DNA of 64,000 nt from an uncultured Hormoscilla sp. (GTDB lineage Bacteria > Cyanobacteriota > Cyanobacteriia > Cyanobacteriales > Desertifilaceae), in assembly GCA_963921275.4 (NCBI GenBank), contig OZ001293.3:1984001-2048000 (forward strand), written 5' to 3'. Shown piece by piece: positions 1 through 64,000 of this stretch (positions are counted from its first letter, which is position 1; every line of letters starts with the position of its first letter). Made by a program: the position numbers and the translations under genes. The notes under the pieces were generated by a model, which saw only the letters and a list, made by a program, of their open reading frames with translations, made no database searches and was not told where the DNA came from.

Positions 1-125
1 AAAAGCAGGGGCAAAAAAGTAGCTAGCACAGTCGGAGTGCCGCAAAGGGATGACAGTTGTTAGTTGTTAAGGGTAGGAGAACTAACAACTAAAAACTAAA
101 AACTAAAAACTAACAAAGAACAGCC

Positions 126-1354
126 ATGCCAACTTTTATTGCTAGTATTCGGGACTCAACAGGACAGCAGAAAAAAGAAAAGTTAACGGCAGACAATATT
201 CAGGCAGCACGGATTTCTCTGATCAATAAGGGACTGTCGGTGCAGGACATCAAGAAAGCAGGTTTCAACCTGAAGGACATTGACTTCGACGAACTAAATG
301 AAGCATTTACCATTGCGACAGCTAGTATCACGGTTAAGGATATAGCTGTATTTTCGCGTCAATTTGCGGCAATGGTAAATGCGGGGGTGGGGATGGTTAG
401 ATGCCTGGGGGTGTTAACAGAAGAATGTGAAAATCCTAAGCTGAAACATGCTCTGAAGAAAATTTCGGGCGAGGTGCAAGAGGGAACAGATCTGTCGGAG
501 GCAATGGGCAAACATCCGGCTTGCTTTAGCGATCTATACGTGGCGATGATATCGGCAGGGGAAGTAGGGGGGGTACTAGATGAGGTGCTCAACCGTCTGG
601 CAAAGTGCTAGAAGATGCGGCCAGGTTGGAAAACGAGATGAAGTCAGCTATGTCCTACCCAGTGACGGTAGGAACATTGGCGGTGATCATTTTTATTAGT
701 CTGTGTGTTTTTCTGCTGCCTACTTTTTCGGCTATTTTTGAAGACATTGGGGTAGAACTGCCAGCCTTCACCCAGTTCATGCTGGGAATTAGTGACTTTC
801 TGATAGATGTCAAAAAGTCCTTGGGACTAGGGGCAATACTGTTAGTGCTCAAGTTGATTTACGATCAATGGTACAAAACTCCGGCGGGGAAGTTGATAAT
901 GGATAAAATCTTCCTGAAGCTACCGTTGTTTGGAGAACTGATAACAAAAACAGCGACGGCGCGTTTTTGCCGCACGTTTGGGACTTTATCTCGCGCGGGA
1001 GTGCCAATCCTAACTTCTTTGGAAATTGTCCGGGATACGGCGGGGAATCAGGCGATATCAAATTCGGTGGAAGCGGCCCGCAATGAAATTCAGGGCGGGG
1101 GCATGATCAGCGTGGCTTTGGAAAGAGATAAAGTATTTCCGGCGATCGCGATGATGAAGATTGGTGAGGAAACGGGGCAGATAGACCAAATGCTGATGAA
1201 AGTGGCTGACTTCTATGAGGATGAAGTTGAGCAAGCTGTCAAAGCACTTACCAGTATGCTGGAACCAGTGATGATCGTGGTGATTGGCGGGATGGTAGGT
1301 TCGATTTTGCTGTCGATGTATCTGCCCATGTTTAAGGTGTTTGAATCACTGTAA
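126..1354 (+). pseudogene. pilC: Type IV pilus platform protein PilC (T2SS F family), split by one frameshift near 604
   Basis: ORFs 126-611 and 605-1354 join into a typical PilC (FSRQFAAMVNAGV, AGEVGGVLDEVLNRLA, IGEETGQIDQML, LSMYLPMF). A 1-nt indel at GCAAAGTGCTA may be real or an assembly error. Confidence 0.85.
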
Positions 1355-1369
1355 GAGTGGTGAATGGGT

Positions 1370-1465
1370 AATTGAGAATGGAGAATTGAAAATGGAGAAT
1401 TGAGGATGGTTTAATAGTCAATAAAAAATTAGCAATTATCCATTAGCAATTAGCAATTAGCAATG
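1370..1465. repeat. Short tandem heptamer repeats (STRR-like)
   Basis: GAGAATT/GAAAATG and ATTAGCA arrays. Similar arrays lie at 84-115 (AACTAAA), 16768-16804, 19458-19481, 20678-20710, 58660-58685 and 62155-62225. Confidence 0.8.
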
Positions 1466-1518
1466 AATTAAGTAGGATTATCGGAGCGAAGTCAGAAAAA
1501 TGGCGGGAAAAAAAATCA

Positions 1519-2042
1519 TTACGAAGCGTTACTGGCAGAATATAGTAACACGGAAGTGAGGGCGGTTAAGTAAATGTCAGCGATTTGAGCGATATCGCTA
1601 GCCCGATCGAGTCCATTGACAATACGTCGGGCGCTGTAAAAATCTTGCTCTCGATCATTGATGAAGTCACTCAGGGCTAATCCGGTAAAGGTACCATCGC
1701 GCATGCCTTGAACTAAGATTGTAGCGGCGATTTCGGGAATGGCTGCGCCCCCAGCGCAGCGCTATCGGATGCTCTCTCGGGGAAATTCACGAGGGAGAGA
1801 AAGTCCTCGTTAATCCCACTGTTAAGCAGATGAAAAAAGAGTTGAAAATTGCTTAAATTCCGTAAGTCCGGGTTATTGGATCGATACCAATTCAAATCAA
1901 TAAAGGGTGAGAACTGACGGCCTTCGGCCAAACCATTATTACAGAAATGCCGTCTAGCTTCTGTATCATTGAAACCAGCCAGATCCGGATTTATGGCTCG
2001 GTAATAGTCGGCAGCGAATACAGTAAATATGTTGATACTCAT
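1519..2042 (-). pseudogene. Degraded gene: N-terminal cyanobacterial repeat domain joined to a GH19/lysozyme-like C-terminus
   Basis: YRAINPDL...HF..NGLAEGRQFSPFIDLNWYRSNNPDL repeat, plus GMRDGTFTG..LSDFIN...DFYSARRIVNGLDRA. The two parts are in different frames, joined across a GC-rich micro-repeat at about 1738-1775. Confidence 0.55.
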
Positions 2043-2470
2043 AGGGTTTCGGTAACTGGTTATGGGCGATCGCGCTGGCGCTTTGCTACGAATTGGGCAG
2101 CTAAATACTGGCAGTCAATGCAGACAAGCTGCAAATATGCAACTCTCTACTATAACTCTCATTGTATGTGGCAAGTTTACGCGAAATTCAATCAAATTTT
2201 TCTGACCTCTGCCTCACGACCGTTTACTTCGAGCCTGAGTCCCTTGCTTCTATTAGCCTTTGCCTACTCACTGGCGATCGGGATGTCCTGGTTTTGAGAG
2301 ATCGCCCATTTTCTCTTGAAACTGTTCTCTTTGGGCGATCTCTTGTTCCCAGGCGATCGCCTGGGAAGGAGTTTCCATCAAGCCTGCGCAGGCAGGCTTT
2401 GTAACTGTAGCCGCACCCCTCGTTCCCACGGCTCTGCCTGGGAACGGGTGCGGGCGGCGGGTGACGGCGG

Positions 2471-3487
2471 CTACCGCACAAACAGGGGCATCACTTCCGC
2501 AGCAGTAAACAACCCATATAGTCCTCGCCGATGCAACTTAACCCCAGCTTTCAGATAACCAAAGGCAGGACCGCACACATTGGCTGCCATGCTGGTTTCA
2601 TCCCCTAAGGTAAAGGTATGGGTAGAAATCTGGCCTTCAAAGGTACGACCCGTTATTTTCACATTCGTACTCAGAGGCTTCTTGGGATTGCGCGTATCCA
2701 CAACGCCACCTACCGAAACCCGATCGCGCCCGCAAATTCCCGCCAATTCCAGCATAATATCATCGGCATGTTCCATATTCTCCAGGGCCAAGATCCCATT
2801 AGTTTTATCCAACAGGGCTGCCACCTCAGCATCACTCATCGCCCTCGCCTTCTCCACGTCATAACCGGGCATATGGGCAATATCCTCCCGAATAGTGGCC
2901 CGATAAGCTTCCCAATTGGCAATTCCCACCCCAAAGGTAATCTTCACACTGTGAATTTCTGCATAACTCTGGGCCGCCAAGGCCGCTGCTGCTGTCAATA
3001 ACCCGGGGGTGGCACCGCAACCGGTCATGTAAGTAATCCCCGCTGCTTGCAGATCCGACTGCAACTCCAACAGTTGCTCTACCGCACTGGTACGCTTCAG
3101 AGCATCTACCAGCACCCCGCGCCAACCGGAAGCGATAAACTGCCGCACTACATCCGCCATAAAGGTATTCGGCAAATTCGGCAAGGCCAGAAAATAACCA
3201 TCCACCTCCGTCCTCGTGGCGATTAATTCCTCAATGCTGCGATCGCTCTTGACAGAGTTTCCATTATTACCATTCGCCAGACAGCTATCGACATTTAACC
3301 CATTGCGATTGTAAGCGTAACCCTGGCGATCGGCAACTGCCACCCAAAGCATCTCCCGTTTCGGGGCCAGTACCTTAGCCGCCGCTTGTCCCAAACCGCC
3401 AAAACCCAGGATACCCACCCGTATGGGAGCGTTGGCCCGATCGCCTACAACCGATGCCGACCTATCCATCCCTTGCGTTGTACTCAT
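2471..3487 (-). CDS. bioU: (S)-8-amino-7-oxononanoate synthase BioU (saccharopine dehydrogenase-like)
   Basis: Rossmann [43 protein letters not shown]. Confidence 0.85.
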
Positions 3488-3825
3488 TTGCCAGACTCCT
3501 AGCTGATTGCTGCGATGCTCATTCTACCCGAGACAGCCGTTCGCGAAGCGTCTTCGCAGACGAATCGTCGCCCCTACTGTGGACTTAACTCTATAGAAAA
3601 TATAAGTAAAATTGACATATAAATGAGAATACTGCTTATACTGTATACTAACTTTTGTTACGATTTAAATCATTATGCTGCGATTGTTTACTAGAAATGT
3701 AGTGAACAGGCCCTCAGCAACTAGATTCCAGTCCCATCGCCAAGCGGTGCATGGGCCAACAACATTGCCGTGTCTTCTGAGTAGCGTTTAAGGCGCTTTC
3801 AGGAGATACAGCGCCTCACCAGCCT

Positions 3826-4035
3826 ATGGAAACCCTAGAGTTCGTGATCTACCCCGACGGTCGGGTGTTGGAGAAAGTCACTGGCATTGTGGGCACTTCC
3901 TGTGCGGAAGTAACTGCGGCCATCGAAGCCCAGCTGGGCCAAGTGCTCAAGCAAGAACAAACTTCTGAGTTTTTTGCCAAAGTGCATCAACAGCATGAGG
4001 CGGTTACCACTCAAGCGACTTTTAGCGAGTGGTAG
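3826..4035 (+). CDS. DUF2997 family protein
   Basis: METLEFVIYPDGRV.EKVTGIVG.SCAEVT; this gene normally precedes ycf35. Confidence 0.85.
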   Translation: METLEFVIYPDGRVLEKVTGIVGTSCAEVTAAIEAQLGQVLKQEQTSEFFAKVHQQHEAVTTQATFSEW

Positions 4036-4113
4036 GTTCCTGTGGGTCGCACCCGTCGGCCTCCTGACAGGAGGATGTCCTTTTTTTGTACCAAACAACC
4101 AATTAGAAGATAA

Positions 4114-4500
4114 ATGTCACACTTTAGCCAAATCAAAACGAAAATCCGTAACCTGGAATCCTTGCAAGCTGCTTTAACAGAACTGGACATTGACTGGAAA
4201 CCGGGTCCAGTCCCCGTGCGGGGTTATCGGGGACAGACTTACAATGCGGAAGTGGCGATCGAGCAAGACAATGGATACGATATCGGCTTCAGCTGGAACG
4301 GTCAAGAGTATGAAATGGTTTCCGACATGCAGTTCTGGCAGCAAAACTTGTCTGTGGACGGTTTCCTGAAGCAGATTACCCAGCGTTACGCATACCACAC
4401 TGTGGTCCAGGAAACCGTGAAGCAGGGCTTTCAACTGGCCGAACAACAGAAAAATGAGGATGGTTCTATCCGCTTAGTGCTGCAACGCTGGAGTTCCTAA
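4114..4500 (+). CDS. ycf35: Ycf35 / DUF1257 family protein
   Basis: MSHFSQIKT...VRGYRGQ...DIGFSWNG...QRYAY...DGSIRLVLQRW. Confidence 0.9.
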   Translation: MSHFSQIKTKIRNLESLQAALTELDIDWKPGPVPVRGYRGQTYNAEVAIEQDNGYDIGFSWNGQEYEMVSDMQFWQQNLSVDGFLKQITQRYAYHTVVQETVKQGFQLAEQQKNEDGSIRLVLQRWSS

Positions 4501-4979
4501 TGGATGATTTTGTTTTACATTCACTCCCAGATTTGTCTGAAGAGGACCCCTCACGCTCTGGTTTTGAGCCAGAATTAGGAGGGGTATGGCGGGACGAACC
4601 GGAACGTTCCGGTTTCGAGCCCGAACTAGGTGGAGTCTTGCGGCAAAAGGGCGTTTACGTCGATGAAGTTACCTGTATCGGCTGTAAACATTGCGCTCAC
4701 GTCGCCCGGAATACATTTTACATCGAACCAGATTACGGGCGATCGCGGGTAGTCAGGCAAGATGGCGACTCTGAAGCGCTAATTCAGGAAGCGATCGACA
4801 CCTGTCCGGTTGACTGCATCCACTGGGTAGATTACACGCAGCTCAAGCGGCTGGAAGCAGAACGGAAGTATCAAGTGATACCCGTCCCTGGATTTCCCGC
4901 TAGTCATGCTGCGAGCAACCGCCGCCTGCAACAGATCGAGAGAAACCGCAAGCATCCCTCACCGGAGCCCTCACCCTAA
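4500..4979 (+). CDS. 4Fe-4S ferredoxin (cyanobacterial type with EPELGG repeats)
   Basis: VYVDEVTCIGCKHCAHVA and AIDTCPVDCIHW; its start overlaps the ycf35 stop. Confidence 0.9.
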   Translation: MDDFVLHSLPDLSEEDPSRSGFEPELGGVWRDEPERSGFEPELGGVLRQKGVYVDEVTCIGCKHCAHVARNTFYIEPDYGRSRVVRQDGDSEALIQEAIDTCPVDCIHWVDYTQLKRLEAERKYQVIPVPGFPASHAASNRRLQQIERNRKHPSPEPSP

Positions 4980-5229
4980 AGGGTGGGGCTACCAGAACAA
5001 AGCCCGCCTCCGCGGGCTAGTAACAGTTACCAAATTTAGTGATATATCTAGGTAAATATTGGAAAATTGCCCAGAAATTGATGTAATTTTCTGGCTGCAA
5101 CTAGGTATGGCTTGCTGAAAAAGAGTATAAGCCTTACTAGATAAGGGTTTCAGGCATTTTGACGGCCCTCCAAGTGCCTTGTTATGACACCAATTCACCA
5201 ACGTTTTTTGTCTAAGTGAGAGGTGTTAC

Positions 5230-5579
5230 CGGCAGTTCTTCGAGTACGATGTTAGCTAGAACACACAACTAACACTAACTGCTTTCCCTTTTTGGGCCAG
5301 CGCATTAAGCCTTTTCGCTGGATCTTGATAACGATACTTACAGAGATTTGCTTGTTCTAACCTTGAGTCTCTTTCCTAGCGGCGTCACCGGTTTAGGCTA
5401 CCAGCTATCCTACATTTAAGTCCTCGCTTGGCACCACGGCGATGTTATGGAGCAGCACCTCCGACCGGTGTCACCCCCGTACCTGGGGGAGGGGAATCTA
5501 ACCCCCATGATCACCAGAGTTCCTAGTTTCCTAGGCTAGCGTTCCGTGTTTTACCACGTTAGGCGAGAACGAATCGCAC
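5230..5579 (-). ncRNA. Group II intron copy 1 (5' part of domain I only)
   Basis: Minus strand begins GTGCGATTCGTTCT at 5579 and is collinear with the copies at 9425-10293 and 22640. It is truncated near 5230. Confidence 0.85.
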
Positions 5580-5651
5580 GCGACCATACAAGTTTTACCA
5601 GGGTTGTTACATCTTTGGAAACGAGACTCCCTGACTTGGGCACAGGTTTCT

Positions 5652-5990
5652 TACTCGTCCTTTATCAATAGTGCCTTATTAATGCAAGTAAGAAACCTGT
5701 CTGCCAATACCCGCACATCAGGTTCGGTCAGCATGCTAAAGTGGTCGCCGGGAACTCCGATCAGATCGACAACACAGGTTACGCATCGGCAGAATTGATT
5801 TACTCACTGGTACTACGTAGTCTATCTTCATGTTAAGCGCTGTAAAGCGCAAGTCGTTCGCGTAGGCGTAGCCGTGTGCGCGCAGCGCAATCCCTTTCAA
5901 AGTATAGCGAAGATCAACCCGAGCAACGAAGAGTGTAATTTTCCCCGGGTAGCCAAGCATAAGATACTCTCCTTTATTCGCTCTCACAGA
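5652..5990 (-). pseudogene. C-terminal remnant of an NRPS/PKS-type thioesterase domain
   Basis: Manual translation gives GYPGKITLF and VDLIGVPGDHFSMLTEPDVRVLADRF...*, with frameshifts and a micro-repeat insertion at about 5855-5895. Confidence 0.6.
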
Positions 5991-6323
5991 ATCCCTAGAC
6001 TTTTGTGCTGTTAAATTGTCTTTTACTTCTCAGAGCAATTCACCCAACTGCTGAGCAAAACTCAGCAACGAACCCCGCAATAATCGCTTTTTCGTTGCCA
6101 TCAGAGTCAGCTTTAGTTTTTGCAGATAGCGATAGATCAGTCCAGAACCATAACCTTCTAATATAGCTAGCAAAGCCACTGTCAAGTTTTATTAATGGAC
6201 CGACTCTCTAGGGAAAACCAAATTAGGGGGGTTAAATGGGTTTGTCAAGGTCCCTAACGCTGATGGCGGGAGCGTGACATGGGTAATTCCTTGTTTTTGT
6301 AATAACTCTATTTTTTGACCGTT

Positions 6324-6410
6324 CGATGTCTCCGGAGTAGTGCGAATACGATGCGCGAGGGGTAGTGCGATTAGCGCTCCCCGAGTGCATCGAGCTCTCC
6401 GGAGACATCG
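6324..6410. repeat. 44-bp-family hairpin element with a second 44-bp copy nested at 6349-6392
   Basis: CGATGTCTCCGGAG...CTCCGGAGACATCG encloses CGATGCGCGAGGGG-TAGTGCGATTAGCGCT-CCCCGAGTGCATCG. Confidence 0.85.
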
Positions 6411-6605
6411 AAAGAGATTCTATTTCTGTAAAGGAGATCGTCATATAACCCGAAAAACCCAGGAGAGCCAATATATCCAATGGCCTGAAAAGATTGTATC
6501 ATGACAAAGTCCTTAAGTGAGAGAAGGGGGAGAAGAGAGGAAAAGGAATGCTTCGCACGCGCTCCCAGATGGCATTATAATCTGAGAATGCGTTGAGAGG
6601 AAAAG

Positions 6606-8468
6606 ATGAGACCAGGTGCTATATACCTAGGGAACGATCGCTGTGAATTTATAGTGTGGGGACCGCTACTCAAGGAAGTCACTCTAAATATAGTGGGGAC
6701 CGCACCGCGCCAGATCCCTATGGAACGGTCAGCAGGGGGTTACTGGAGAGTGACTGCCGATAACATTTCTCCAGGAACACAATACCTTTACCAATTGGAT
6801 GGGGAAAAGACTCGCCCCGATCCGGCATCATATTATCAGCCAGGTAGCGTCCACGAACCATCCCAGGTGATCGAGCGCCATGCTTTTGCGTGGCAAGCGT
6901 GGCGCTGTCCGGCCCTGGCAGATTGGATTATCTATGAGTTGCATGTCAGTACTTTTACTCAGGAGGGAACCTTCGCAGGGATTATTCCCCGCTTGCAGGC
7001 GCTAAAGGAACTGGGCATAAATGCGATCGAACTGATGCCAGTGGCCCAGTTTCCGGGAAGTCGCAACTGGGGTTATGATGGAGTCTATCCCTACGCGGTG
7101 CAGAATTCCTACGGGGGTCCGGACGGACTCAAGCAGTTGGTAAATGCCTGTCACGAAGCGGAAATGGCAGTGATTCTGGATGTAGTCTACAATCACTTCG
7201 GTCCGGAAGGCAATTACACCCGGGATTTTGCTCCCTACTTTACCGAGAAGTACCATACTCCTTGGGGAAGTGCGATTAATTTTGACGACGCCTACAGTGC
7301 GGGCGTGCGGAACTTCTTCGTGGAAAATGCTCTATATTGGTTGCAAGACTATCATATAGATGCCCTGCGTTTAGATGCAGTTCACGCTATCTACGACTTT
7401 GGGGCCAAGCATTTCCTGGCAGAATTGGCAGAAGCTGTCGAAAGCTTGTCCCAGCAGGAAGGTCGCCCTTACTATTTGATAGCGGAAAGCGACCTGAATG
7501 ACGTGCGCGTTATTCGACCTCAAGCACTAGGTGGCTACGGGATCGACGCCCAATGGAGTGATGACTTTCACCACGCCCTGCATACAGTCCTGACAGGAGA
7601 ACAAAAGGGTTATTACCAAGATTTTGGCAAATGCGAACAGTTGGCGAAAGCATGGCGCGATCGCTTTGTTTATGCTTGGGATTATTCCCCCGCTCGCCAG
7701 CGCTATCACGGCAGTCACTCTGCAGCTACCGCATCGCATCCCCCAGAGCAATTTGTGGTGTGCAGCCAAAATCACGACCAAATTGGCAATAGAATGTTAG
7801 GGGAACGCCTCTCGCAACTGGTATCCTTTGCCGGGCTGAAGCTGGCGGCGGCAACGGTTTTGCTTTCTCCTTACATTCCCCTGCTGTTCATGGGCGAAGA
7901 GTATGGCGAAGAGTCTCCTTTCCTCTATTTTATCAGCCACGGAGACTCGGATCTGACTGAGGCAGTCAGGCGAGGACGAAAAGCAGAGTTCGAGGCATTT
8001 CATGAGGTGGGAGAACCGCCGGATGCAGCGAGTCCGGAGACATTTAAACGCTGCATCCTTAAATGGGAGCAGCGCAGCCAAGGGAAGCATCAAGTGTTAC
8101 TAGAATTATATCGGCAGTTAATTGGGTTGCGCCGCCACATGCAGAAAGGGTCTGGCGATTGCGCTGCGCGCACGCTACGCGATCGGAAAAACCTGGAAGT
8201 ATTAGCAATAGAAAAGGAGAAAATATTAATTTTTCGCCGTGGGAGTCAGGAAAGGCAATTTGCCTGTATAATGAATTTCAACGACAAAGAGGTAAAATAT
8301 ACCTCATATCTAGAGGGGAATAAGCGATTAGATTCCAGCGCTGCTGAATGGTTGGGCGATGGCTCTACTTTACCAGAGTCCCTAACACCACCCCAAGAGT
8401 TAACCCTGCCACCCCAAAGTTTTGCGATCTACGAACAGGGGAATGTTGACTGGGAAGAAAAGGTGTAA
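6606..8468 (+). CDS. treZ: Malto-oligosyltrehalose trehalohydrolase
   Basis: GH13 motifs RNWGYDGV, DVVYNHFGPEGNY, LRLDAVHAI, AESDLND, QNHDQIGNR. Confidence 0.95.
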   Translation: MRPGAIYLGNDRCEFIVWGPLLKEVTLNIVGTAPRQIPMERSAGGYWRVTADNISPGTQYLYQLDGEKTRPDPASYYQPGSVHEPSQVIERHAFAWQAWRCPALADWIIYELHVSTFTQEGTFAGIIPRLQALKELGINAIELMPVAQFPGSRNWGYDGVYPYAVQNSYGGPDGLKQLVNACHEAEMAVILDVVYNHFGPEGNYTRDFAPYFTEKYHTPWGSAINFDDAYSAGVRNFFVENALYWLQDYHIDALRLDAVHAIYDFGAKHFLAELAEAVESLSQQEGRPYYLIAESDLNDVRVIRPQALGGYGIDAQWSDDFHHALHTVLTGEQKGYYQDFGKCEQLAKAWRDRFVYAWDYSPARQRYHGSHSAATASHPPEQFVVCSQNHDQIGNRMLGERLSQLVSFAGLKLAAATVLLSPYIPLLFMGEEYGEESPFLYFISHGDSDLTEAVRRGRKAEFEAFHEVGEPPDAASPETFKRCILKWEQRSQGKHQVLLELYRQLIGLRRHMQKGSGDCAARTLRDRKNLEVLAIEKEKILIFRRGSQERQFACIMNFNDKEVKYTSYLEGNKRLDSSAAEWLGDGSTLPESLTPPQELTLPPQSFAIYEQGNVDWEEKV

Positions 8469-8737
8469 AGTATCCTGTAGGGTGAGCGATCGAGAGGGTA
8501 ACGCACCGGGTTCGAGGGTTGCGGTCACTTGCCCCAGCGCCAGGAACGGGGTATACTATGCGGGTGGGTGAGCGAGAGGGTAACGAGAGCATCTCTATTT
8601 TTTCATCTAGCCCTCAATGTCTCGGCGATGTGCGATTAATGTGCTCCCACAGCCGCGCAGTGCTCAACCGCGCGCTGTGTCTCCCCTTTTGTGCGAGTAA
8701 GATGTCTCCGCCGTATCTCCTGGGTAGTGCGAATATG

Positions 8738-10448
8738 GGCGTTGCACAATTACGGGATGATTTAACTAGAGACAGGTATGCAATCATAACGTAAATAGTG
8801 TCAAAGTAACTTAATTGAAAGCTTTAACATTTATTCTGATTTTGAGTAACACAATGTTTTCCTTTTTAATCGAGTTATATAATGTCTTAATCGACAGTTT
8901 TCACGTTCAACACGAGTCATGTATGTTTTACTCACTATATGATCGATATCTTCAATAAACTTTGGATATACTGACCAACCATCCGTCACAAAAGATGCCT
9001 TTTATTATTTCCAGGCTTAAATATTTCTGCAGAACGGTCTCCTAAAGTCCATGCTATAATTCAAGGTTTAAAATGATTTACAACTGTCCATAACCACTTT
9101 TTATTCTTTTTTTCACCTACAATGTAACTCGTCAATCTCTGAAACCTCCGGTATCTCATAGTTTTCAGGGAGAACAGGCTCTTGTTGAGCTACTTGTTTT
9201 ACCCAATTTATAATAGTATTATGCTTGACATCAGTGATTCTTTCAATCCCTCGAAAGCCTTTCCCGTTGACGTACATTTTTAGACAATTTTCTTGAAATT
9301 CTTTCGGATAGCCTCGTGGAGAATAATGTTCAATAAACTGGCGACCACAATTTTTGCAAATCAAATTTTGCTTACCACGACCATTTTTATTAACTTTTTC
9401 AGAAGCGTGGACATTTCATGTTGGATGGGGTCGAGCCGGGAATCGCTTCCCGACCCTCCCTTGAGGAACCGGACTTGCGATTTTCACCGCATCCGGCTAC
9501 TGGGTACTAGGCCCTTTTCATAGGTAGACTTAATAGGAATTACTTCCGTTAGCCCTTGCCGCCTGTCTTTTCTTCCCTTTCCTGGTTTAGCGAGTGGTTA
9601 TTCTGATAACCGTTAGTATCACCATTTTCAAGTCAGTTTTACCAGTTATCCATACCTTATCCTCCACTTGCGTTTCGGATTAGTTCCGTGGCTTTTTAGG
9701 ATTACTCATTCCAGCAGCTTCCTAGTATCACCGACCCACGTCAGCGCTGGCTACCCAGCATCATCTACATTACTGTAGATGTTATCCCAGGAATTACCCC
9801 GGGCATTCGCTTCTTGGGCCATCCCTCCCCCCGTGGCTTGCGCTTAACATCTAACTTGTCCTGATGGACAGCACACGAGAGGTTACTTCGTTCCCTAACA
9901 ACATTTCGCGATACCTTTAGGTCCACACTATACCCCGGGAGCTATTTGAGTACTATATTAGCCAGAGTCTAAAACTAATACTAGCTACCATTTCCTTTTT
10001 AGGCCAGCGCATATAGCCTTATTTCGCTGGTTCCTTATAACGAGGCTTGCACATGTTTGCCTGCTCTAACCTTGGATATCTTTCCTAGCGGCGTCACCGG
10101 CTTAGGCTGCCAGTTATCCTACATTTGAGTCCTCGCTTAGCACCACGATGATGTCGCTTCGTAGCACCGAGGACCGGTGTCACCCCCGTACCTGGGGGGA
10201 GGGGAATTTAACCCCCATGCGGTCAGAGTTCCCGGCTAATGAAACCGGGCTAGCGTTCCGTGTTTGACCACGTTAGGCTAGAACGAATCGCACCAACTCC
10301 TTAAGATTATATATTAGCCTTAATATCCATTATAACACTGATTGGTACTCCTGTGTAAAATTAGCTTAGGCTGATTATAAATTGATGATGAATTATTGCA
10401 GATTATTATAATCTGCAATAATTCATCATCCCTTCGTTGTGCAACGCT
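8738..10448 (-). mobile_element. Degenerate IS1-family element carrying a group II intron
   Basis: Inverted repeats GGCGTTGCACAATTACGGGATGAT / ATCATCCCTTCGTTGTGCAACGCT; 8-bp TSD CGAATATG (8730-8737 and 10449-10456); InsA-like MKCP...CKNCGRQF...MYVNGKGFRGIERI...INWVK and a decayed InsB. Length is 842 bp without the intron. Confidence 0.85.
9425..10293 (-). ncRNA. Complete ORF-less group IIB intron (copy 2, 869 nt)
   Basis: 5' GTGCG at 10293; domain V AGCCGGATGCGGTGAAAATCGCAAGTCCGGTT with the AGC triad and a GNRA loop; domain VI ending CCCCAT at 9425; no RT ORF in domain IV. Confidence 0.9.
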
Positions 10449-11010
10449 CGAATATGATGTCCCCGAGGTGTCTCTTGGGTAGTGCGGGGTTGCCTGCGTT
10501 GCATCCCGTCGCGCAGCGTGGCGCAGCCATAGACATCGAAGTGCGTCCGGGGGACATCAAGCTCCCCCGCAGAGCACATTGTAGTCGCACTACCCAGGAG
10601 ACACGGCCCCCTCGTTCCCACGGCGATGTACTCCGGGCAGTACGAATAGTGCGCCCGGAGTACATAGAAGAAGCCTGGAAACGGGTGACGGCGGTGGTGG
10701 CGAGGCTTGCATTGAGATGCACCCGAGGGTAACGCACCGAGATCGAGGGTTGCGACCACTTGCCCGATCGCAAGGGACGGGGTATAGTACACTCTGCGGG
10801 TGGGCGTTCGAGAGGGTAACGCACCGCGATTGCGCTGCGCAATCGCACCAGGTGGCAGCGGCGGCCACTAGCATTCTCCACTGTCACGCACTTCGGTGGC
10901 ACTCGGTGTGTTGCGTACCGAAGGTGGGGGATGGTGAGAAGGGAAAGATGAGTGGGAGAAAGGGGGAAAGTCAAATCCAAGTAAAATTGCACAGAAGCAA
11001 AGGAGAAAAA

Positions 11011-13860
11011 ATGCGGGTACCAATTGCGACTTATCGGCTTCAGTTCCGTCCGGAGTTTGGCTTTGCGTCAGCTCAAAAAATTCTGCCTTATCTGGCTGAA
11101 TTGGGGATATCAGATATCTACGCTTCCCCGATACTCAAAGCCCGATCGGGGAGTATCCACGGTTACGATGTGGTAGACACAAATCAAATTAACCCGGAAC
11201 TGGGAACGGAAGCAGAATTTGAATCTTTGATGGTCCAATTGCAAGAACGAGAAATGGGATGGGTACAAGATATCGTGCCTAACCACATGGCTTATGATAG
11301 CCAAAATCAATTCTTGATGGATGTTTTGATTCACGGACAGGACTCGGAATACTGTGAGTTTTTTGATATTGATTGGGAACATCCCTACGAAGATATCAGA
11401 GGCAAGGTGCTGACGCCGATGCTGGGGGATTTTTACGGCCAATGCTTGGAAAATGGGGAAATTAAATTAAGCTATGACGAAAGGGGGCTGAGTATTAACT
11501 ACTACCGTCTTAAAATCCCCCTCAGGATAGAATCCTACGCGAGTTTTCTGAATCATGATTTTGGACGACTGTCTCGATCCCTGGGACGCAGCCATCCAGA
11601 TGTGATAAAAATTTTGGGGATTCTATATATCGTTAAGAATATCCCATCGGAAACTGCGGGGATAGAGCGGAAAGAGCAGGGGGAATTTGTCAAGGGACTG
11701 CTTTGGGAACTATACAATGATAACCAGAAAGTGAAAGGGTTTATCGACCAGAACTTGAAAAGATTTAACGGAGAGGTGGGGAAACCGGAAAGTTTTGACC
11801 TGTTGGACGATCTACTGGGAGAGCAGTTTTTCTGCCTGTCCTTTTGGAAGGTAGGAGCAGAAGAACTCAACTATCGGCGTTTCTTTACGGTGAATGAGTT
11901 GATTTGTCTGCGCATAGAAGATGCGCAGGTTTTTGAGAAAACTCACGCTCTGATTGATAAGCTAGTAGGGTCAGGGAAGTTGACAGGACTGAGAATCGAC
12001 CACATTGATGGACTCTATGCTCCCACGGAATACTTGGAACGTCTCCGTGCCAAAATGGGGGATATATATATTGTCGCCGAGAAGATTCTGGAACTGGGAG
12101 AGGAATTGCCGAGTTCGTGGAAGCTCCAAGGTACGTCAGGATATGATTTCCTCAATCACGTGAATAGCCTTTTCTGTCAGAAGGAAAATGAAAATGCTTT
12201 TACCGATCTATACGAGCGCCTGACGGGTTTGAGACCAGTATATGAGGAAATGCTGGCGGACAAAAAGCGGCTGATTGCGGAAACGAATTTAGTCGGAGAT
12301 GTGAATAATTTGGCGCACCTGCTGAAAAGAATTGCCGGTGGATACCGATACGGACGGGATTTTACCTTGGAGGGATTGAGAAAGGCAATCCTAGAAGTAT
12401 TGGTGCAGTTTCCGATCTATTGTACTTATATCGATAGGGAGGGAGTGAGCGATCGGGCACGGGGATACTTGCAAGAGGCGATCGAAAAAACCAAAAGTCA
12501 GATTCCGCAGTTACTGAACGAAATCAACTTAATTGAAAAGTTCCTATTGCTGGAGTACGACGAGTGGCTTTCCGAATCAGAACGGGAACGGTGGTTGCAT
12601 TTTAGCATGAGATTTCAGCAATTCTCTGGTCCGTTGATGGCAAAGGGGATTGAGGATACTCTATTTTATGTCTACAACCGACTGGTATCTCTGAACGAGG
12701 TAGGGGGCCATCCGGATCGATTTGGCTTGGCGGTTTCTGAGTTTCACGAGTATAATCAGAAAAAACTGGCAGATTGGCCCCACGCCATGAATGCCACTTC
12801 CACCCACGATACGAAACGCAGTGAAGATACCCGGTTGCGCCTTAACGTGCTTTCGGAAATGCCGGAAGAGTGGGAACAGCAGGTGAAAAGTTGGCGGGAA
12901 ATGAACCGGGATAAGAAAACTGTGGTAGGGAAGCGCAGCATTCCCGATCGCAACGACGAGTATTTCCTGTATCAAAATATGTTGGGTGCATTTCCCGAAG
13001 CAGTTCTCCCTTTGCGTTGTCAGGTGGAACTAAAGAACGAGGGGTTAGAGGGGATCGATAAAGAGGAGTATACTGAATTTGTCGATCGGATCAAAGATTA
13101 CGTCATCAAGGCGGTGCGGGAAGCCAAAGTCCATACGGCGTGGTTGCGGGCGGATACAGAATATGAGGAGGGTTTTGTTGCCTTTGTCGATCAGATATTA
13201 AATCCTGGTGAAGAGAACGAATTTCTCTCATCATTTCGGGCCCTCCAGCAGCGGTTGGCGGTTTACGGCAGCTTCAATTCTCTGTCCCAAACCTTGCTGA
13301 AAATTGCCTCGCCGGGAGTGCCGGACTTTTACCAGGGGACGGAACTGTGGGATTTGAGTCTGGTGGACCCCGATAACCGCCGTCCAGTCAATTATGACGA
13401 TCGACTGTCATTTTTGCAAGAGATTAAACGCCGCTGCCAGACGGGAATGATGAGTTTGATTTCTGATTTGAAGGCAACCCGGGCCGACGGACGGATGAAG
13501 CTATTTTTGATCGCCCGCGCCTTGGAGGCGAGAAAACAATATTTGCCAGTTTTCCAGGAGGGAGATTATTTGCCTTTACAGGTGTCGGGTCAATATGCTA
13601 ACCATATAGTGGCTTTTGCGAGACACTATATGGGTAAGACCGCGATCGCAGTTGCCCCCCGCTTGCTCGCGCGCGTCATCGGACCGGAACAATATCCCCT
13701 CGGTACAGAAGTTTGGGGAGATACGCGCTTGGAAATTCCTGCCCATTTACAGTCTAACTGGATAGAGGCGATCGTGAACGAGGAAATTTCAGGTAACGCG
13801 GCGCTATCAGTCGGTGAAATTCTGCAATATTTCCCAGTTGCACTTTTAGTTAGTTCGTAG
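11011..13860 (+). CDS. treY: Malto-oligosyltrehalose synthase
   Basis: MRVPIATYRLQF, HGYDVVD, DIVPNHM, GLRIDHIDGL, STHDTKRSED, GVPDFYQG, LVDPDNRRPV. Start set at ATG 11011 after AAGGAG, not at the track's 10717. Confidence 0.95.
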   Translation: MRVPIATYRLQFRPEFGFASAQKILPYLAELGISDIYASPILKARSGSIHGYDVVDTNQINPELGTEAEFESLMVQLQEREMGWVQDIVPNHMAYDSQNQFLMDVLIHGQDSEYCEFFDIDWEHPYEDIRGKVLTPMLGDFYGQCLENGEIKLSYDERGLSINYYRLKIPLRIESYASFLNHDFGRLSRSLGRSHPDVIKILGILYIVKNIPSETAGIERKEQGEFVKGLLWELYNDNQKVKGFIDQNLKRFNGEVGKPESFDLLDDLLGEQFFCLSFWKVGAEELNYRRFFTVNELICLRIEDAQVFEKTHALIDKLVGSGKLTGLRIDHIDGLYAPTEYLERLRAKMGDIYIVAEKILELGEELPSSWKLQGTSGYDFLNHVNSLFCQKENENAFTDLYERLTGLRPVYEEMLADKKRLIAETNLVGDVNNLAHLLKRIAGGYRYGRDFTLEGLRKAILEVLVQFPIYCTYIDREGVSDRARGYLQEAIEKTKSQIPQLLNEINLIEKFLLLEYDEWLSESERERWLHFSMRFQQFSGPLMAKGIEDTLFYVYNRLVSLNEVGGHPDRFGLAVSEFHEYNQKKLADWPHAMNATSTHDTKRSEDTRLRLNVLSEMPEEWEQQVKSWREMNRDKKTVVGKRSIPDRNDEYFLYQNMLGAFPEAVLPLRCQVELKNEGLEGIDKEEYTEFVDRIKDYVIKAVREAKVHTAWLRADTEYEEGFVAFVDQILNPGEENEFLSSFRALQQRLAVYGSFNSLSQTLLKIASPGVPDFYQGTELWDLSLVDPDNRRPVNYDDRLSFLQEIKRRCQTGMMSLISDLKATRADGRMKLFLIARALEARKQYLPVFQEGDYLPLQVSGQYANHIVAFARHYMGKTAIAVAPRLLARVIGPEQYPLGTEVWGDTRLEIPAHLQSNWIEAIVNEEISGNAALSVGEILQYFPVALLVSS

Positions 13861-13882
13861 GGTGGGCACTGCCCACCTTACC

Positions 13883-14176
13883 CAGGGCAAACGCATCTAT
13901 TGATTGAAATGCTTACTGGTTCTAATTGATTCTCTAACCCGGCTCTTCGGTACTTAGTATGGTATTTTGTCAAAAAAATCAGGTTGTAAGCTTTGCTGCG
14001 CAAGGCTTAGAGCCGCTTAGCCCTTAAAATGAAGGTAAAATAGCTTAATCAATTCGTGAAAGCATTACAATGCAAGGCTTTCGGCGATTTTTAGCTATCA
14101 ATTTAGCTTCCCAAGTCCCGAAGACCCTATAACCCTTACTGCCAAAGGCTTCCAGATATAGGATGCGTTTTCCCTG
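13883..14176. mobile_element. 294-bp MITE with ISAs1-like CAGGG ends
   Basis: Inverted repeats CAGGGCAAACGCATC / GATGCGTTTTCCCTG; 10-bp TSD CCACCTTACC; inserted at a GTAGGGTGGGCACTGCCCACC REP-like palindrome. Confidence 0.85.
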
Positions 14177-14334
14177 CCACCTTACCCGGGTGCTGATGTA
14201 GATGTAGGATGGGCACTGCCCACCTTAAGCTATGAATTAGGGCGTTGCACAACTACGGGATGATAGAGGTTGCTAATTGTGGTTAGACGCCTGTCCTACG
14301 CCTCAGACAGATCTTGTCGTCCGTCCTACGCCTC

Positions 14335-16740
14335 TTATTTGAAGTAGGCAATAGTAACGCCTGTGCCGCCGCTATTTTGTTGCGCTAACTCAAACCGATC
14401 GATCTGAGGATGTTGCTGCAAAAAGTCATGTACTCCTTCTCTGAGTTTACCCGTACCTTTGCCGTGAATAATCCACAGGGCACCAGTTCCCGAAGTATAT
14501 CCTTTGGCGATCGCCTTTTCTAAGTCGGCCTCAGCATCTGCCACCCGACTTCCCCGCAAGTCCACAGTATTGCTTTCGGTTTGCACTACGGGACCGGGTT
14601 TGGGGGGTGGAAGAGTTGCTGCGGGTTTCGGTTTGGGTTGTTCGACTTTTTGTCCGTCTAGAGATTCAATTTCCGTAAAGGAAATCGTCATCTTCATCAA
14701 ACCAAACCGCACTGTTACTTCCCCATCCGCTTCGGAAACATTCAAGACATCACCCGTTTGCCCTAAGCTAGGAATGCGCACCTTGTCTCCTACTTGCGGT
14801 TTGTAAGCAGGTTTTGGTTTGGGTGGCGCTGTTTTAGAAGGCAGATAAATTTCAACAATTTTATTTACCTCCTCCGTGGCTCTTTGCGCCCTTTGAGCCA
14901 GGACTGGTCCTTGCTGTAACTTGCGAATTACCCGAGCAATTTCTTTCTTTGCTTCGGCGATCGCCTCTTGCACTGCTATTTCCTGCTGCTGTCGCAACTT
15001 TTGCTCTTGTGCTTGCAAAGCTGATGCTTTCTGGGAGACTTCTTCATGGAGGCGTTCTGCTTGTGCTACTAGCTTAGATGCCTGTTTTGCCTTCCTTTCC
15101 TGACGCCGACGTTGTGCTTCTAAACCGGCAATTACTTGATTAACATCTTGCTCGTTACCGCCTATATAACCTCGCGCCAGTTCGACTATTTCGTGGTTCA
15201 ATCCCAAGCGGCGGGCAATGGTTAAAGCATTGGAACGACCGGGTATTCCCCATAGCAGTCGGTAGGTGGGTTGCAGAGACTGATTGTCAAACTCCACCGA
15301 GGCATTTTCAAAGCGATCGTCTTCATATTTGAGCGCTTTCAGTTCCCCAAAATGGGTCGTGGCCACCGTCAGTTGGGCGTTGCTGGCCAGGTATTGCAAG
15401 AGGGCGATCGCCAAGGCACTGCCTTCGGAGGGGTCTGTTCCCGCACCGACTTCATCTAATAGTACCAATTCGGCATTTCCCAATGCCTGTAATATCCGAG
15501 TAATGCGACGAATGTGACCTGAGAAAGTAGATAAACTCTGTTCTAAAGATTGTTCGTCCCCAATATCGGCGAGGATTTTGTCAAACCAGGGCAATTCTAC
15601 CGGTTCTCGCGCGGGCACGAAGAGACCGACTTTGGCCATCAATGCTGCTAACCCCAGGGTTTTCAGAGTCACGGTTTTCCCACCCGTATTGGGACCAGTA
15701 ATAGCCACTACTTTTATGGACGGTGCTACGATCAAATCTACTGGAACTACCGTCGGACCTTGTTCGTGCTGCTGTTGCCAGACTAGCAGGGGATGGCGCA
15801 GTTGTCGCAGGGTAATGCTTTCTCCTCCCCCTCTATCTATGAAGCGGGGCGGGTTTGCTTCCAACCATAAACTATAACGCGCTCTTGCTGTTGCTAAGTC
15901 CAGGGCCGTCGCGATCGCCAATAATCTTTCCAGGTCCTCCTTGACTTCAGCTATTTCTGTTGTTAAATCTCGGAGAATCGCTTCTTCCTCTGCTTCCTCC
16001 TGGCGTTGCAGTTGGCGTAGTTGGTTCCCCAGGGGGACGATCGCGTGAGGTTCCACGTAGAGAGTAGCACCCGTAGTGGAGGTATCGTGAACGATGCCGG
16101 GTATGGCGGACTTTTGGGGTGCTTTGACTGGAAGCACGAAGCTATCGCCCCGTTGAGTAATCGTATTTTCCTGCACGGCAGCGAACTTCCGCTGCAAAAT
16201 CCCTTGCAGAGTCTGATAAATGCGGTCTCGCAAACCTTTAAGTTGACTGCGGATACCGCTAAGTTTAGGACTAGCGCGGTCTGTGACTTTACCCTGGTCA
16301 TCGATGCAGCGGTTAATTTCCTGCTCAATTTCCGGATAGGTGCGCAGATCCGCCACCAGTTCCATCAGCACGGGCACATCTGGTTGGGCATCGATCTGGC
16401 GTCGCAAACGCCGCATTCCTGCCAGGGTAGTAGCGATATGTAAGAGTTCCGCACCCGACAAGATACCTTGCAGTTCGGCCCGTTCCAAGGACGCGCCAAT
16501 ATCCTGAATGCCTTCAAAAGACAGTACCGCAGTCAGTTGACTTTCTAGCTGGTATACTTCTTTAGTTTGGGCTAAGAGGGCGAGACTGCGATCTAAAGTT
16601 TCCGGAATTGCCAGATGACGCGCTGCTACCGCCCCCAGTTTAGTAGCGGCAAAGGTAGATAGATGCTGGCACAGGCGGGGCCATTCCAGTAGTTCTAAAG
16701 TTTCTGCTTGAATCACAACTGCGGCTGTCCTAGGTTGCAC
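14335..16740 (-). CDS. mutS2: Endonuclease MutS2
   Basis: TGPNTGGKT P-loop, DEQSLEQSLSTFSGH, LLDEVGAGTDP, coiled coil, KOW-like region, Smr domain IIHGKGTG. Confidence 0.97.
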   Translation of the reverse strand: MQPRTAAVVIQAETLELLEWPRLCQHLSTFAATKLGAVAARHLAIPETLDRSLALLAQTKEVYQLESQLTAVLSFEGIQDIGASLERAELQGILSGAELLHIATTLAGMRRLRRQIDAQPDVPVLMELVADLRTYPEIEQEINRCIDDQGKVTDRASPKLSGIRSQLKGLRDRIYQTLQGILQRKFAAVQENTITQRGDSFVLPVKAPQKSAIPGIVHDTSTTGATLYVEPHAIVPLGNQLRQLQRQEEAEEEAILRDLTTEIAEVKEDLERLLAIATALDLATARARYSLWLEANPPRFIDRGGGESITLRQLRHPLLVWQQQHEQGPTVVPVDLIVAPSIKVVAITGPNTGGKTVTLKTLGLAALMAKVGLFVPAREPVELPWFDKILADIGDEQSLEQSLSTFSGHIRRITRILQALGNAELVLLDEVGAGTDPSEGSALAIALLQYLASNAQLTVATTHFGELKALKYEDDRFENASVEFDNQSLQPTYRLLWGIPGRSNALTIARRLGLNHEIVELARGYIGGNEQDVNQVIAGLEAQRRRQERKAKQASKLVAQAERLHEEVSQKASALQAQEQKLRQQQEIAVQEAIAEAKKEIARVIRKLQQGPVLAQRAQRATEEVNKIVEIYLPSKTAPPKPKPAYKPQVGDKVRIPSLGQTGDVLNVSEADGEVTVRFGLMKMTISFTEIESLDGQKVEQPKPKPAATLPPPKPGPVVQTESNTVDLRGSRVADAEADLEKAIAKGYTSGTGALWIIHGKGTGKLREGVHDFLQQHPQIDRFELAQQNSGGTGVTIAYFK

Positions 16741-17885
16741 TGCTTTTACATTCTATCAACTCGGATTGCTAATGGCTAATTGCTAATGGCTAATTGCTAA
16801 TTGCCAAACGTGACCATATATTACCTGGTTCCAAGGCGGAGCCTTGGAACCACCCTGGGAGGCAGTAAAACGGGGCTCACTGAAGGTTTTTACTGAAACT
16901 ATTATCATGGAAGGGTTTCGGCTGCATTCCTACCGAAAATTTACACACGCTACGCTATTATTTAGGCTTGCTATAGATGCAGTTTGTATTAGGATGGGAA
17001 CCTTAATCTATTCCTTCTTCTTTCCCCAGTTTAGCGGTAATAAAAGGAGAGTGGATATCGAGAGACCTATTTTCATCAATAAATTTAAAGTTGGCATCCA
17101 ATATTAAAGTCATTTCCCTAATCAGATTATCTGGGCTTATTTTTTTTCCTGACTCTACAGACAAGTTATTTTTTAGAAAAAATTCAGTTATATCGAATAT
17201 TATGCTGGGGTTTCTTGCAATTTTTTACCGATAATATAACTGGATAATTCTACAGATAAAGGCTGTTTGAATATCACTTCTTCATAGAAATTATCCTTCT
17301 CATCTCAATAGCCAAATATGGTAAACTTAGAATATTGCAAATGCTCTTTTCCTATCGACGAGGCGATCGATAATTTCATTTTCCCAAATCTGATTAATTG
17401 TTGATTTCAGCATGGTTGTTTCCTTCAATTAATGTTCTGTCATTAACCCGGTAAAGTGTAATACCATATATGTCTTCCTTTTGCTCTTCGCTTTCAAGAT
17501 TCAAAGATTCAGCAATATATTGAGCATGGAAACGATAATTACCTCCTTTTCCAGATCCTCGGTAGTTATAGCATATAATTTAATATTTTTGCAAAAAAAT
17601 TATCATCAAATAAAAATCTGTTTGACCCACTGGCAGCAAGGGCGATCGCCATCGTCAGAGGCAAACTAGCTTCACTATTTAATTATACTTCTAGGAAGCC
17701 CGATCTCGTAGGACCGGTAGCCTGTCGGTGCGCACCGGGCTACTGGTCCTGCGCTGCGCAATCGCCGGTTGTCGGTGCGGTCGAGCAGCAGCAATACGGT
17801 AGGGGCACAAATCAGTTACCTGGTTCCGAGGCTCCGCCTTGGAACCCCCCTCGGAGGCTCCTGCCTCCCGATCATCTGTCGGAAG

Positions 17886-18110
17886 TTAAAAGCATAGCAT
17901 CAATATGGGGGTGCAGATGCGGTCTAATTCGCCAATGGCTTCTAGTTCGGTAGTCTCTGCTGAAGTTAGGCGATCGGCTTTTTTTCTGAACAGCAGTTCT
18001 TCCATGGGCTCTTGCAGGTCATCGGTAAATTTGAACAGCCTATGTTGGTCAACTTTTTCCAGCTTTATTTTGCCAATTAAGGATGATGGTCCCGTAACTA
18101 TTGTATTCAT
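17886..18110 (-). CDS. Small conserved-type hypothetical protein, C-terminus possibly frameshifted
   Basis: LFKFTDDLQ..MEELL..KKADRLT..E..ELEAIGELDRI resembles small cyanobacterial antitoxin-like proteins; recognised by eye only. Confidence 0.4.
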   Translation of the reverse strand: MNTIVTGPSSLIGKIKLEKVDQHRLFKFTDDLQEPMEELLFRKKADRLTSAETTELEAIGELDRICTPILMLCF

Positions 18111-18215
18111 AATCCGATCTGACTGCAATTATTTTATATTACCTCGGTCAGCAGGCCATCGCTTTCTGATAATAGAGGCCCGAGGGGAGCGATCGCTTCG
18201 TCACCCCGCGTGTTT

Positions 18216-19182
18216 CTAAACCTGCCGATCCGGATCAATACCATTTTTTCGCAGAAGCGCTTTCAATCGTTCTCTTTCTTGTTGTGCAGCAGATGTTTCT
18301 GACTCAGTAGCTCTTATACGCTGTTGTACAGCAGATGTTTCTGACTCAGCAGCTCTTATACGCTGTTCTGCAGCTCTTATAGACTGTTCTGCAGCTCTTA
18401 TAGACTGTTCTGCAGCAGCTTTTTCTTGCTCAATAGCAGCTTTTGTCGCTGCATCAGTGGCAGGGGCAATCAAATCTCCTTTATCGGTCATCCACCGTTA
18501 ACCATAGTTGGTCGTAACCCAGATAGCTTCCTCGCCACAAACCTAGACTTAACTGAATTTCTGGTATCAACAATCGTCCCTCAGTTAGTGCTGTCATCCG
18601 GTAGCGGTTTCTCTCTAGCAGGAATACCTGAAGTTCCTCGGTATAACGACTATATATAACATAGTAAGGCACCCGCATAATTTGTTCGTACACTTGCCAC
18701 TTTGTGGATGGTTGCCCTGGTTCGATTGTTGCCAGACCTAAGTCCTCATCTTCCGTACCTGGGGATAATAACTCCACCACTATTAACGGGCTAACTTTTT
18801 CTTGCCACATGACATAGCTCAAACGCATGTTTCGCCCTTGATACAGTCGCGGCACTCCCACAACTCCGTATACGCAGTGCCGCACCGGGCTACGTGTCCT
18901 GCGCGTGCTCGCGACGCCGGAGCGCTACCAGTCGGGACTTTTATGCCATAAAGGATGATTGACATCGTAATATATATAGTGATCCAATTGACTGTAGACC
19001 ATTTCTGGAGCCCAGTTGAACGGCTGAAATGTTAACAGCAGCAGCATTGTTTGTAAGGAATGAAAACTGTCAGGGAAACCGGGATACTCTGGATTTTCAC
19101 TGGGTAAATCGTACATTGTCGGCAGGGGATGCCGAGGCAGTTCCTCTAAATTTGACGGTGTTGGTAGGGCAGTCATAGACAT
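18216..19182 (-). pseudogene. Uma2 family endonuclease, copy A, disrupted
   Basis: LPTMYDLPSENPE, VSPLIVVELLSPGTEDEDLG, KWQVYEQI. It has an insertion of about 58 bp at 18868-18926 and a frameshift at about 18495; 21-nt AAEQSIR repeats at the C-terminus. Confidence 0.85.
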
Positions 19183-19266
19183 GGCATCGGGGGTATAATT
19201 ATCAGGAGCATCTTGCCTTAGTATAACATACTCTATATTATCTGGTTCCTTCGAGGCGATGCCTTG

Positions 19267-19347
19267 GGTGCATCTCCATGCAAGAATTAAGAAACCTGGT
19301 TTCTGGGCTATTCGTGAAGATGTCCGCAGCAAAAGACCAGATGCACC
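19267..19347. mobile_element. 81-bp MITE
   Basis: Inverted repeats GGTGCATCT / AGATGCACC; 10-bp TSD CGATGCCTTG; absent at the equivalent site of the duplicated block (about 20567). Confidence 0.9.
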
Positions 19348-19485
19348 CGATGCCTTGGAACCCTCTCCCGTAGAGGCGATCGCCTCCCGAGCGCTAGTCA
19401 GGGAACGAGGAAATTTTATAACCTCCCGTTCCCTGCCCTCGTTAGGGAACGAGGAAAATTTTGAATTTTGAATTTTGAATTGTTT

Positions 19486-19659
19486 ATGATGTTATCTTAT
19501 GAAAAAACCGATGCGGCGATCTGCTGCTTGCTGGGAACGGCGGTGGGAGATGCGATCGGGCTTCCTTATGAAGGGCTCTCAAAAGACCGACTCCAGAAAA
19601 TATATCATCACCCGAATAAAAATCACTTTTTCTTTGGCAAAGGGATGATTTCCGACGAT
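19486..19659 (+). pseudogene. 5' fragment of ADP-ribosylglycohydrolase
   Basis: CLLGTAVGDAIGLPYEG...GMISDD, then the sequence breaks into REP DNA. Confidence 0.8.
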
Positions 19660-19720
19660 TTACCTACGAGAGTCAGGAAACGAGGCACGAGCAAGCGATC
19701 GCCTCGTGCCCTGCGTTTTT

Positions 19721-20492
19721 CTAAACCTGCTGTTCCGGGTCAATACCATGTTTTAGCAGGAGTGCTTTCAATTGTTCTATTTCTTGTTGTGCAGCTTCTT
19801 TTTCTTGTTTTTCTTGCTCAATAGCAGCTTTTGTCGCTGCATCAGTGGCAGGGGCAATCAAATCTCCTTTATCGGTCATCCACCGCAACCATAGTTGGTC
19901 GCAACCCATATAGTCTCCTCGCCACAAACCGAGACTTAACTGAATTTCTGGTATCAACAAACCTCCCTGAGTTAGTGCTGCCATCCGGTAGCGGTTTCTC
20001 ACCAGCCGGAATACCTGAAGTTCCTCGGTATAAGGCACCCGCAGAATTTGTTCGTACACTTGCCACTTTGTCGGTGGTCGCCCTGGTTCGCTTGTTGTCC
20101 GACCTAAGTCCTCATCTTCCGTACCTGGGGATAATAACTCCACCACTATTAACGGGCTAACGTTTTCATCCCACATGACATAGCTCAAACCCATGTCTCG
20201 CCCTTGATACAATCGCGGCACTCCCACAACTCCCGAACCAGTCGGGGAGTTTATACCATAAAGGATGATTGACATCGTAATAGATATTGCTATCGAATTG
20301 ACTGTAGACCATTTCTGGGGCCCAGTTGAGCGGCTGAAAGGTTAACAGCAGCAGCATTGCTTGTAAGGCATGAAAGTCGTCTGGCAAACCGGGTTCCTCT
20401 GGATTTTCACTAGGTAAATCGTACATTGTCGGCATGGGATGCCTCGGCAGTTCCTCTAAATTAGATGGTGTTGGTAGGGCAATCATAGACAT
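19721..20492 (-). pseudogene. Uma2 family endonuclease, copy B, frameshifted
   Basis: Paralog of 18216-19182; frameshift at about 20235 and a short in-frame deletion at about 20030. Confidence 0.85.
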
Positions 20493-20711
20493 GGCATCGG
20501 GGGTATAATTATCAGGAGCATCTTGCCTTAGTATAATATCCTCTATATTATCTGGTTCCTTCGAGGCGATGTCTTGGAACCCTCTCCCGTAGAGGCGATC
20601 TCCTCCCGAGCGCTAGTCAGGGAACGAGGAAATTTTATAACCTCCCGTTCCCTGCCCTCGTTAGGGAACGAGGAAAAATTTGAATTTTGAATTTTGAATT
20701 TTGAATTTTTT

Positions 20712-22639
20712 ATGATGTTATCTAATGCAAAAAACGATGCGGCGATCGGCTGCTTGCTGGGAAAGGTGATGGGAGATGCGATCGGACTTCCTTGCTAAGG
20801 ACTTTCAAAACACAGACTCCAGAAAATCTATCGTCACCCGAACAAACATCACTTTTTCTTTGGCAAAGGGATGATTTCCGACGATACAGAACATACTTGT
20901 ATGGTAGCCCAATCATTAATCGTCTCAGCAGGTGACGAACGAATTTTTGCTCGCGAACTCGCTGGGAGATTAAAATTATGGTTGCTGGGTTTGCCCGCAG
21001 GAGTGGGCTTCGCAACCTTAAGGGCAATATTAAAGTTATGGTTGGGATATTCATACCGTCGCAGTGGCGTTTTTTCTGCCGGCAACGGTCCCGCCATGCG
21101 CAGTGCTATTATTGGCGTATGTTACGGGGATAATCTCCCCAAAATGCGATCGCTAGTCAAGGTTTCCACCCGCCTTATAGGGAATCCGGTTGTACCATAG
21201 ATGCAAGTAGGAATGAGTTAGTATCAGAACAATGGGAAAGCGCCTGAGCATCAAAGAGCACATTGGTGTGGCAGAAATGGAGCAGCGGCAGAAGTTACAG
21301 GCTATGGCTTGCAATGGATTAGAGCTATAGCCCTTCGATATCTCTTGTCGTGCTCTTGTCCCATGGGACTCGGCACGCAAGAGATATCGCCGCTTCAACG
21401 CCGGGGGAGTCGAAGGGATTGGAGATGGTCGCCATCACAACCCGGGAGCTCAACCCTTGCTCGACGACCAGCAGCAAGCACAACTGGTGCAAGCCTTAGA
21501 GGGAGAACATCCCGGAGGTGGAAGATGGACCGGACCGAAGGTGGCTATGTGGATGAGCGAGCTACTAGTCCAGTGGCACCGCAGCGAGGATGGGAAGATC
21601 GAATCTGGGCTCCTCTACAGCATCAAAGTGCCCCGTCCTGAGCACAGGGAAGCAGACGAGCTTGAACAGCAGGAGTGGAAAAAAAAACTTCGAGAGCGTA
21701 AAGAGGCATTTTTTACCGAGCTAGGTAAACTCGTACGACTTTGGACTATGGACGAGCAACGCGCGCGGGCTTAAACCTGTACTTCGTCGAGATTGGTTTG
21801 CCTGGTGGTCGGAAGCCAGACGAACAGGCCGACCCGATAAACAACTAGTCCCTATACTGGCGTAAGAGATGGTGCTGGGTCTATAGCTTTGTCGAACCGA
21901 GTAGCGGCGAGAGTGAATGGTGGCTCTTCGAGGGAGTGGAGACGGAAATCATCAGTCGTATTCTCGAAGCTTTTGCGCAGGCGCAAGGCATTGATGAGGA
22001 GCATCCAGCGCTGCTGGTGCTAGAGCGAGCGGGATGGCACACTACACAGAAGCTCGAAATCCCGCCAGGTTTGTTCAAAGAGTTCCTCCCAGCATATTCT
22101 CCAGAATTACAACCAGCCGAGAGGCTATGGCCAGTGCGTTTCGGAGGCAATAATGAATCGGGTGTTCGATTCTTTGGAAGAACTCAAAGAGGTCATCTGC
22201 GAGCGTTGTCGCCAGCTCATCAATCAGCCCGAGATATTGCGGGCACTGACTCAATTTCACTGGTGGCCGATCGCGTAGCGTGGCGCAGCCATAGCTCGCT
22301 AATTGCAATGTCTGATTAACCGGATTCCATATTACCCATACCGACCCGAAAGCAGAATGGGGGGCCCTGGCAGTGGCGATCGCGGCATTTATTTCCAGCC
22401 AAAAAACCCTGGTTTCCCCCCAGGAATATTATCAAAAGCTAGCAGAAATCCTGGATGCAGAAGCTGCTGAATTTCTGACATTAATCCAGCAAGCTGCCGA
22501 CAGTGCCGCATCTCGGGAGACAGCAGCATCATTTTCTGCAAGCATAGGCAAGGGTCAGGGAGTCAGTGGCTACGTGTATCATACTGTCCCCGTGGTAATT
22601 CAGGTCTGGTTGCAACATCAAAGAGACTATAAGAGGGCG
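20712..22639 (+). pseudogene. ADP-ribosylglycohydrolase (DraG-like), interrupted by IS630 and truncated at a group II intron
   Basis: MISDDTEHTCMVAQSL, SAGNGPAMRS; STRL|ITHTDPKAEWGA rejoins across the IS630; GVSGYVYHTVP; ends at the intron 5' end (22640). Confidence 0.85.
21178..22329 (+). mobile_element. IS630-family element, degenerate
   Basis: Inverted repeats (G)GAATCCGGTT / AACCGGATTCC at a TA target; RWTGPKVA winged helix, MDEQR, LERAGWH, FLPAYSPELQPAERLW; several frameshifts. Confidence 0.85.
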
Positions 22640-23009
22640 GTGCGATTCGTTCTAGCCTAACGTAGTAATACGGAACGCTAGCCTAGGAAACTAGGAACTC
22701 TGGTATTCATGGGGTTAAATTCCCTCTCCCCAAGTACGGGGGTAACCGCGTGAGGTGCTGTGGAGTAACATCACTATTGGTGCTCAGCGAGGACTTAAAT
22801 GTAGGATAGCTGGCAGCCATAGCTGGTGACACCGCGCTTGTTAGATACCCAAGGTTAGAATAAACGAACTTATGTAAGCCTCGTTATGTAGAACCGGTGA
22901 AATAAGGCTGTATACACCGGAGACAAAAGTCAACGTAGCTAGTGTTAGTTGTCGCTCGTAACTAACATCGTACTCGAAAAGCTACCGGGGTAGAGTAGGA
23001 ACCTAAAGG
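22640..23009 (+). ncRNA. Group II intron copy 3 (5' part only)
   Basis: GTGCGATTCGTTCTAGCCTAACGT at 22640; collinear with copy 2 up to CCTAAAGG, where it joins REP sequence. Confidence 0.85.
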
Positions 23010-23180
23010 CAGAGCCTCTAGAGGTGCGTTCCCTGCCGGAGTCAGGGAACGAGGACAAATGCTTTTGTCTGGTTCGGAGGCTCTGCCTTGGAACCCTCTC
23101 GGGAACGAGGACAAATGCTTTTGTCTGGTTCGGAGGCTCTGCCTTGGAACCCTCTCGGGAGGCAGAGCCTCCCGAGCGCT
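23007..23180. repeat. REP/REPIN cluster next to RAYT
   Basis: GGCAGAGCCTC, GGTTCGGAGGCTCTGCCTTGGAACC and AGTCAGGGAACGAG units, including a tandem repeat of about 56 bp. Related units at about 2419, 16825, 17820, 19350-19455, 20555-20675, 25400-25540, 36668, 37853 and 43040. Confidence 0.75.
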
Positions 23181-23190
23181 TTAACAAAGC

Positions 23191-23724
23191 TTAAGCGTCG
23201 ATTAAGTCTATTTCCAGCAATGCCTCTCCACCGAAGTAATTACGGTAACTAGAGTAGCGCCAATGAGCTGGCTCGTCAATATAGCCTCGCTTAACGGGAT
23301 TATTGTGAATGTACTCCAGTTTTTGCCTGAACATCTCTTCACTTAAGATAGCTTGGGGGTGAAAGCTTTCCTGCCAAAGCTGATATTTTTGATGTTTTTT
23401 ATAAGCAGGTTTTGAGGATTTGAGGAGATTCAAAATATGGTAGCTTTTGTTTTCTATAAGCCAGTCAATAATTGACCGATCTGTAAATGATTTGAAGTTA
23501 CCAATTTCTTTAGATAGGTTATCAGCTTCCGCAATCAAGTGCAGATGATTCTCCATGATTACATAGCCGTACAAGGCTAAACGCTGCTGACGAAGCATAA
23601 ATTTCAGGGAGTCGATAATTATCTGAGCTAATTCCGGTTTGCTGAAGATGGGAATCCAGTTAACTATAGTGCAGGTGAGAAAGTGAGGCTGATTTTCCAG
23701 TACGCGGTAGCGTGAACGTCCCAT
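23191..23724 (-). CDS. REP-associated tyrosine transposase (RAYT, Y1 HUH)
   Basis: HFLTCT, YVIMENHLHLI (HUH), LWQESFH, KLEYIHNNPVKRG, WRYSSY; flanked by REPs. Confidence 0.9.
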   Translation of the reverse strand: MGRSRYRVLENQPHFLTCTIVNWIPIFSKPELAQIIIDSLKFMLRQQRLALYGYVIMENHLHLIAEADNLSKEIGNFKSFTDRSIIDWLIENKSYHILNLLKSSKPAYKKHQKYQLWQESFHPQAILSEEMFRQKLEYIHNNPVKRGYIDEPAHWRYSSYRNYFGGEALLEIDLIDA

Positions 23725-23829
23725 TGCGATTTATTATACTGCGAACGGTTAGGAACTGCGCTTATTCTAGCAGCCAATATGTCATTGCGAGGGGGGGAGG
23801 ATAATTTTCCGATACCCTGGTTCCGAGGC

Positions 23830-25400
23830 CTTGTCATTACCCACATTTTTTCAAGTAATCTTTGTGGCAAGCTCTACACCTATGCACAAGTCTTGGAACC
23901 TCCGCCAGCCCCGCCGTCTGCCAGCCAGGGTTACCATCTCCAGAACGACCAATGAAACCACCTTTCGCGAACGATACTTTTCCAAAATTCTGCGGTTGTC
24001 AAATTATCATCGGGTAAATTGAGATGCGCTACTAACACTTTTAAGCACTTGATGGGAATCAACTTAGAAGCTGGAAGTTCTGGAGTAGTACGGCGCTCGA
24101 TTACGTAATTGCAACAACCGCTCCTGATACAATTGCCAAAAATCCCAATAATGCTAATAACCCTGATGCTGTCTCTAGCTGCCGTTTCTCTATGGCACAA
24201 CCAGTCTTCATGCATTTGTGATATTCGCACAATTTTCCAACTATACCAGTCTAATTGTTGTAAAGCATCCTCCGCATCTTGCACCTTCACAGTTGTAAAT
24301 AAAATCCATTCTAATCCATCATCAACTCCCGCTTCCCAACAACGAATGCACCATCCTGAGATGGTTTCTTCTTTTGAATAAGGACTGTCTAATGGTGGGT
24401 GAATGGTCAGCCCAAGCCACTTCCAACTTGACTGTACGTTGGGGTTCTCCATTACGACCACGTAACACCATCGTTTTATAAGTCATGCTCTCCAGAGTGC
24501 GCATAGGTTTTAAGGTTACTTTTAGTCCCCGAGGCCGTTGTCATTACTCGATGAAGACAAATTCTCACCAAGCCATGCCACCCTAAAGCTTGTGAAGGTT
24601 TAATGTCATCGAATACATCACTCTCTCTATCCCCAACACTCACCCATAACGACCCTGTTGTTGATAACGGAGTCCTACCTATTGACTCCACCATTTCCGC
24701 CCATTTGTCTCCTTCTGTACGAACATTTTCCTTTTTTCGTTGGCGATAGGTTTTTTTCTCTTTTTTTGGCTCTAGACCCATCCAAGTCTCCTGACCTGCT
24801 AGACCTAATATTTCTGGGTTGTCTGGTTTTGGGATAACTGCTAGACTACTATGTACCATTATTCCTCTACCTTTACCATTTCCAATATATCCTATGCCTT
24901 TTATGTCTTGACGCTGACTATAATCTAATTCCGTAGTATCTTGCAGAAACAACACTACTGATGAATCACTTTCTCTAGCCCTCTCAATGGTCTTTTCCCA
25001 ATGAGGTTTACTTAACATGAGTCACATCAGAAGAATTTAACAATCGGTAAGCTGCTATAGCTTGACTCCATTGAGTCATTTGTTCAGGCCTACTGGCTGT
25101 TGGATTAGCTGCCATTGCCGCTCCCACTTTAATAGCTCTTTGTGTGCGACGGCTATCTCCCAAATCACAGGTTGACCATTGGGAAGTGGCCCATTTATTA
25201 ATGTCTATTAACTTCTGCTGGTTCATCATGTGTGATTTTTACTACAATTATTGCCTTGGGTGTGCGGAGACCGGTATACTACCGCAGTATAACGGGGAAG
25301 TGAATCACCTATCACTGGCAGTATCAAGTTCCAGGCGATGTCCCACGTATGTGGGTGAAAACTACCCTATTTCCTAACACAAAATGTGGGTAATGACAAG
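23830..25400 (-). mobile_element. IS4-family (IS50/Tn5-like) element with a frameshifted transposase
   Basis: 20-bp inverted repeats CTTGTCATTACCCACATTTT / AAAATGTGGGTAATGACAAG; CDLGDSRRTQR, LQDTTELDY, VGDRESD, LEWILFTT. A solo end occurs at about 47442-47467. Confidence 0.9.
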
Positions 25401-25552
25401 GGTTCCTTCGAGGCGATGCCTTGGAACCCCCCTCCGAGGCTCTGCCTCCAGTAGACTCAGCGAGCGCGACAGTGGAGGCAGAGCCTCTAGAGGCCCGTTC
25501 CCTGCCGGAGTCAGGGAACGAGGTTTTCTGGAGGCTCTGCCTCACTACATTG

Positions 25553-27957
25553 TCAAGGTAAAATTCGCAACTTCAGGCGAACATTTCCACTGACAGACTG
25601 AGGCGCATTCCAGATAGCTAGCGTTTGCCGGATCTCATCCAGCACCGCTTTTGCTTGCAGCGTCGAGACTGTATCATCTAAGATGATTCGCCCCACTCGC
25701 CCATTACTCACGCGAAACTCAAAGACAATTTCCCCACTCACCCAGATGGCAGATCCACCCATCCTAATTCTCGGGTGAGAGAGTCACGCGCCCCTGCATC
25801 CAATCCCGAGGCACTAATCACTTCAATGCGATGATTTTCTGGTGCTAACTCATCTTCAGACTCAAATTGAGCAGATTGCGCCAAAGGCCCTGGTGCAGCA
25901 ACTCTAGCGCTGGTCATTCCCCTGGTAGCACCCCTCGCTGGTGGGCTAGAAGGAAGCTGTCCGCCAACTTGATTTCCTCTTGCCCCCGTGCCATAAATTC
26001 CTTCATAACTGACACCTTCAGGTAACTCCACGGGCACTTTTACCCGCTGCCTGGTGCGATCGGGATTAACTCGCACCTCCTCGCTGACTGCCACAAAAGC
26101 CGTGTAAGGTGATAATAACCGATAGGCTAAAGCTGTTTTCGTCACTGCCGCCACACCAGTTTTGGTCTCGCCGCCAAACATCTGATTCATCAATTCCTTG
26201 ATTCTGGCCCGACCCCATAGCTGAGAGATCGCCTGGTTGTCCCCATTAAAATTCACGCCGATAACTCGATCGTATCTTCTGCCCCCAGCTGTCATACCTG
26301 TAATCCGCAGATTCCCATTAGCCCGATCGCCTTTCCGGCCCAAGATTACCAAAGGCTGTTCGGCAAACAAATCCGGTACCGCTGCCGGATATATTTCCGG
26401 TTGCACCCCGCTTCCTTCCCAACTAATTTGAATATTTGTCAACACGGGATTATTAATTTTGCGGGAAAACTCTGCTGCCACTTCCTGAGTCGGTTCGTCC
26501 TGACGAATCACTTGGGATGTGCCCCTGCCCACTTCCGCCAGGCTATTTAATAAAAAGCGATTCACCGAACTTCCCACCCCAAAGCTATAAAGGCGATTTC
26601 CCGGTTTCAGTCCCTGCTTTACCTGGGTAAGGATCTCATTTTCATTGCCAATATAACCATCCGTTAGCAACAGGATACTCCGCAACCTTCCCGCTGGCGC
26701 CGCTGGTAAATTCAGCACTGCATTAATGCCATTAATTAACTCCGTACCCCCCTTCGCCTTCAGTTGGTTAATATATTCCAGGGCCTGGGCGCGATTTGCT
26801 GGTGTATTCGCCAAGGGGACGGCAGACAATGCCGTAGTCGTATTGGCAAAATCTATAATTGTGAAAGTATCGTCGGCATTCAATTCTTCGATAAACCGGC
26901 GCATCAGTTCCTGGCATTTCCCTAAGGGATCTCCCCGTTGGGAACCGGATGTATCGATCAGGAACACCACATCTTTGGGGACAATTTCTTTGCGCCCATA
27001 GGAGATCGCTGGAATCAGGTAAACTGCAAAATGGCCGCCTTGTTTATCTGCTTGGGTGAGGACTGTTGCTTGAGTATTTTCCCTTGCTACCCGATAGCGC
27101 AGTATCAAATCTTTATTGGGAATTCTGTCTGTTTTTGCCAACTGCACCCGCAGAGTTTCCCCCTGGCGCTGAGTTATAATTTTATGGGAGGGAGAAACGA
27201 CATCATTAATTGGCACCCCCGCATCAATTTCTACTGTTACATTAATATCATGCCCAGATCGGGTGCCTGGTTTCAGCACTGGCACATTAATCCGGGAACC
27301 ATCTGGGACTCGATCTGTATCCCCGACACTGCCGGAGATATGAGCGCCGGGAATATAGCGGGGACCGACTACCATCGGAAACACAAACTCGTAATCCCCT
27401 GCGGCAAATTTGAGATTTTCTGTGTAACTAATTGTTACCTCAATTTCCTCTCCGGGCTTGATATTTGCCAGGGATTGGGTGAAAATATTATCCCGTTCTT
27501 GCTCTAACAGTCCCGCTGTCCGTCCTTCTTCCCGGGCACGTTCGTAGATTTCCTGGGCCTCGTCCCGTTTTTTGATCTCCCCGGAGATCCGGAGATCGCC
27601 TATTTTAATCTCCATATCATGCACCGCTGCTGTATTGGGCAACGGGAAGACATAAACCGCCTCTAAGGCCGTAGTAAAATGATTAGCAAACCGCTGCGTC
27701 ACCTCCACTTGGGAGACATTTCCAGCTACTTTGGCCTTTACCTGGGTATGCTTCAGGGGAAACACCTGTTGATTTTGCTCTTGTGATGGGATAAACAGCC
27801 CACCCACTGGCCGTTCTGCATCCGAGGTCGTTGCCTTCGTCATCTGCGCGATCTCCTGTTGCGATCGGGGTGGCGCTTGGGCCATACTGAAATGAGTAAT
27901 CGTTCCTAATGTCGCCGCGATCGATAGGGTTGCGGGCAGAATCATTCTCAATTTCAT
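25553..27957 (-). CDS. Secreted VIT + vWA domain protein with a short C-terminal domain (frameshift near 25760)
   Basis: Signal peptide, VIT (EAVYVFPLP, AGLLEQERDNIF), vWA MIDAS (FLIDTSGS, GGTEL, LLTDG); the C-terminus continues in ORF 25553-25762. Confidence 0.85.
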
Positions 27958-28621
27958 CGTTCTTCTCTTGTTCTCAAATGATATCCCATGCCCAACCTCC
28001 CTATATTACACTTTTCCTCTGCACCTATATCCGATCGGGGGTGGGCTGTTCCTCTATCTAGTTTAGCCTATCTTGAGAGCAACTGACTAAATCGCCCCCA
28101 AAAATCTCCTCAGCTATCGCCCATTTAAATTGCATAAAGAGAAAAAAAGCTGTCGCCGGTACATGGTTTCACTCTCTTGCTCCCCAACTTCCTCAATTTA
28201 TGCTATAAGATAGATGTTCGAGCGGGCAACCAGAGAGTAGAGATATGAGAAATCCTGGGCTGATGTTATTTCTGGTCTTGATAGCGATGTGTCTTTTGCC
28301 ATTGACAGTCGGAAACTCTCTTCCACAGCAGGCTGAACCAGCATCGAGGAACGCCGCACCACCTCCCGCGCCAACACTAGAGGAGGTAAAGCTAAGGGAT
28401 TTCCGGCGTTGTTAGAGCGACTAAACGAAGCGGCAGAACGGCAAAAGCCAGCGGCGGCAGGCGGCCTCGGCAACCTCACCAGCGGCTTTCGACCGTCCGC
28501 TGCCGTGACCTGTTGGGCTGCTGACTGGGCAAGATCCTGTCATGGATAGCAAGAAACGGGTGGCATTGAACCACTGCTATCGATACATTGAGAGGTGATC
28601 GATTGACAATGAGCTGACAGC

Positions 28622-29503
28622 ATGAAAACCTTGATAGAAGCCGCAGCTGACGATAGCGAAACCTATGAACGCATTGCCAAAGCGATCGCTTTCATGGGTC
28701 AAAATTATTTGAACCAGCCTGACTTGGAGACTATGGCTCAGCACGTACATCTGAGCAAGTATCACTTTCAGCGATTGTTTACGAAATGGGCTGGTATTAG
28801 TCCTAAGCGTTTTTGGCAATACCTCACGGTTGAATATGCCAAGTCAAAAATTACTGAAGCTAAAAGCCTTTTAGAGCTGACTATGGATGCTGGTTTATCA
28901 AGTCCAGGGCGGTTACATGACCTGTTTGTCAAGCTAGAAGCGATGTCCCCTGGTGAATTTAAGGCAGGAGGCGCGGGGTTGCAGATTTTGTATGGAGTTC
29001 ATGAAACTCCTTTTGGCTATTGCCTGATTGCCACAACAGCCCGTGGCATCTGTAATCTGCATTTCCTGAACGCAATAGACGAACAAGCGGCTGAATATCA
29101 TCTCCGTACAGAATGGGAAAATGCTGAAATTATCTACAATCAGCAGGCAACCAGGGAAATCAGCGATCGCATCTTCCAGCCAGTTGCAGCTAATATTTCT
29201 CCCTTGGTTCTCTATGTTAAAGGAACTAACTTTCAGATTCAAGTTTGGCGCGCGCTTTTGAGAGTTCCGTTTGCAGGCATCACCACCTATAAAGGGTTGA
29301 CAGAATCAATGGGTTATCCAACTGCTGCTAGAGCTTTAGGTAAGGCACTAAGCAATAATCCAGTTGGGTACTTAATCCCGTGTCATCGGGTGATTCGAGA
29401 ATCAGGTGAGTTGGGCGGTTATCGGTGGGGACTAGAACGTAAAGCTGCTCTTCTGGGTTGGGAAGCCAGTCGAAATCAGAATCTAGGAAAGGATCGATCG
29501 TGA
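28622..29503 (+). CDS. Ada-like AraC-HTH / methylated-DNA-protein-cysteine methyltransferase
   Basis: LSKYHFQRLFTKWAGISPK, GTNFQIQVW, active site LIPCHRV. Confidence 0.9.
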   Translation: MKTLIEAAADDSETYERIAKAIAFMGQNYLNQPDLETMAQHVHLSKYHFQRLFTKWAGISPKRFWQYLTVEYAKSKITEAKSLLELTMDAGLSSPGRLHDLFVKLEAMSPGEFKAGGAGLQILYGVHETPFGYCLIATTARGICNLHFLNAIDEQAAEYHLRTEWENAEIIYNQQATREISDRIFQPVAANISPLVLYVKGTNFQIQVWRALLRVPFAGITTYKGLTESMGYPTAARALGKALSNNPVGYLIPCHRVIRESGELGGYRWGLERKAALLGWEASRNQNLGKDRS

Positions 29504-30355
29504 GAATCTTAGATATCGCTGAAATTTTGCTACTTGCAGCATTGTGGGGTGGATCGCAATACTTCAAGGTTTTGGATTTTATTTGTCATTGCGAGGGGGG
29601 GCTGTGTTCCTCGAGGACATCGTATTCGCACTACGTAGAGCACATCGCGGAGACATCGAAATTTAATTCCACTCGTTGTTGTTGGCTGTATTAATTCTGC
29701 CGTTCCATTTTCACTCCTTGCTTTTGCGTCTGTATCACTACCTGCGGGGTTGACATCTATTTTGAATGCCACAGCACCTCTATTTGGCACCATTATTGCT
29801 TCCGTTTGGCTGAAGGAGAAATTAACCGCCACTCGAATGATTGGCTTCGTTTTGGGATTCACAGGTGTGGTGATTTTGGTTGGATGGAAAGTAATTGCAG
29901 CTACACCTACTTTCTTCCTGGCAGTATCGGCTGGATTATTTGCAGCCTTGATGTATGCGATCACCGCCCCTTATATCAAACAAAATCTAGTAGGTGTTCC
30001 TTCATTAGTCGTCACAACTGTAAGTCAGCTCAGTGCAGCATTCTTACTCTTACCTGCGCTACCGTTTACAGTACCTCAACACACACCGCCCATTGCTGTA
30101 GTGGTGGCGGTGTTTGCTCTGGCTATGCTATCAACAGCCTTTGCCTATATTCTCTATTTCAGACTGATTCAAAAAGTTGGCTCAACTAAAGCCTTAACTG
30201 TCACTTATCTCATTCCCCTATTTGCGATGCTCTGGGGGGCGATCGTACTGAAAGAAGCTGTAACTGTGTCAATGATGTTGGGCTGTGGTTTGGTTTTGTT
30301 GGGTACTGCGATCGCAAACGATATACCCCTAGAGTATCCGTCAAGTAGAAGCTAG
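29500..30355 (+). pseudogene. DMT/EamA transporter with the 5' part disrupted
   Basis: MRILDIAEILLLAALWGGS, then about 100 bp of MITE-end/REP/hairpin sequence (29557-29661), then VGCINSAVPFSL...TSILNATAPLF...STAFAYILYF. Confidence 0.85.
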
Positions 30356-30631
30356 AAACCAGGTTTCTTGCCCAGCTATCAACGAGATATCAATGCTCTC
30401 ATGCCTCGAAACCCGGTTTCTTGACCGACGTTCTAGGAAAGCTACACGCTGCGCTGCAAACCAAAAATTTAATTTGCCGATGCCTTCGGAACCACAAGCG
30501 CTAGTTCAGAATGGCGAAGCGCTCCGGCGTCGCGCCGCTGGGCGATGGGATGGTGTATTCTCGGTAAAGTTCATGTAAAATGGGTGACCAGACCATGAAC
30601 AATTACAGACAACCCTATTGCTAGTTAACCT

Positions 30632-30735
30632 GGCTACCAACGTAAAGCGGGACAAATTTTCCAACCGCGAGCGGCAGAAACCCCTGTGGGCTGGAAGCCT
30701 TGCCTCATGGGCTGTCCCGGCTTAAGTTGGTGGCC
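30632..30735. mobile_element. 104-bp MITE
   Basis: Inverted repeats GGCTACCAACGTAAAGCGGGACA / TGTCCCGGCTTAAGTTGGTGGCC; 8-bp TSD GTTAACCT. Confidence 0.85.
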
Positions 30736-30755
30736 GTTAACCTAGACAAGAACTG

Positions 30756-32444
30756 TCATGAGTTCTTCGGCTTAATTCCCGCGGGGAGAGTGCGACTGAC
30801 CTTAGCTGGGCAGACTACCCGATCGCCCGACTTATATCCCACGAACCGGACATAAACCATCTCTCCTTCCTGGATATCATCAGTATCCGCCTCATGCAAG
30901 TTCCGATTATAAGGAACCTGTTCCCAAACGGAAGCGATCGGTTCATAACCCCAATTCTCCAGCATGTTCTCTAAGGGCGTGAACAGCTTCATCATATTCT
31001 TTGCTGGCAAATCGGGCTTCGTTTCGGCAATTTGGCGGGCGCTGGGGTACTTAGTCAGCAAAGCTTGCAATTCCGCGAAAGTCGAGTCGCGAAAATCGGC
31101 ATTTAGCTGACTTGGTTGCTGTTGCAATTGGGATTGCAGTCGCTGACATTGTTGCTGGAACTCAATCATTTCTGCCGTTTGCTGCTGCAATTGCCAGCGC
31201 AGTTGTTCCCATGCTTGCTGCAACTCGGTTATTTCTGCCGTTTTCTCACTTTCCATCTGCTCTAATTGCTGACGCAGTTGCTCCCGTTCTTGCTGTAGAC
31301 CGGATATTTCCCCTGTTTTCTCACTATCTAGTTGCTGCAATTGTGATATTGCCGCTGTTTTCTCACTATCTAGTTGCTCTAATTGTGAGCGCAGTTGCTC
31401 CCGTTCTTGCTGTAGACCGGATATTGCCGCTGTTTTCTCACTATCTAGTTGCTGCAATTGTGATATTGCCGCTGTTTTCTCACTATCTAGTTGCTCTAAT
31501 TGTGAGCGCAGTTGCTCCCGTTCTTGCTGTAGACCGGATATTGCCGCTGTTTTCTCACTATCTAGTTGCTGCAATTGTGATATTGCCGCTGTTTTCTCAC
31601 TATCTAGTTGCTCTAATTGTGAGCATTGTGAGCGAAGTTGTTCCCGTTCTTGCTGGAACTCCGCCAGGGTCGCCTGCTTCTCTGTTTCCAGTTGCTGCAA
31701 TTGCGATTGCAGTTGTTCCCGTTCTTGCTGGAACTCCGCCAGGATCGCCCTTTTCTCACTTTCCAGTTGCTGCAATTGCGATTGCAATCCTTGGCGTTCT
31801 TGCTGCAATTGTGATACTTCTGTCGTTTTCTCACTATCCAATTGCTGTAACTGCGAGCGCAGTTGCTCCCGTTCTTGCTGGAACTCCGCCAGGGTCGCCC
31901 TTTTCTCACTTTCCAGCTGCTGCAATTGCGAGCGCAGTCCCTGGCCTTCTTGCTGCAATTGTGATATTGCCGCTGTTTTCTCGCTTTCCAGCTGCTGCAA
32001 TTTCTGCTGCAGTTGCTCCCGTTCTTGCTGCAATTGCGATACTTCCGTCGTTTTTCGATCTGACAGCTGCTGCAATTGCGATATTGCCGTTGACAGAGAT
32101 TTTACCTGCTCGTCATCTGTTGAGGCAAAACCCAAACTGGATCTTAATTCTGCTGGCGTCCAATTGAGAGTAGAAGCCAACCGATTCACTTCGGAAAAGG
32201 TCAGCTTTTCCAGAGAACCGCGACGGGCCTCCAACAGGCGTGGGGTACTTAACCCTGTTTTTTTCCGCAACTCCTTCCAGTTAGCAATACCTAACTCATT
32301 AAGGCGATCGCGTAGCAATGAGTCATGAGGGAGTTCCACCCTCTCTTCAGCATCTGTGTCAGCACCGGAAATTTTTGCGATCAGCAAAACGCTTGCCAAC
32401 AACAGCAACCAACCAAACCCGAATAGATTGGGCGAATGGACCAT
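30756..32444 (-). CDS. Protein with N-terminal hydrophobic segment, HTH-like region, long repetitive coiled coil and GrpE-like C-terminus
   Basis: C-terminal WGYEPIASVWEQVPYN...H...GEMVYVRFVGY...PAKVSR; internal Q/E-rich tandem repeats. Confidence 0.7.
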   Translation of the reverse strand: MVHSPNLFGFGWLLLLASVLLIAKISGADTDAEERVELPHDSLLRDRLNELGIANWKELRKKTGLSTPRLLEARRGSLEKLTFSEVNRLASTLNWTPAELRSSLGFASTDDEQVKSLSTAISQLQQLSDRKTTEVSQLQQEREQLQQKLQQLESEKTAAISQLQQEGQGLRSQLQQLESEKRATLAEFQQEREQLRSQLQQLDSEKTTEVSQLQQERQGLQSQLQQLESEKRAILAEFQQEREQLQSQLQQLETEKQATLAEFQQEREQLRSQCSQLEQLDSEKTAAISQLQQLDSEKTAAISGLQQEREQLRSQLEQLDSEKTAAISQLQQLDSEKTAAISGLQQEREQLRSQLEQLDSEKTAAISQLQQLDSEKTGEISGLQQEREQLRQQLEQMESEKTAEITELQQAWEQLRWQLQQQTAEMIEFQQQCQRLQSQLQQQPSQLNADFRDSTFAELQALLTKYPSARQIAETKPDLPAKNMMKLFTPLENMLENWGYEPIASVWEQVPYNRNLHEADTDDIQEGEMVYVRFVGYKSGDRVVCPAKVSRTLPAGIKPKNS

Positions 32445-32612
32445 AATCTACCTCCTGACAATAATGATTGCTTTTCTTCCGTTGTTAAGATTTGTGAACC
32501 TTTCTAGTAGTCTTGCAACAGTAGGCCAGACCGCCATTTTGGTCATTTCAGCTGTGGTCTCCGTACAGAGCACTCTTTTTATATTCAGTCATAACCGATT
32601 TTTCGTCAATCA

Positions 32613-32866
32613 CTATTGCTGCTGGCCCCTGATGGCGTCCCCCGGGGGACGCCGCCGGTTCCTATAGATACTCAAACAAGTTGCTGTCTGGATCTTGCCC
32701 GATCTAGGAGGCTGTGCTATCCCGGTGTACGCGCAGGTCTGACTTATTTTCACGCCCTCACCCTGTAGCTGCTGATAGCAAGCTTCCATTTCAGCCCGAT
32801 CGCGTAACGCGATGCCAAAGTGCGGTCCTGTCTGGCCGTAACTCGGGCTTAACAGCGCTTTCATGT
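32613..32866 (-). pseudogene. VOC/glyoxalase-like fragment
   Basis: GPHFGIALRDRAEMEACYQQL..EGVKIS, with QDPDSNLFEYL in another frame; N-terminus missing. Confidence 0.55.
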
Positions 32867-32954
32867 AATAGCATTTTGATTTAATGATGATACAGTTAGT
32901 AGACACCTCTTGTATGCTAGTTGCCGATCCCCCCCAAACCCCCCCGTGGCAATT

Positions 32955-33236
32955 CTGTCCCTTACTCACATATTTCTTAACATTTAGGGGAGTGGGGGAG
33001 TGGGGAGTGGGGGAGAGTCAATTGGTCATGTATATAATTGTCTAAACAATTATATACATGACCAGCATTGATAGTGAAACCCTGATTGCTTCAAGGTAAG
33101 CTATTCTCAATAAATCGAGGTAATTTATCAAGAAATCGAGGGGCAAAAAAGTCAACAAGAAAGGGTCATCTAAACATCGAAACCCTTGCACCATAAGGCT
33201 TTCAAGATTGTTTGGGATTATGTGAGTAATAGTAAG
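32955..33236. mobile_element. 282-bp MITE with CT...AG ends (IS4-like)
   Basis: Inverted-repeat core TTACTCACATA / TATGTGAGTAA; 9-bp TSD GTGGCAATT. Confidence 0.8.
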
Positions 33237-33321
33237 GTGGCAATTGGGGGGGCAATCAGGCGCCCCCCTTATTAAGTAGGTGGACCGACTTATTTACACA
33301 TTACACAGATTACATAATATA

Positions 33322-34333
33322 ACTCAAGTTGCGACCTATAAAAATTGGATACAAAAAGCTATGATAAAGAGAATTATTTTCAACTCTAATCCCTTAGATG
33401 TAACAGCATGAATTGACTTGGGAAACAAATTGGTGATTCGACTAAAACAGGTTTCAACTTGTTTTCTTGTTACTTTTTGTATATATTCAAAACAAGAAGA
33501 TTCTTTTCTTTTTGAGTTCTTTTTTCGCAAAGGTTTTAACATTATACTTGACGACTCTTTTAGTAAATCCTCTAATTGATAATCATTATAAGCTTTATCT
33601 CCATAAACTATTGAATTTGATGGTAAGTCAAAGCCAAAAGATTGCAAAACTTTAACATCATTATAACTACCAGGATCTAGATAAAATTCTATTGGCTTTC
33701 CATTTTTGTTTACCAACATATGAACTCTTAATCCATAAAAATAACGTTTTTTACTGGCAATATACCCTCGATATTCTTCCTTGTTATAAATTTGGCATCT
33801 ATCAATCCTAATATTATCACATACTGGCACCGGGAAACTATCAAGAATATATTCTTGACCCGGATTGAGCTCTTTAAATGTTTGAGCTATAACTTGGAAG
33901 AAAAACATCCAAATTGGTTCCTCAATATTGTGTAATCGACGATTGAACCTACTTTTACTTAACAGATTTTTTATATACTTGTGTTGGACCATAAATTGAC
34001 AAGAGCGATCGTGGTGTCCTCCGAAAAAATATGCAGCAACTAATCCGACTGTCATCACTTCGGCATTGTTCATTTTTACTTGTGGATCTTCTTTTATATT
34101 TAACGCTTTTAGTAGCTCGTCACAAAGAACAAAAATTGTTGTAATCATATCTTCCATCATCTACATCCCCCAGCAATTAACTATTATTTTAGTACATTAT
34201 AACCTATAAACAGCCAACCCGCCGTCTAGCACAAAAAAAATATAATTTTGTATCAAAAGCTACGAAATATCCCAAATATCTGTAAAGTCTAAGTGGGTAA
34301 TTCATATTTTTTTTAATAGGTCGCAACTTAGGT
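33322..34333 (-). mobile_element. IS982-family element with intact transposase (33336-34160)
   Basis: Inverted repeats ACTCAAGTTGCGACCTAT / ATAGGTCGCAACTTAGGT; 7-bp TSD TAATATA; DSFPVPVC, YFYGLRVH, GDKAY, RKQVETCFS. Confidence 0.92.
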
Positions 34334-34599
34334 TAATATAGCCAGAGCAAGTAGATCGCCAGAAACTATGCAGATCGTTGAGCACAGGTCACAGGTCACC
34401 GGGCCCAGTCTAGCAGGGGCGGAGCAATGGCGATCGCCAGAGTACCAAGGGCGAGGGCGAGCAGCAGTTACAAAATTTCTCTGCCTAAGGCAAATTTGGC
34501 GAAATGCCGATATAATTGGATGTATCAGTCTGTATAGGGAGATCGTAGGGTAATTACTACGGAAATTCCTAGCTACCATATCTGTGTAAACATTCTCGG

Positions 34600-35225
34600 G
34601 AAAACCTCCCAATACCTCATGGGATAGATGTGGAAGATGCTTCTACTTCCGGTCTTAACGATACTGCCGAAACAGCCCAAAATTTGGGCCTTCTCAATGG
34701 CCCACCCTTCACGGTTTTTGGGCACATTGACGAGAACAATGCCGATGATATCGATATTTTTGAGTTTGTGCTCGGTGGTGATTCTTCCCAAACTGTCTTC
34801 TTTGACATTGACTTTGCTAACGATATTTTGACTCCAGACACCAATGATAATGATAGCTTGAATGCTATCGTAAGCGTTTTCGACTCTGATGGAGCGCTGA
34901 TTGGCAGTGATGATGATGTTGGTTTTACCCCAGATCCGGTTCGAGTCCAAATGGAAATTACGATCCGTTTCTAGAATTAGACCTGCTTCCAGATACATAC
35001 TTTGTCGCCGTAACTTCACACTCTAACTACAGCGGCGACAGGATTGACGACTTTGATGTAGATGGTCGGTCATCCGGTCAATACTGTTTACAAATCAGGA
35101 CTGGAGAAGGTTTCGACGCTCCGCCAAACGATTGTACTCAGGCCCAAGACGTTCCCGAACCTGCTGCCCTTCTCGGTCTGCTAGCCGTGGGCACCCTCGG
35201 TCTGACCTGGAAGCGTCGTCAGTAA
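34600..35225 (+). pseudogene. PEP-CTERM surface protein remnant with a PPC-like domain
   Basis: After a frameshift at about 34937 it reads GSSPNGNYDPFLELDL...TYFVAVT...QDVPEPAALLGLLAVGTLGLTWKRRQ*; no N-terminus found. Confidence 0.75.
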
Positions 35226-35595
35226 TATGCCCAGATCTTCCCCCCTCGCCCAGCAGCAGCTGTGCTATACTCCGAACGGTCAGGAACTGCGCTTTTTCAT
35301 GCAGTCAATATGTCACCAACAATGCCTGAAAGCGCAAGTCGAGCCCTTTCAGAGTATAGGTTGTACCCTAAGGAATGAGGATTTAATAATTTGTCAAAAT
35401 TACGTAGCGTATAGGTAGGGAACGGGGAACGGAGGGGGCTCCAGGGGCGATCGCGGTAAGGTTGATCCTGTTGCATTTTAATACTGTCAGATCCTTCCGA
35501 TTTGGCGGGGGGCGATCTGGACCCTCAGGGGATCTAGCAGAGCCTTTTTTCCGTGATGCCTGATTTTTAGTGCTCCCTCAACGCTCTCTAGCGCC

Positions 35596-36271
35596 CTACA
35601 TCGGTTGTGGCTTGGCTGTATAGTTCCATTGTGGGAGAATATTGTCAAAGACAATTTGCATATTTTCCTTAAAACTTGAGCCAACTTTCACTCCTGTTTG
35701 ATAAAGCTTATCAATTACGGTTGTAAATACCTTTAATCCTGTCTTTGTTGTCCTTGTGGCTATCAAATTTTTGACCGTTTCCACCTTGTCGAATATTACC
35801 CCCTCACATGTCCGACATAGGGAAACAACCGATGTTCAATGGGATTATACTTAGAGGTATAGGGGGGATAATGAGCCATCCGAATTTCTATGCCTAGCTT
35901 GTTGCTAAGCTTTTGCAGATTTTCCTTAAACAGGTAAGAGCGGGAGCTGTTACTACCACCGCCATCACATAACAATAAAATTGAGCTTGCCAATGGATAC
36001 AGTATAGAGCCGTAAGTGAGCCACCAATAGCTAATTGAGTCACTTCACAAGTGTCATGAGATGTCCCAATCTGTATCAAGCCCTTCTTGTAGTTGAGATC
36101 GTATAAACCATGGGGAATTATCTTGCCTTGAGCCAGAGATGGCCAGTCATGGTCGTAAACATTGATTCTCTCTTGGGTTAAGCAGAGCCCATCACGATAT
36201 AGTTGAGCTATAAACTCTTTTTTTTGTGTCCATACTTATTACCGGATTTCCAGCATTTTGATAGCTCTCCA
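35596..36271 (-). mobile_element. ISAzo13-family transposase remnant
   Basis: NPVISMDTKK, LLLCDGGGSNS, AHYPPYTSKYNPIEHRLF, TTKTGLKV, WNYT; frameshifted. Confidence 0.85.
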
Positions 36272-36566
36272 CATAGGTTTTTGCGAGATTATACACCACC
36301 CGCTTCCCAAAGGCATCCACATTCAACACCTGCATCTCCACAAGCACCGTTGACTCGTCATCTAGCACCGCCTTTACATCCAGGTAGCTATCCTTTAATT
36401 CTACCAAGCTGCCGGCATTGTAGGGGTCGATTATCTCTAAATCTTTAATCTTTGGGTTACCTCCATAGATCAGAGCATTCAGAAAGCTGACCAGGATATC
36501 TTTGCTCTCGGATGAGCCAAATATTTTCTTAAAGGCAAAATCAGTTTTCGGACTGATAAATCTCAT
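36272..36566 (-). pseudogene. 5' duplicate of the Rpn gene fused to ISAzo13 sequence
   Basis: Nearly identical to about 37419-37710 through YNLAKTY, then switches to transposase sequence. Confidence 0.85.
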
Positions 36567-36780
36567 GGCTTCTTCTCCTGTTTATAGTTGCTGGTCCCGG
36601 CGCTGACAATAGCATTATATCCGATCGCCTAGAGCATCTAGTATCAGCTATAAACCGGGTTTCTCCTCTCGTTCCCAGGTAGAACCTGGGAACTTTATTC
36701 TGAGGATCTCGCCTCTTATTTGATCTAGGCATCCGTGTAAAGTCAAGTCGGGAAGATGTTTAATAAAATAGTATTACATT

Positions 36781-37710
36781 TTACTGGATTACATGCGATC
36801 GCAACCAACTGGACAAGTCATCGGGGCTAGTCAAATCAAAAATCTCCAAGGACAACATCTCTAACTCTGACAGGGACAATTTTTCGATTTCACCTCGCAG
36901 AGCAGTCGGAATTTCTCCAAACCGGTGCTCCAGCATACGCAATAACATCCCTATTCCTTCCTCAAGTCGTCCTTCTTCGCGTCCTTCTTCCCGTCCTTCC
37001 CGCCTTGCTTTGATGATTTCACCCCGTCGATCTTCAATAAACACCTCCCGTTTGTGTAGTTCTTCCAACTCTTTTACAGTCATGTTCGCTTTGTTGGCTA
37101 TTTGAAAAGCCTTCTCGATCTCCGGCACTTCCCCTAACACTGTCGGCACCGCTTCTAAGCTGGGAGCTGATTTTATGAAATAAATCCATTTTTCTGTCAA
37201 GCTCGACAACTCTGGCAGCTCTTTTTTGAATTTTGGCAGTTCCACAAACACCATTCTTAGTTCTCGGTCTCGATAGTCAAACATCAGCTCCTCTTCTTTG
37301 AACCTGAAGCTGTTTATTACCCTCTCGGTTTCTGAGAACATCTTGAAATCTGTAATGATTAAGGCAATTACTGGCTTCAGGGACGAGTATCCTGACCCTG
37401 AACTCAACTGATTACTATAGGTTTTTGCGAGATTATACACCACCCGCTTCCCAAAGGCATCCACATTCAACACCTGCATCTCCACAAGCACCGTTGACTC
37501 GTCATCTAGCACCGCCTTTACATCCAGGTAGCTATCCTTTAATTCTACCAAGCTGCCGGCATTGTAGGGGTCGATTATCTCTAAATCTTTAATCTTTGAG
37601 TTACCTCCATAGATCAGAGCATTCAGAAAGCTGACCAGGATATCTTTGCTCTCGGATGAGCCAAATATTTTCTTAAAGGCAAAATCAGTTTTCGGACTGA
37701 TAAATCTCAT
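36781..37710 (-). CDS. Rpn family PD-(D/E)XK nuclease with a DUF4351-like C-terminus
   Basis: PKTDFAFKKIFG, LDVKA, LVEMQV, FVELPKF, GREEGREEG repeats. Confidence 0.9.
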   Translation of the reverse strand: MRFISPKTDFAFKKIFGSSESKDILVSFLNALIYGGNSKIKDLEIIDPYNAGSLVELKDSYLDVKAVLDDESTVLVEMQVLNVDAFGKRVVYNLAKTYSNQLSSGSGYSSLKPVIALIITDFKMFSETERVINSFRFKEEELMFDYRDRELRMVFVELPKFKKELPELSSLTEKWIYFIKSAPSLEAVPTVLGEVPEIEKAFQIANKANMTVKELEELHKREVFIEDRRGEIIKARREGREEGREEGRLEEGIGMLLRMLEHRFGEIPTALRGEIEKLSLSELEMLSLEIFDLTSPDDLSSWLRSHVIQ

Positions 37711-37949
37711 GGCTTCTTCTCCTGTTTATAGTTGCGGGTCTCCGGGGGCTTATCAAGCATTATAGGCTGAACTGGCTGGCATTGCTGATTGGCGCAGACC
37801 CTTTTTCCAGGAGCCCGCTAATGCGGGCTACCCTGTTCAGTAGCCGCACCCCTCGTTCCCACGGCTCTGCCTGAGAACGGGTGACGGCTTACTCCCGGTT
37901 CTCAGAGATTATCAGGAAAACCGAATCAGCTTTTCGATCTCTCATCCAT

Positions 37950-38749
37950 GTGTTGTACATCGCCCATAACGAAAACTAGCCATCTTTCTTTAGCAAGGCA
38001 GGTGAACAAAGCCGACTCCTCAAGCAGGTAAGTTGTCACCAGGTGCTTTTGCCTGAGATCGGACACTTGCTCAGCTTCTACCTGTTAGCCTCGATTGAGA
38101 TATGTCTGGGCAAAGGAGTTTACCATCCTTTGAAAAGATTCATTTTTTCTATAAAGAGCCTGAAATTCCTCGTAATATATCTTCAAGTCCTATCGCTTCT
38201 CGATTTCTGAAGTCAATCTGAACTCGAACCAACAGCTTCCCGAGTATTGCTCGAACAGGAGACGGCGATTGTTGATGAACTCTTTTCCAGTCCTAAGTGC
38301 CAAAGGCAAAGCTTCATCTTCTTTAAGTCCATGTTTAATCTCGATTGTCAGTTTGTATATACTATCTCCCACTAGCACTACGCAAGCCTTGAAGTTTTCA
38401 CTAATCCATTTGATGCTAGCTTCAAGTCGCTTACTCTCGAGGAAGTTATTGCTTCCTAGGCTGATTATGAAAACACAGTTTTTATACTCAAACAGGGAGT
38501 TCCGCAGGCGATCGGTAAATACTTTTGCTAAAGTTGCCTTGTACCCATAATTTTGGCTATTTTCGGCAGTAGCTTTTGTCAAATTTAAGTCGCGTCTCTT
38601 AATATTTATCGCCTTGCTGATTTGAGATTCAAGCTGCTGCAAGCGTTCTAGCGAAAGCTGATTCCACTCGAAATTTTCAAGAATATTTTCTGCTTGACTA
38701 CTCATTCTGCTAGATATTTTTGGAGGCAAGAGGTTGGGACCTTGACCAC
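37950..38749 (-). pseudogene. tRNA-dependent cyclodipeptide synthase (CDPS)
   Basis: ISLGSNNF, VLVGDSIY, and TYLLEESALF on reading through two in-frame stops (38190-38192 and about 38085); diverges after WLVFV. Confidence 0.75.
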
Positions 38750-38833
38750 TGATGCTGGCTGTTTGAGGATTTTGATATATTTACTCATAAGGCAACTATA
38801 TCAAAATCGTCCCTTAAAAGCTGTCAACCAGAA

Positions 38834-39318
38834 TTAAACTTCCGTTTCAAATAAGGCAAGCCGCAGTCGCTCCGTTGCTTCTTCCATTTCCGTCACGGAC
38901 TCAATGCTAACAAGCACGCTGCGTTCAATTCCTAAAAGCTCCGCCGCTTTCGCCACCGCTGCTTTTTCTTTTTCATGGTAGATCCCATCAGCTCGACTCA
39001 TCTTGATGGCTTGGTACAACATGGAGCGGCGAAAATTAAGCGGAAAATCGTACTTTATTTCACTCAATAGCTCTTCAATGTTAGCATTTTCCAATCGAAT
39101 TTGCGGAGGGTTTAAATGTACTCTTCCGATTCTACCATCAAAAGTCCTTGTTCGTCAATATACCACTGGAATTCTGCTTCTGCAAGTTCGCCATCCGCAT
39201 CGGCGATCGCCATTAATGCGTCGCCGTATTTCACCGCCACCTCAAAATCAACTGGAGACGTGAGGTTATATTTTATCTTAGCATATTTGGTCGGCTGGAG
39301 ACTTTTTCCGCTGCTCAT
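38834..39318 (-). pseudogene. TerB-like protein with a frameshift or small deletion at about 39100
   Basis: ALMAIADADGELAEAE plus LYQAIKMSRADGIYHEKEKAAVAKAAELLGI. Confidence 0.7.
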
Positions 39319-39496
39319 ATTTTACTCCTTTTCTTGTTGGTAAAGATTCTGTTTAATTTTATTATACCAACTTGAGATTCATTTGTCAACCCCGAGATTT
39401 ATTCTCACTTACTATTATGTCCTTTGGTAGAGGCGCAGGGGCGCTCGGCACCTGTCGCGATCTCGGAACCACTAACCCCCACTAAATTAATTAAAC

Positions 39497-39735
39497 TTAC
39501 CTCTTCATCATGGCCCGCCTGAGTCGATCTGTTGCATCTTCCATTTCCATGAGAGCCTCAATGCTATTTACCACGCTACCTTCAATCCCTAAAATTTTGG
39601 CTGCTAGCGCCACAGCGGCCTTTTCCTTGTCATGGTATGCTCCATCTGAGGGACTCATCTCGATCGCTTGGTACAACAAACAGTGACTACAATTTAAAGG
39701 GAAATAATTCTTAATTTCACCTAATAGCTCCGATC
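39497..39735 (-). pseudogene. Second TerB-like paralog, C-terminal half only
   Basis: ELLGEIKNYFPLN...LLYQAIEMSPSDGAYHDKEKAAVALAAKILGI aligns with 38834-39094; the 5' part is replaced by repeats. Confidence 0.7.
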
Positions 39736-40925
39736 GGGGCACAGAGTCCATCATATCACCCATCCGATCGGGGCACGGCATCCATAACATAACGATGCCC
39801 CTACCTTCCCTGGCCTTACATTCCATCCTATCATGCATTCCTACAGGACATCATATCACTCATCGCATCGGGGCACAAATCCATAACAGGGAGACCACAG
39901 CGAGACTGTCTAATCGCACATGCATAGGAGATGCAGGCCGATGGTATATTACATTTGCAAGTCCCCGTCGGGCTAACAGATACGCTCGTTAGATGTCAAG
40001 GTTACGGTGCAACCTGTAAAAGGGGAAAGGGATAGTCCTTCAGGACGGGATGGTCTCCTGGTTTTTTTGAAGAGACTTGTGGTTGTTGTCAAGATGACAC
40101 TTCGATGTCTCTGGAGTAGTGCGAGTAGCGCTCTCCAGAGACATCGAAGATCATTGATTCAGAAGGAGAGTTCGAGGACCGCGAAGCCTTACTATGTGGA
40201 AGGCTTGCAAATTGAATATTGGCAAGCTGATTGAAGAGATGTCTTTACAGAAGGGAATTATTCGGGCCAGTCACTTTTGCTGCTGCCATATTTACCAGTA
40301 GCCCAGAAACCCTGTTTTAAGGGATAACCTTTGTTTCGCCCATTCAACGGGGTCCATTCTGGCGGTCGGACGATACTGCTGCGCAGTCGCTGCGCGATCG
40401 AGACTCTGCACCAGAACAGGTTATTCGGGGGGAGAGCGCCGCGATCGCACCGGTGCTAGAGCGGCGGTCCATTGATAATACGCCGACATTTTCAAATATC
40501 TGTGCATCAACGGGAAATCAACATCTTCTCGTCTGGCCCTCTCCCCGGACCTCGAGAGGGCCCTCACACTTTACCCAAAATCTGTTCTACAGCGACCAGG
40601 CTCTAATTCTGTTCTAGTCGAATTGGCACATATGGCATCTATCGGAAGCTAATACACTAGAATAGCAGAAGTTTCGATGTCTCCGGAGAGCTTTCGGTGT
40701 CCCCCGGAAGCGCTATTCGCACTACCCGGTGGACACCGAACTCGCACTACTCCGGAGACATCGAAGCAAGATTTCGGGTGAGTTGCGCCGGGGTGAAGGC
40801 TAGCACCGGAGCCCCGGAAAGTTCGGGGCCTCATCAACTATGTGGTGGGGCGAATTTACCAGAAGATAAAATTGAGATGAGATAAAATAGTCAAAGCACC
40901 CGATCACAGAAGAGGTCTATCCATT

Positions 40926-41756
40926 ATGACTCAAGCAGTCGTTTCCGAGGTGACCATCAATGCACCTCAAGAAAAAGAATCACCACCAAGTGAGCGGATG
41001 TTCACTTTTGCAGAATATCTCGAATATGAAGGAGAACCGGACGTTCTCTATGAATTATGCAGGGGGAAACTCATACCCATGTCAGCAGCAACGCACCTAC
41101 ATACCAACATTTGCAAATTTCTGCTTTACAAGTTACAGCGCTACTTTGTGGACCAGAACTTAGATTTAGTTGCTAACTCTTTAGCGACCGGTGTCCGCAC
41201 GGAAGAAAATTCATCCCGAATTCCCGATGTGGTAGTCTGTAGCCAAACGGTTTGGGAACAAGCGATCGATCGTCCCGGCGCTGGGGTCTTAGATTTCGCC
41301 GAAAAGCCGATTCTGGTAGTAGAAGTTGTCAGCAGCAATGCCCGGGATGATTATGTGACGAAACGCTATGAATACGAAATCGCGGAAATTCCCGAATATT
41401 GGATAGTAGACCCGCAAAAGAAACGAGTGCGGGTGCTTGCTAATCCCAGCAAGGTAGAAGGATATAGCTTTGTCGATTTCACCGAAGAGCAATCGATTGT
41501 TTCCAGTCAGTTCGAGCAGCTAGTTTTATCGGTGAAAGAACTGCTCGCTCCTCCGCTGGTGGAGCTATTAATGAAAGCAGAACAGGCCAAAATGAAAACC
41601 ATGGCACAAGAGATCCTTTCCGAACGCCAACGGGCTGAAACCGAACGCCAACGTGCTGAAACCGAACACCAACGTGCTGAAACCGAACGCCAACGGGCTG
41701 AAAGATTAACCCAGCGGTTACTAGAAATGGGAGTAAACCCGTCCGAAATTAATTAA
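40926..41756 (+). CDS. Uma2 family endonuclease
   Basis: FTFAEYL, SRIPDVVV, LVVEVVSS, EIPEYWIVDP; four ERQRAET-type repeats. Confidence 0.9.
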   Translation: MTQAVVSEVTINAPQEKESPPSERMFTFAEYLEYEGEPDVLYELCRGKLIPMSAATHLHTNICKFLLYKLQRYFVDQNLDLVANSLATGVRTEENSSRIPDVVVCSQTVWEQAIDRPGAGVLDFAEKPILVVEVVSSNARDDYVTKRYEYEIAEIPEYWIVDPQKKRVRVLANPSKVEGYSFVDFTEEQSIVSSQFEQLVLSVKELLAPPLVELLMKAEQAKMKTMAQEILSERQRAETERQRAETEHQRAETERQRAERLTQRLLEMGVNPSEIN

Positions 41757-41999
41757 ACTTAACCGTTCGATTGGGCGATCGCCATTGCAGGAGGAGATCG
41801 CCCGTTTGACAATTGGTAATAAGGAAAAAGCAGAACTGGAAGAATCATGCAGACGATCCCAGGCTATTCGGGGAGCGATCGCCGCGATCGCACCGGTCAG
41901 GGCCCCATAAACTATGTGGTGGGGCGAATTTACCAAAAGATAAAATTGAGATGAGATAAAATAGTCAAAGCACCCGATCGCAGAAGAGGTCTATCCATT

Positions 42000-42782
42000 A
42001 TGACTCAAGCAGTCGTTTCCGAGGTGACCGCCAAGGCACCTCAAGAAAAAGAATCACCACCAAGTGAGCGGATGTTCACTTTTGCAGAATATCTCGAATA
42101 TGAAGGAGAACCGGACGTTCTCTATGAATTATGCAGGGGAAAACTCATACCCATGTCAGCAGCAACGCACCTACATACAAAGATTTGCAAGTTTCTGGTT
42201 TATAAATTACAGCGCTACTTTGTTGACCAGAATTTAGATTTAGTTGCTAACTCTTTAGCGACCGGTGTCCGCACAGAAGAAAATTCATCGAGAATTCCCG
42301 ATGTGGTAGTCTGTAGCCAAACGGTTTGGGAACAAGTTGAGCATCGTTCCGGTGCTGGGGTTTTAGATTTCGCCGAAAAGCCGATGTTAGTGGTAGAAGT
42401 TGTCAGCAGCAATGCCCGAGATGATTATGTGACAAAACGCTATGAATACGAAATCGCGGAAATTCCCGAATATTGGATAGTAGACCCGCAAAAGAAACGA
42501 GTGCGGGTGCTTGCTAATCCCAGCAAGGTAGAAGGATATAGCTTTGTCGATTTCACAGAAGAGCAATCAATTGTTTCCGGTCAGTTCGGACAGCTAGTTT
42601 TATCGGTGAAAGAACTGCTCGCTCCTCCGCTGGTGGAGCTATTAATGAAAGCAGAACAGGCCAAAATGAAAACCCTGGAACAAGAGATCCTTTCCGAACG
42701 CCAACGGGCTGAAGCCGAACGCCAACGGGCTGAAAATTTAGCCCAGCGGTTACTAGAAATGGGAGTCAAGGAAATCAATTAA
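42000..42782 (+). CDS. Uma2 family endonuclease, tandem paralog
   Basis: Near-identical to 40926-41756, including about 90 bp of upstream sequence; two ERQRA repeats. Confidence 0.9.
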   Translation: MTQAVVSEVTAKAPQEKESPPSERMFTFAEYLEYEGEPDVLYELCRGKLIPMSAATHLHTKICKFLVYKLQRYFVDQNLDLVANSLATGVRTEENSSRIPDVVVCSQTVWEQVEHRSGAGVLDFAEKPMLVVEVVSSNARDDYVTKRYEYEIAEIPEYWIVDPQKKRVRVLANPSKVEGYSFVDFTEEQSIVSGQFGQLVLSVKELLAPPLVELLMKAEQAKMKTLEQEILSERQRAEAERQRAENLAQRLLEMGVKEIN

Positions 42783-43208
42783 ACTTAACTCTGTCTCCTG
42801 GGATCTCGATGTCTTCGGAGAGCGCCTTAAGCACTACTCCCGATGTGCTCTGCGCGCGAGCACTACGCAGAGCACCGATACGGAGACATCGTAGGAGCAC
42901 TACCCAGGAGACAGGGCCGTTCGATTGGGCGATCGCCATTCTTTTGCGGGTAGCGATCGCCCATTTGATAAGCCAAGATTAACAATTCCGTTTGCTTCGC
43001 CCTGGCGACGTATCGCCGCGTTCTGGGGATGCACCAGAGGAGGCAGAGCCTCCCGAAAACGTTTCCGGCCCGATCCCGCAGCGTGGCGCAGCCATGTCAG
43101 GGAACGAGAGAAGCGTTGGGTTTCGTGAGATAACCCAACCTACAATATAGCCCGCGCAGGCGGGCGAAAGTTTGTCTAGCCCCACCCTGAAGGGTGAGGG
43201 CTCAGAGG

Positions 43209-46200
43209 CTACAATTGCAGCAATCTTTGTAGAGGAATCTCGACAACATCAGGACAGTTCTTGAGTTCGTAACCCAACTCGTAAATGACTTTCTCTATTA
43301 TATAAGCATCCAGCAACACTTGCAATTCTTGCTCAGTTTTCGGCAAGAATCTGGTATCTTTGGCTGTTTCTAAATAGGCCTTCAAGAACGCAACGCTTAC
43401 CCAACCAGACCAAAACTGCGTCCACTGCTCCATCTGGGATAGGTTTTCGGTGAGTAGCGGTCCTGTTTGGACTTCACGGCGTAGGGCGTGCGCTGCGGCA
43501 TGATGGAATGATTGCAGCATACTGGCCACATCTCGTAGGGGCGATCGCTTCATCCGTCGTTCGCTTAAGGGGCGGCTTGGTTCTCCCTCAAAGTCAATAA
43601 TGATAAAGTCCTTACCCGTATACAGCACTTGCGCTAAATGATAGTCCCCGTGGCAGCGAGTACGCTGAGCCGTAATCTTCAAATTCAAAATTGACCCCAA
43701 ACGAGTCAGCAGCATCTCCTGATGGTTGAGCACCGCATGGGCTAAAGGTTCAACCTCTGGTTTCAGCCGTCCCAGTTTTTTTCTTAAGGAAAGTAATACT
43801 TGTCCTACCAGGTTGCGGGTGTACTGATAGATCGAACGCTGGTAAAAAGAGCTGAAGGGTTCCGGAGCAAAGGCCGAATTTTCCGAGTCTGAGCTTAAGG
43901 TTAGATGCAACTCGGCGGTCTGCTTGCCTAATATTTCTGCCGAATTGATGTAAAAGCCGATGGTTTCATAGGCCAAATCTGGCAGTTCCATCCCCATAGA
44001 CTCTGTCAAGGAAGAGGGCGGCAAAATTACCTCGCTCAACTCTTCCCGCTTGACGGCTATATTCTCGAAATAGTCTCGCAGGTTGTCCAGGGTGTAATGC
44101 CAAGCATTCCTGTTATTGGCGATATACTTTTGCATTATCCCCACAGTGGAGGGCTGACCATTATTTTGGGGATGATACTCCAGATAACCCGCAATGGGTG
44201 CAAAGTGTTCCAGGCTTTTTTTCTCCGTCAGGAAGCGACCAATTTCCAAGTCCGGGTTCATCCCTGCTTCCAGCTTGCGGAAAAGCTTGAGAATCAGCCG
44301 ATCGCCGTAAACTATGGAAGTATTGCTCTGTTCTCCTGGCAGTAGCGCCGGTTCCAGGTTATGAGCTGCTTCCGTCAGCATCGCCAATACTGGAGTGCTA
44401 TTGGCACTCAGGGTTCCGGCTTTACCTTGGTAACGACCCTGGGTGCTTATTGCTTTCAAGGTAAAGCTTAAAAATTCTTTGTCTCCTACCGCATCGTAGA
44501 TTTGCCCGGATTCTTCCGTGCTTTGAATGTACAGATGGGCGACAATGTAAATGTTATCCTTGCTGATGAGGCTATTTTCCTCGTAACTTAAAGGCATCAG
44601 ATAAGTTTGCGGGTCTCCTTCGGTATACTCCAACCGCAGCATCGCTAAAACTGTTTTTGTCCGGGCGTCACCCAAAGGAATAGTCTCGATAATTGCAGCC
44701 GATCGCACAATTCGTCCTTTCGCATCAAACCAACGACAGCTATACAGATAATTGGAAAGACTCGACTCCAAAGCTGTCTTGATTTGCGGTACGGCAAAAA
44801 CATCCTGCCAGTTACTGCTTACCGTCAGCTGCGGTTGCGATCTTTGGGGTTGCAGCATTTGAGCAACCGTATGCTGCTGTTGCAGCATAAACCAATAAAA
44901 AGAGTGGGGACCGATGCTGAAAAAGTAAGGCGCATCCTCGATTTTCGGGAACTGACTGCGCCCGAAAATTTCCACTGGCACCATACCTGCAAAAGCAGAT
45001 AAGTCTAACTCCACTGTTTGCACGAAACGAGACAAGTTGGCGACTACCAGGATATGTTCTCCGTTGTAGGTGCGGGTGAAAGCCAACACCTTACGGTTAT
45101 CTGGGTGCAGTAGTTCAAAAGCGCCCCGCCCAAATGCCTGAAAGCGTTGCCTGGTGGCAATTAGCCGTTTTGTCCACCACAACAGGGAGTTCGTATTTCC
45201 CTGTTGCGCTTCCACGTTAATGGCTTCGTAATGATATTCTGGATCGACAATCACCGGGGCATAGAGTTTTTGCGGGTTCGCCCGACTAAAGCCAGCGTTG
45301 CGATCGCCACTCCACTGCATGGGGGTGCGCACGCCGTGGCGATCGCCTAGATAAATATTGTCCCCCATGCCTATTTCGTCCCCGTAGTAGATTACCGGCG
45401 TTCCCGGCAGAGACAGCAATAAACTGCTTAACAATTCCACTTGGCGACGATCGTTCCCCAACAGAGTAGACAAGCGGCGGCGAATGCCTAAATTTAGACG
45501 CGCTTGGGTATCTTGAGCATAAACCCGATACATATAGTCTCTGTCTTCATCGCTAACCATTTCCAACGTCAACTCGTCGTGGTTACGCAGAAACAGCGCC
45601 CACTGACAATTATCGGGAATGAGGGGAGTTTGATCGAGGATGTCGGCGATCGGGAAACTATCTTCCATGCGCAATGACATAAACAACCGGGGCATCAGGG
45701 GAAAGTGAAAATTCATGTGACATTCATCCCCATTGCCATAATAATTTGCGGCATCTTCCGGCCACTGATTTGCCTCTGCTAGTAGCATCCGGTTGGGGTA
45801 TTTTGCATCTATATATGCTCGCAACTGTTTCAGAAAAGCATGGGTTTCTGGTAAGTTCTCGCAGTTAGTGCCTTCTTTCACGCACAGATAAGGCACTGCA
45901 TCCAGTCGCATCCCGTCCACGCCCTTACTAAACCAAAAATCTGCTACATCAAACACCGCCTCCCACACGGCTGGGTTCTCGTAGTTCAAATCTGGCTGAT
46001 GGGAATAAAAACGGTGCCAGTAATATGCTTTTGCCACCGGATCCCAAGCCCAGTTAGAATTCTCGAAATCTTGGAAAATTATTCGCACCTCTGGATATTT
46101 TTCCGGGGTATCGCTCCAAACATAAAAATCACGTTCTTTGCTCCCTTTCGGCGCTTTCCTCGCTCGTTTAAACCAGGAATGTTGGTCGGAAGTATGGTTA

Positions 46201-46529
46201 ACTACCAACTCAAGAATTACTCTAATTCCCCGTTCGTGCGCCCCATCCAAAAACTCTTGAAAATCATCCAAGTACCCGTAGATATGGTTAACATTTTTGT
46301 AGTCCCCAATGTCGTAACCATCATCTCGCAGAGGCGAGGGAAAAAAAGGTAATATCCAAATTGCCGTTATCCCCAAGTCTTTCACGTAGTCTAGCTTTTC
46401 AGTGAGTCCCTGAAAATCCCCAATCCCGTCGCAGTTACTGTCTGCAAAGGCCCGTACAGGCACTTCATAAATGATAGCATCCTTAAACCACAACGGATCG
46501 TTCTTCAAATGTTCTTGAGAATCTGGCAT
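43209..46529 (-). CDS. treS: Trehalose synthase / maltokinase fusion
   Basis: WFKDAIIYE, SPLRDDGYD, HQPDLNY, FLRNHDELTLEMV; C-terminal GEQSNTS and RCHGDYHL kinase motifs. Confidence 0.95.
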   Translation of the reverse strand: MPDSQEHLKNDPLWFKDAIIYEVPVRAFADSNCDGIGDFQGLTEKLDYVKDLGITAIWILPFFPSPLRDDGYDIGDYKNVNHIYGYLDDFQEFLDGAHERGIRVILELVVNHTSDQHSWFKRARKAPKGSKERDFYVWSDTPEKYPEVRIIFQDFENSNWAWDPVAKAYYWHRFYSHQPDLNYENPAVWEAVFDVADFWFSKGVDGMRLDAVPYLCVKEGTNCENLPETHAFLKQLRAYIDAKYPNRMLLAEANQWPEDAANYYGNGDECHMNFHFPLMPRLFMSLRMEDSFPIADILDQTPLIPDNCQWALFLRNHDELTLEMVSDEDRDYMYRVYAQDTQARLNLGIRRRLSTLLGNDRRQVELLSSLLLSLPGTPVIYYGDEIGMGDNIYLGDRHGVRTPMQWSGDRNAGFSRANPQKLYAPVIVDPEYHYEAINVEAQQGNTNSLLWWTKRLIATRQRFQAFGRGAFELLHPDNRKVLAFTRTYNGEHILVVANLSRFVQTVELDLSAFAGMVPVEIFGRSQFPKIEDAPYFFSIGPHSFYWFMLQQQHTVAQMLQPQRSQPQLTVSSNWQDVFAVPQIKTALESSLSNYLYSCRWFDAKGRIVRSAAIIETIPLGDARTKTVLAMLRLEYTEGDPQTYLMPLSYEENSLISKDNIYIVAHLYIQSTEESGQIYDAVGDKEFLSFTLKAISTQGRYQGKAGTLSANSTPVLAMLTEAAHNLEPALLPGEQSNTSIVYGDRLILKLFRKLEAGMNPDLEIGRFLTEKKSLEHFAPIAGYLEYHPQNNGQPSTVGIMQKYIANNRNAWHYTLDNLRDYFENIAVKREELSEVILPPSSLTESMGMELPDLAYETIGFYINSAEILGKQTAELHLTLSSDSENSAFAPEPFSSFYQRSIYQYTRNLVGQVLLSLRKKLGRLKPEVEPLAHAVLNHQEMLLTRLGSILNLKITAQRTRCHGDYHLAQVLYTGKDFIIIDFEGEPSRPLSERRMKRSPLRDVASMLQSFHHAAAHALRREVQTGPLLTENLSQMEQWTQFWSGWVSVAFLKAYLETAKDTRFLPKTEQELQVLLDAYIIEKVIYELGYELKNCPDVVEIPLQRLLQL

Positions 46530-46620
46530 ACTATGGTAATTCCTTGATAATGGAAAATTTCACCCTACAGTTCCCTATCCGGTCCCGATTTTTCCGGAAC
46601 GGTAGGGAACTGTGCGTAAT

Positions 46621-46953
46621 TCACGCCACGGCAAACCCTGTAAATTGTCGCACATATGGCGTTCTAAAGCCCAAAACAATATCTGTTTTAGGTATGCCTA
46701 ATTCTACTAACTGGTTAGCTAGTCCCTCCTCTGTAAAATCTTGTTGAATCCAGATTTTACCATCGTTAATATTGATATGAATGGGGCATCCATGAATTCT
46801 TTCCTCGCCATTCCATCCCACGTATAATAATAAATAGTTGTCCCGGGTCCGATCGAAAACAACTTGAACGTTCTTGGCGTATTGGGGGTTTTGTTCAGCC
46901 GCATGTTGCTGAATAATTTTTTCGATTAACTCTCGGTAATCTATTCTTTCCAT
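46621..46953 (-). CDS. xisI: XisI family protein
   Basis: FDRTRDNYLL..GW...RIHG...H....DGKIWIQQD.TE.G.A..L...GIPK.DIVLGF. Confidence 0.9.
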   Translation of the reverse strand: MERIDYRELIEKIIQQHAAEQNPQYAKNVQVVFDRTRDNYLLLYVGWNGEERIHGCPIHININDGKIWIQQDFTEEGLANQLVELGIPKTDIVLGFRTPYVRQFTGFAVA

Positions 46954-47375
46954 AAGGCGATCTCCTGCTTATCCCTTGTAAATACTAACAATTTCATTGG
47001 CAAGCTATCTATTATTTCTTGAACAAATGGATCTGTAAAAAAACTGTAATAAACCTCCTGGGGAATAGCTAAATACAAAATTCGTTCTGGATCGAGTTTT
47101 TCCAAGGCTTTCTTATAGTTATAAAATTGACCAACAGCCATGTGTAACTCGTAGATTGCAGATAAACCTACAAAGCTTTTGACTTCCACGGCTATCAGAG
47201 ATTATCCCTTTACCGTGCCGGAAAAATCGGCAGAGATTAACTTTTCAGCTCCAAAGTCTATCTTTATTTTAACTCGCTCACTGGGGTTGAGAAATAAAGG
47301 GTCGCTAGTTATTGTCTACCCATCTTTTTCTAAAGCAGAACGCACTGTGTTGTTAAATATATCTTTCGCTGACAT
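46941..47375 (-). pseudogene. xisH: XisH family protein
   Basis: MSAKDIFNNTVRSALEKDG*TITSDPL...IAVEVKSF...AVGQFYNY...LYLAIP; premature TAG and a micro-insertion at about 47205-47228. Confidence 0.85.
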
Positions 47376-47530
47376 TTTATATATACTAAGGATAAGAACT
47401 ACATTTGCTATGGCGAGCGCCGATTCTTTCTATTTACAGATTAACACAAAATGTGGGTAATGACAAGGCCAGAGTCAGGTAAGGAGAGAACGGGGGGGGT
47501 TGGGTTTCGTGGGTCAACCCAACCTACAAG

Positions 47531-49045
47531 CTATTGAAGACAGCGGATAGCTTCCAAAAGACCCCTCGCCTTATTCAGAGTTTCCTCGTACTCCGTCTCC
47601 GGGTCCGAGTCAGCAACCATACCCGCCCCCGCCTGCACGGAAACTGTTTGGTTGCGAACCACCATCGTCCGAATAGTAATAGCGCTATTCAACTGTCCCT
47701 CAAAATCGTAGAAACCGTAGACTCCCGAATATGGACCTCGCCGACAAGCTTCCAGTTCGTGAATAATCTCCATTGCCCGAATTTTCGGCGCACCGCTCAC
47801 AGTCCCAGCGGGGAAACTTGCCTTCAGTAAATCCCACGCATTCCGATCGGGGCGCAGTTCTCCCACCACATTACTCACTATATGCATCACGTGGGAGTAG
47901 CGCTCGATTACCATCAACTCATTCACCTGCACCGTCCCGCTAGTGCAGACCCGCCCTAAGTCATTCCGCCCTAAATCTACTAACATCACGTGTTCCGCCC
48001 TTTCCTTCGGGTCTTGCAATAACTCCTCTGCTAGGGCCACATCTTCTGCATGGGTTTTGCCTCGGCGTCGCGTTCCCGCGATCGGGCGCAGAGTCGCGAT
48101 CTTATTTCCAGTAGGTGCCTTTTCGGCCTTAACCATCACCTCTGGAGAGGAACCGATTATTTGCCAATCGCCAAAGTTAAAATAAGCCATGTAAGGGGAA
48201 GGATTAATCAGGCGCAGCGATCGATAAAGGGCAAAAGGTTCCCCAGTATAGGCAGTGGTGAGCCGTTGGGAGAGGGCAACTTGAAAAATATCCCCTGCGT
48301 AGATATAATCCTTAGCCTTCTGGACATTAGCACAGAACTTTTCCTTGGGCGTATTGCTAGAGTAACTCAATTCTCTATTTCCGGCAGTACCTGGAGGACT
48401 CCATTGCCAAAACGCATCTTTCCCAGATACAGCATCGGAATGGAGTTTGTTTACCATTGCCTTGACCCGATCGCAGGCTTGCTGATAAACTGCCGACAAG
48501 TTCTGCTCTTGTTCCCGCAGGTCCGCATAAGCAACAGCCCAGATTTTCCGCTTCACCTGGTCGAAAATCAGCAGCTGGTCCATCTGCATCCACAACCCAT
48601 CTGGCAGTTCCTCCTCTTCCGGTGGATACACTGGCATTCTAGGTTCAATCCAGCGGATCAGTTCGTAACCCCAGAACCCGAAGAACCCGCCAATTCCGGG
48701 GGGTAACTGGGGTAATTTTACTGGACGATAGGGTTCCAGACATTGGGCCATGATGGCAAAAGGGTCCCCTGAAAAGCTGTCTCGCGCCCCATCCCGCCAA
48801 GTCCGAGTCGTACTATTGCCCCTTGCTTCTAAGACCCACAGGGGGTCGCAACCTATAAAACTGTAGCGTGCCAGGTGTTCGCCGCCTTCGACAGATTCCA
48901 GCAGAAAATTATATGGATAACCGGCGCATACCTTATACCAAGCAGAAACAGGGGTATCCAGGTCAGCCACCCATTCACGGTAGACCGGGACAAAATTACC
49001 TTGTTGAGCGAGTTCTGTAAACTGGGAGAAATCTGGAAAAATCAT
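47531..49045 (-). CDS. trpE: Anthranilate synthase component I
   Basis: FLLESVEGGE, GDIFQV, NPSPYM, RPIAGTR, AEHVMLVDLGRND, SGAPKIRAM. Confidence 0.96.
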   Translation of the reverse strand: MIFPDFSQFTELAQQGNFVPVYREWVADLDTPVSAWYKVCAGYPYNFLLESVEGGEHLARYSFIGCDPLWVLEARGNSTTRTWRDGARDSFSGDPFAIMAQCLEPYRPVKLPQLPPGIGGFFGFWGYELIRWIEPRMPVYPPEEEELPDGLWMQMDQLLIFDQVKRKIWAVAYADLREQEQNLSAVYQQACDRVKAMVNKLHSDAVSGKDAFWQWSPPGTAGNRELSYSSNTPKEKFCANVQKAKDYIYAGDIFQVALSQRLTTAYTGEPFALYRSLRLINPSPYMAYFNFGDWQIIGSSPEVMVKAEKAPTGNKIATLRPIAGTRRRGKTHAEDVALAEELLQDPKERAEHVMLVDLGRNDLGRVCTSGTVQVNELMVIERYSHVMHIVSNVVGELRPDRNAWDLLKASFPAGTVSGAPKIRAMEIIHELEACRRGPYSGVYGFYDFEGQLNSAITIRTMVVRNQTVSVQAGAGMVADSDPETEYEETLNKARGLLEAIRCLQ

Positions 49046-49171
49046 CTGGGTTATGGGGGTTGGACTTACCGACCGCGTGCGAGAGTGATATCGCGTCCGC
49101 TGCTAACAACGATAGCGTAGAAATAGCCTTACAATTTGATTTCCATGCCAACATGCGAGGAGAATTTGCCA

Positions 49172-51781
49172 ATGCTAAAAGCATATCGTCAACATGTGGC
49201 CGATCGGGCAGCAATGGGGATCCCGCCCCTGCCCCTAGATGCCCAGCAGACTGCCGATCTGTGCGAACTGCTGAAATATCCTCAACCTGGGGAAGAAGAA
49301 ACCCTGATGGCCTTATTGCGCGATCGGGTGCCCCCTGGGGTAGATGAGGCCGCCTACGTGAAAGCTGGCTTTCTCACCGCCGTGGCCAAGCGGGAAATTA
49401 CCTGTCCTCTGATCGTGCCCCAGGGGGCGATCGACCTCTTAGGGACAATGGTAGGGGGCTACAACGTGCAATCCTTAGTGGAGTTTCTCAAGTCTAGCAA
49501 CGCCAACCTGGCAGTTGGGGCCGCCACCGCCCTGAGTAAGATGACCTTGGTGTTTGATGCCTTTAACGAAATCTTGGAACTCTCGGAAGTCAACCCCTAC
49601 GCCAAGCAAGTAATTGACGCCTGGGCCAATGGGGCCTGGTTCATCCGCCGTCCCCAGGTGCCAGAAGCTATTCAGGTAACGGTGTTTAAGGTACAGGGAG
49701 AGACCAATACCGACGACCTCTCCCCCGCCACCCATGCTACCACCCGCCCGGACATCCCCTTACATGCCTTGTCCATGTTGGAAGCCCGCATGCCCGGGGC
49801 CCTAGAAACCATCGCTCAGTTGAAAGAAAAAGGACATCCCGTCGCCTATGTCGGAGATGTGGTGGGAACCGGTTCCTCCCGCAAATCTGCCATTAACTCT
49901 TTACTCTGGCATATCGGTAATGATATTCCCGACGTGCCCAACAAGCGGGCTGGAGGCTATATTTTGGGAGGCGCGATCGCCCCCATCTTCTTCAACACCG
50001 CTGAGGACTCTGGGGCCTTGCCCATCGAATGTGATGTCACCCAGATGGAAACGGGCATGGTAATTACAATCCATCCCTACAAAGGGGAAATTACCAACGA
50101 AGCAGGGGAAGTCATCTCCACTTTCACCCTCAAGCCCGAAACTATTTTAGATGAAGTGCGAGCCGGGGGACGCATTCCCTTACTAATTGGCCGCAGTCTC
50201 ACGGACAAAACCCGGGAAGCATTAGGATATGAACCCAGTCCTTTGTTTACTCGTCCCCGGATGCCCGCAGATACTGGCAAAGGTTTTACTTTGGCACAGA
50301 AAATGGTGGGGAAAGCTTGTGGTTTACCAGGAATTCGTCCGGGAACCGCTTGCGAACCCATTATGACCACAGTTGGTTCCCAGGATACCACGGGACCGAT
50401 GACCAGGGACGAATTAAAAGAACTCGCCTGTCTCGGTTTCAGCGCCGACTTAGTCATGCAGAGTTTCTGCCATACAGCAGCATATCCCAAACCCACAGAC
50501 ATTAAAGTCCATAAAAGTTTACCCGATTTCTTCTTTACAAGGGGTGGAGTCGCCTTGCGTCCGGGTGATGGCATTATCCACTCCTGGTTGAACCGCATGT
50601 TGCTACCGGATACCGTCGGCACCGGGGGCGACTCCCACACCCGTTTTCCCCTCGGAATTTCCTTTCCAGCGGGTTCGGGGTTAGTCGCCTTCGCCGCCGC
50701 ATTAGGGGTAATGCCCTTAGACATGCCAGAATCAGTTTTACTGCGGTTCCAGGGAGAATTGCAACCCGGAGTCACCCTGCGGGATATCGTGAATGCCATT
50801 CCATACGTAGCCATCCAGAAGGGGTTGCTAACCGTGGCCAAAGAAAACAAGAAGAACGTCTTTTCTGGACGGATCTTGGAAATGGAAGGTTTGCCCGATT
50901 TGAAAGTGGAACAGGCTTTTGAACTCACCGATGCCACAGCGGAACGTTCTTGTGCCGGATGTGTTGTGAAGTTGGGAACTGAAACTGTTTCGGAATATTT
51001 GCGATCGAACGTAGTCCTATTAAAGAATATGGTAGCGCGGGGCTATCAGGATGGGCGGAACATCATGCGCCGGGTAGCCAAGATGGAACGATGGTTAGTA
51101 AATCCCGAATTAATGTCGGCAGATGGGGATGCCGAGTACGCAGAAGTGATTGAAGTCAATCTTAAGGAGATTAAGGAACCCATTGTCGCCGCCCCCAACG
51201 ATCCAGATAACGTGAAATTAATGTCAGAATGTGCGGGGGACAAAATCCATGAAGTGTTCATCGGTTCTTGCATGACGAACATCGGTCATTATCGGGCCGC
51301 AGCCAAGGTGTTAGAAAATGCCGGACCGGTAAAGGTGCGGCTGTGGATTTGTCCGCCCACGCGCATGGACGAAAAGCAGTTGCGAGAAGAAGGACGGTAC
51401 GGAATTTTTGCCGCCGCCGGGGCGCGAACGGAAATGCCAGGATGTTCCTTATGTATGGGAAATCAGGCGCGAGTAGAAGATGGGGTGACGGTATTTTCCA
51501 CTTCGACCCGTAATTTCAAAAATCGCATGGGTAAAGGTGCGCAAGTGTATCTGGGTTCAGCGGAATTGGCAGTAGTTTGCGCACTCTTAGGACGCATTCC
51601 CACAGTAGAGGAATACATGGAGATTGTCAAGGAGAAGATTGACCCATTTGCCGGTGACTTGTATCGCTATTTGAACTTCGATCGAATTGCCGGATTCGAG
51701 GATGAAGGTCGGGTGATACCATTGGAAGAGATGCCCAAGATTGAGGAGATTTTGGGAATGCCAGTCGCGGCTGGAAAGTAG
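49172..51781 (+). CDS. acnB: Aconitate hydratase B
   Basis: [50 protein letters not shown]; start at ATG 49172 after GAGGAG. Confidence 0.97.
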
Positions 51782-51801
51782 TATAATAGTAGGGTGGGTA
51801 A

Positions 51802-52541
51802 ATTAGGGGTAACGAGCGGGCAAATCGCTTTCCAACCCTCCCATTCAAAACCGTGCATGCGACTTTCACCGCACCATACTTGTGGGTAGTAGGTCCTTGT
51901 CATAGGTAGGATTACTAGAGATTACTCTCATTGTTCCTTGTCTTATGTGATTTTGCTCCTTCACTGGTTGGTGAGTGGCGCTGCCGGATAACCTTTAGTA
52001 TCACCATTTTCACGTCCGTTTTACCAGTAATTTATTCCTCATCACTTCGCAGTGAAGGGCTGATAACGTTTTAGAGCTACTTTTACCCGAGACTTCCTAC
52101 TATCACCCACCCACGTCTGCTTATCCTAGACATTACTCCAGGCATTTGCTGGGCCATCTCTCTACCCGTGACTTGCGCTATGCGCTGCGCGCACGCTACG
52201 CGGACGCACATCTGACTGGTCCAAGAGGACAGTACAGGAGTAGTTACTTCGTTCCCTGATATCCGGAGCAGCCCTAGGCCTAAAGGCCAGGGCTACATGA
52301 ACGAAGCCCGCCTGCGCGGGCTGGATTTGACGAGGCTTACATGAATTTGCTTGTTCTGACCTTGGACATCTAACAAGCGCGGCGTCACCGACTTAGGCTG
52401 TCAGCTATCCTACATTTAAGTCCTCGGGAGGCACCACGGTGATGTTACTCCGCAGCACCTCACGCGGTTACCCCCGCGCCTGGGGAGAGGGAATTTAATC
52501 CCCATGAATATCAGAGTTCCTAGTTTCCTAGGCTAGCGTTC
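51802..52541 (-). ncRNA. Group II intron copy 4, ORF-less and decayed
   Basis: Domain V/VI GGTGCGGTGAAAGTCGCATGCACGGTTTT...CCCCTAAT with an altered triad and 5' stem; domain I homologous to the other copies; about 30 nt at the 5' end missing; EBS region replaced by a REP. Confidence 0.85.
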
Positions 52542-52717
52542 CCAGTGATTTGAAACAGACGACTTATGAAGTTCACAAGCAAAAGGTTTCATTGGATAAA
52601 AAACGAATCAAAACTTGCAGCGAATCTGTGGATGCGATTATAAGTCGATTGTAGTTTATTTGAAGTAGCATAATAGTAGGGTGGGCACCGAAAAATCAAA
52701 ATAAGACAAAAGATGAT

Positions 52718-53620
52718 TTGGATATGGTTGAAAAAAGGTACAGCGTGGTAAGTATATTTAGTGGTTGCGGAGGCTTAGATTTAGGATTTAAACAGAAAGG
52801 CTTCGATTTAGTATATGCTTGCGATATTGACCCGAAGGCGGTAGACTGCTATAGCAGAAATATTGAACGATATATCTTTTGCTGGGACGTGCGTAAAGCT
52901 GAATTTCATGCAGATATTGCCGCTATAGGTAGTTGCGATTTGGTGTTAGGGGGCTTTCCGTGCCAAGGATTTTCTAAAGCTGGTCCCAAAAATGTCAAGG
53001 ATCCGCGCAATCTTATCTATAGAGAAATGTATCAGGCGATCGCCAGACTCTGCCCCCACCTCTTTATAGCTGAGAATGTAGACGGCATTTCCCAAAACTT
53101 TGCCGGTGCGTATATCGAACTGATTGTCAAGGAATTTGAACAGATTGGTTATGATGTAGAATATCGCATCCTGGACGCAGCAGCTTTTGGACTTCCTCAA
53201 CACCGCAGACGCATCTTTTTTGTGGGTGTAAGACAGCCATCAAACTATAAATTCCAGTGGCCCGAAGCAACTCATGCAGTCAAAACCCGTAACGGTGAAT
53301 TTAAGATATCCTCGATAAGTATAGAACAGTTACCGCTGTTTCAGTGGGCAAGTAAAAACGGAATATCATTACCAATTCGCACTATTAAGGATGCGATCGC
53401 CGACTTGGTAGAACTAGACGACTGCATTCCAGATCATCAAGTCACTAATGCTTGGTCCCAGAAGTACGAAGTCATTTTTAAGGCGATCGAACCAGGACAA
53501 AAGCTGTGCAATGTCAAACATGCTGCCACATCGGTATATACATGGGAAATTCCCGAATTTTTTGGTCTAGTTACCCAGCGCGAACGGACTATTCTGGAAA
53601 CCATATCCAAGTATCGGCGG
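52718..53620 (+). pseudogene. C5 cytosine DNA methyltransferase, 3' truncated
   Basis: FSGCGG, GGFPCQGFS, ENV, QHRRRIF; lacks motifs IX/X and runs into the Ig-like repeat array at 53621. Confidence 0.85.
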
Positions 53621-55481
53621 CACCAGTTGCTACAGATGACTTCGCCACCGTGGAGTTGGGAACCAGTGAAACAATTGAGGTATTGGCAAATGACGCCGAT
53701 CCTAATGGGGATGATCTGTTAATTACAGGCTTCTCTTCAAATTCACTTCAGGGAGGTGCGATCGCCCGCGATGGTAATCGTCTGCGCTATACTCCAGCAG
53801 ATGGTTTTCGCGGTAATGACAGCTTCCGATACAGTATTGGTGACAGCAATGGCGGAACCTCCAGCGCAATTGTGAATATAACGGTGCCGAATACACCACC
53901 AGTTGCTACAGATGACTTCGCCACCGTGGAGTTGGGAACCAGTGAAACAATTGAGGTATTGGCAAATGACAGGGATCCTAATGGGGATGATCTGTTAATT
54001 ACAGGCTTCTCTTCAAATTCACTTCAGAGAGGTGCGATCGCCCGCGATGGTAATCGTCTGCGCTATACTCCAGCAGATGGTTTTCGCGGTAATGACAGCT
54101 TCCGATACAGTATTGGTGACGGCAATGGCGGAACCTCCAGCGCAATTGTGAATATAACGGTGCCGAATGCACCACCAGTTGCTACAGATGACTTCGCCAC
54201 CGTGGAGTTGGGAACCAGTGAAACAATTGAGGTATTGGCAAATGACAGGGATCCTAATGGGGATGATCTGTTAATTACAGGCTTCTCTTCAAATTCACTT
54301 CAGGGAGGTGCGATCGCCCGCGATGGTAATCGTCTGCGCTATACTCCAGCAGATGGTTTTCGCGGTAATGACAGCTTCCGATACAGTATTGGTGACGGCA
54401 ATGGCGGAACCTCCAGCGCAATTGTGAATATAACGGTGCCGAATGCACCACCAGTTGCTACAGATGACTTCGCCACCGTGGAGTTGGGAACCAGTGAAAC
54501 AATTGAGGTATTGGCAAATGACAGGGATCCTAATGGGGTGATCTGTTAATTACAGGCTTCTCTTCAAATTCACTTCAGGGAGGTGCGATCGCCCGCGATG
54601 GTAATCGTCTGCGCTATACTCCAGCAGGTGGTTTTCGCGGTGATGACAGTTTTGAGTACAGTATTAGTGACGGCAATGGCGGAACCGCCACCGCAACTGT
54701 GAATATAACGGTGTCGAATCAAGCACCAGTTGCTGCAGATGACTTCGCCGCCGTGGAGTTGGGAACCAGTGAAACAATTGAGGTATTGGCAAATGACAGG
54801 GATCCTAATGGGGATGATCTGTTAATTACAGGCTTCTCTTCAAATTCACTTCAGGGAGGTGCGATCGCGCTTACTGATCAGCTAGGTCTGCGCTATACTC
54901 CAGCAGGTGGTTTTGGCGGTACAGACAGTTTTGAGTACAGTATTAGTGACGGCAATGGCGGAACCGCCAGCGCAACTGTGAATATAACGGTGCCGAATCA
55001 ACCACCAGTTGCTGTAAATGACGAGGCCACCGTGAATTTGGGAGAAACTGTCACAATTGAGGTATTGGCAAATGACACCGATCCCAATGGGGATAGTCTG
55101 TCAATTACAGGTTTCAGTGCTCCTCAAGGAAATCTTCTAGGAAGTACGGTCGCCCAAAATGGTAATACTTTGAGCTATAGTATACCAATAGTTTTGCTAA
55201 AAGTTAGTGATCGTTTTACCTACACTATTAGTGACGGCAATGGCGGAACCTCCAGCGCAACTGTGAATATAACTGTGCCGAATCAACCACCAGTCATTAT
55301 TCCACCAGTCATTATTCCAGTCTTGGAAATGGATCCCAGTTTAGCTAGGATAGATGATCATGGCACTGCTGGAGAGCATGATACCATCGGGCTTGCTTTT
55401 CCATCTACATCCGTAGATGTCTTGATGATCCAATCCAATACGGTCTTGGATAAGGATCTGACTTCCCTTCCGCTACCCTAA
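53621..55481 (+). pseudogene. Cadherin-like / bacterial Ig-like tandem repeat surface protein remnant
   Basis: Units of about 276 bp start at 53621, 53897, 54173, 54449, 54724 and 55003 (PVATDD...IEVLAND.DPNGD.L.I...YTP..GF.G.DSF.Y.I.DGNGG); 1-nt deletion at about 54538; no 5' end. Confidence 0.85.
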
Positions 55482-55618
55482 AGGGTAGGACTACAAGAAC
55501 TAAGCCCGCCTGTGCGGACTTAGGGTTAGCGACTATAAGGAGGAGGATCCTGACTTAGTCACAGATCGGATCCGATTGCTTATAATTGAGAAGTATCTTT
55601 CGGTAAAGAGAATAGCAT

Positions 55619-57179
55619 ATGACTTGGGATGTAGACGGCAATGGCAGATTGGACGCACTGACTGACGGAGGGTTGATAGTGCGTTATCTGTTTGGGTTGA
55701 CAGGTGAAGCCCTGACCAGGAACGCGATCGCTCCCAATGCAGCCAGAAGGACAGCAGATCAGATAACAGAATACCTAAGATCCATCCGTGACGAACTGGA
55801 TATAGATGGGAATGGCAATATAGACGCCTTGACTGACGGAATTTTGTATTTGCGGTATCTGTTAGGGTTTACCGGTGAGGATTTGACTTCAGGGGCTGTT
55901 GCTAGAGATGCGACGCGGAGGAACGCTGAGCAGATTGTCGCGTACCTGCTGGGGCCAATAGACCCTCCCTCTCGGGAACTGCATTTGTTTGAAGGTGCTT
56001 TCTTTGATGTTATCTTTAACTATACAGACCATCCCACGATCGATGTAGATGCAGTTCTAGATCGGCTACAAAACACGGATGACCCCAGTATTATTGGCCA
56101 GCAGTTCGTTGCAGTTGCTTTTAATCCGTCAGTCGCAACCGATAGCAGGGAAGTTAGTCAAATTCAGGAACTGCATGCGTTTGGAGATGCTTCCTTTGAT
56201 GTTACCTTTAACCTTTTGAAAGCATCGAATCAACCACCAGTTGCTGCAGATGACTTCGCCGCCGTGGAGTTGGGAACCACTGCCACAATTGACGTATTGG
56301 CAAATGACAGGGATCCTAATGGGGATGATCTGTTAATTACAGGCTTCTCTTCAAATTCACTTCAGGGAGGTGCGATCGCCAGCGATGGTAATGGTCTGCG
56401 CTATACTCCAGCAGATGGTTTTCGCGGTACAATACTCCGGACAGTTTTTAGACCCTATTTCGACTACAACACAAGGGTTGCAGCCAAAAGCGCCTTATTT
56501 TTTTCAATGTCTGCCCCAGGGCTAACTTGCCTAAAATTGCTCTATCGAGCAAAGGCTGACGCTGCGATGCGCGAGGGGTAGTGCGAGTAGCGCGCCCCGA
56601 GTGCATCGCAAGGCTTGCAGCTACGTACAGCCAAAACGGTCCGGACTATTGCGCGGTAATGACAGTTTTCAGTACAGTATTAGTGACGGCAATGGCGGAA
56701 CCTCCAGCGCAACTGTGAATATAACGGTGCTAAATCAGATTATTGGTAATAATCTTCTCACCAGCGAGACTGGAATGCGAGAAACCCTAGAAGGTGGCGC
56801 TGGGAGTGATATCATAATTGGTAACCGTGGTTCGGACATTTTATTGGGAGGCGCAGGTGCTGATGTATTTGTGTACAATAGCTTAGCTGACAGCGGCGCA
56901 GACCCAGATGCACCCCTTGAAGGCGGCGATGATATTCTTGACTTCAATCCAGCAGAGGATACAATCCGGTTCAACTTTGAGGTAGCTCCTGGAAGGCCAG
57001 TCTCTATTGATGACATACAGATTAATACTGAATTCATCAGTTTTGGCGCGGCTATAATTGGTGTTTCGACTCCTAATACTCCACGGGATTTTCTCCCCGA
57101 GCAATTTGTGATTACTTTGGCCAACTTAGATCAAACAACTACTGAGGCAAGAATCCGCAGCAGTATCCAATTCGGCTAG
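55619..57179 (+). pseudogene. Surface protein with DxDGNG (dockerin-like) repeats, one Ig-like unit and an RTX-type C-terminus, interrupted by a MITE
   Basis: Two copies of D.DGNG..DALTDG....RYL.G.TG; LEGGAGSDIIIGNRGSDILLGGAGADVF; the frame is restored by removing 56430-56658. Confidence 0.8.
56430..56651. mobile_element. 222-bp MITE containing a 44-bp hairpin element (56565-56608)
   Basis: Inverted repeats CAATACTCCGGACAGTTTT / AAAACGGTCCGGACTATTG; 7-bp TSD CGCGGTA; the empty site is visible in sister repeats (TTTCGCGGTAATGAC). Confidence 0.9.
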
Positions 57180-57428
57180 TTTATAATCGATTAGTAAATC
57201 GCTGGTCTTTTTGAGCAAAAGACAATACCCTGGATGCTTGTAGTCTGGACTTGACCGCCATTGACGATACCGGCATCCAGGGTATTGAGATCCTAGACCT
57301 GAATAGTGGAGGTAATAGCTTAACCCTGGAAGTCAGCAAATTGCCATATCTCTGATATGGCTGCGCTCCCGTAGGGATATAGCTACGCTCCCGTAGAGAT
57401 ACGGAAAGCAGCTTAACAGTACTTAAAT

Positions 57429-58286
57429 ATGCCGACCTTCCTGCCTGTACGTCAAACCCTCTCCTTAACAGATATTCAACTTTCTTACTTGGAGTGGCAC
57501 CAAGGCGATCGACCTTTACTACTTTTACATGGTTTGGCCGACCACGCCCTCGTTTGGTCCAGTTTGGCAGATTACCTGGCCTCAAATTACCGCATAGTTG
57601 CACCGGATATGCGCGGTCATGGGGAAAGTAGTAAGCCTGACTTTGGCTATACTTTTAAAGAGGCGATCGCGGATCTGGAAGCCTTAATGGACCATCTGGG
57701 ATGGTCTGACGCCCATGTTATCGGTCATTCTTGGACGGGAAAATTAGCACCCATCTGGGCGAAGAAAAATCCACAACGCTTGCGCAGCATGATTTTGGTC
57801 GATCCCATTTTCATCTGGAAAATGCCCAGCTTCTTTAAATTAACCTTCCCCATCTTATACAGGGTATTGCCCTTTCTCAAGGGCATGGGACCATTTGCTA
57901 GCTATGCAGAGGCGGAGGCGCAAGCGCGAGAGTTCAAGCAATACAAGGGTTGGAGTTCCATACAGCAGCAAGTATTTCAAGCTAGCATTGAGGAAAAACC
58001 AGATGGTCGTTGGGGTAGCAAATTTGTTATCCCGGCCAGGAATCAGATTTTTGAGGACGTGATGCGCGTACCGGGACTAACGGATCCCATTGACATCCCG
58101 ACACTGTTCGTACAGCCAGAAAAAGGTGTTAATCGCTTGGATTGGCAGCTCAAACCCTATAGTACCTATCTGACAAACCTGCGCATTTGTCAAGTTCCTG
58201 GCAATCATTGGCCCTTTTTGGTTCAACCTGATGCATTTAACCGTACTGTCGAGGATTTCTTGGACGAACAGGCGGGAAAGAGGTAA
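57429..58286 (+). CDS. Alpha/beta fold hydrolase
   Basis: LLLLHGL, APDMRGHGES, GHSWTG nucleophile elbow, GNHW. Confidence 0.9.
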   Translation: MPTFLPVRQTLSLTDIQLSYLEWHQGDRPLLLLHGLADHALVWSSLADYLASNYRIVAPDMRGHGESSKPDFGYTFKEAIADLEALMDHLGWSDAHVIGHSWTGKLAPIWAKKNPQRLRSMILVDPIFIWKMPSFFKLTFPILYRVLPFLKGMGPFASYAEAEAQAREFKQYKGWSSIQQQVFQASIEEKPDGRWGSKFVIPARNQIFEDVMRVPGLTDPIDIPTLFVQPEKGVNRLDWQLKPYSTYLTNLRICQVPGNHWPFLVQPDAFNRTVEDFLDEQAGKR

Positions 58287-58736
58287 GGGTAAGGCCTGCC
58301 CACGAGGGTAATCCCGATCGTCATTGAGGATTGTCACCGTGCTTTCAAGAGCGAAGCTTGGGATTATATTTCTAAGAATATTAGCGGTAGCCCATTTGAA
58401 ATGCTGCACGAATCGATGCAAGCGGCGATCGCCTACCTGAATCGTTGGGGGAATAAACCCAACGAACAATGGTTTGAGGAATATAAAGCAGAACTCGAAC
58501 AGAAATATTGGGGACAATATTCGCGATCGCCAACAAAGCGGTTATAGAATCAGCAGATACTGCCGCGTATTTGCTCCACGTGACAGTTCCTCTCCCGTCT
58601 TATTTTTCGTCGGGTTGAAAATGCCGAAAACCCCTTAGATTCACGTGAGAGAATTCCCTAACTGCGAACTGCGAACTGCGAACTGACGTAGCTCCCCATT
58701 CCCCGCTCCCCTACTCCCAAAGTTTCCCCCTTCCCC

Positions 58737-60710
58737 TTAGATCACTCGATCGTTTCCGCCATCGATGGGTACGCCAGCAGCAGTGGTCTTGGCAAACAGC
58801 GGTCCGCACATTTCCGCTGCTAACTCGGCCACATCTCGGCTAGTTATCTCCACCTTGAGGACATTATTGGTCTTGTATTCCTCTACTGTCAGATTGTAAT
58901 GTTCAGCACGAGCCTTTAATACTTCTTCTGTCCACAGTCCCGTGTCGAATACCGCGTTCGGGTGAATAGAATTAATGCGGATATTGTCGCCGCCCCACTC
59001 CAAAGCTGCTACCCGCACTAATTGATTCAAAGCTGCCTTGGAAGCGGAATAGGCCGCCGCCCCCGGCCCCGGTGCCAAAACATTCTTAGAACCAATGACT
59101 ACCACTCGTCCCCCCTTGGGTGCTAATTTCAGTAACGGGTGACATTCGCGCATCAGCATGAGATTGGCATCTAGGTTGATTGCCATCACCCGTCGCCATT
59201 CTGCCGTTGACAGAGAGTCGATGAGACAACCGCCGGGAAATATCCCCGCATTCAGAATTAACATATCCAGACCGCCGAAAGCACGGACTGCTTGTTCTGC
59301 AGCAGCTGCGATCGCCTGTTCGTCGGTCACGTCACAGGTGATGCCGCAAAAGTCAGGGCGTTTGTGAAGTTCTGCTATGGCAGGATTAATATCTAACCCT
59401 ACCACTGCTGCGCCCCGTTGCAACAAAGCATCTACACAAGCTTTACCAATACCAGAAGCGGCCCCAGTCACCAAGGCCACTTCTCCCGCGAACATGGGTA
59501 GCGTGCCTCCCTTGCGCAGCTTCGCCTGTTCTAATTCCCAATATTCGATATCAAAGATGTCTTTACCTGGCAGGGCTTGATAACCCCCCAAGGCAGTGGC
59601 CCCCTCAATGACATCCATTGTCTGGTGGTAAATATCGGCCACGATCGCCGCCGCCTTAGCATTGCCTCCAATGGCGCACATCCCCAATTGAGAGTCGAGA
59701 ATTACTCGGGGCGCTGGATCGAGCATGGTCTTTTTTTCCTTAGCCGTAGGAGCATACTCGGCGAAGTAGGCTTTGTAGGCTTCCACATAGCCTTGCACAT
59801 CTCTTCTTACTAAGGGCAGGCGCTTGGTGCGGATGACGTGATCGGGAGTGGCCGGTCCTTGCTGGGATATTTCCTCCAAGTCCTGACGCCCCACAAAGGC
59901 CAGGGTACGACGATCGTTATGCATCGTCACGATCGCAGGAAAACCCGCAGCCTCAGAAACCTCACGACGCAAGGATGCCAGAGTCTGACGCACGGGAATA
60001 TCTTCTACCTCAACTTTTGGCTGTGGTTTATTCCAGGCTCCATACCGTGTTAAATATTCTTCAGCTAGACTTACCAGGGAGATCATCCGTTCGTAGGACT
60101 CCCGGGCCGTTGTCCCAAAGGAAAAGATGCCGTGGTTCATCAGCAGCATCCCGCGAGTCCGTTCAGTCGCCTCTGCGGCAAACCTTTCGGCGCAGAAGCG
60201 TGCCAAATCAAAACCGGGCATCACATAGGGGATAATCACCACTGTATCCCCATATATTTCCCGCACCCTTTCCCAACTGTTAGCCGTATTAGTAACGGTA
60301 ACCACCGCATCAGCATGGGTGTGATCCGCGTATTTATAGGGCAGGGTAGCATGGAGGATCGTTTCTACCGAAGGAGATGGGGCGCTAGGGCGAGTCATTT
60401 GGGTTTTCAGTTCCTTGACCATCTCCCGATCGGACAGCGAAGGTAGCTTCGCCAGCTTCAGCAAATGTCCCATCCGCACTGGCGAGAACCCTGCCTCTTC
60501 AATGGTGGCCAGATCCCAACCGCTACCTTTAACATAGAGGATCTCTTCTTCCTCTCCCACCAGATTCTTTTCCTTAATTTTTACCGAAGTGTTGCCACCG
60601 CCGTGCAGTACCAGGGATGGATCTGTACCCAACAGGCGCGAACTGTATACACGTTGGGCCAGATATCCTTTGTACCGTGCCGCTTCTGCCTCATTCCACA
60701 GACTTTTCAT
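58737..60710 (-). CDS. Bifunctional class II aldolase / short-chain dehydrogenase
   Basis: LVLHGGGNTSVK, PSVETILH, DHTHAD, TPDHVIRTK, TGAASGIG, YSASKAA; start chosen at MKSLW. Confidence 0.9.
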   Translation of the reverse strand: MKSLWNEAEAARYKGYLAQRVYSSRLLGTDPSLVLHGGGNTSVKIKEKNLVGEEEEILYVKGSGWDLATIEEAGFSPVRMGHLLKLAKLPSLSDREMVKELKTQMTRPSAPSPSVETILHATLPYKYADHTHADAVVTVTNTANSWERVREIYGDTVVIIPYVMPGFDLARFCAERFAAEATERTRGMLLMNHGIFSFGTTARESYERMISLVSLAEEYLTRYGAWNKPQPKVEVEDIPVRQTLASLRREVSEAAGFPAIVTMHNDRRTLAFVGRQDLEEISQQGPATPDHVIRTKRLPLVRRDVQGYVEAYKAYFAEYAPTAKEKKTMLDPAPRVILDSQLGMCAIGGNAKAAAIVADIYHQTMDVIEGATALGGYQALPGKDIFDIEYWELEQAKLRKGGTLPMFAGEVALVTGAASGIGKACVDALLQRGAAVVGLDINPAIAELHKRPDFCGITCDVTDEQAIAAAAEQAVRAFGGLDMLILNAGIFPGGCLIDSLSTAEWRRVMAINLDANLMLMRECHPLLKLAPKGGRVVVIGSKNVLAPGPGAAAYSASKAALNQLVRVAALEWGGDNIRINSIHPNAVFDTGLWTEEVLKARAEHYNLTVEEYKTNNVLKVEITSRDVAELAAEMCGPLFAKTTAAGVPIDGGNDRVI

Positions 60711-60979
60711 ACTATTCTTCTTTGTCAGTTGCGTAGAACTTGTCTCGCCTATTAGGAGGTTGTCAGTCAAGTAGGCGTATCACGCGCAGGTCAAAGCAAC
60801 AAGTTTCCTCGCCACACCCCTGCCGATGTCTCCCGAGAGCGCATGGCTGCGCGATATCTTTTGTGTGCCGAGTCCCCACAAGAGCACAACAAAAGATATC
60901 GAACGCTACGCGATAGGAGCACTACTCTGGAGACATCGCCGACTCCTCATCAGCTTACACCTCAGAGCCAAAGAAACTA

Positions 60980-61852
60980 GGGTGTGTCATCAATCAAATT
61001 GCTTGACAGAAGTAGATGGATACGGTATGGAGTCCTTATCCAGCAATAACAATCAAGAGGGCATGATATGAGACGCTATGGCTTGCGAGACGACCAGTGG
61101 GAACGGATCGAACACCTTTTACCTGGTAAAGAGGGTGACCCAGGCGCTACAGCCAAGAACAATAGATTATTCGTGTTCTGCCGTGTTATATCGATATCGT
61201 GCTGGCATTCCCTGGCGGGATTTACCGGAGTGTTTTGGGGATTTTCGGGTTGTTCATACCCGCCATACCCGTTGGTCTGAAAAGGGAGTTTGGAAGCAGG
61301 TATTCGATGTCTTGGCCTCAGACGCCGATAACGAATACGCCGCGATTGATGCCACCATCCTGCGTGCCCATCAACGAGCGTGCGGGTGCAAAAAAAAACA
61401 CCCTCAGATACGTGCGAAACCCAAGCCATAGGCCGTAGTAAAGGGGGACTATCGACAAAGATTCATGCCACTTGCGATTGCCCAAGGCAATCCCACAGGA
61501 TTTCATCTTACCCCTGGCCAAGCCCACGACGGGAAAGGCGCTGACGTGCTATTGGATAAAATCGGTGAGATTGGCGCGCTGCTTGCAGATAAAGCCTATG
61601 ATGCGGAACAACGTGTGCTCGAGCGCCTGAAAGAGGCGGATTGGATGGCTGTCATTCCTCCAAAAAGTAACCGCACAGAACACAGAGAATACGATGAAGA
61701 AATGTACAAGTGGCGGCATCTAATTGAAAATCTATTCCAAAAACTCAAGCAATACAGGGCTCTGGCGACACGCTACGATAAAACCGCTCGCAATTTCTTG
61801 GGTGCCATCTACCTCGCGGCAGCTGTAATATGGCTTAATTGATGACACGCCC
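60980..61852 (+). mobile_element. IS5-family element with a two-ORF transposase and an extra frameshift
   Basis: Inverted repeats GGGTGTGTCATCAAT / ATTGATGACACGCCC with TA flanks; [51 protein letters not shown]; poly-A slippery run at about 61390. Confidence 0.9.
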
Positions 61853-62233
61853 TAGTTGCTGCTAAAAGGATGTTGTATCGCGTCTATTGCCCTGGATAAA
61901 GACAAACAAAGCCCGCCTGCGCGGGCTTTGTTTCGATATCTTTTGTTGTGCTCTTGTCCCAAGGGACTCGGCACACAAAAGATATCGATGTTACATTTAA
62001 GGGATGCTTCTGTTCTACATTCCCAGGGTATTGCCGCGCTTGTACTGTAAATAGGCAGCGACAAACAGTCCAGCGAGGGTGACTGGGATTAGGCCCAGCA
62101 CTATGCCTGAAATTAGCGGTTCAACCATCTTCAGTCTCCCAATTCTTGCAGTTGTGGGCTGTCAGTTGTCAGTTGTCGGTGTCGGTTGTCAGTTGTCGGT
62201 TGTCCACTAACCACTAACCACTAACCACTGATT

Positions 62234-63478
62234 CTACTGCTTTAGCAACAAGTAGTATAGCTCCCCGGTGGAATTCATCAATCCCGCCCGATCGCCCGCT
62301 TCTGCACCGGTGCCCATAAAGATATCAACTCGTCCCGCACCTTTAATAGCGCTGCCAGTATCCTGATCCAGTACGTAGCGGCTGACGGAGCGAAACTCCA
62401 GTTCGCCCCTAGTATTAGCATAGGGGATCTGGGTGTGAATCAGGGCTAATGCCCCTGGTGGCATGAGAGATTTATCCGTAGCAATGGAACGTTCTGCTGT
62501 CACGGGGAAACCTAAACTACCGGTAGCGGGAGTGCCATCGGTTTCCTGAAAGAAGATAAAGCTGCGGTTCCGGGGTAAATAGCGATTCATGGCCTGGGGT
62601 GAAGCGCGGAAATAGGAAATCAGCGCTGGCAGATTAATATCCTCTAGGCGCATGATGCCATCTCTGTATATTTCTCCGCCGACGCTAGTATAAGGCCAAT
62701 CGGTCTTACCCGCATAGCCTACAGTCATCACGCTGCCGTCTGTCAGTTGCAACCGGGCCGAACCTTGCACGTGAACTAAAAAGGCTTCAAAGCGATCGCG
62801 CAACCAGACCAATTCTAATCCCCGCAAGGGACTTTCTTCTCCCAATAGACCATCGGCACCTTCTAACTCCCGCCTGGTAGGATGAGGACGAGACCAATTT
62901 GCAAAGTCCGGAGGCAGTCGGTAGAGGGGATAGGGATATTCGGCCGTTGGCCTGGCGCTGGCAGCATAGATAGGTTCAAAGTATCCAGTAAAGGCAACGG
63001 TGCCTTCACCATCTTCGCCTACGGATTTGTACAGGACGAATTCCCGCTGCACTGCTGCTTGTAGTTCTGTTGGGGTCTGGGATGATAGCAGCAGCACGCG
63101 AAAACGTTCCAAAGAATGCATCACCCGATCGCGCGTTATTCCTGCTACTGGATATTGGCGATAAGCTGCTGCTGAACTTGGGGTCTGTAAATATTCCAGA
63201 CTGCGGTCGATCGCCTCTAAGAGGGCCTCTTTATCAACTAGCTGACTGCCCCACCGGCATCTTCCACGTGCTCTTGTCCTGAAGGACACGGCTGGCGCCG
63301 CGCTGCCGCGAACGGCACGTTCCAGACACCGCCCCCAAATTCGCTCGTCCCAACCCAGCTTGTCACCGGTAACTGACTGGTCTGGACCGATCGGGCGCAA
63401 GGGCACGGTCATGCCGATACCGGGTATCGATAGGGCCATTGATAAAGTCAGACCAAGGCAAGCTAATGTTTTTTTCAT
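62234..63478 (-). CDS. mltA: Lytic murein transglycosylase A
   Basis: FTGYFEP, VQGSA, SFIFF, SIATD, LDQDTGSAIKGAGRVDIF. Confidence 0.93.
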   Translation of the reverse strand: MKKTLACLGLTLSMALSIPGIGMTVPLRPIGPDQSVTGDKLGWDERIWGRCLERAVRGSAAPAVSFRTRARGRCRWGSQLVDKEALLEAIDRSLEYLQTPSSAAAYRQYPVAGITRDRVMHSLERFRVLLLSSQTPTELQAAVQREFVLYKSVGEDGEGTVAFTGYFEPIYAASARPTAEYPYPLYRLPPDFANWSRPHPTRRELEGADGLLGEESPLRGLELVWLRDRFEAFLVHVQGSARLQLTDGSVMTVGYAGKTDWPYTSVGGEIYRDGIMRLEDINLPALISYFRASPQAMNRYLPRNRSFIFFQETDGTPATGSLGFPVTAERSIATDKSLMPPGALALIHTQIPYANTRGELEFRSVSRYVLDQDTGSAIKGAGRVDIFMGTGAEAGDRAGLMNSTGELYYLLLKQ

Positions 63479-63544
63479 CTCACCAGTTATTCTCAGCTAG
63501 AGTTCGACAGCCAGAGTTCGACGCCACAAGTAAACACCAGTTCC

Positions 63545-63805
63545 TTATTCCATTGGCGTGCGGTCAATACTGGAGGTGTACACTGGTTCTACCCGAATTG
63601 CTAGGATGCTGCGAAGACGCACCACCATATACTCACCCTGGGAAATTTTCATCGGTACATTAATGAAGCCACCGTCATCTGCTTTCGACACGACATCGCT
63701 AGCGTACCATTTTTGAAACTCTTTAATCATCAGGAAACGCACTGTCTCCCGGTGACCGCCCTCGATCAATAGGTGTACGGCAAATTCATCAGGGGTTCTT
63801 GGCAT
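63545..63805 (-). CDS. Conserved-type cyanobacterial hypothetical protein
   Basis: MPRTPDEFAVHLLIEGGHRE.VRF..I.EFQKWY...FINVP...GEYMVVR; GAGAG upstream. Confidence 0.65.
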   Translation of the reverse strand: MPRTPDEFAVHLLIEGGHRETVRFLMIKEFQKWYASDVVSKADDGGFINVPMKISQGEYMVVRLRSILAIRVEPVYTSSIDRTPME

Positions 63806-64000
63806 AGTCTTCTCTCAAAGCACCGACATCATTATGGGATGCTTGCAGTTGCAAATCATTCTGTGTTCCTACCGAAATGATATTCTACTCGATTAGGAAA
63901 GCAAATTGAACCGCAACAACAGTGTTTCGATCGTCTGGGGCAGCATCTGCTGTAGTTCTTGCCTATTTTTGTATAATAGGCGATTCTGACCGGGCAAGTC

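Follow-up and report, generated by a model that had tools for sequence, protein, structure and literature searches.

ORF-less, IIB1-like group II introns dispersed in Hormoscilla genomes carry guide loops that match their own insertion sites

Related sequences lie at four separated places in the window, the 64,000-nt stretch of Hormoscilla DNA analysed here, and they raise the question of how members of one ribozyme family came to occupy these sites. A blastn search of the window with copy 2 found exactly four copies of a single group II intron family. Profile searches with nhmmer concurred, and neither method gave a fifth copy in the window at E ≤ 0.01. The initial annotation had described four RT-less introns at these places. 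Their positions and family membership were borne out by both searches, but the 3′ end of copy 2 lies at 9423, not 9425, and only this copy is intact (Table 1).

Table 1. Positions of the intron copies, their guide loops and neighbouring features in the window
Feature	Position	Strand	Description
Copy 1	5229..5579	-	domain I 5′ fragment, family positions 1–359; 79% identity to copy 2
Copy 1 EBS1	5259-5264	-	GUGUUC; IBS1 5580-5585; pairs 5/6
Copy 1 EBS2	5324-5328	-	UCAAG; IBS2 5588-5592; pairs 4/5
IS1-family transposase pseudogene	8831..9419	-	frameshifted, with stops; reading frames broken
Copy 2	9423..10293	-	871 nt; ORF-less group II intron, the one complete copy in the window
Copy 2 EBS1	9965..9970	-	AGACUC, in conserved hairpin loop; pairs 5/6 with exon −6 to −1
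Copy 2 EBS2	10033..10037	-	UAAGG, after conserved CGUUA; pairs 5/5 with exon −13 to −9
Copy 2 target	10294..10306	-	IBS1 10294-10299 (GAGUUG); IBS2 10302-10306 (UCUUA)
Copy 3	22640..23009	+	domain I 5′ fragment, family positions 1–380; 75% identity to copy 2
Copy 3 EBS2	22887-22891	+	UGUAG; IBS2 22627-22631; pairs 5/5
Copy 3 EBS1	22953-22958	+	CGCUCG; IBS1 22634-22639; pairs 5/6
Copy 4	~51799..52547	-	ORF-less, 5′-truncated at about family position 30–50; pieces 73–89% identical
23-nt direct repeat	51776..51798		second copy at 52663-52685, 1 mismatch

Copy 2 begins with GUGCG and ends in ...GACCCCAUCC. Its domain V/VI region (9425–9501) matches Rfam RF00029 with 44.4 bits, where the gathering score is 40, in agreement with the initial assignment to group II. 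Four copies from elsewhere in Hormoscilla (L003a, L004, L006 and L009) also exceeded the gathering score, with 44.4–46.9 bits. No ORF within copy 2 reaches 80 aa, and the minimum free energy of the copy has a z-score of −3.0. The 3′ end at 9423 is set by homology to L004 and L003, which reaches this position, and the junction of the nested insertion described below agrees with it.

The remaining copies are incomplete. Copies 1 and 3 had been noted as missing domain IV; this domain is indeed absent, but the loss is larger, with everything past family position ∼360–380 gone, the domain V/VI region included. Copy 3 terminates abruptly at a repeated MITE-like element, and the repeat downstream of it recurs at 25479–25523. 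Copy 4 was recovered by nhmmer in three pieces (52547–52313, 52263–52128 and 51965–51771), has a GC-rich palindromic repeat in place of the EBS1 hairpin, and has a degenerate domain V that gave no RF00029 match in Rfam even at E ≤ 1. Copy 2 is thus the sole intact RT-less intron among the four, since copies 1 and 3 are domain I fragments and copy 4 is both truncated and decayed. Copies of the family are 72–82% identical, those in the window 72–80% to one another. Given this divergence and the three broken copies, the family may have ceased to be active long ago in this genome, and copy 2 would be the only window copy that could still be active.

Copies 2 and 3 lie in or beside damaged genes. 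Copy 2 is in the sense orientation between the ribosome-binding site and the start codon of an IS1-family pseudogene (Pfam DDE_Tnp_IS1, 1.1e-13 at 8831–9001, minus strand); its target site overlaps the AAGGAG ribosome-binding site, and its 3′ exon, AACATGAAATG..., begins 3 nt upstream of the ATG. Copy 3, also in sense, lies where a fragment of an ADP-ribosylglycohydrolase gene ends (Pfam ADP_ribosyl_GH, 22373–22660). The hosts of both copies are pseudogenes. The 23-nt repeat pair encloses copy 4 together with 121 nt of unrelated sequence; two matches to the repeat were observed, where none was expected in 100 shuffles. Many IS and MITE-like repeats were seen near the window copies, and the window is rich in broken genes. 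Rfam matches to mir-3180 and CRISPR-DR28 fell below their gathering scores, on small dispersed repeats, and were rejected.

We then considered what class of ribozyme the family represents. All 13 aligned 5′ ends begin with GTGCGATTCG, those of window copies 1–3 among them; copy 4 has no 5′ end. Folding of 10 domain I sequences with RNAalifold gave 98 pairs, 29 of which have compensatory changes. At the other end, 6 of 8 aligned sequences read GAC[C/U]CCNNCC, with a bulged A 8 nt before the family 3′ end. Group II introns usually end in 'AY'. The family end (...NNCC) differs from the Rfam consensus (...CCCcAu, ∼6 nt past the branch A), which stops two nucleotides earlier. Comparison of the nested insertion with an uninterrupted paralog places the family end at ...GACCCCNNCC and the element terminus at ...GACCCCGACC. 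In an alignment of domains II–IV, domain IV occurs in two forms, a short one (copy 2, L004, copy 4 and L005) and a longer one (L003bc, L006, L007 and L001).

The pairing layout, with a 5-bp EBS2–IBS2 at −13 to −9 and a 6-bp EBS1–IBS1 at −6 to −1, fits IIB1, and on this basis the predicted architecture is IIB1-like. In PMC8643678, IIB1 introns are described as having the canonical 5-bp EBS2–IBS2 with IBS2a at −14, and an EBS2a–IBS2a pair is said to lack statistical support in organellar ORF-less introns. In the present family, the base 5′ of EBS2 pairs with exon position −14 in only one of 7 copies. For EBS3–IBS3, the best domain I column against exon +1 paired in 5 of the 7, a small sample.

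The hairpin that carries EBS1 has a stem (columns 339–347/357–365) with changes on both sides in three pairs (341/363, 344/360 and 345/359). The hexamers, exon sequences and pair counts first reported for copies 1–3 were reproduced exactly, giving own-site totals of 9/11, 10/11 and 10/11. The binomial probability is 3.6e-3 for 9/11 or better and 4.0e-4 for 10/11 or better, and 678, 34 and 69 sites in the window pair equally well with copies 1, 2 and 3, respectively (both strands, 128000 positions). The same registers, held fixed, were applied to four Hormoscilla copies that had played no part in the initial annotation, and gave 10/11 for L003b, 11/11 for L004, 10/11 for L006 and 10/11 for L007. 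This upholds the earlier proposal of retargeting through changes in the EBS.

For these seven copies together (window copies 1–3, L003b, L004, L006 and L007), the pairing of each with its own site amounts to 70/77, far above the 42 cross pairings, which average 4.57/11 with a maximum of 7. In a permutation test, the true assignment alone (1/5040) attains 70. The match between loop and flank claimed from the window therefore stands against controls. A register scan position by position gave diagonals only at IBS1 −6 to −1 and IBS2 −13 to −9. Two copies were excluded from the count. L003a has an interrupted EBS1 that was read from its identical paralog, and pairs 6/6 and 3/5; L005 is degenerate and its EBS1 loop is deleted, while its EBS2, judged by eye, forms 0/5 pairs in register but 4/5 after a shift of one nucleotide. 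Pairing of column 348, two nucleotides 5′ of EBS1, with exon +2 (6/7) is one of ∼1100 comparisons and is not claimed. Flank positions that might serve protein recognition (A at exon −8 in 6/8; T at −30 in 7/8) fail correction for 45 positions.

The matches listed in a genome scan were confined to Hormoscilla MAGs, at no fewer than nine loci with at least ∼12 further copies or fragments. Complete copies are 871–925 nt long (copy 2, 871; L004, 874; L003bc, 925). Two stretches shared by L003a and L004, of 316 and 564 nt, are 100% and 99.8% identical, respectively, the two insertion sites being unrelated. The L003 locus holds an outer fragment and a full copy with another full copy within it; the ORF-less L003bc lies antisense inside L003a, in the EBS1 loop. 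The ORF-less form has therefore moved, since L003a and L004 are near-identical at unrelated sites and L003bc is inserted in L003a. Across the family, the targets are IS, genes and another family copy. One of the genes encodes DUF6399 and contains L007 in antisense, its Pfam match being split at profile position 80/81. No uninterrupted site for copy 2 or the other window copies was found among the family loci compared, and synteny between L007 and the window stops before the L007 intron, so that a filled/empty comparison is impossible there. A distant-mode search of the plasmid collection with copy 2 gave no match.

We conclude that these copies very probably belong to a non-autonomous, ORF-less, IIB1-like group II intron family, and that retromobility, with an RT acting in trans, has carried it through Hormoscilla genomes. 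Domain I of each copy would present two guide loops, a 6-nt EBS1 and a 5-nt EBS2, and the excised intron RNA would reverse-splice into DNA at a site where both loops find complementary sequence in the top strand, IBS1 being positions −6 to −1 and IBS2 positions −13 to −9 of the target. The RT/maturase for the subsequent reverse transcription would be provided in trans, by an intron at another place in the genome that encodes one. Lineages would be led to new sites by mutations in their loops, so that the loops of each copy match its own flank.

Is there an RT that could play this part? In the window, a six-frame search with five full-length RTs, four of them from Hormoscilla, gave nothing at E ≤ 0.01. 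Comparison of 80 RT proteins of at least 480 aa with nine copies by tblastn gave no sense-strand match at E ≤ 0.05; together with the absence of an ORF from copy 2, this agrees with the initial description of the introns as non-autonomous. Hormoscilla genomes encode at least 11 distinct full-length group II RT/maturase proteins (584–603 aa) with RVT_1, GIIM and HNH domains and the YxDD motif. No whole RT-bearing intron with the family ribozyme was found among the loci listed. At L008, a frameshifted RT N-terminus adjoins a family 5′ fragment. This link could be a rearrangement, since an IS intervenes and ∼430 nt of ribozyme are missing. The L008 remnant is 83% identical to a full-length RT, P0007, whose best solved relative is a chain of PDB 6ME0/6MEC (E 6.5e-107), entries given in PMC8643678 as Thermosynechococcus elongatus intron structures. 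In another protein, P0002 (503 aa), the C-terminal 34 aa correspond to the antisense translation of the 3′ end of a copy 2-like intron (97% identity), and the simplest reading is that an RT gene may have been interrupted by an ORF-less copy.

Alternatively, each copy could be the relic of an autonomous, RT-encoding intron whose ORF was lost after insertion, and no proliferating non-autonomous family would have existed. The two domain IV architectures could reflect separate deletions, and the RT pseudogene near the 5′ fragment at L008 would fit such an origin. It is nevertheless unlikely in the face of the identity between the ORF-less L003a and L004 at two unrelated sites, the insertion of the ORF-less L003bc into L003a, and the lack of any RT remnant on the sense strand of the nine copies.

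A second alternative, which we regard as quite improbable, is that the complementarity between loop and flank arose after insertion, by compensatory mutations selected for splicing of the host transcript, and so says nothing about target choice. Copies 2 and 3 do lie in sense within transcription units, where splicing could matter, and the EBS2 of L003a pairs at just 3/5, resembling a poor first fit. However, copies 2 and 3 have pseudogenes as hosts, and the identical L003a and L004 pair 9/11 and 11/11 with their sites with no sequence change between them. In addition, L007 and L003bc are antisense, in the DUF6399 gene and in another intron, and cannot be spliced from the host transcript; as they nonetheless pair 10/11, the pairing reflects target choice rather than adaptation to splicing. 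That the four copies spread as parts of a larger block, through segmental duplication or recombination, can be dismissed for every copy with a 5′ end and would be possible only for the arrival of copy 4: despite the direct repeat that brackets that copy and the numerous IS and MITE-like repeats nearby, the 300-nt flanks of the four have in common nothing beyond 11–14 nt matches (E 0.29), and the loops of each copy match its own flank.

The guide loops are hypervariable. Among ten copies, no EBS1 and no EBS2 sequence occurs twice; the two loops show 27% and 30% pairwise identity, compared with 81% for the remainder of domain I, and of 404 other 6-column windows even the one with the lowest conservation has 52% identity. 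Copy 2 and L004 are 91.5% identical overall yet differ at 11/11 loop positions, with the stems flanking the loops identical on both sides. It is conceivable, though doubtful, that the loops change faster than ordinary mutation and site choice would give, through a dedicated rewriting mechanism, for which reverse transcription that is error-prone or switches templates in these loops alone would be an example. If so, the family would constitute a targeting system that reprogrammes itself in nature, operating at mesophilic temperature within a symbiont genome in decay.

The family parallels the ORF-less introns of T. elongatus, for which the pattern is already well described (Mohr, Ghanem and Lambowitz 2010, PMC2882425). 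In both cases a cyanobacterial host contains complete ORF-less ribozymes with lineage-specific EBS matching their own sites, insertions into IS elements and other introns, and an RT ORF interrupted by an IS. In T. elongatus, the ORF-less TeI3 introns have TeI4 driver introns, whereas in Hormoscilla there are candidate RTs only. According to that paper, RT N- and C-terminal remnants with one common deletion break-point occur in T. elongatus; none was detected in the nine Hormoscilla copies. The Hormoscilla copies are also far more diverged, many being truncated or hit by small repeats, and their 3′ end (...NNCC) is unlike that of the T. elongatus introns. The nested Hormoscilla copy is antisense in an EBS1 loop, in contrast to the sense twintron between two ATGs in T. 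elongatus. Nested arrays in Methanosarcina acetivorans, cited in PMC2882425, likewise have repeated insertion of intron into intron, as at L003; there the target is a conserved intron-ORF site, whereas in the bacterial host the nesting is antisense, in a ribozyme loop or RT gene. The expansion also resembles those surveyed in Cyanobacteriota and endosymbionts by Miura et al. 2022 (PMC8919778), a survey that describes filamentous cyanobacteria in which CL-type and ORF-less introns have expanded, with 101 introns in Arthrospira platensis, and counts the obligate endosymbiont Wolbachia and thermophiles among intron-rich hosts. In the literature collection searched, no paper couples Hormoscilla with 'group II intron', and the Hormoscilla comparative-genomics paper PMC6520454 never mentions intron, reverse transcriptase, pseudogene, transposase or mobile.

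EBS-diversified ORF-less group II introns have here a second natural example, one that is independent of that in T. elongatus and more diverged. For annotation, it accounts for elements of 350–930 nt, and for split genes and IS, that would otherwise be taken as unexplained intergenic DNA and pseudogenes. In T. elongatus, a thermophile, intron proliferation has been tied to high temperature (PMC2882425). If the Hormoscilla family is, or was recently, active, proliferation by base-pair retargeting would not require high temperature, and many natural pairs of loop and target would be usable for learning the rules of targeting. Hormoscilla is presumably a sponge symbiont living at tropical rather than thermophilic temperatures. 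With the same proviso of present or recent activity, the family would also bear on the proposal that relaxed selection in host-bound bacteria lets introns multiply.

The window was searched with copy 2 using blastn and with nhmmer profiles of domain I and the 3′ region, at a threshold of E ≤ 0.01. Both searches recovered the same four family copies and none besides, in agreement with the initial annotation. Copy 2 has no ORF of 80 aa or longer in its interior, a folding z of -3.0 and, at 9425-9501(-), a match to the Rfam group II domain V/VI model of 44.4 bits (gathering score 40). No other Rfam match in the window reached the gathering score, and domain V of copy 4 gave none even at E ≤ 1. 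Copies 1 and 3 consist of the first 360-380 nt only and therefore both stop within domain I. Copy 4 is without its first ~50 nt and has a GC-rich palindromic repeat at the position of the EBS1 hairpin. Therefore, the window contains one intact ORF-less intron, copy 2, and three wrecks. The earlier description of four RT-less introns is thus accurate for copy 2, the other copies being broken; copies 1 and 3 do lack domain IV, as was noted, but their loss is larger.

Coordinates of the intron copies (copies 1-4 in the window, L003 copies in locus L003) and of apparently broken genes in the window
Feature	Position	Strand	Remarks
Copy 2	9423-10293	-	blastn, nhmmer
Copy 1	5229-5579	-	79% identity to copy 2 positions 1-359
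Copy 3	22640-23009	+	75% identity to copy 2 positions 1-380
Copy 4	~51799-52547	-	pieces, 73-89% identity
L003 nested array, three intron pieces	L003 3686-5645		domain V fragment, L003a and L003bc
Antisense domain V fragment	L003 3686-3779		67 nt upstream of L003a
L003a, full copy	L003 3847-5645		EBS1 loop split by L003bc
L003bc, full copy	L003 4160-5084		antisense to L003a
T2SS protein F gene, two overlapping ORFs	within 126-1354, 53506-57179, 6606-13860 (stretches listed jointly)		apparently broken
Cadherin/Big_9 repeat protein, four ORFs	within 126-1354, 53506-57179, 6606-13860 (stretches listed jointly)		apparently broken
Partial alpha-amylase ORFs	6606-8468 and 10717-13860		profile positions 13-101 and 25-121 of 446

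Genome contigs were scanned with a 24-nt motif common to all four window copies. The motif occurred in at least nine loci and, among the matches listed, all nine were on Hormoscilla sp. MAG contigs (GUM202, SP12CHS1 and GM7CHS1pb). One of these loci, L007 of GUM202, matches window 36-44 kb at 94-98.6% identity, which makes the source of the window closely related to these genomes; the L007 intron has no counterpart at the matching place in the window. Pfam identified the cyanobacterial hallmarks XisI, DUF1257 and Uma2 in the window, together with numerous split genes and transposase fragments.

Pairing between the domain I guide loops and the 5′ exon was scored in registers fixed beforehand: the hairpin-loop hexamer (EBS1) against exon positions -6 to -1 (IBS1), and the pentamer after CGUUA (EBS2) against positions -13 to -9 (IBS2). 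Seven copies have both loops and a 5′ exon, namely three in the window and L003b (copy L003bc), L004, L006 and L007. These form 9, 10, 10, 10, 11, 10 and 10 of 11 possible pairs with their own sites (70/77 in total), compared with a mean of 4.57 and a maximum of 7 for the 42 cross pairings. Only one of the 5040 exon-to-intron assignments, the true one, reaches 70, and in a position-by-position scan the pairing signal lay on those two diagonals only. Among 128000 background positions in the window, 0 to 678 sites per copy pair as well as the real site. The proposal that each copy's loops fit its own insertion site thus held with its registers unchanged and against mismatched exons. Two copies were kept outside this count: L003a, which pairs at 6/6 and 3/5 if its interrupted EBS1 is taken from the identical paralog L004; and the degenerate L005, where the EBS1 loop is deleted and EBS2 gives, by eye, 0/5 in register and 4/5 one nucleotide off. 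Five more copies or fragments, without 5′ exon or loops, were also outside the test. Between IBS2 and IBS1, exon position -8 is an adenine in 6/8 sites, a bias that loses significance once 45 positions are corrected for. This adenine is a possible partner for a conserved uracil beside either loop.

The guide loops vary far more than the scaffold that carries them. Ten copies have ten distinct EBS1 and ten distinct EBS2 sequences, with pairwise identities of 27% and 30% in the loops versus 81% across the remaining domain I, where the least conserved of 404 other 6-column windows still shows 52%. Covariation is present in the stem of the EBS1 hairpin, and RNAalifold gave 98 pairs for domain I, 29 with compensatory changes. 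The EBS1 variants GTGTTC, GTGTTG and GTCTTC are one step apart, consistent with stepwise mutation. Uracil and guanine are abundant in the loops, allowing a wider choice of targets via wobble pairs.

Among the four window copies, the flanking 300 nt show no similarity above chance, as expected from the suggestion of independent insertion. Copy 2, in sense orientation, separates the AAGGAG ribosome-binding site of a broken IS1-family gene from its ATG, and copy 3, also sense, is found where a fragment of an ADP-ribosylglycohydrolase gene ends; the L007 intron is antisense and interrupts a DUF6399 gene at position 80/81 of the Pfam profile. Splicing cannot remove antisense copies from host transcripts, but these copies still form 10/11 pairs, and the pairing is therefore a record of the target chosen at insertion rather than of later adaptation. 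The 925-nt ORF-less L003bc is inserted, antisense, into the EBS1 loop of L003a. Comparison of L003 with L004 defines the exact insertion and shows an element 3′ end of ...GACCCCGACC, two nucleotides past the Rfam consensus end; L004 homology with the window extends to 9423, the 3′ end of copy 2. L003a and L004 are 100% identical over 316 nt and 99.8% over 564 nt at unrelated sites, and the ORF-less form has therefore moved recently in GUM202. The family may still be active today.

Several small repeats accompany the introns. A 23-nt direct repeat with 1 mismatch (51776-51798 and 52663-52685) encloses copy 4 and 121 nt that match nothing elsewhere in the window or loci; the stop codon of aconitase B overlaps the first of the two repeat copies. 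The repeat resembles a long target duplication from insertion of a 5′-truncated intron cDNA, a reading that drew no support from anything tested. The GC-rich palindrome found in place of the copy 4 EBS1 hairpin occurs at 4996-5019, 52300-52323 and 61905-61928 (Rfam 'CRISPR-DR28', sub-threshold at 31-32 bits, gathering score 35). L005 and L007 carry similar GC-rich or hairpin insertions, and domain V of L001 a palindromic insertion of ~110 nt. The truncated end of copy 3 adjoins a MITE-like repeat (23010-23160) with an internal direct duplication (23045-23104 and 23101-23160, 100% identical). A related copy at 25479-25523 accounts for a spurious, sub-threshold mir-3180 match. The partial alpha-amylase ORFs flank the IS1/intron insertion on either side, and 18481-20275, 36192-37710 and 40926-42782 hold four Uma2-family ORFs (two full, two partial) and two PD-(D/E)XK (PDDEXK_2) transposase-like genes.

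No match to five full-length RTs, four of them named as Hormoscilla proteins, was found in six frames of the window, nor was an RT remnant detected on the sense strand of nine ORF-less copies. Domain IV takes two forms in the family. At locus L008, a frameshifted RT N-terminus (RVT_N, 2.2e-17) adjoins an IS, which in turn adjoins a family 5′ fragment; because ~430 nt of ribozyme are absent between the two, this is a weak association. With this remnant as query, a protein search returned no fewer than 11 different clusters that bear the name Hormoscilla group II RT/maturase; these candidate RTs are 584-603 aa long and have RVT_1, GIIM and HNH domains and a YxDD motif. One RT, P0007, is 83% identical to the L008 remnant. 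Its best solved relative is a chain of 6ME0/6MEC (E 6.5e-107), with LtrA and the GsI-IIC RT far behind; the accessible sections of PMC8643678 cite these as T. elongatus intron structures. We infer that an RT acting in trans serves the ORF-less family. Two truncated RTs of one 6.88-Mb contig, P0002 and P0050 (503 and 501 aa), end in antisense-translated ORF-less intron that is 97% and 67% identical to copy 2. In P0002 the last 34 aa read a copy 2-like intron 3′ end, most simply explained by insertion of an ORF-less copy into an RT gene. Together the pair suggests RT genes inactivated by non-autonomous family members.

The Hormoscilla host is a symbiont and is not known as a thermophile, a difference from T. 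elongatus. In the portions of PMC2882425 available, T. elongatus has 28 introns, 17 of them ORF-less and mobilised in trans by driver RTs; their insertion sites include IS elements as well as other introns, and one RT ORF is interrupted by an IS. By comparison, divergence and decay are much greater among the Hormoscilla copies, which also nest antisense, have a 3′ terminus of ...NNCC and hold no detectable ORF remnants. Their register is the IIB1 layout as given in the sections of PMC8643678 available (5-bp EBS2/IBS2, IBS2a at -14), although the EBS2a pair is unsupported (1/7 copies). Intron expansions are described for filamentous cyanobacteria, an obligate endosymbiont and thermophiles in the accessible part of PMC8919778. 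A literature search found no paper joining 'Hormoscilla' with 'group II intron', and the terms intron, reverse transcriptase, pseudogene, transposase and mobile are absent from the text of PMC6520454, on Hormoscilla comparative genomics. The initial observation was therefore right and its interpretation is supported, with service in trans and current activity as its inferred parts. The Hormoscilla introns are a new instance of an already known kind of intron family.
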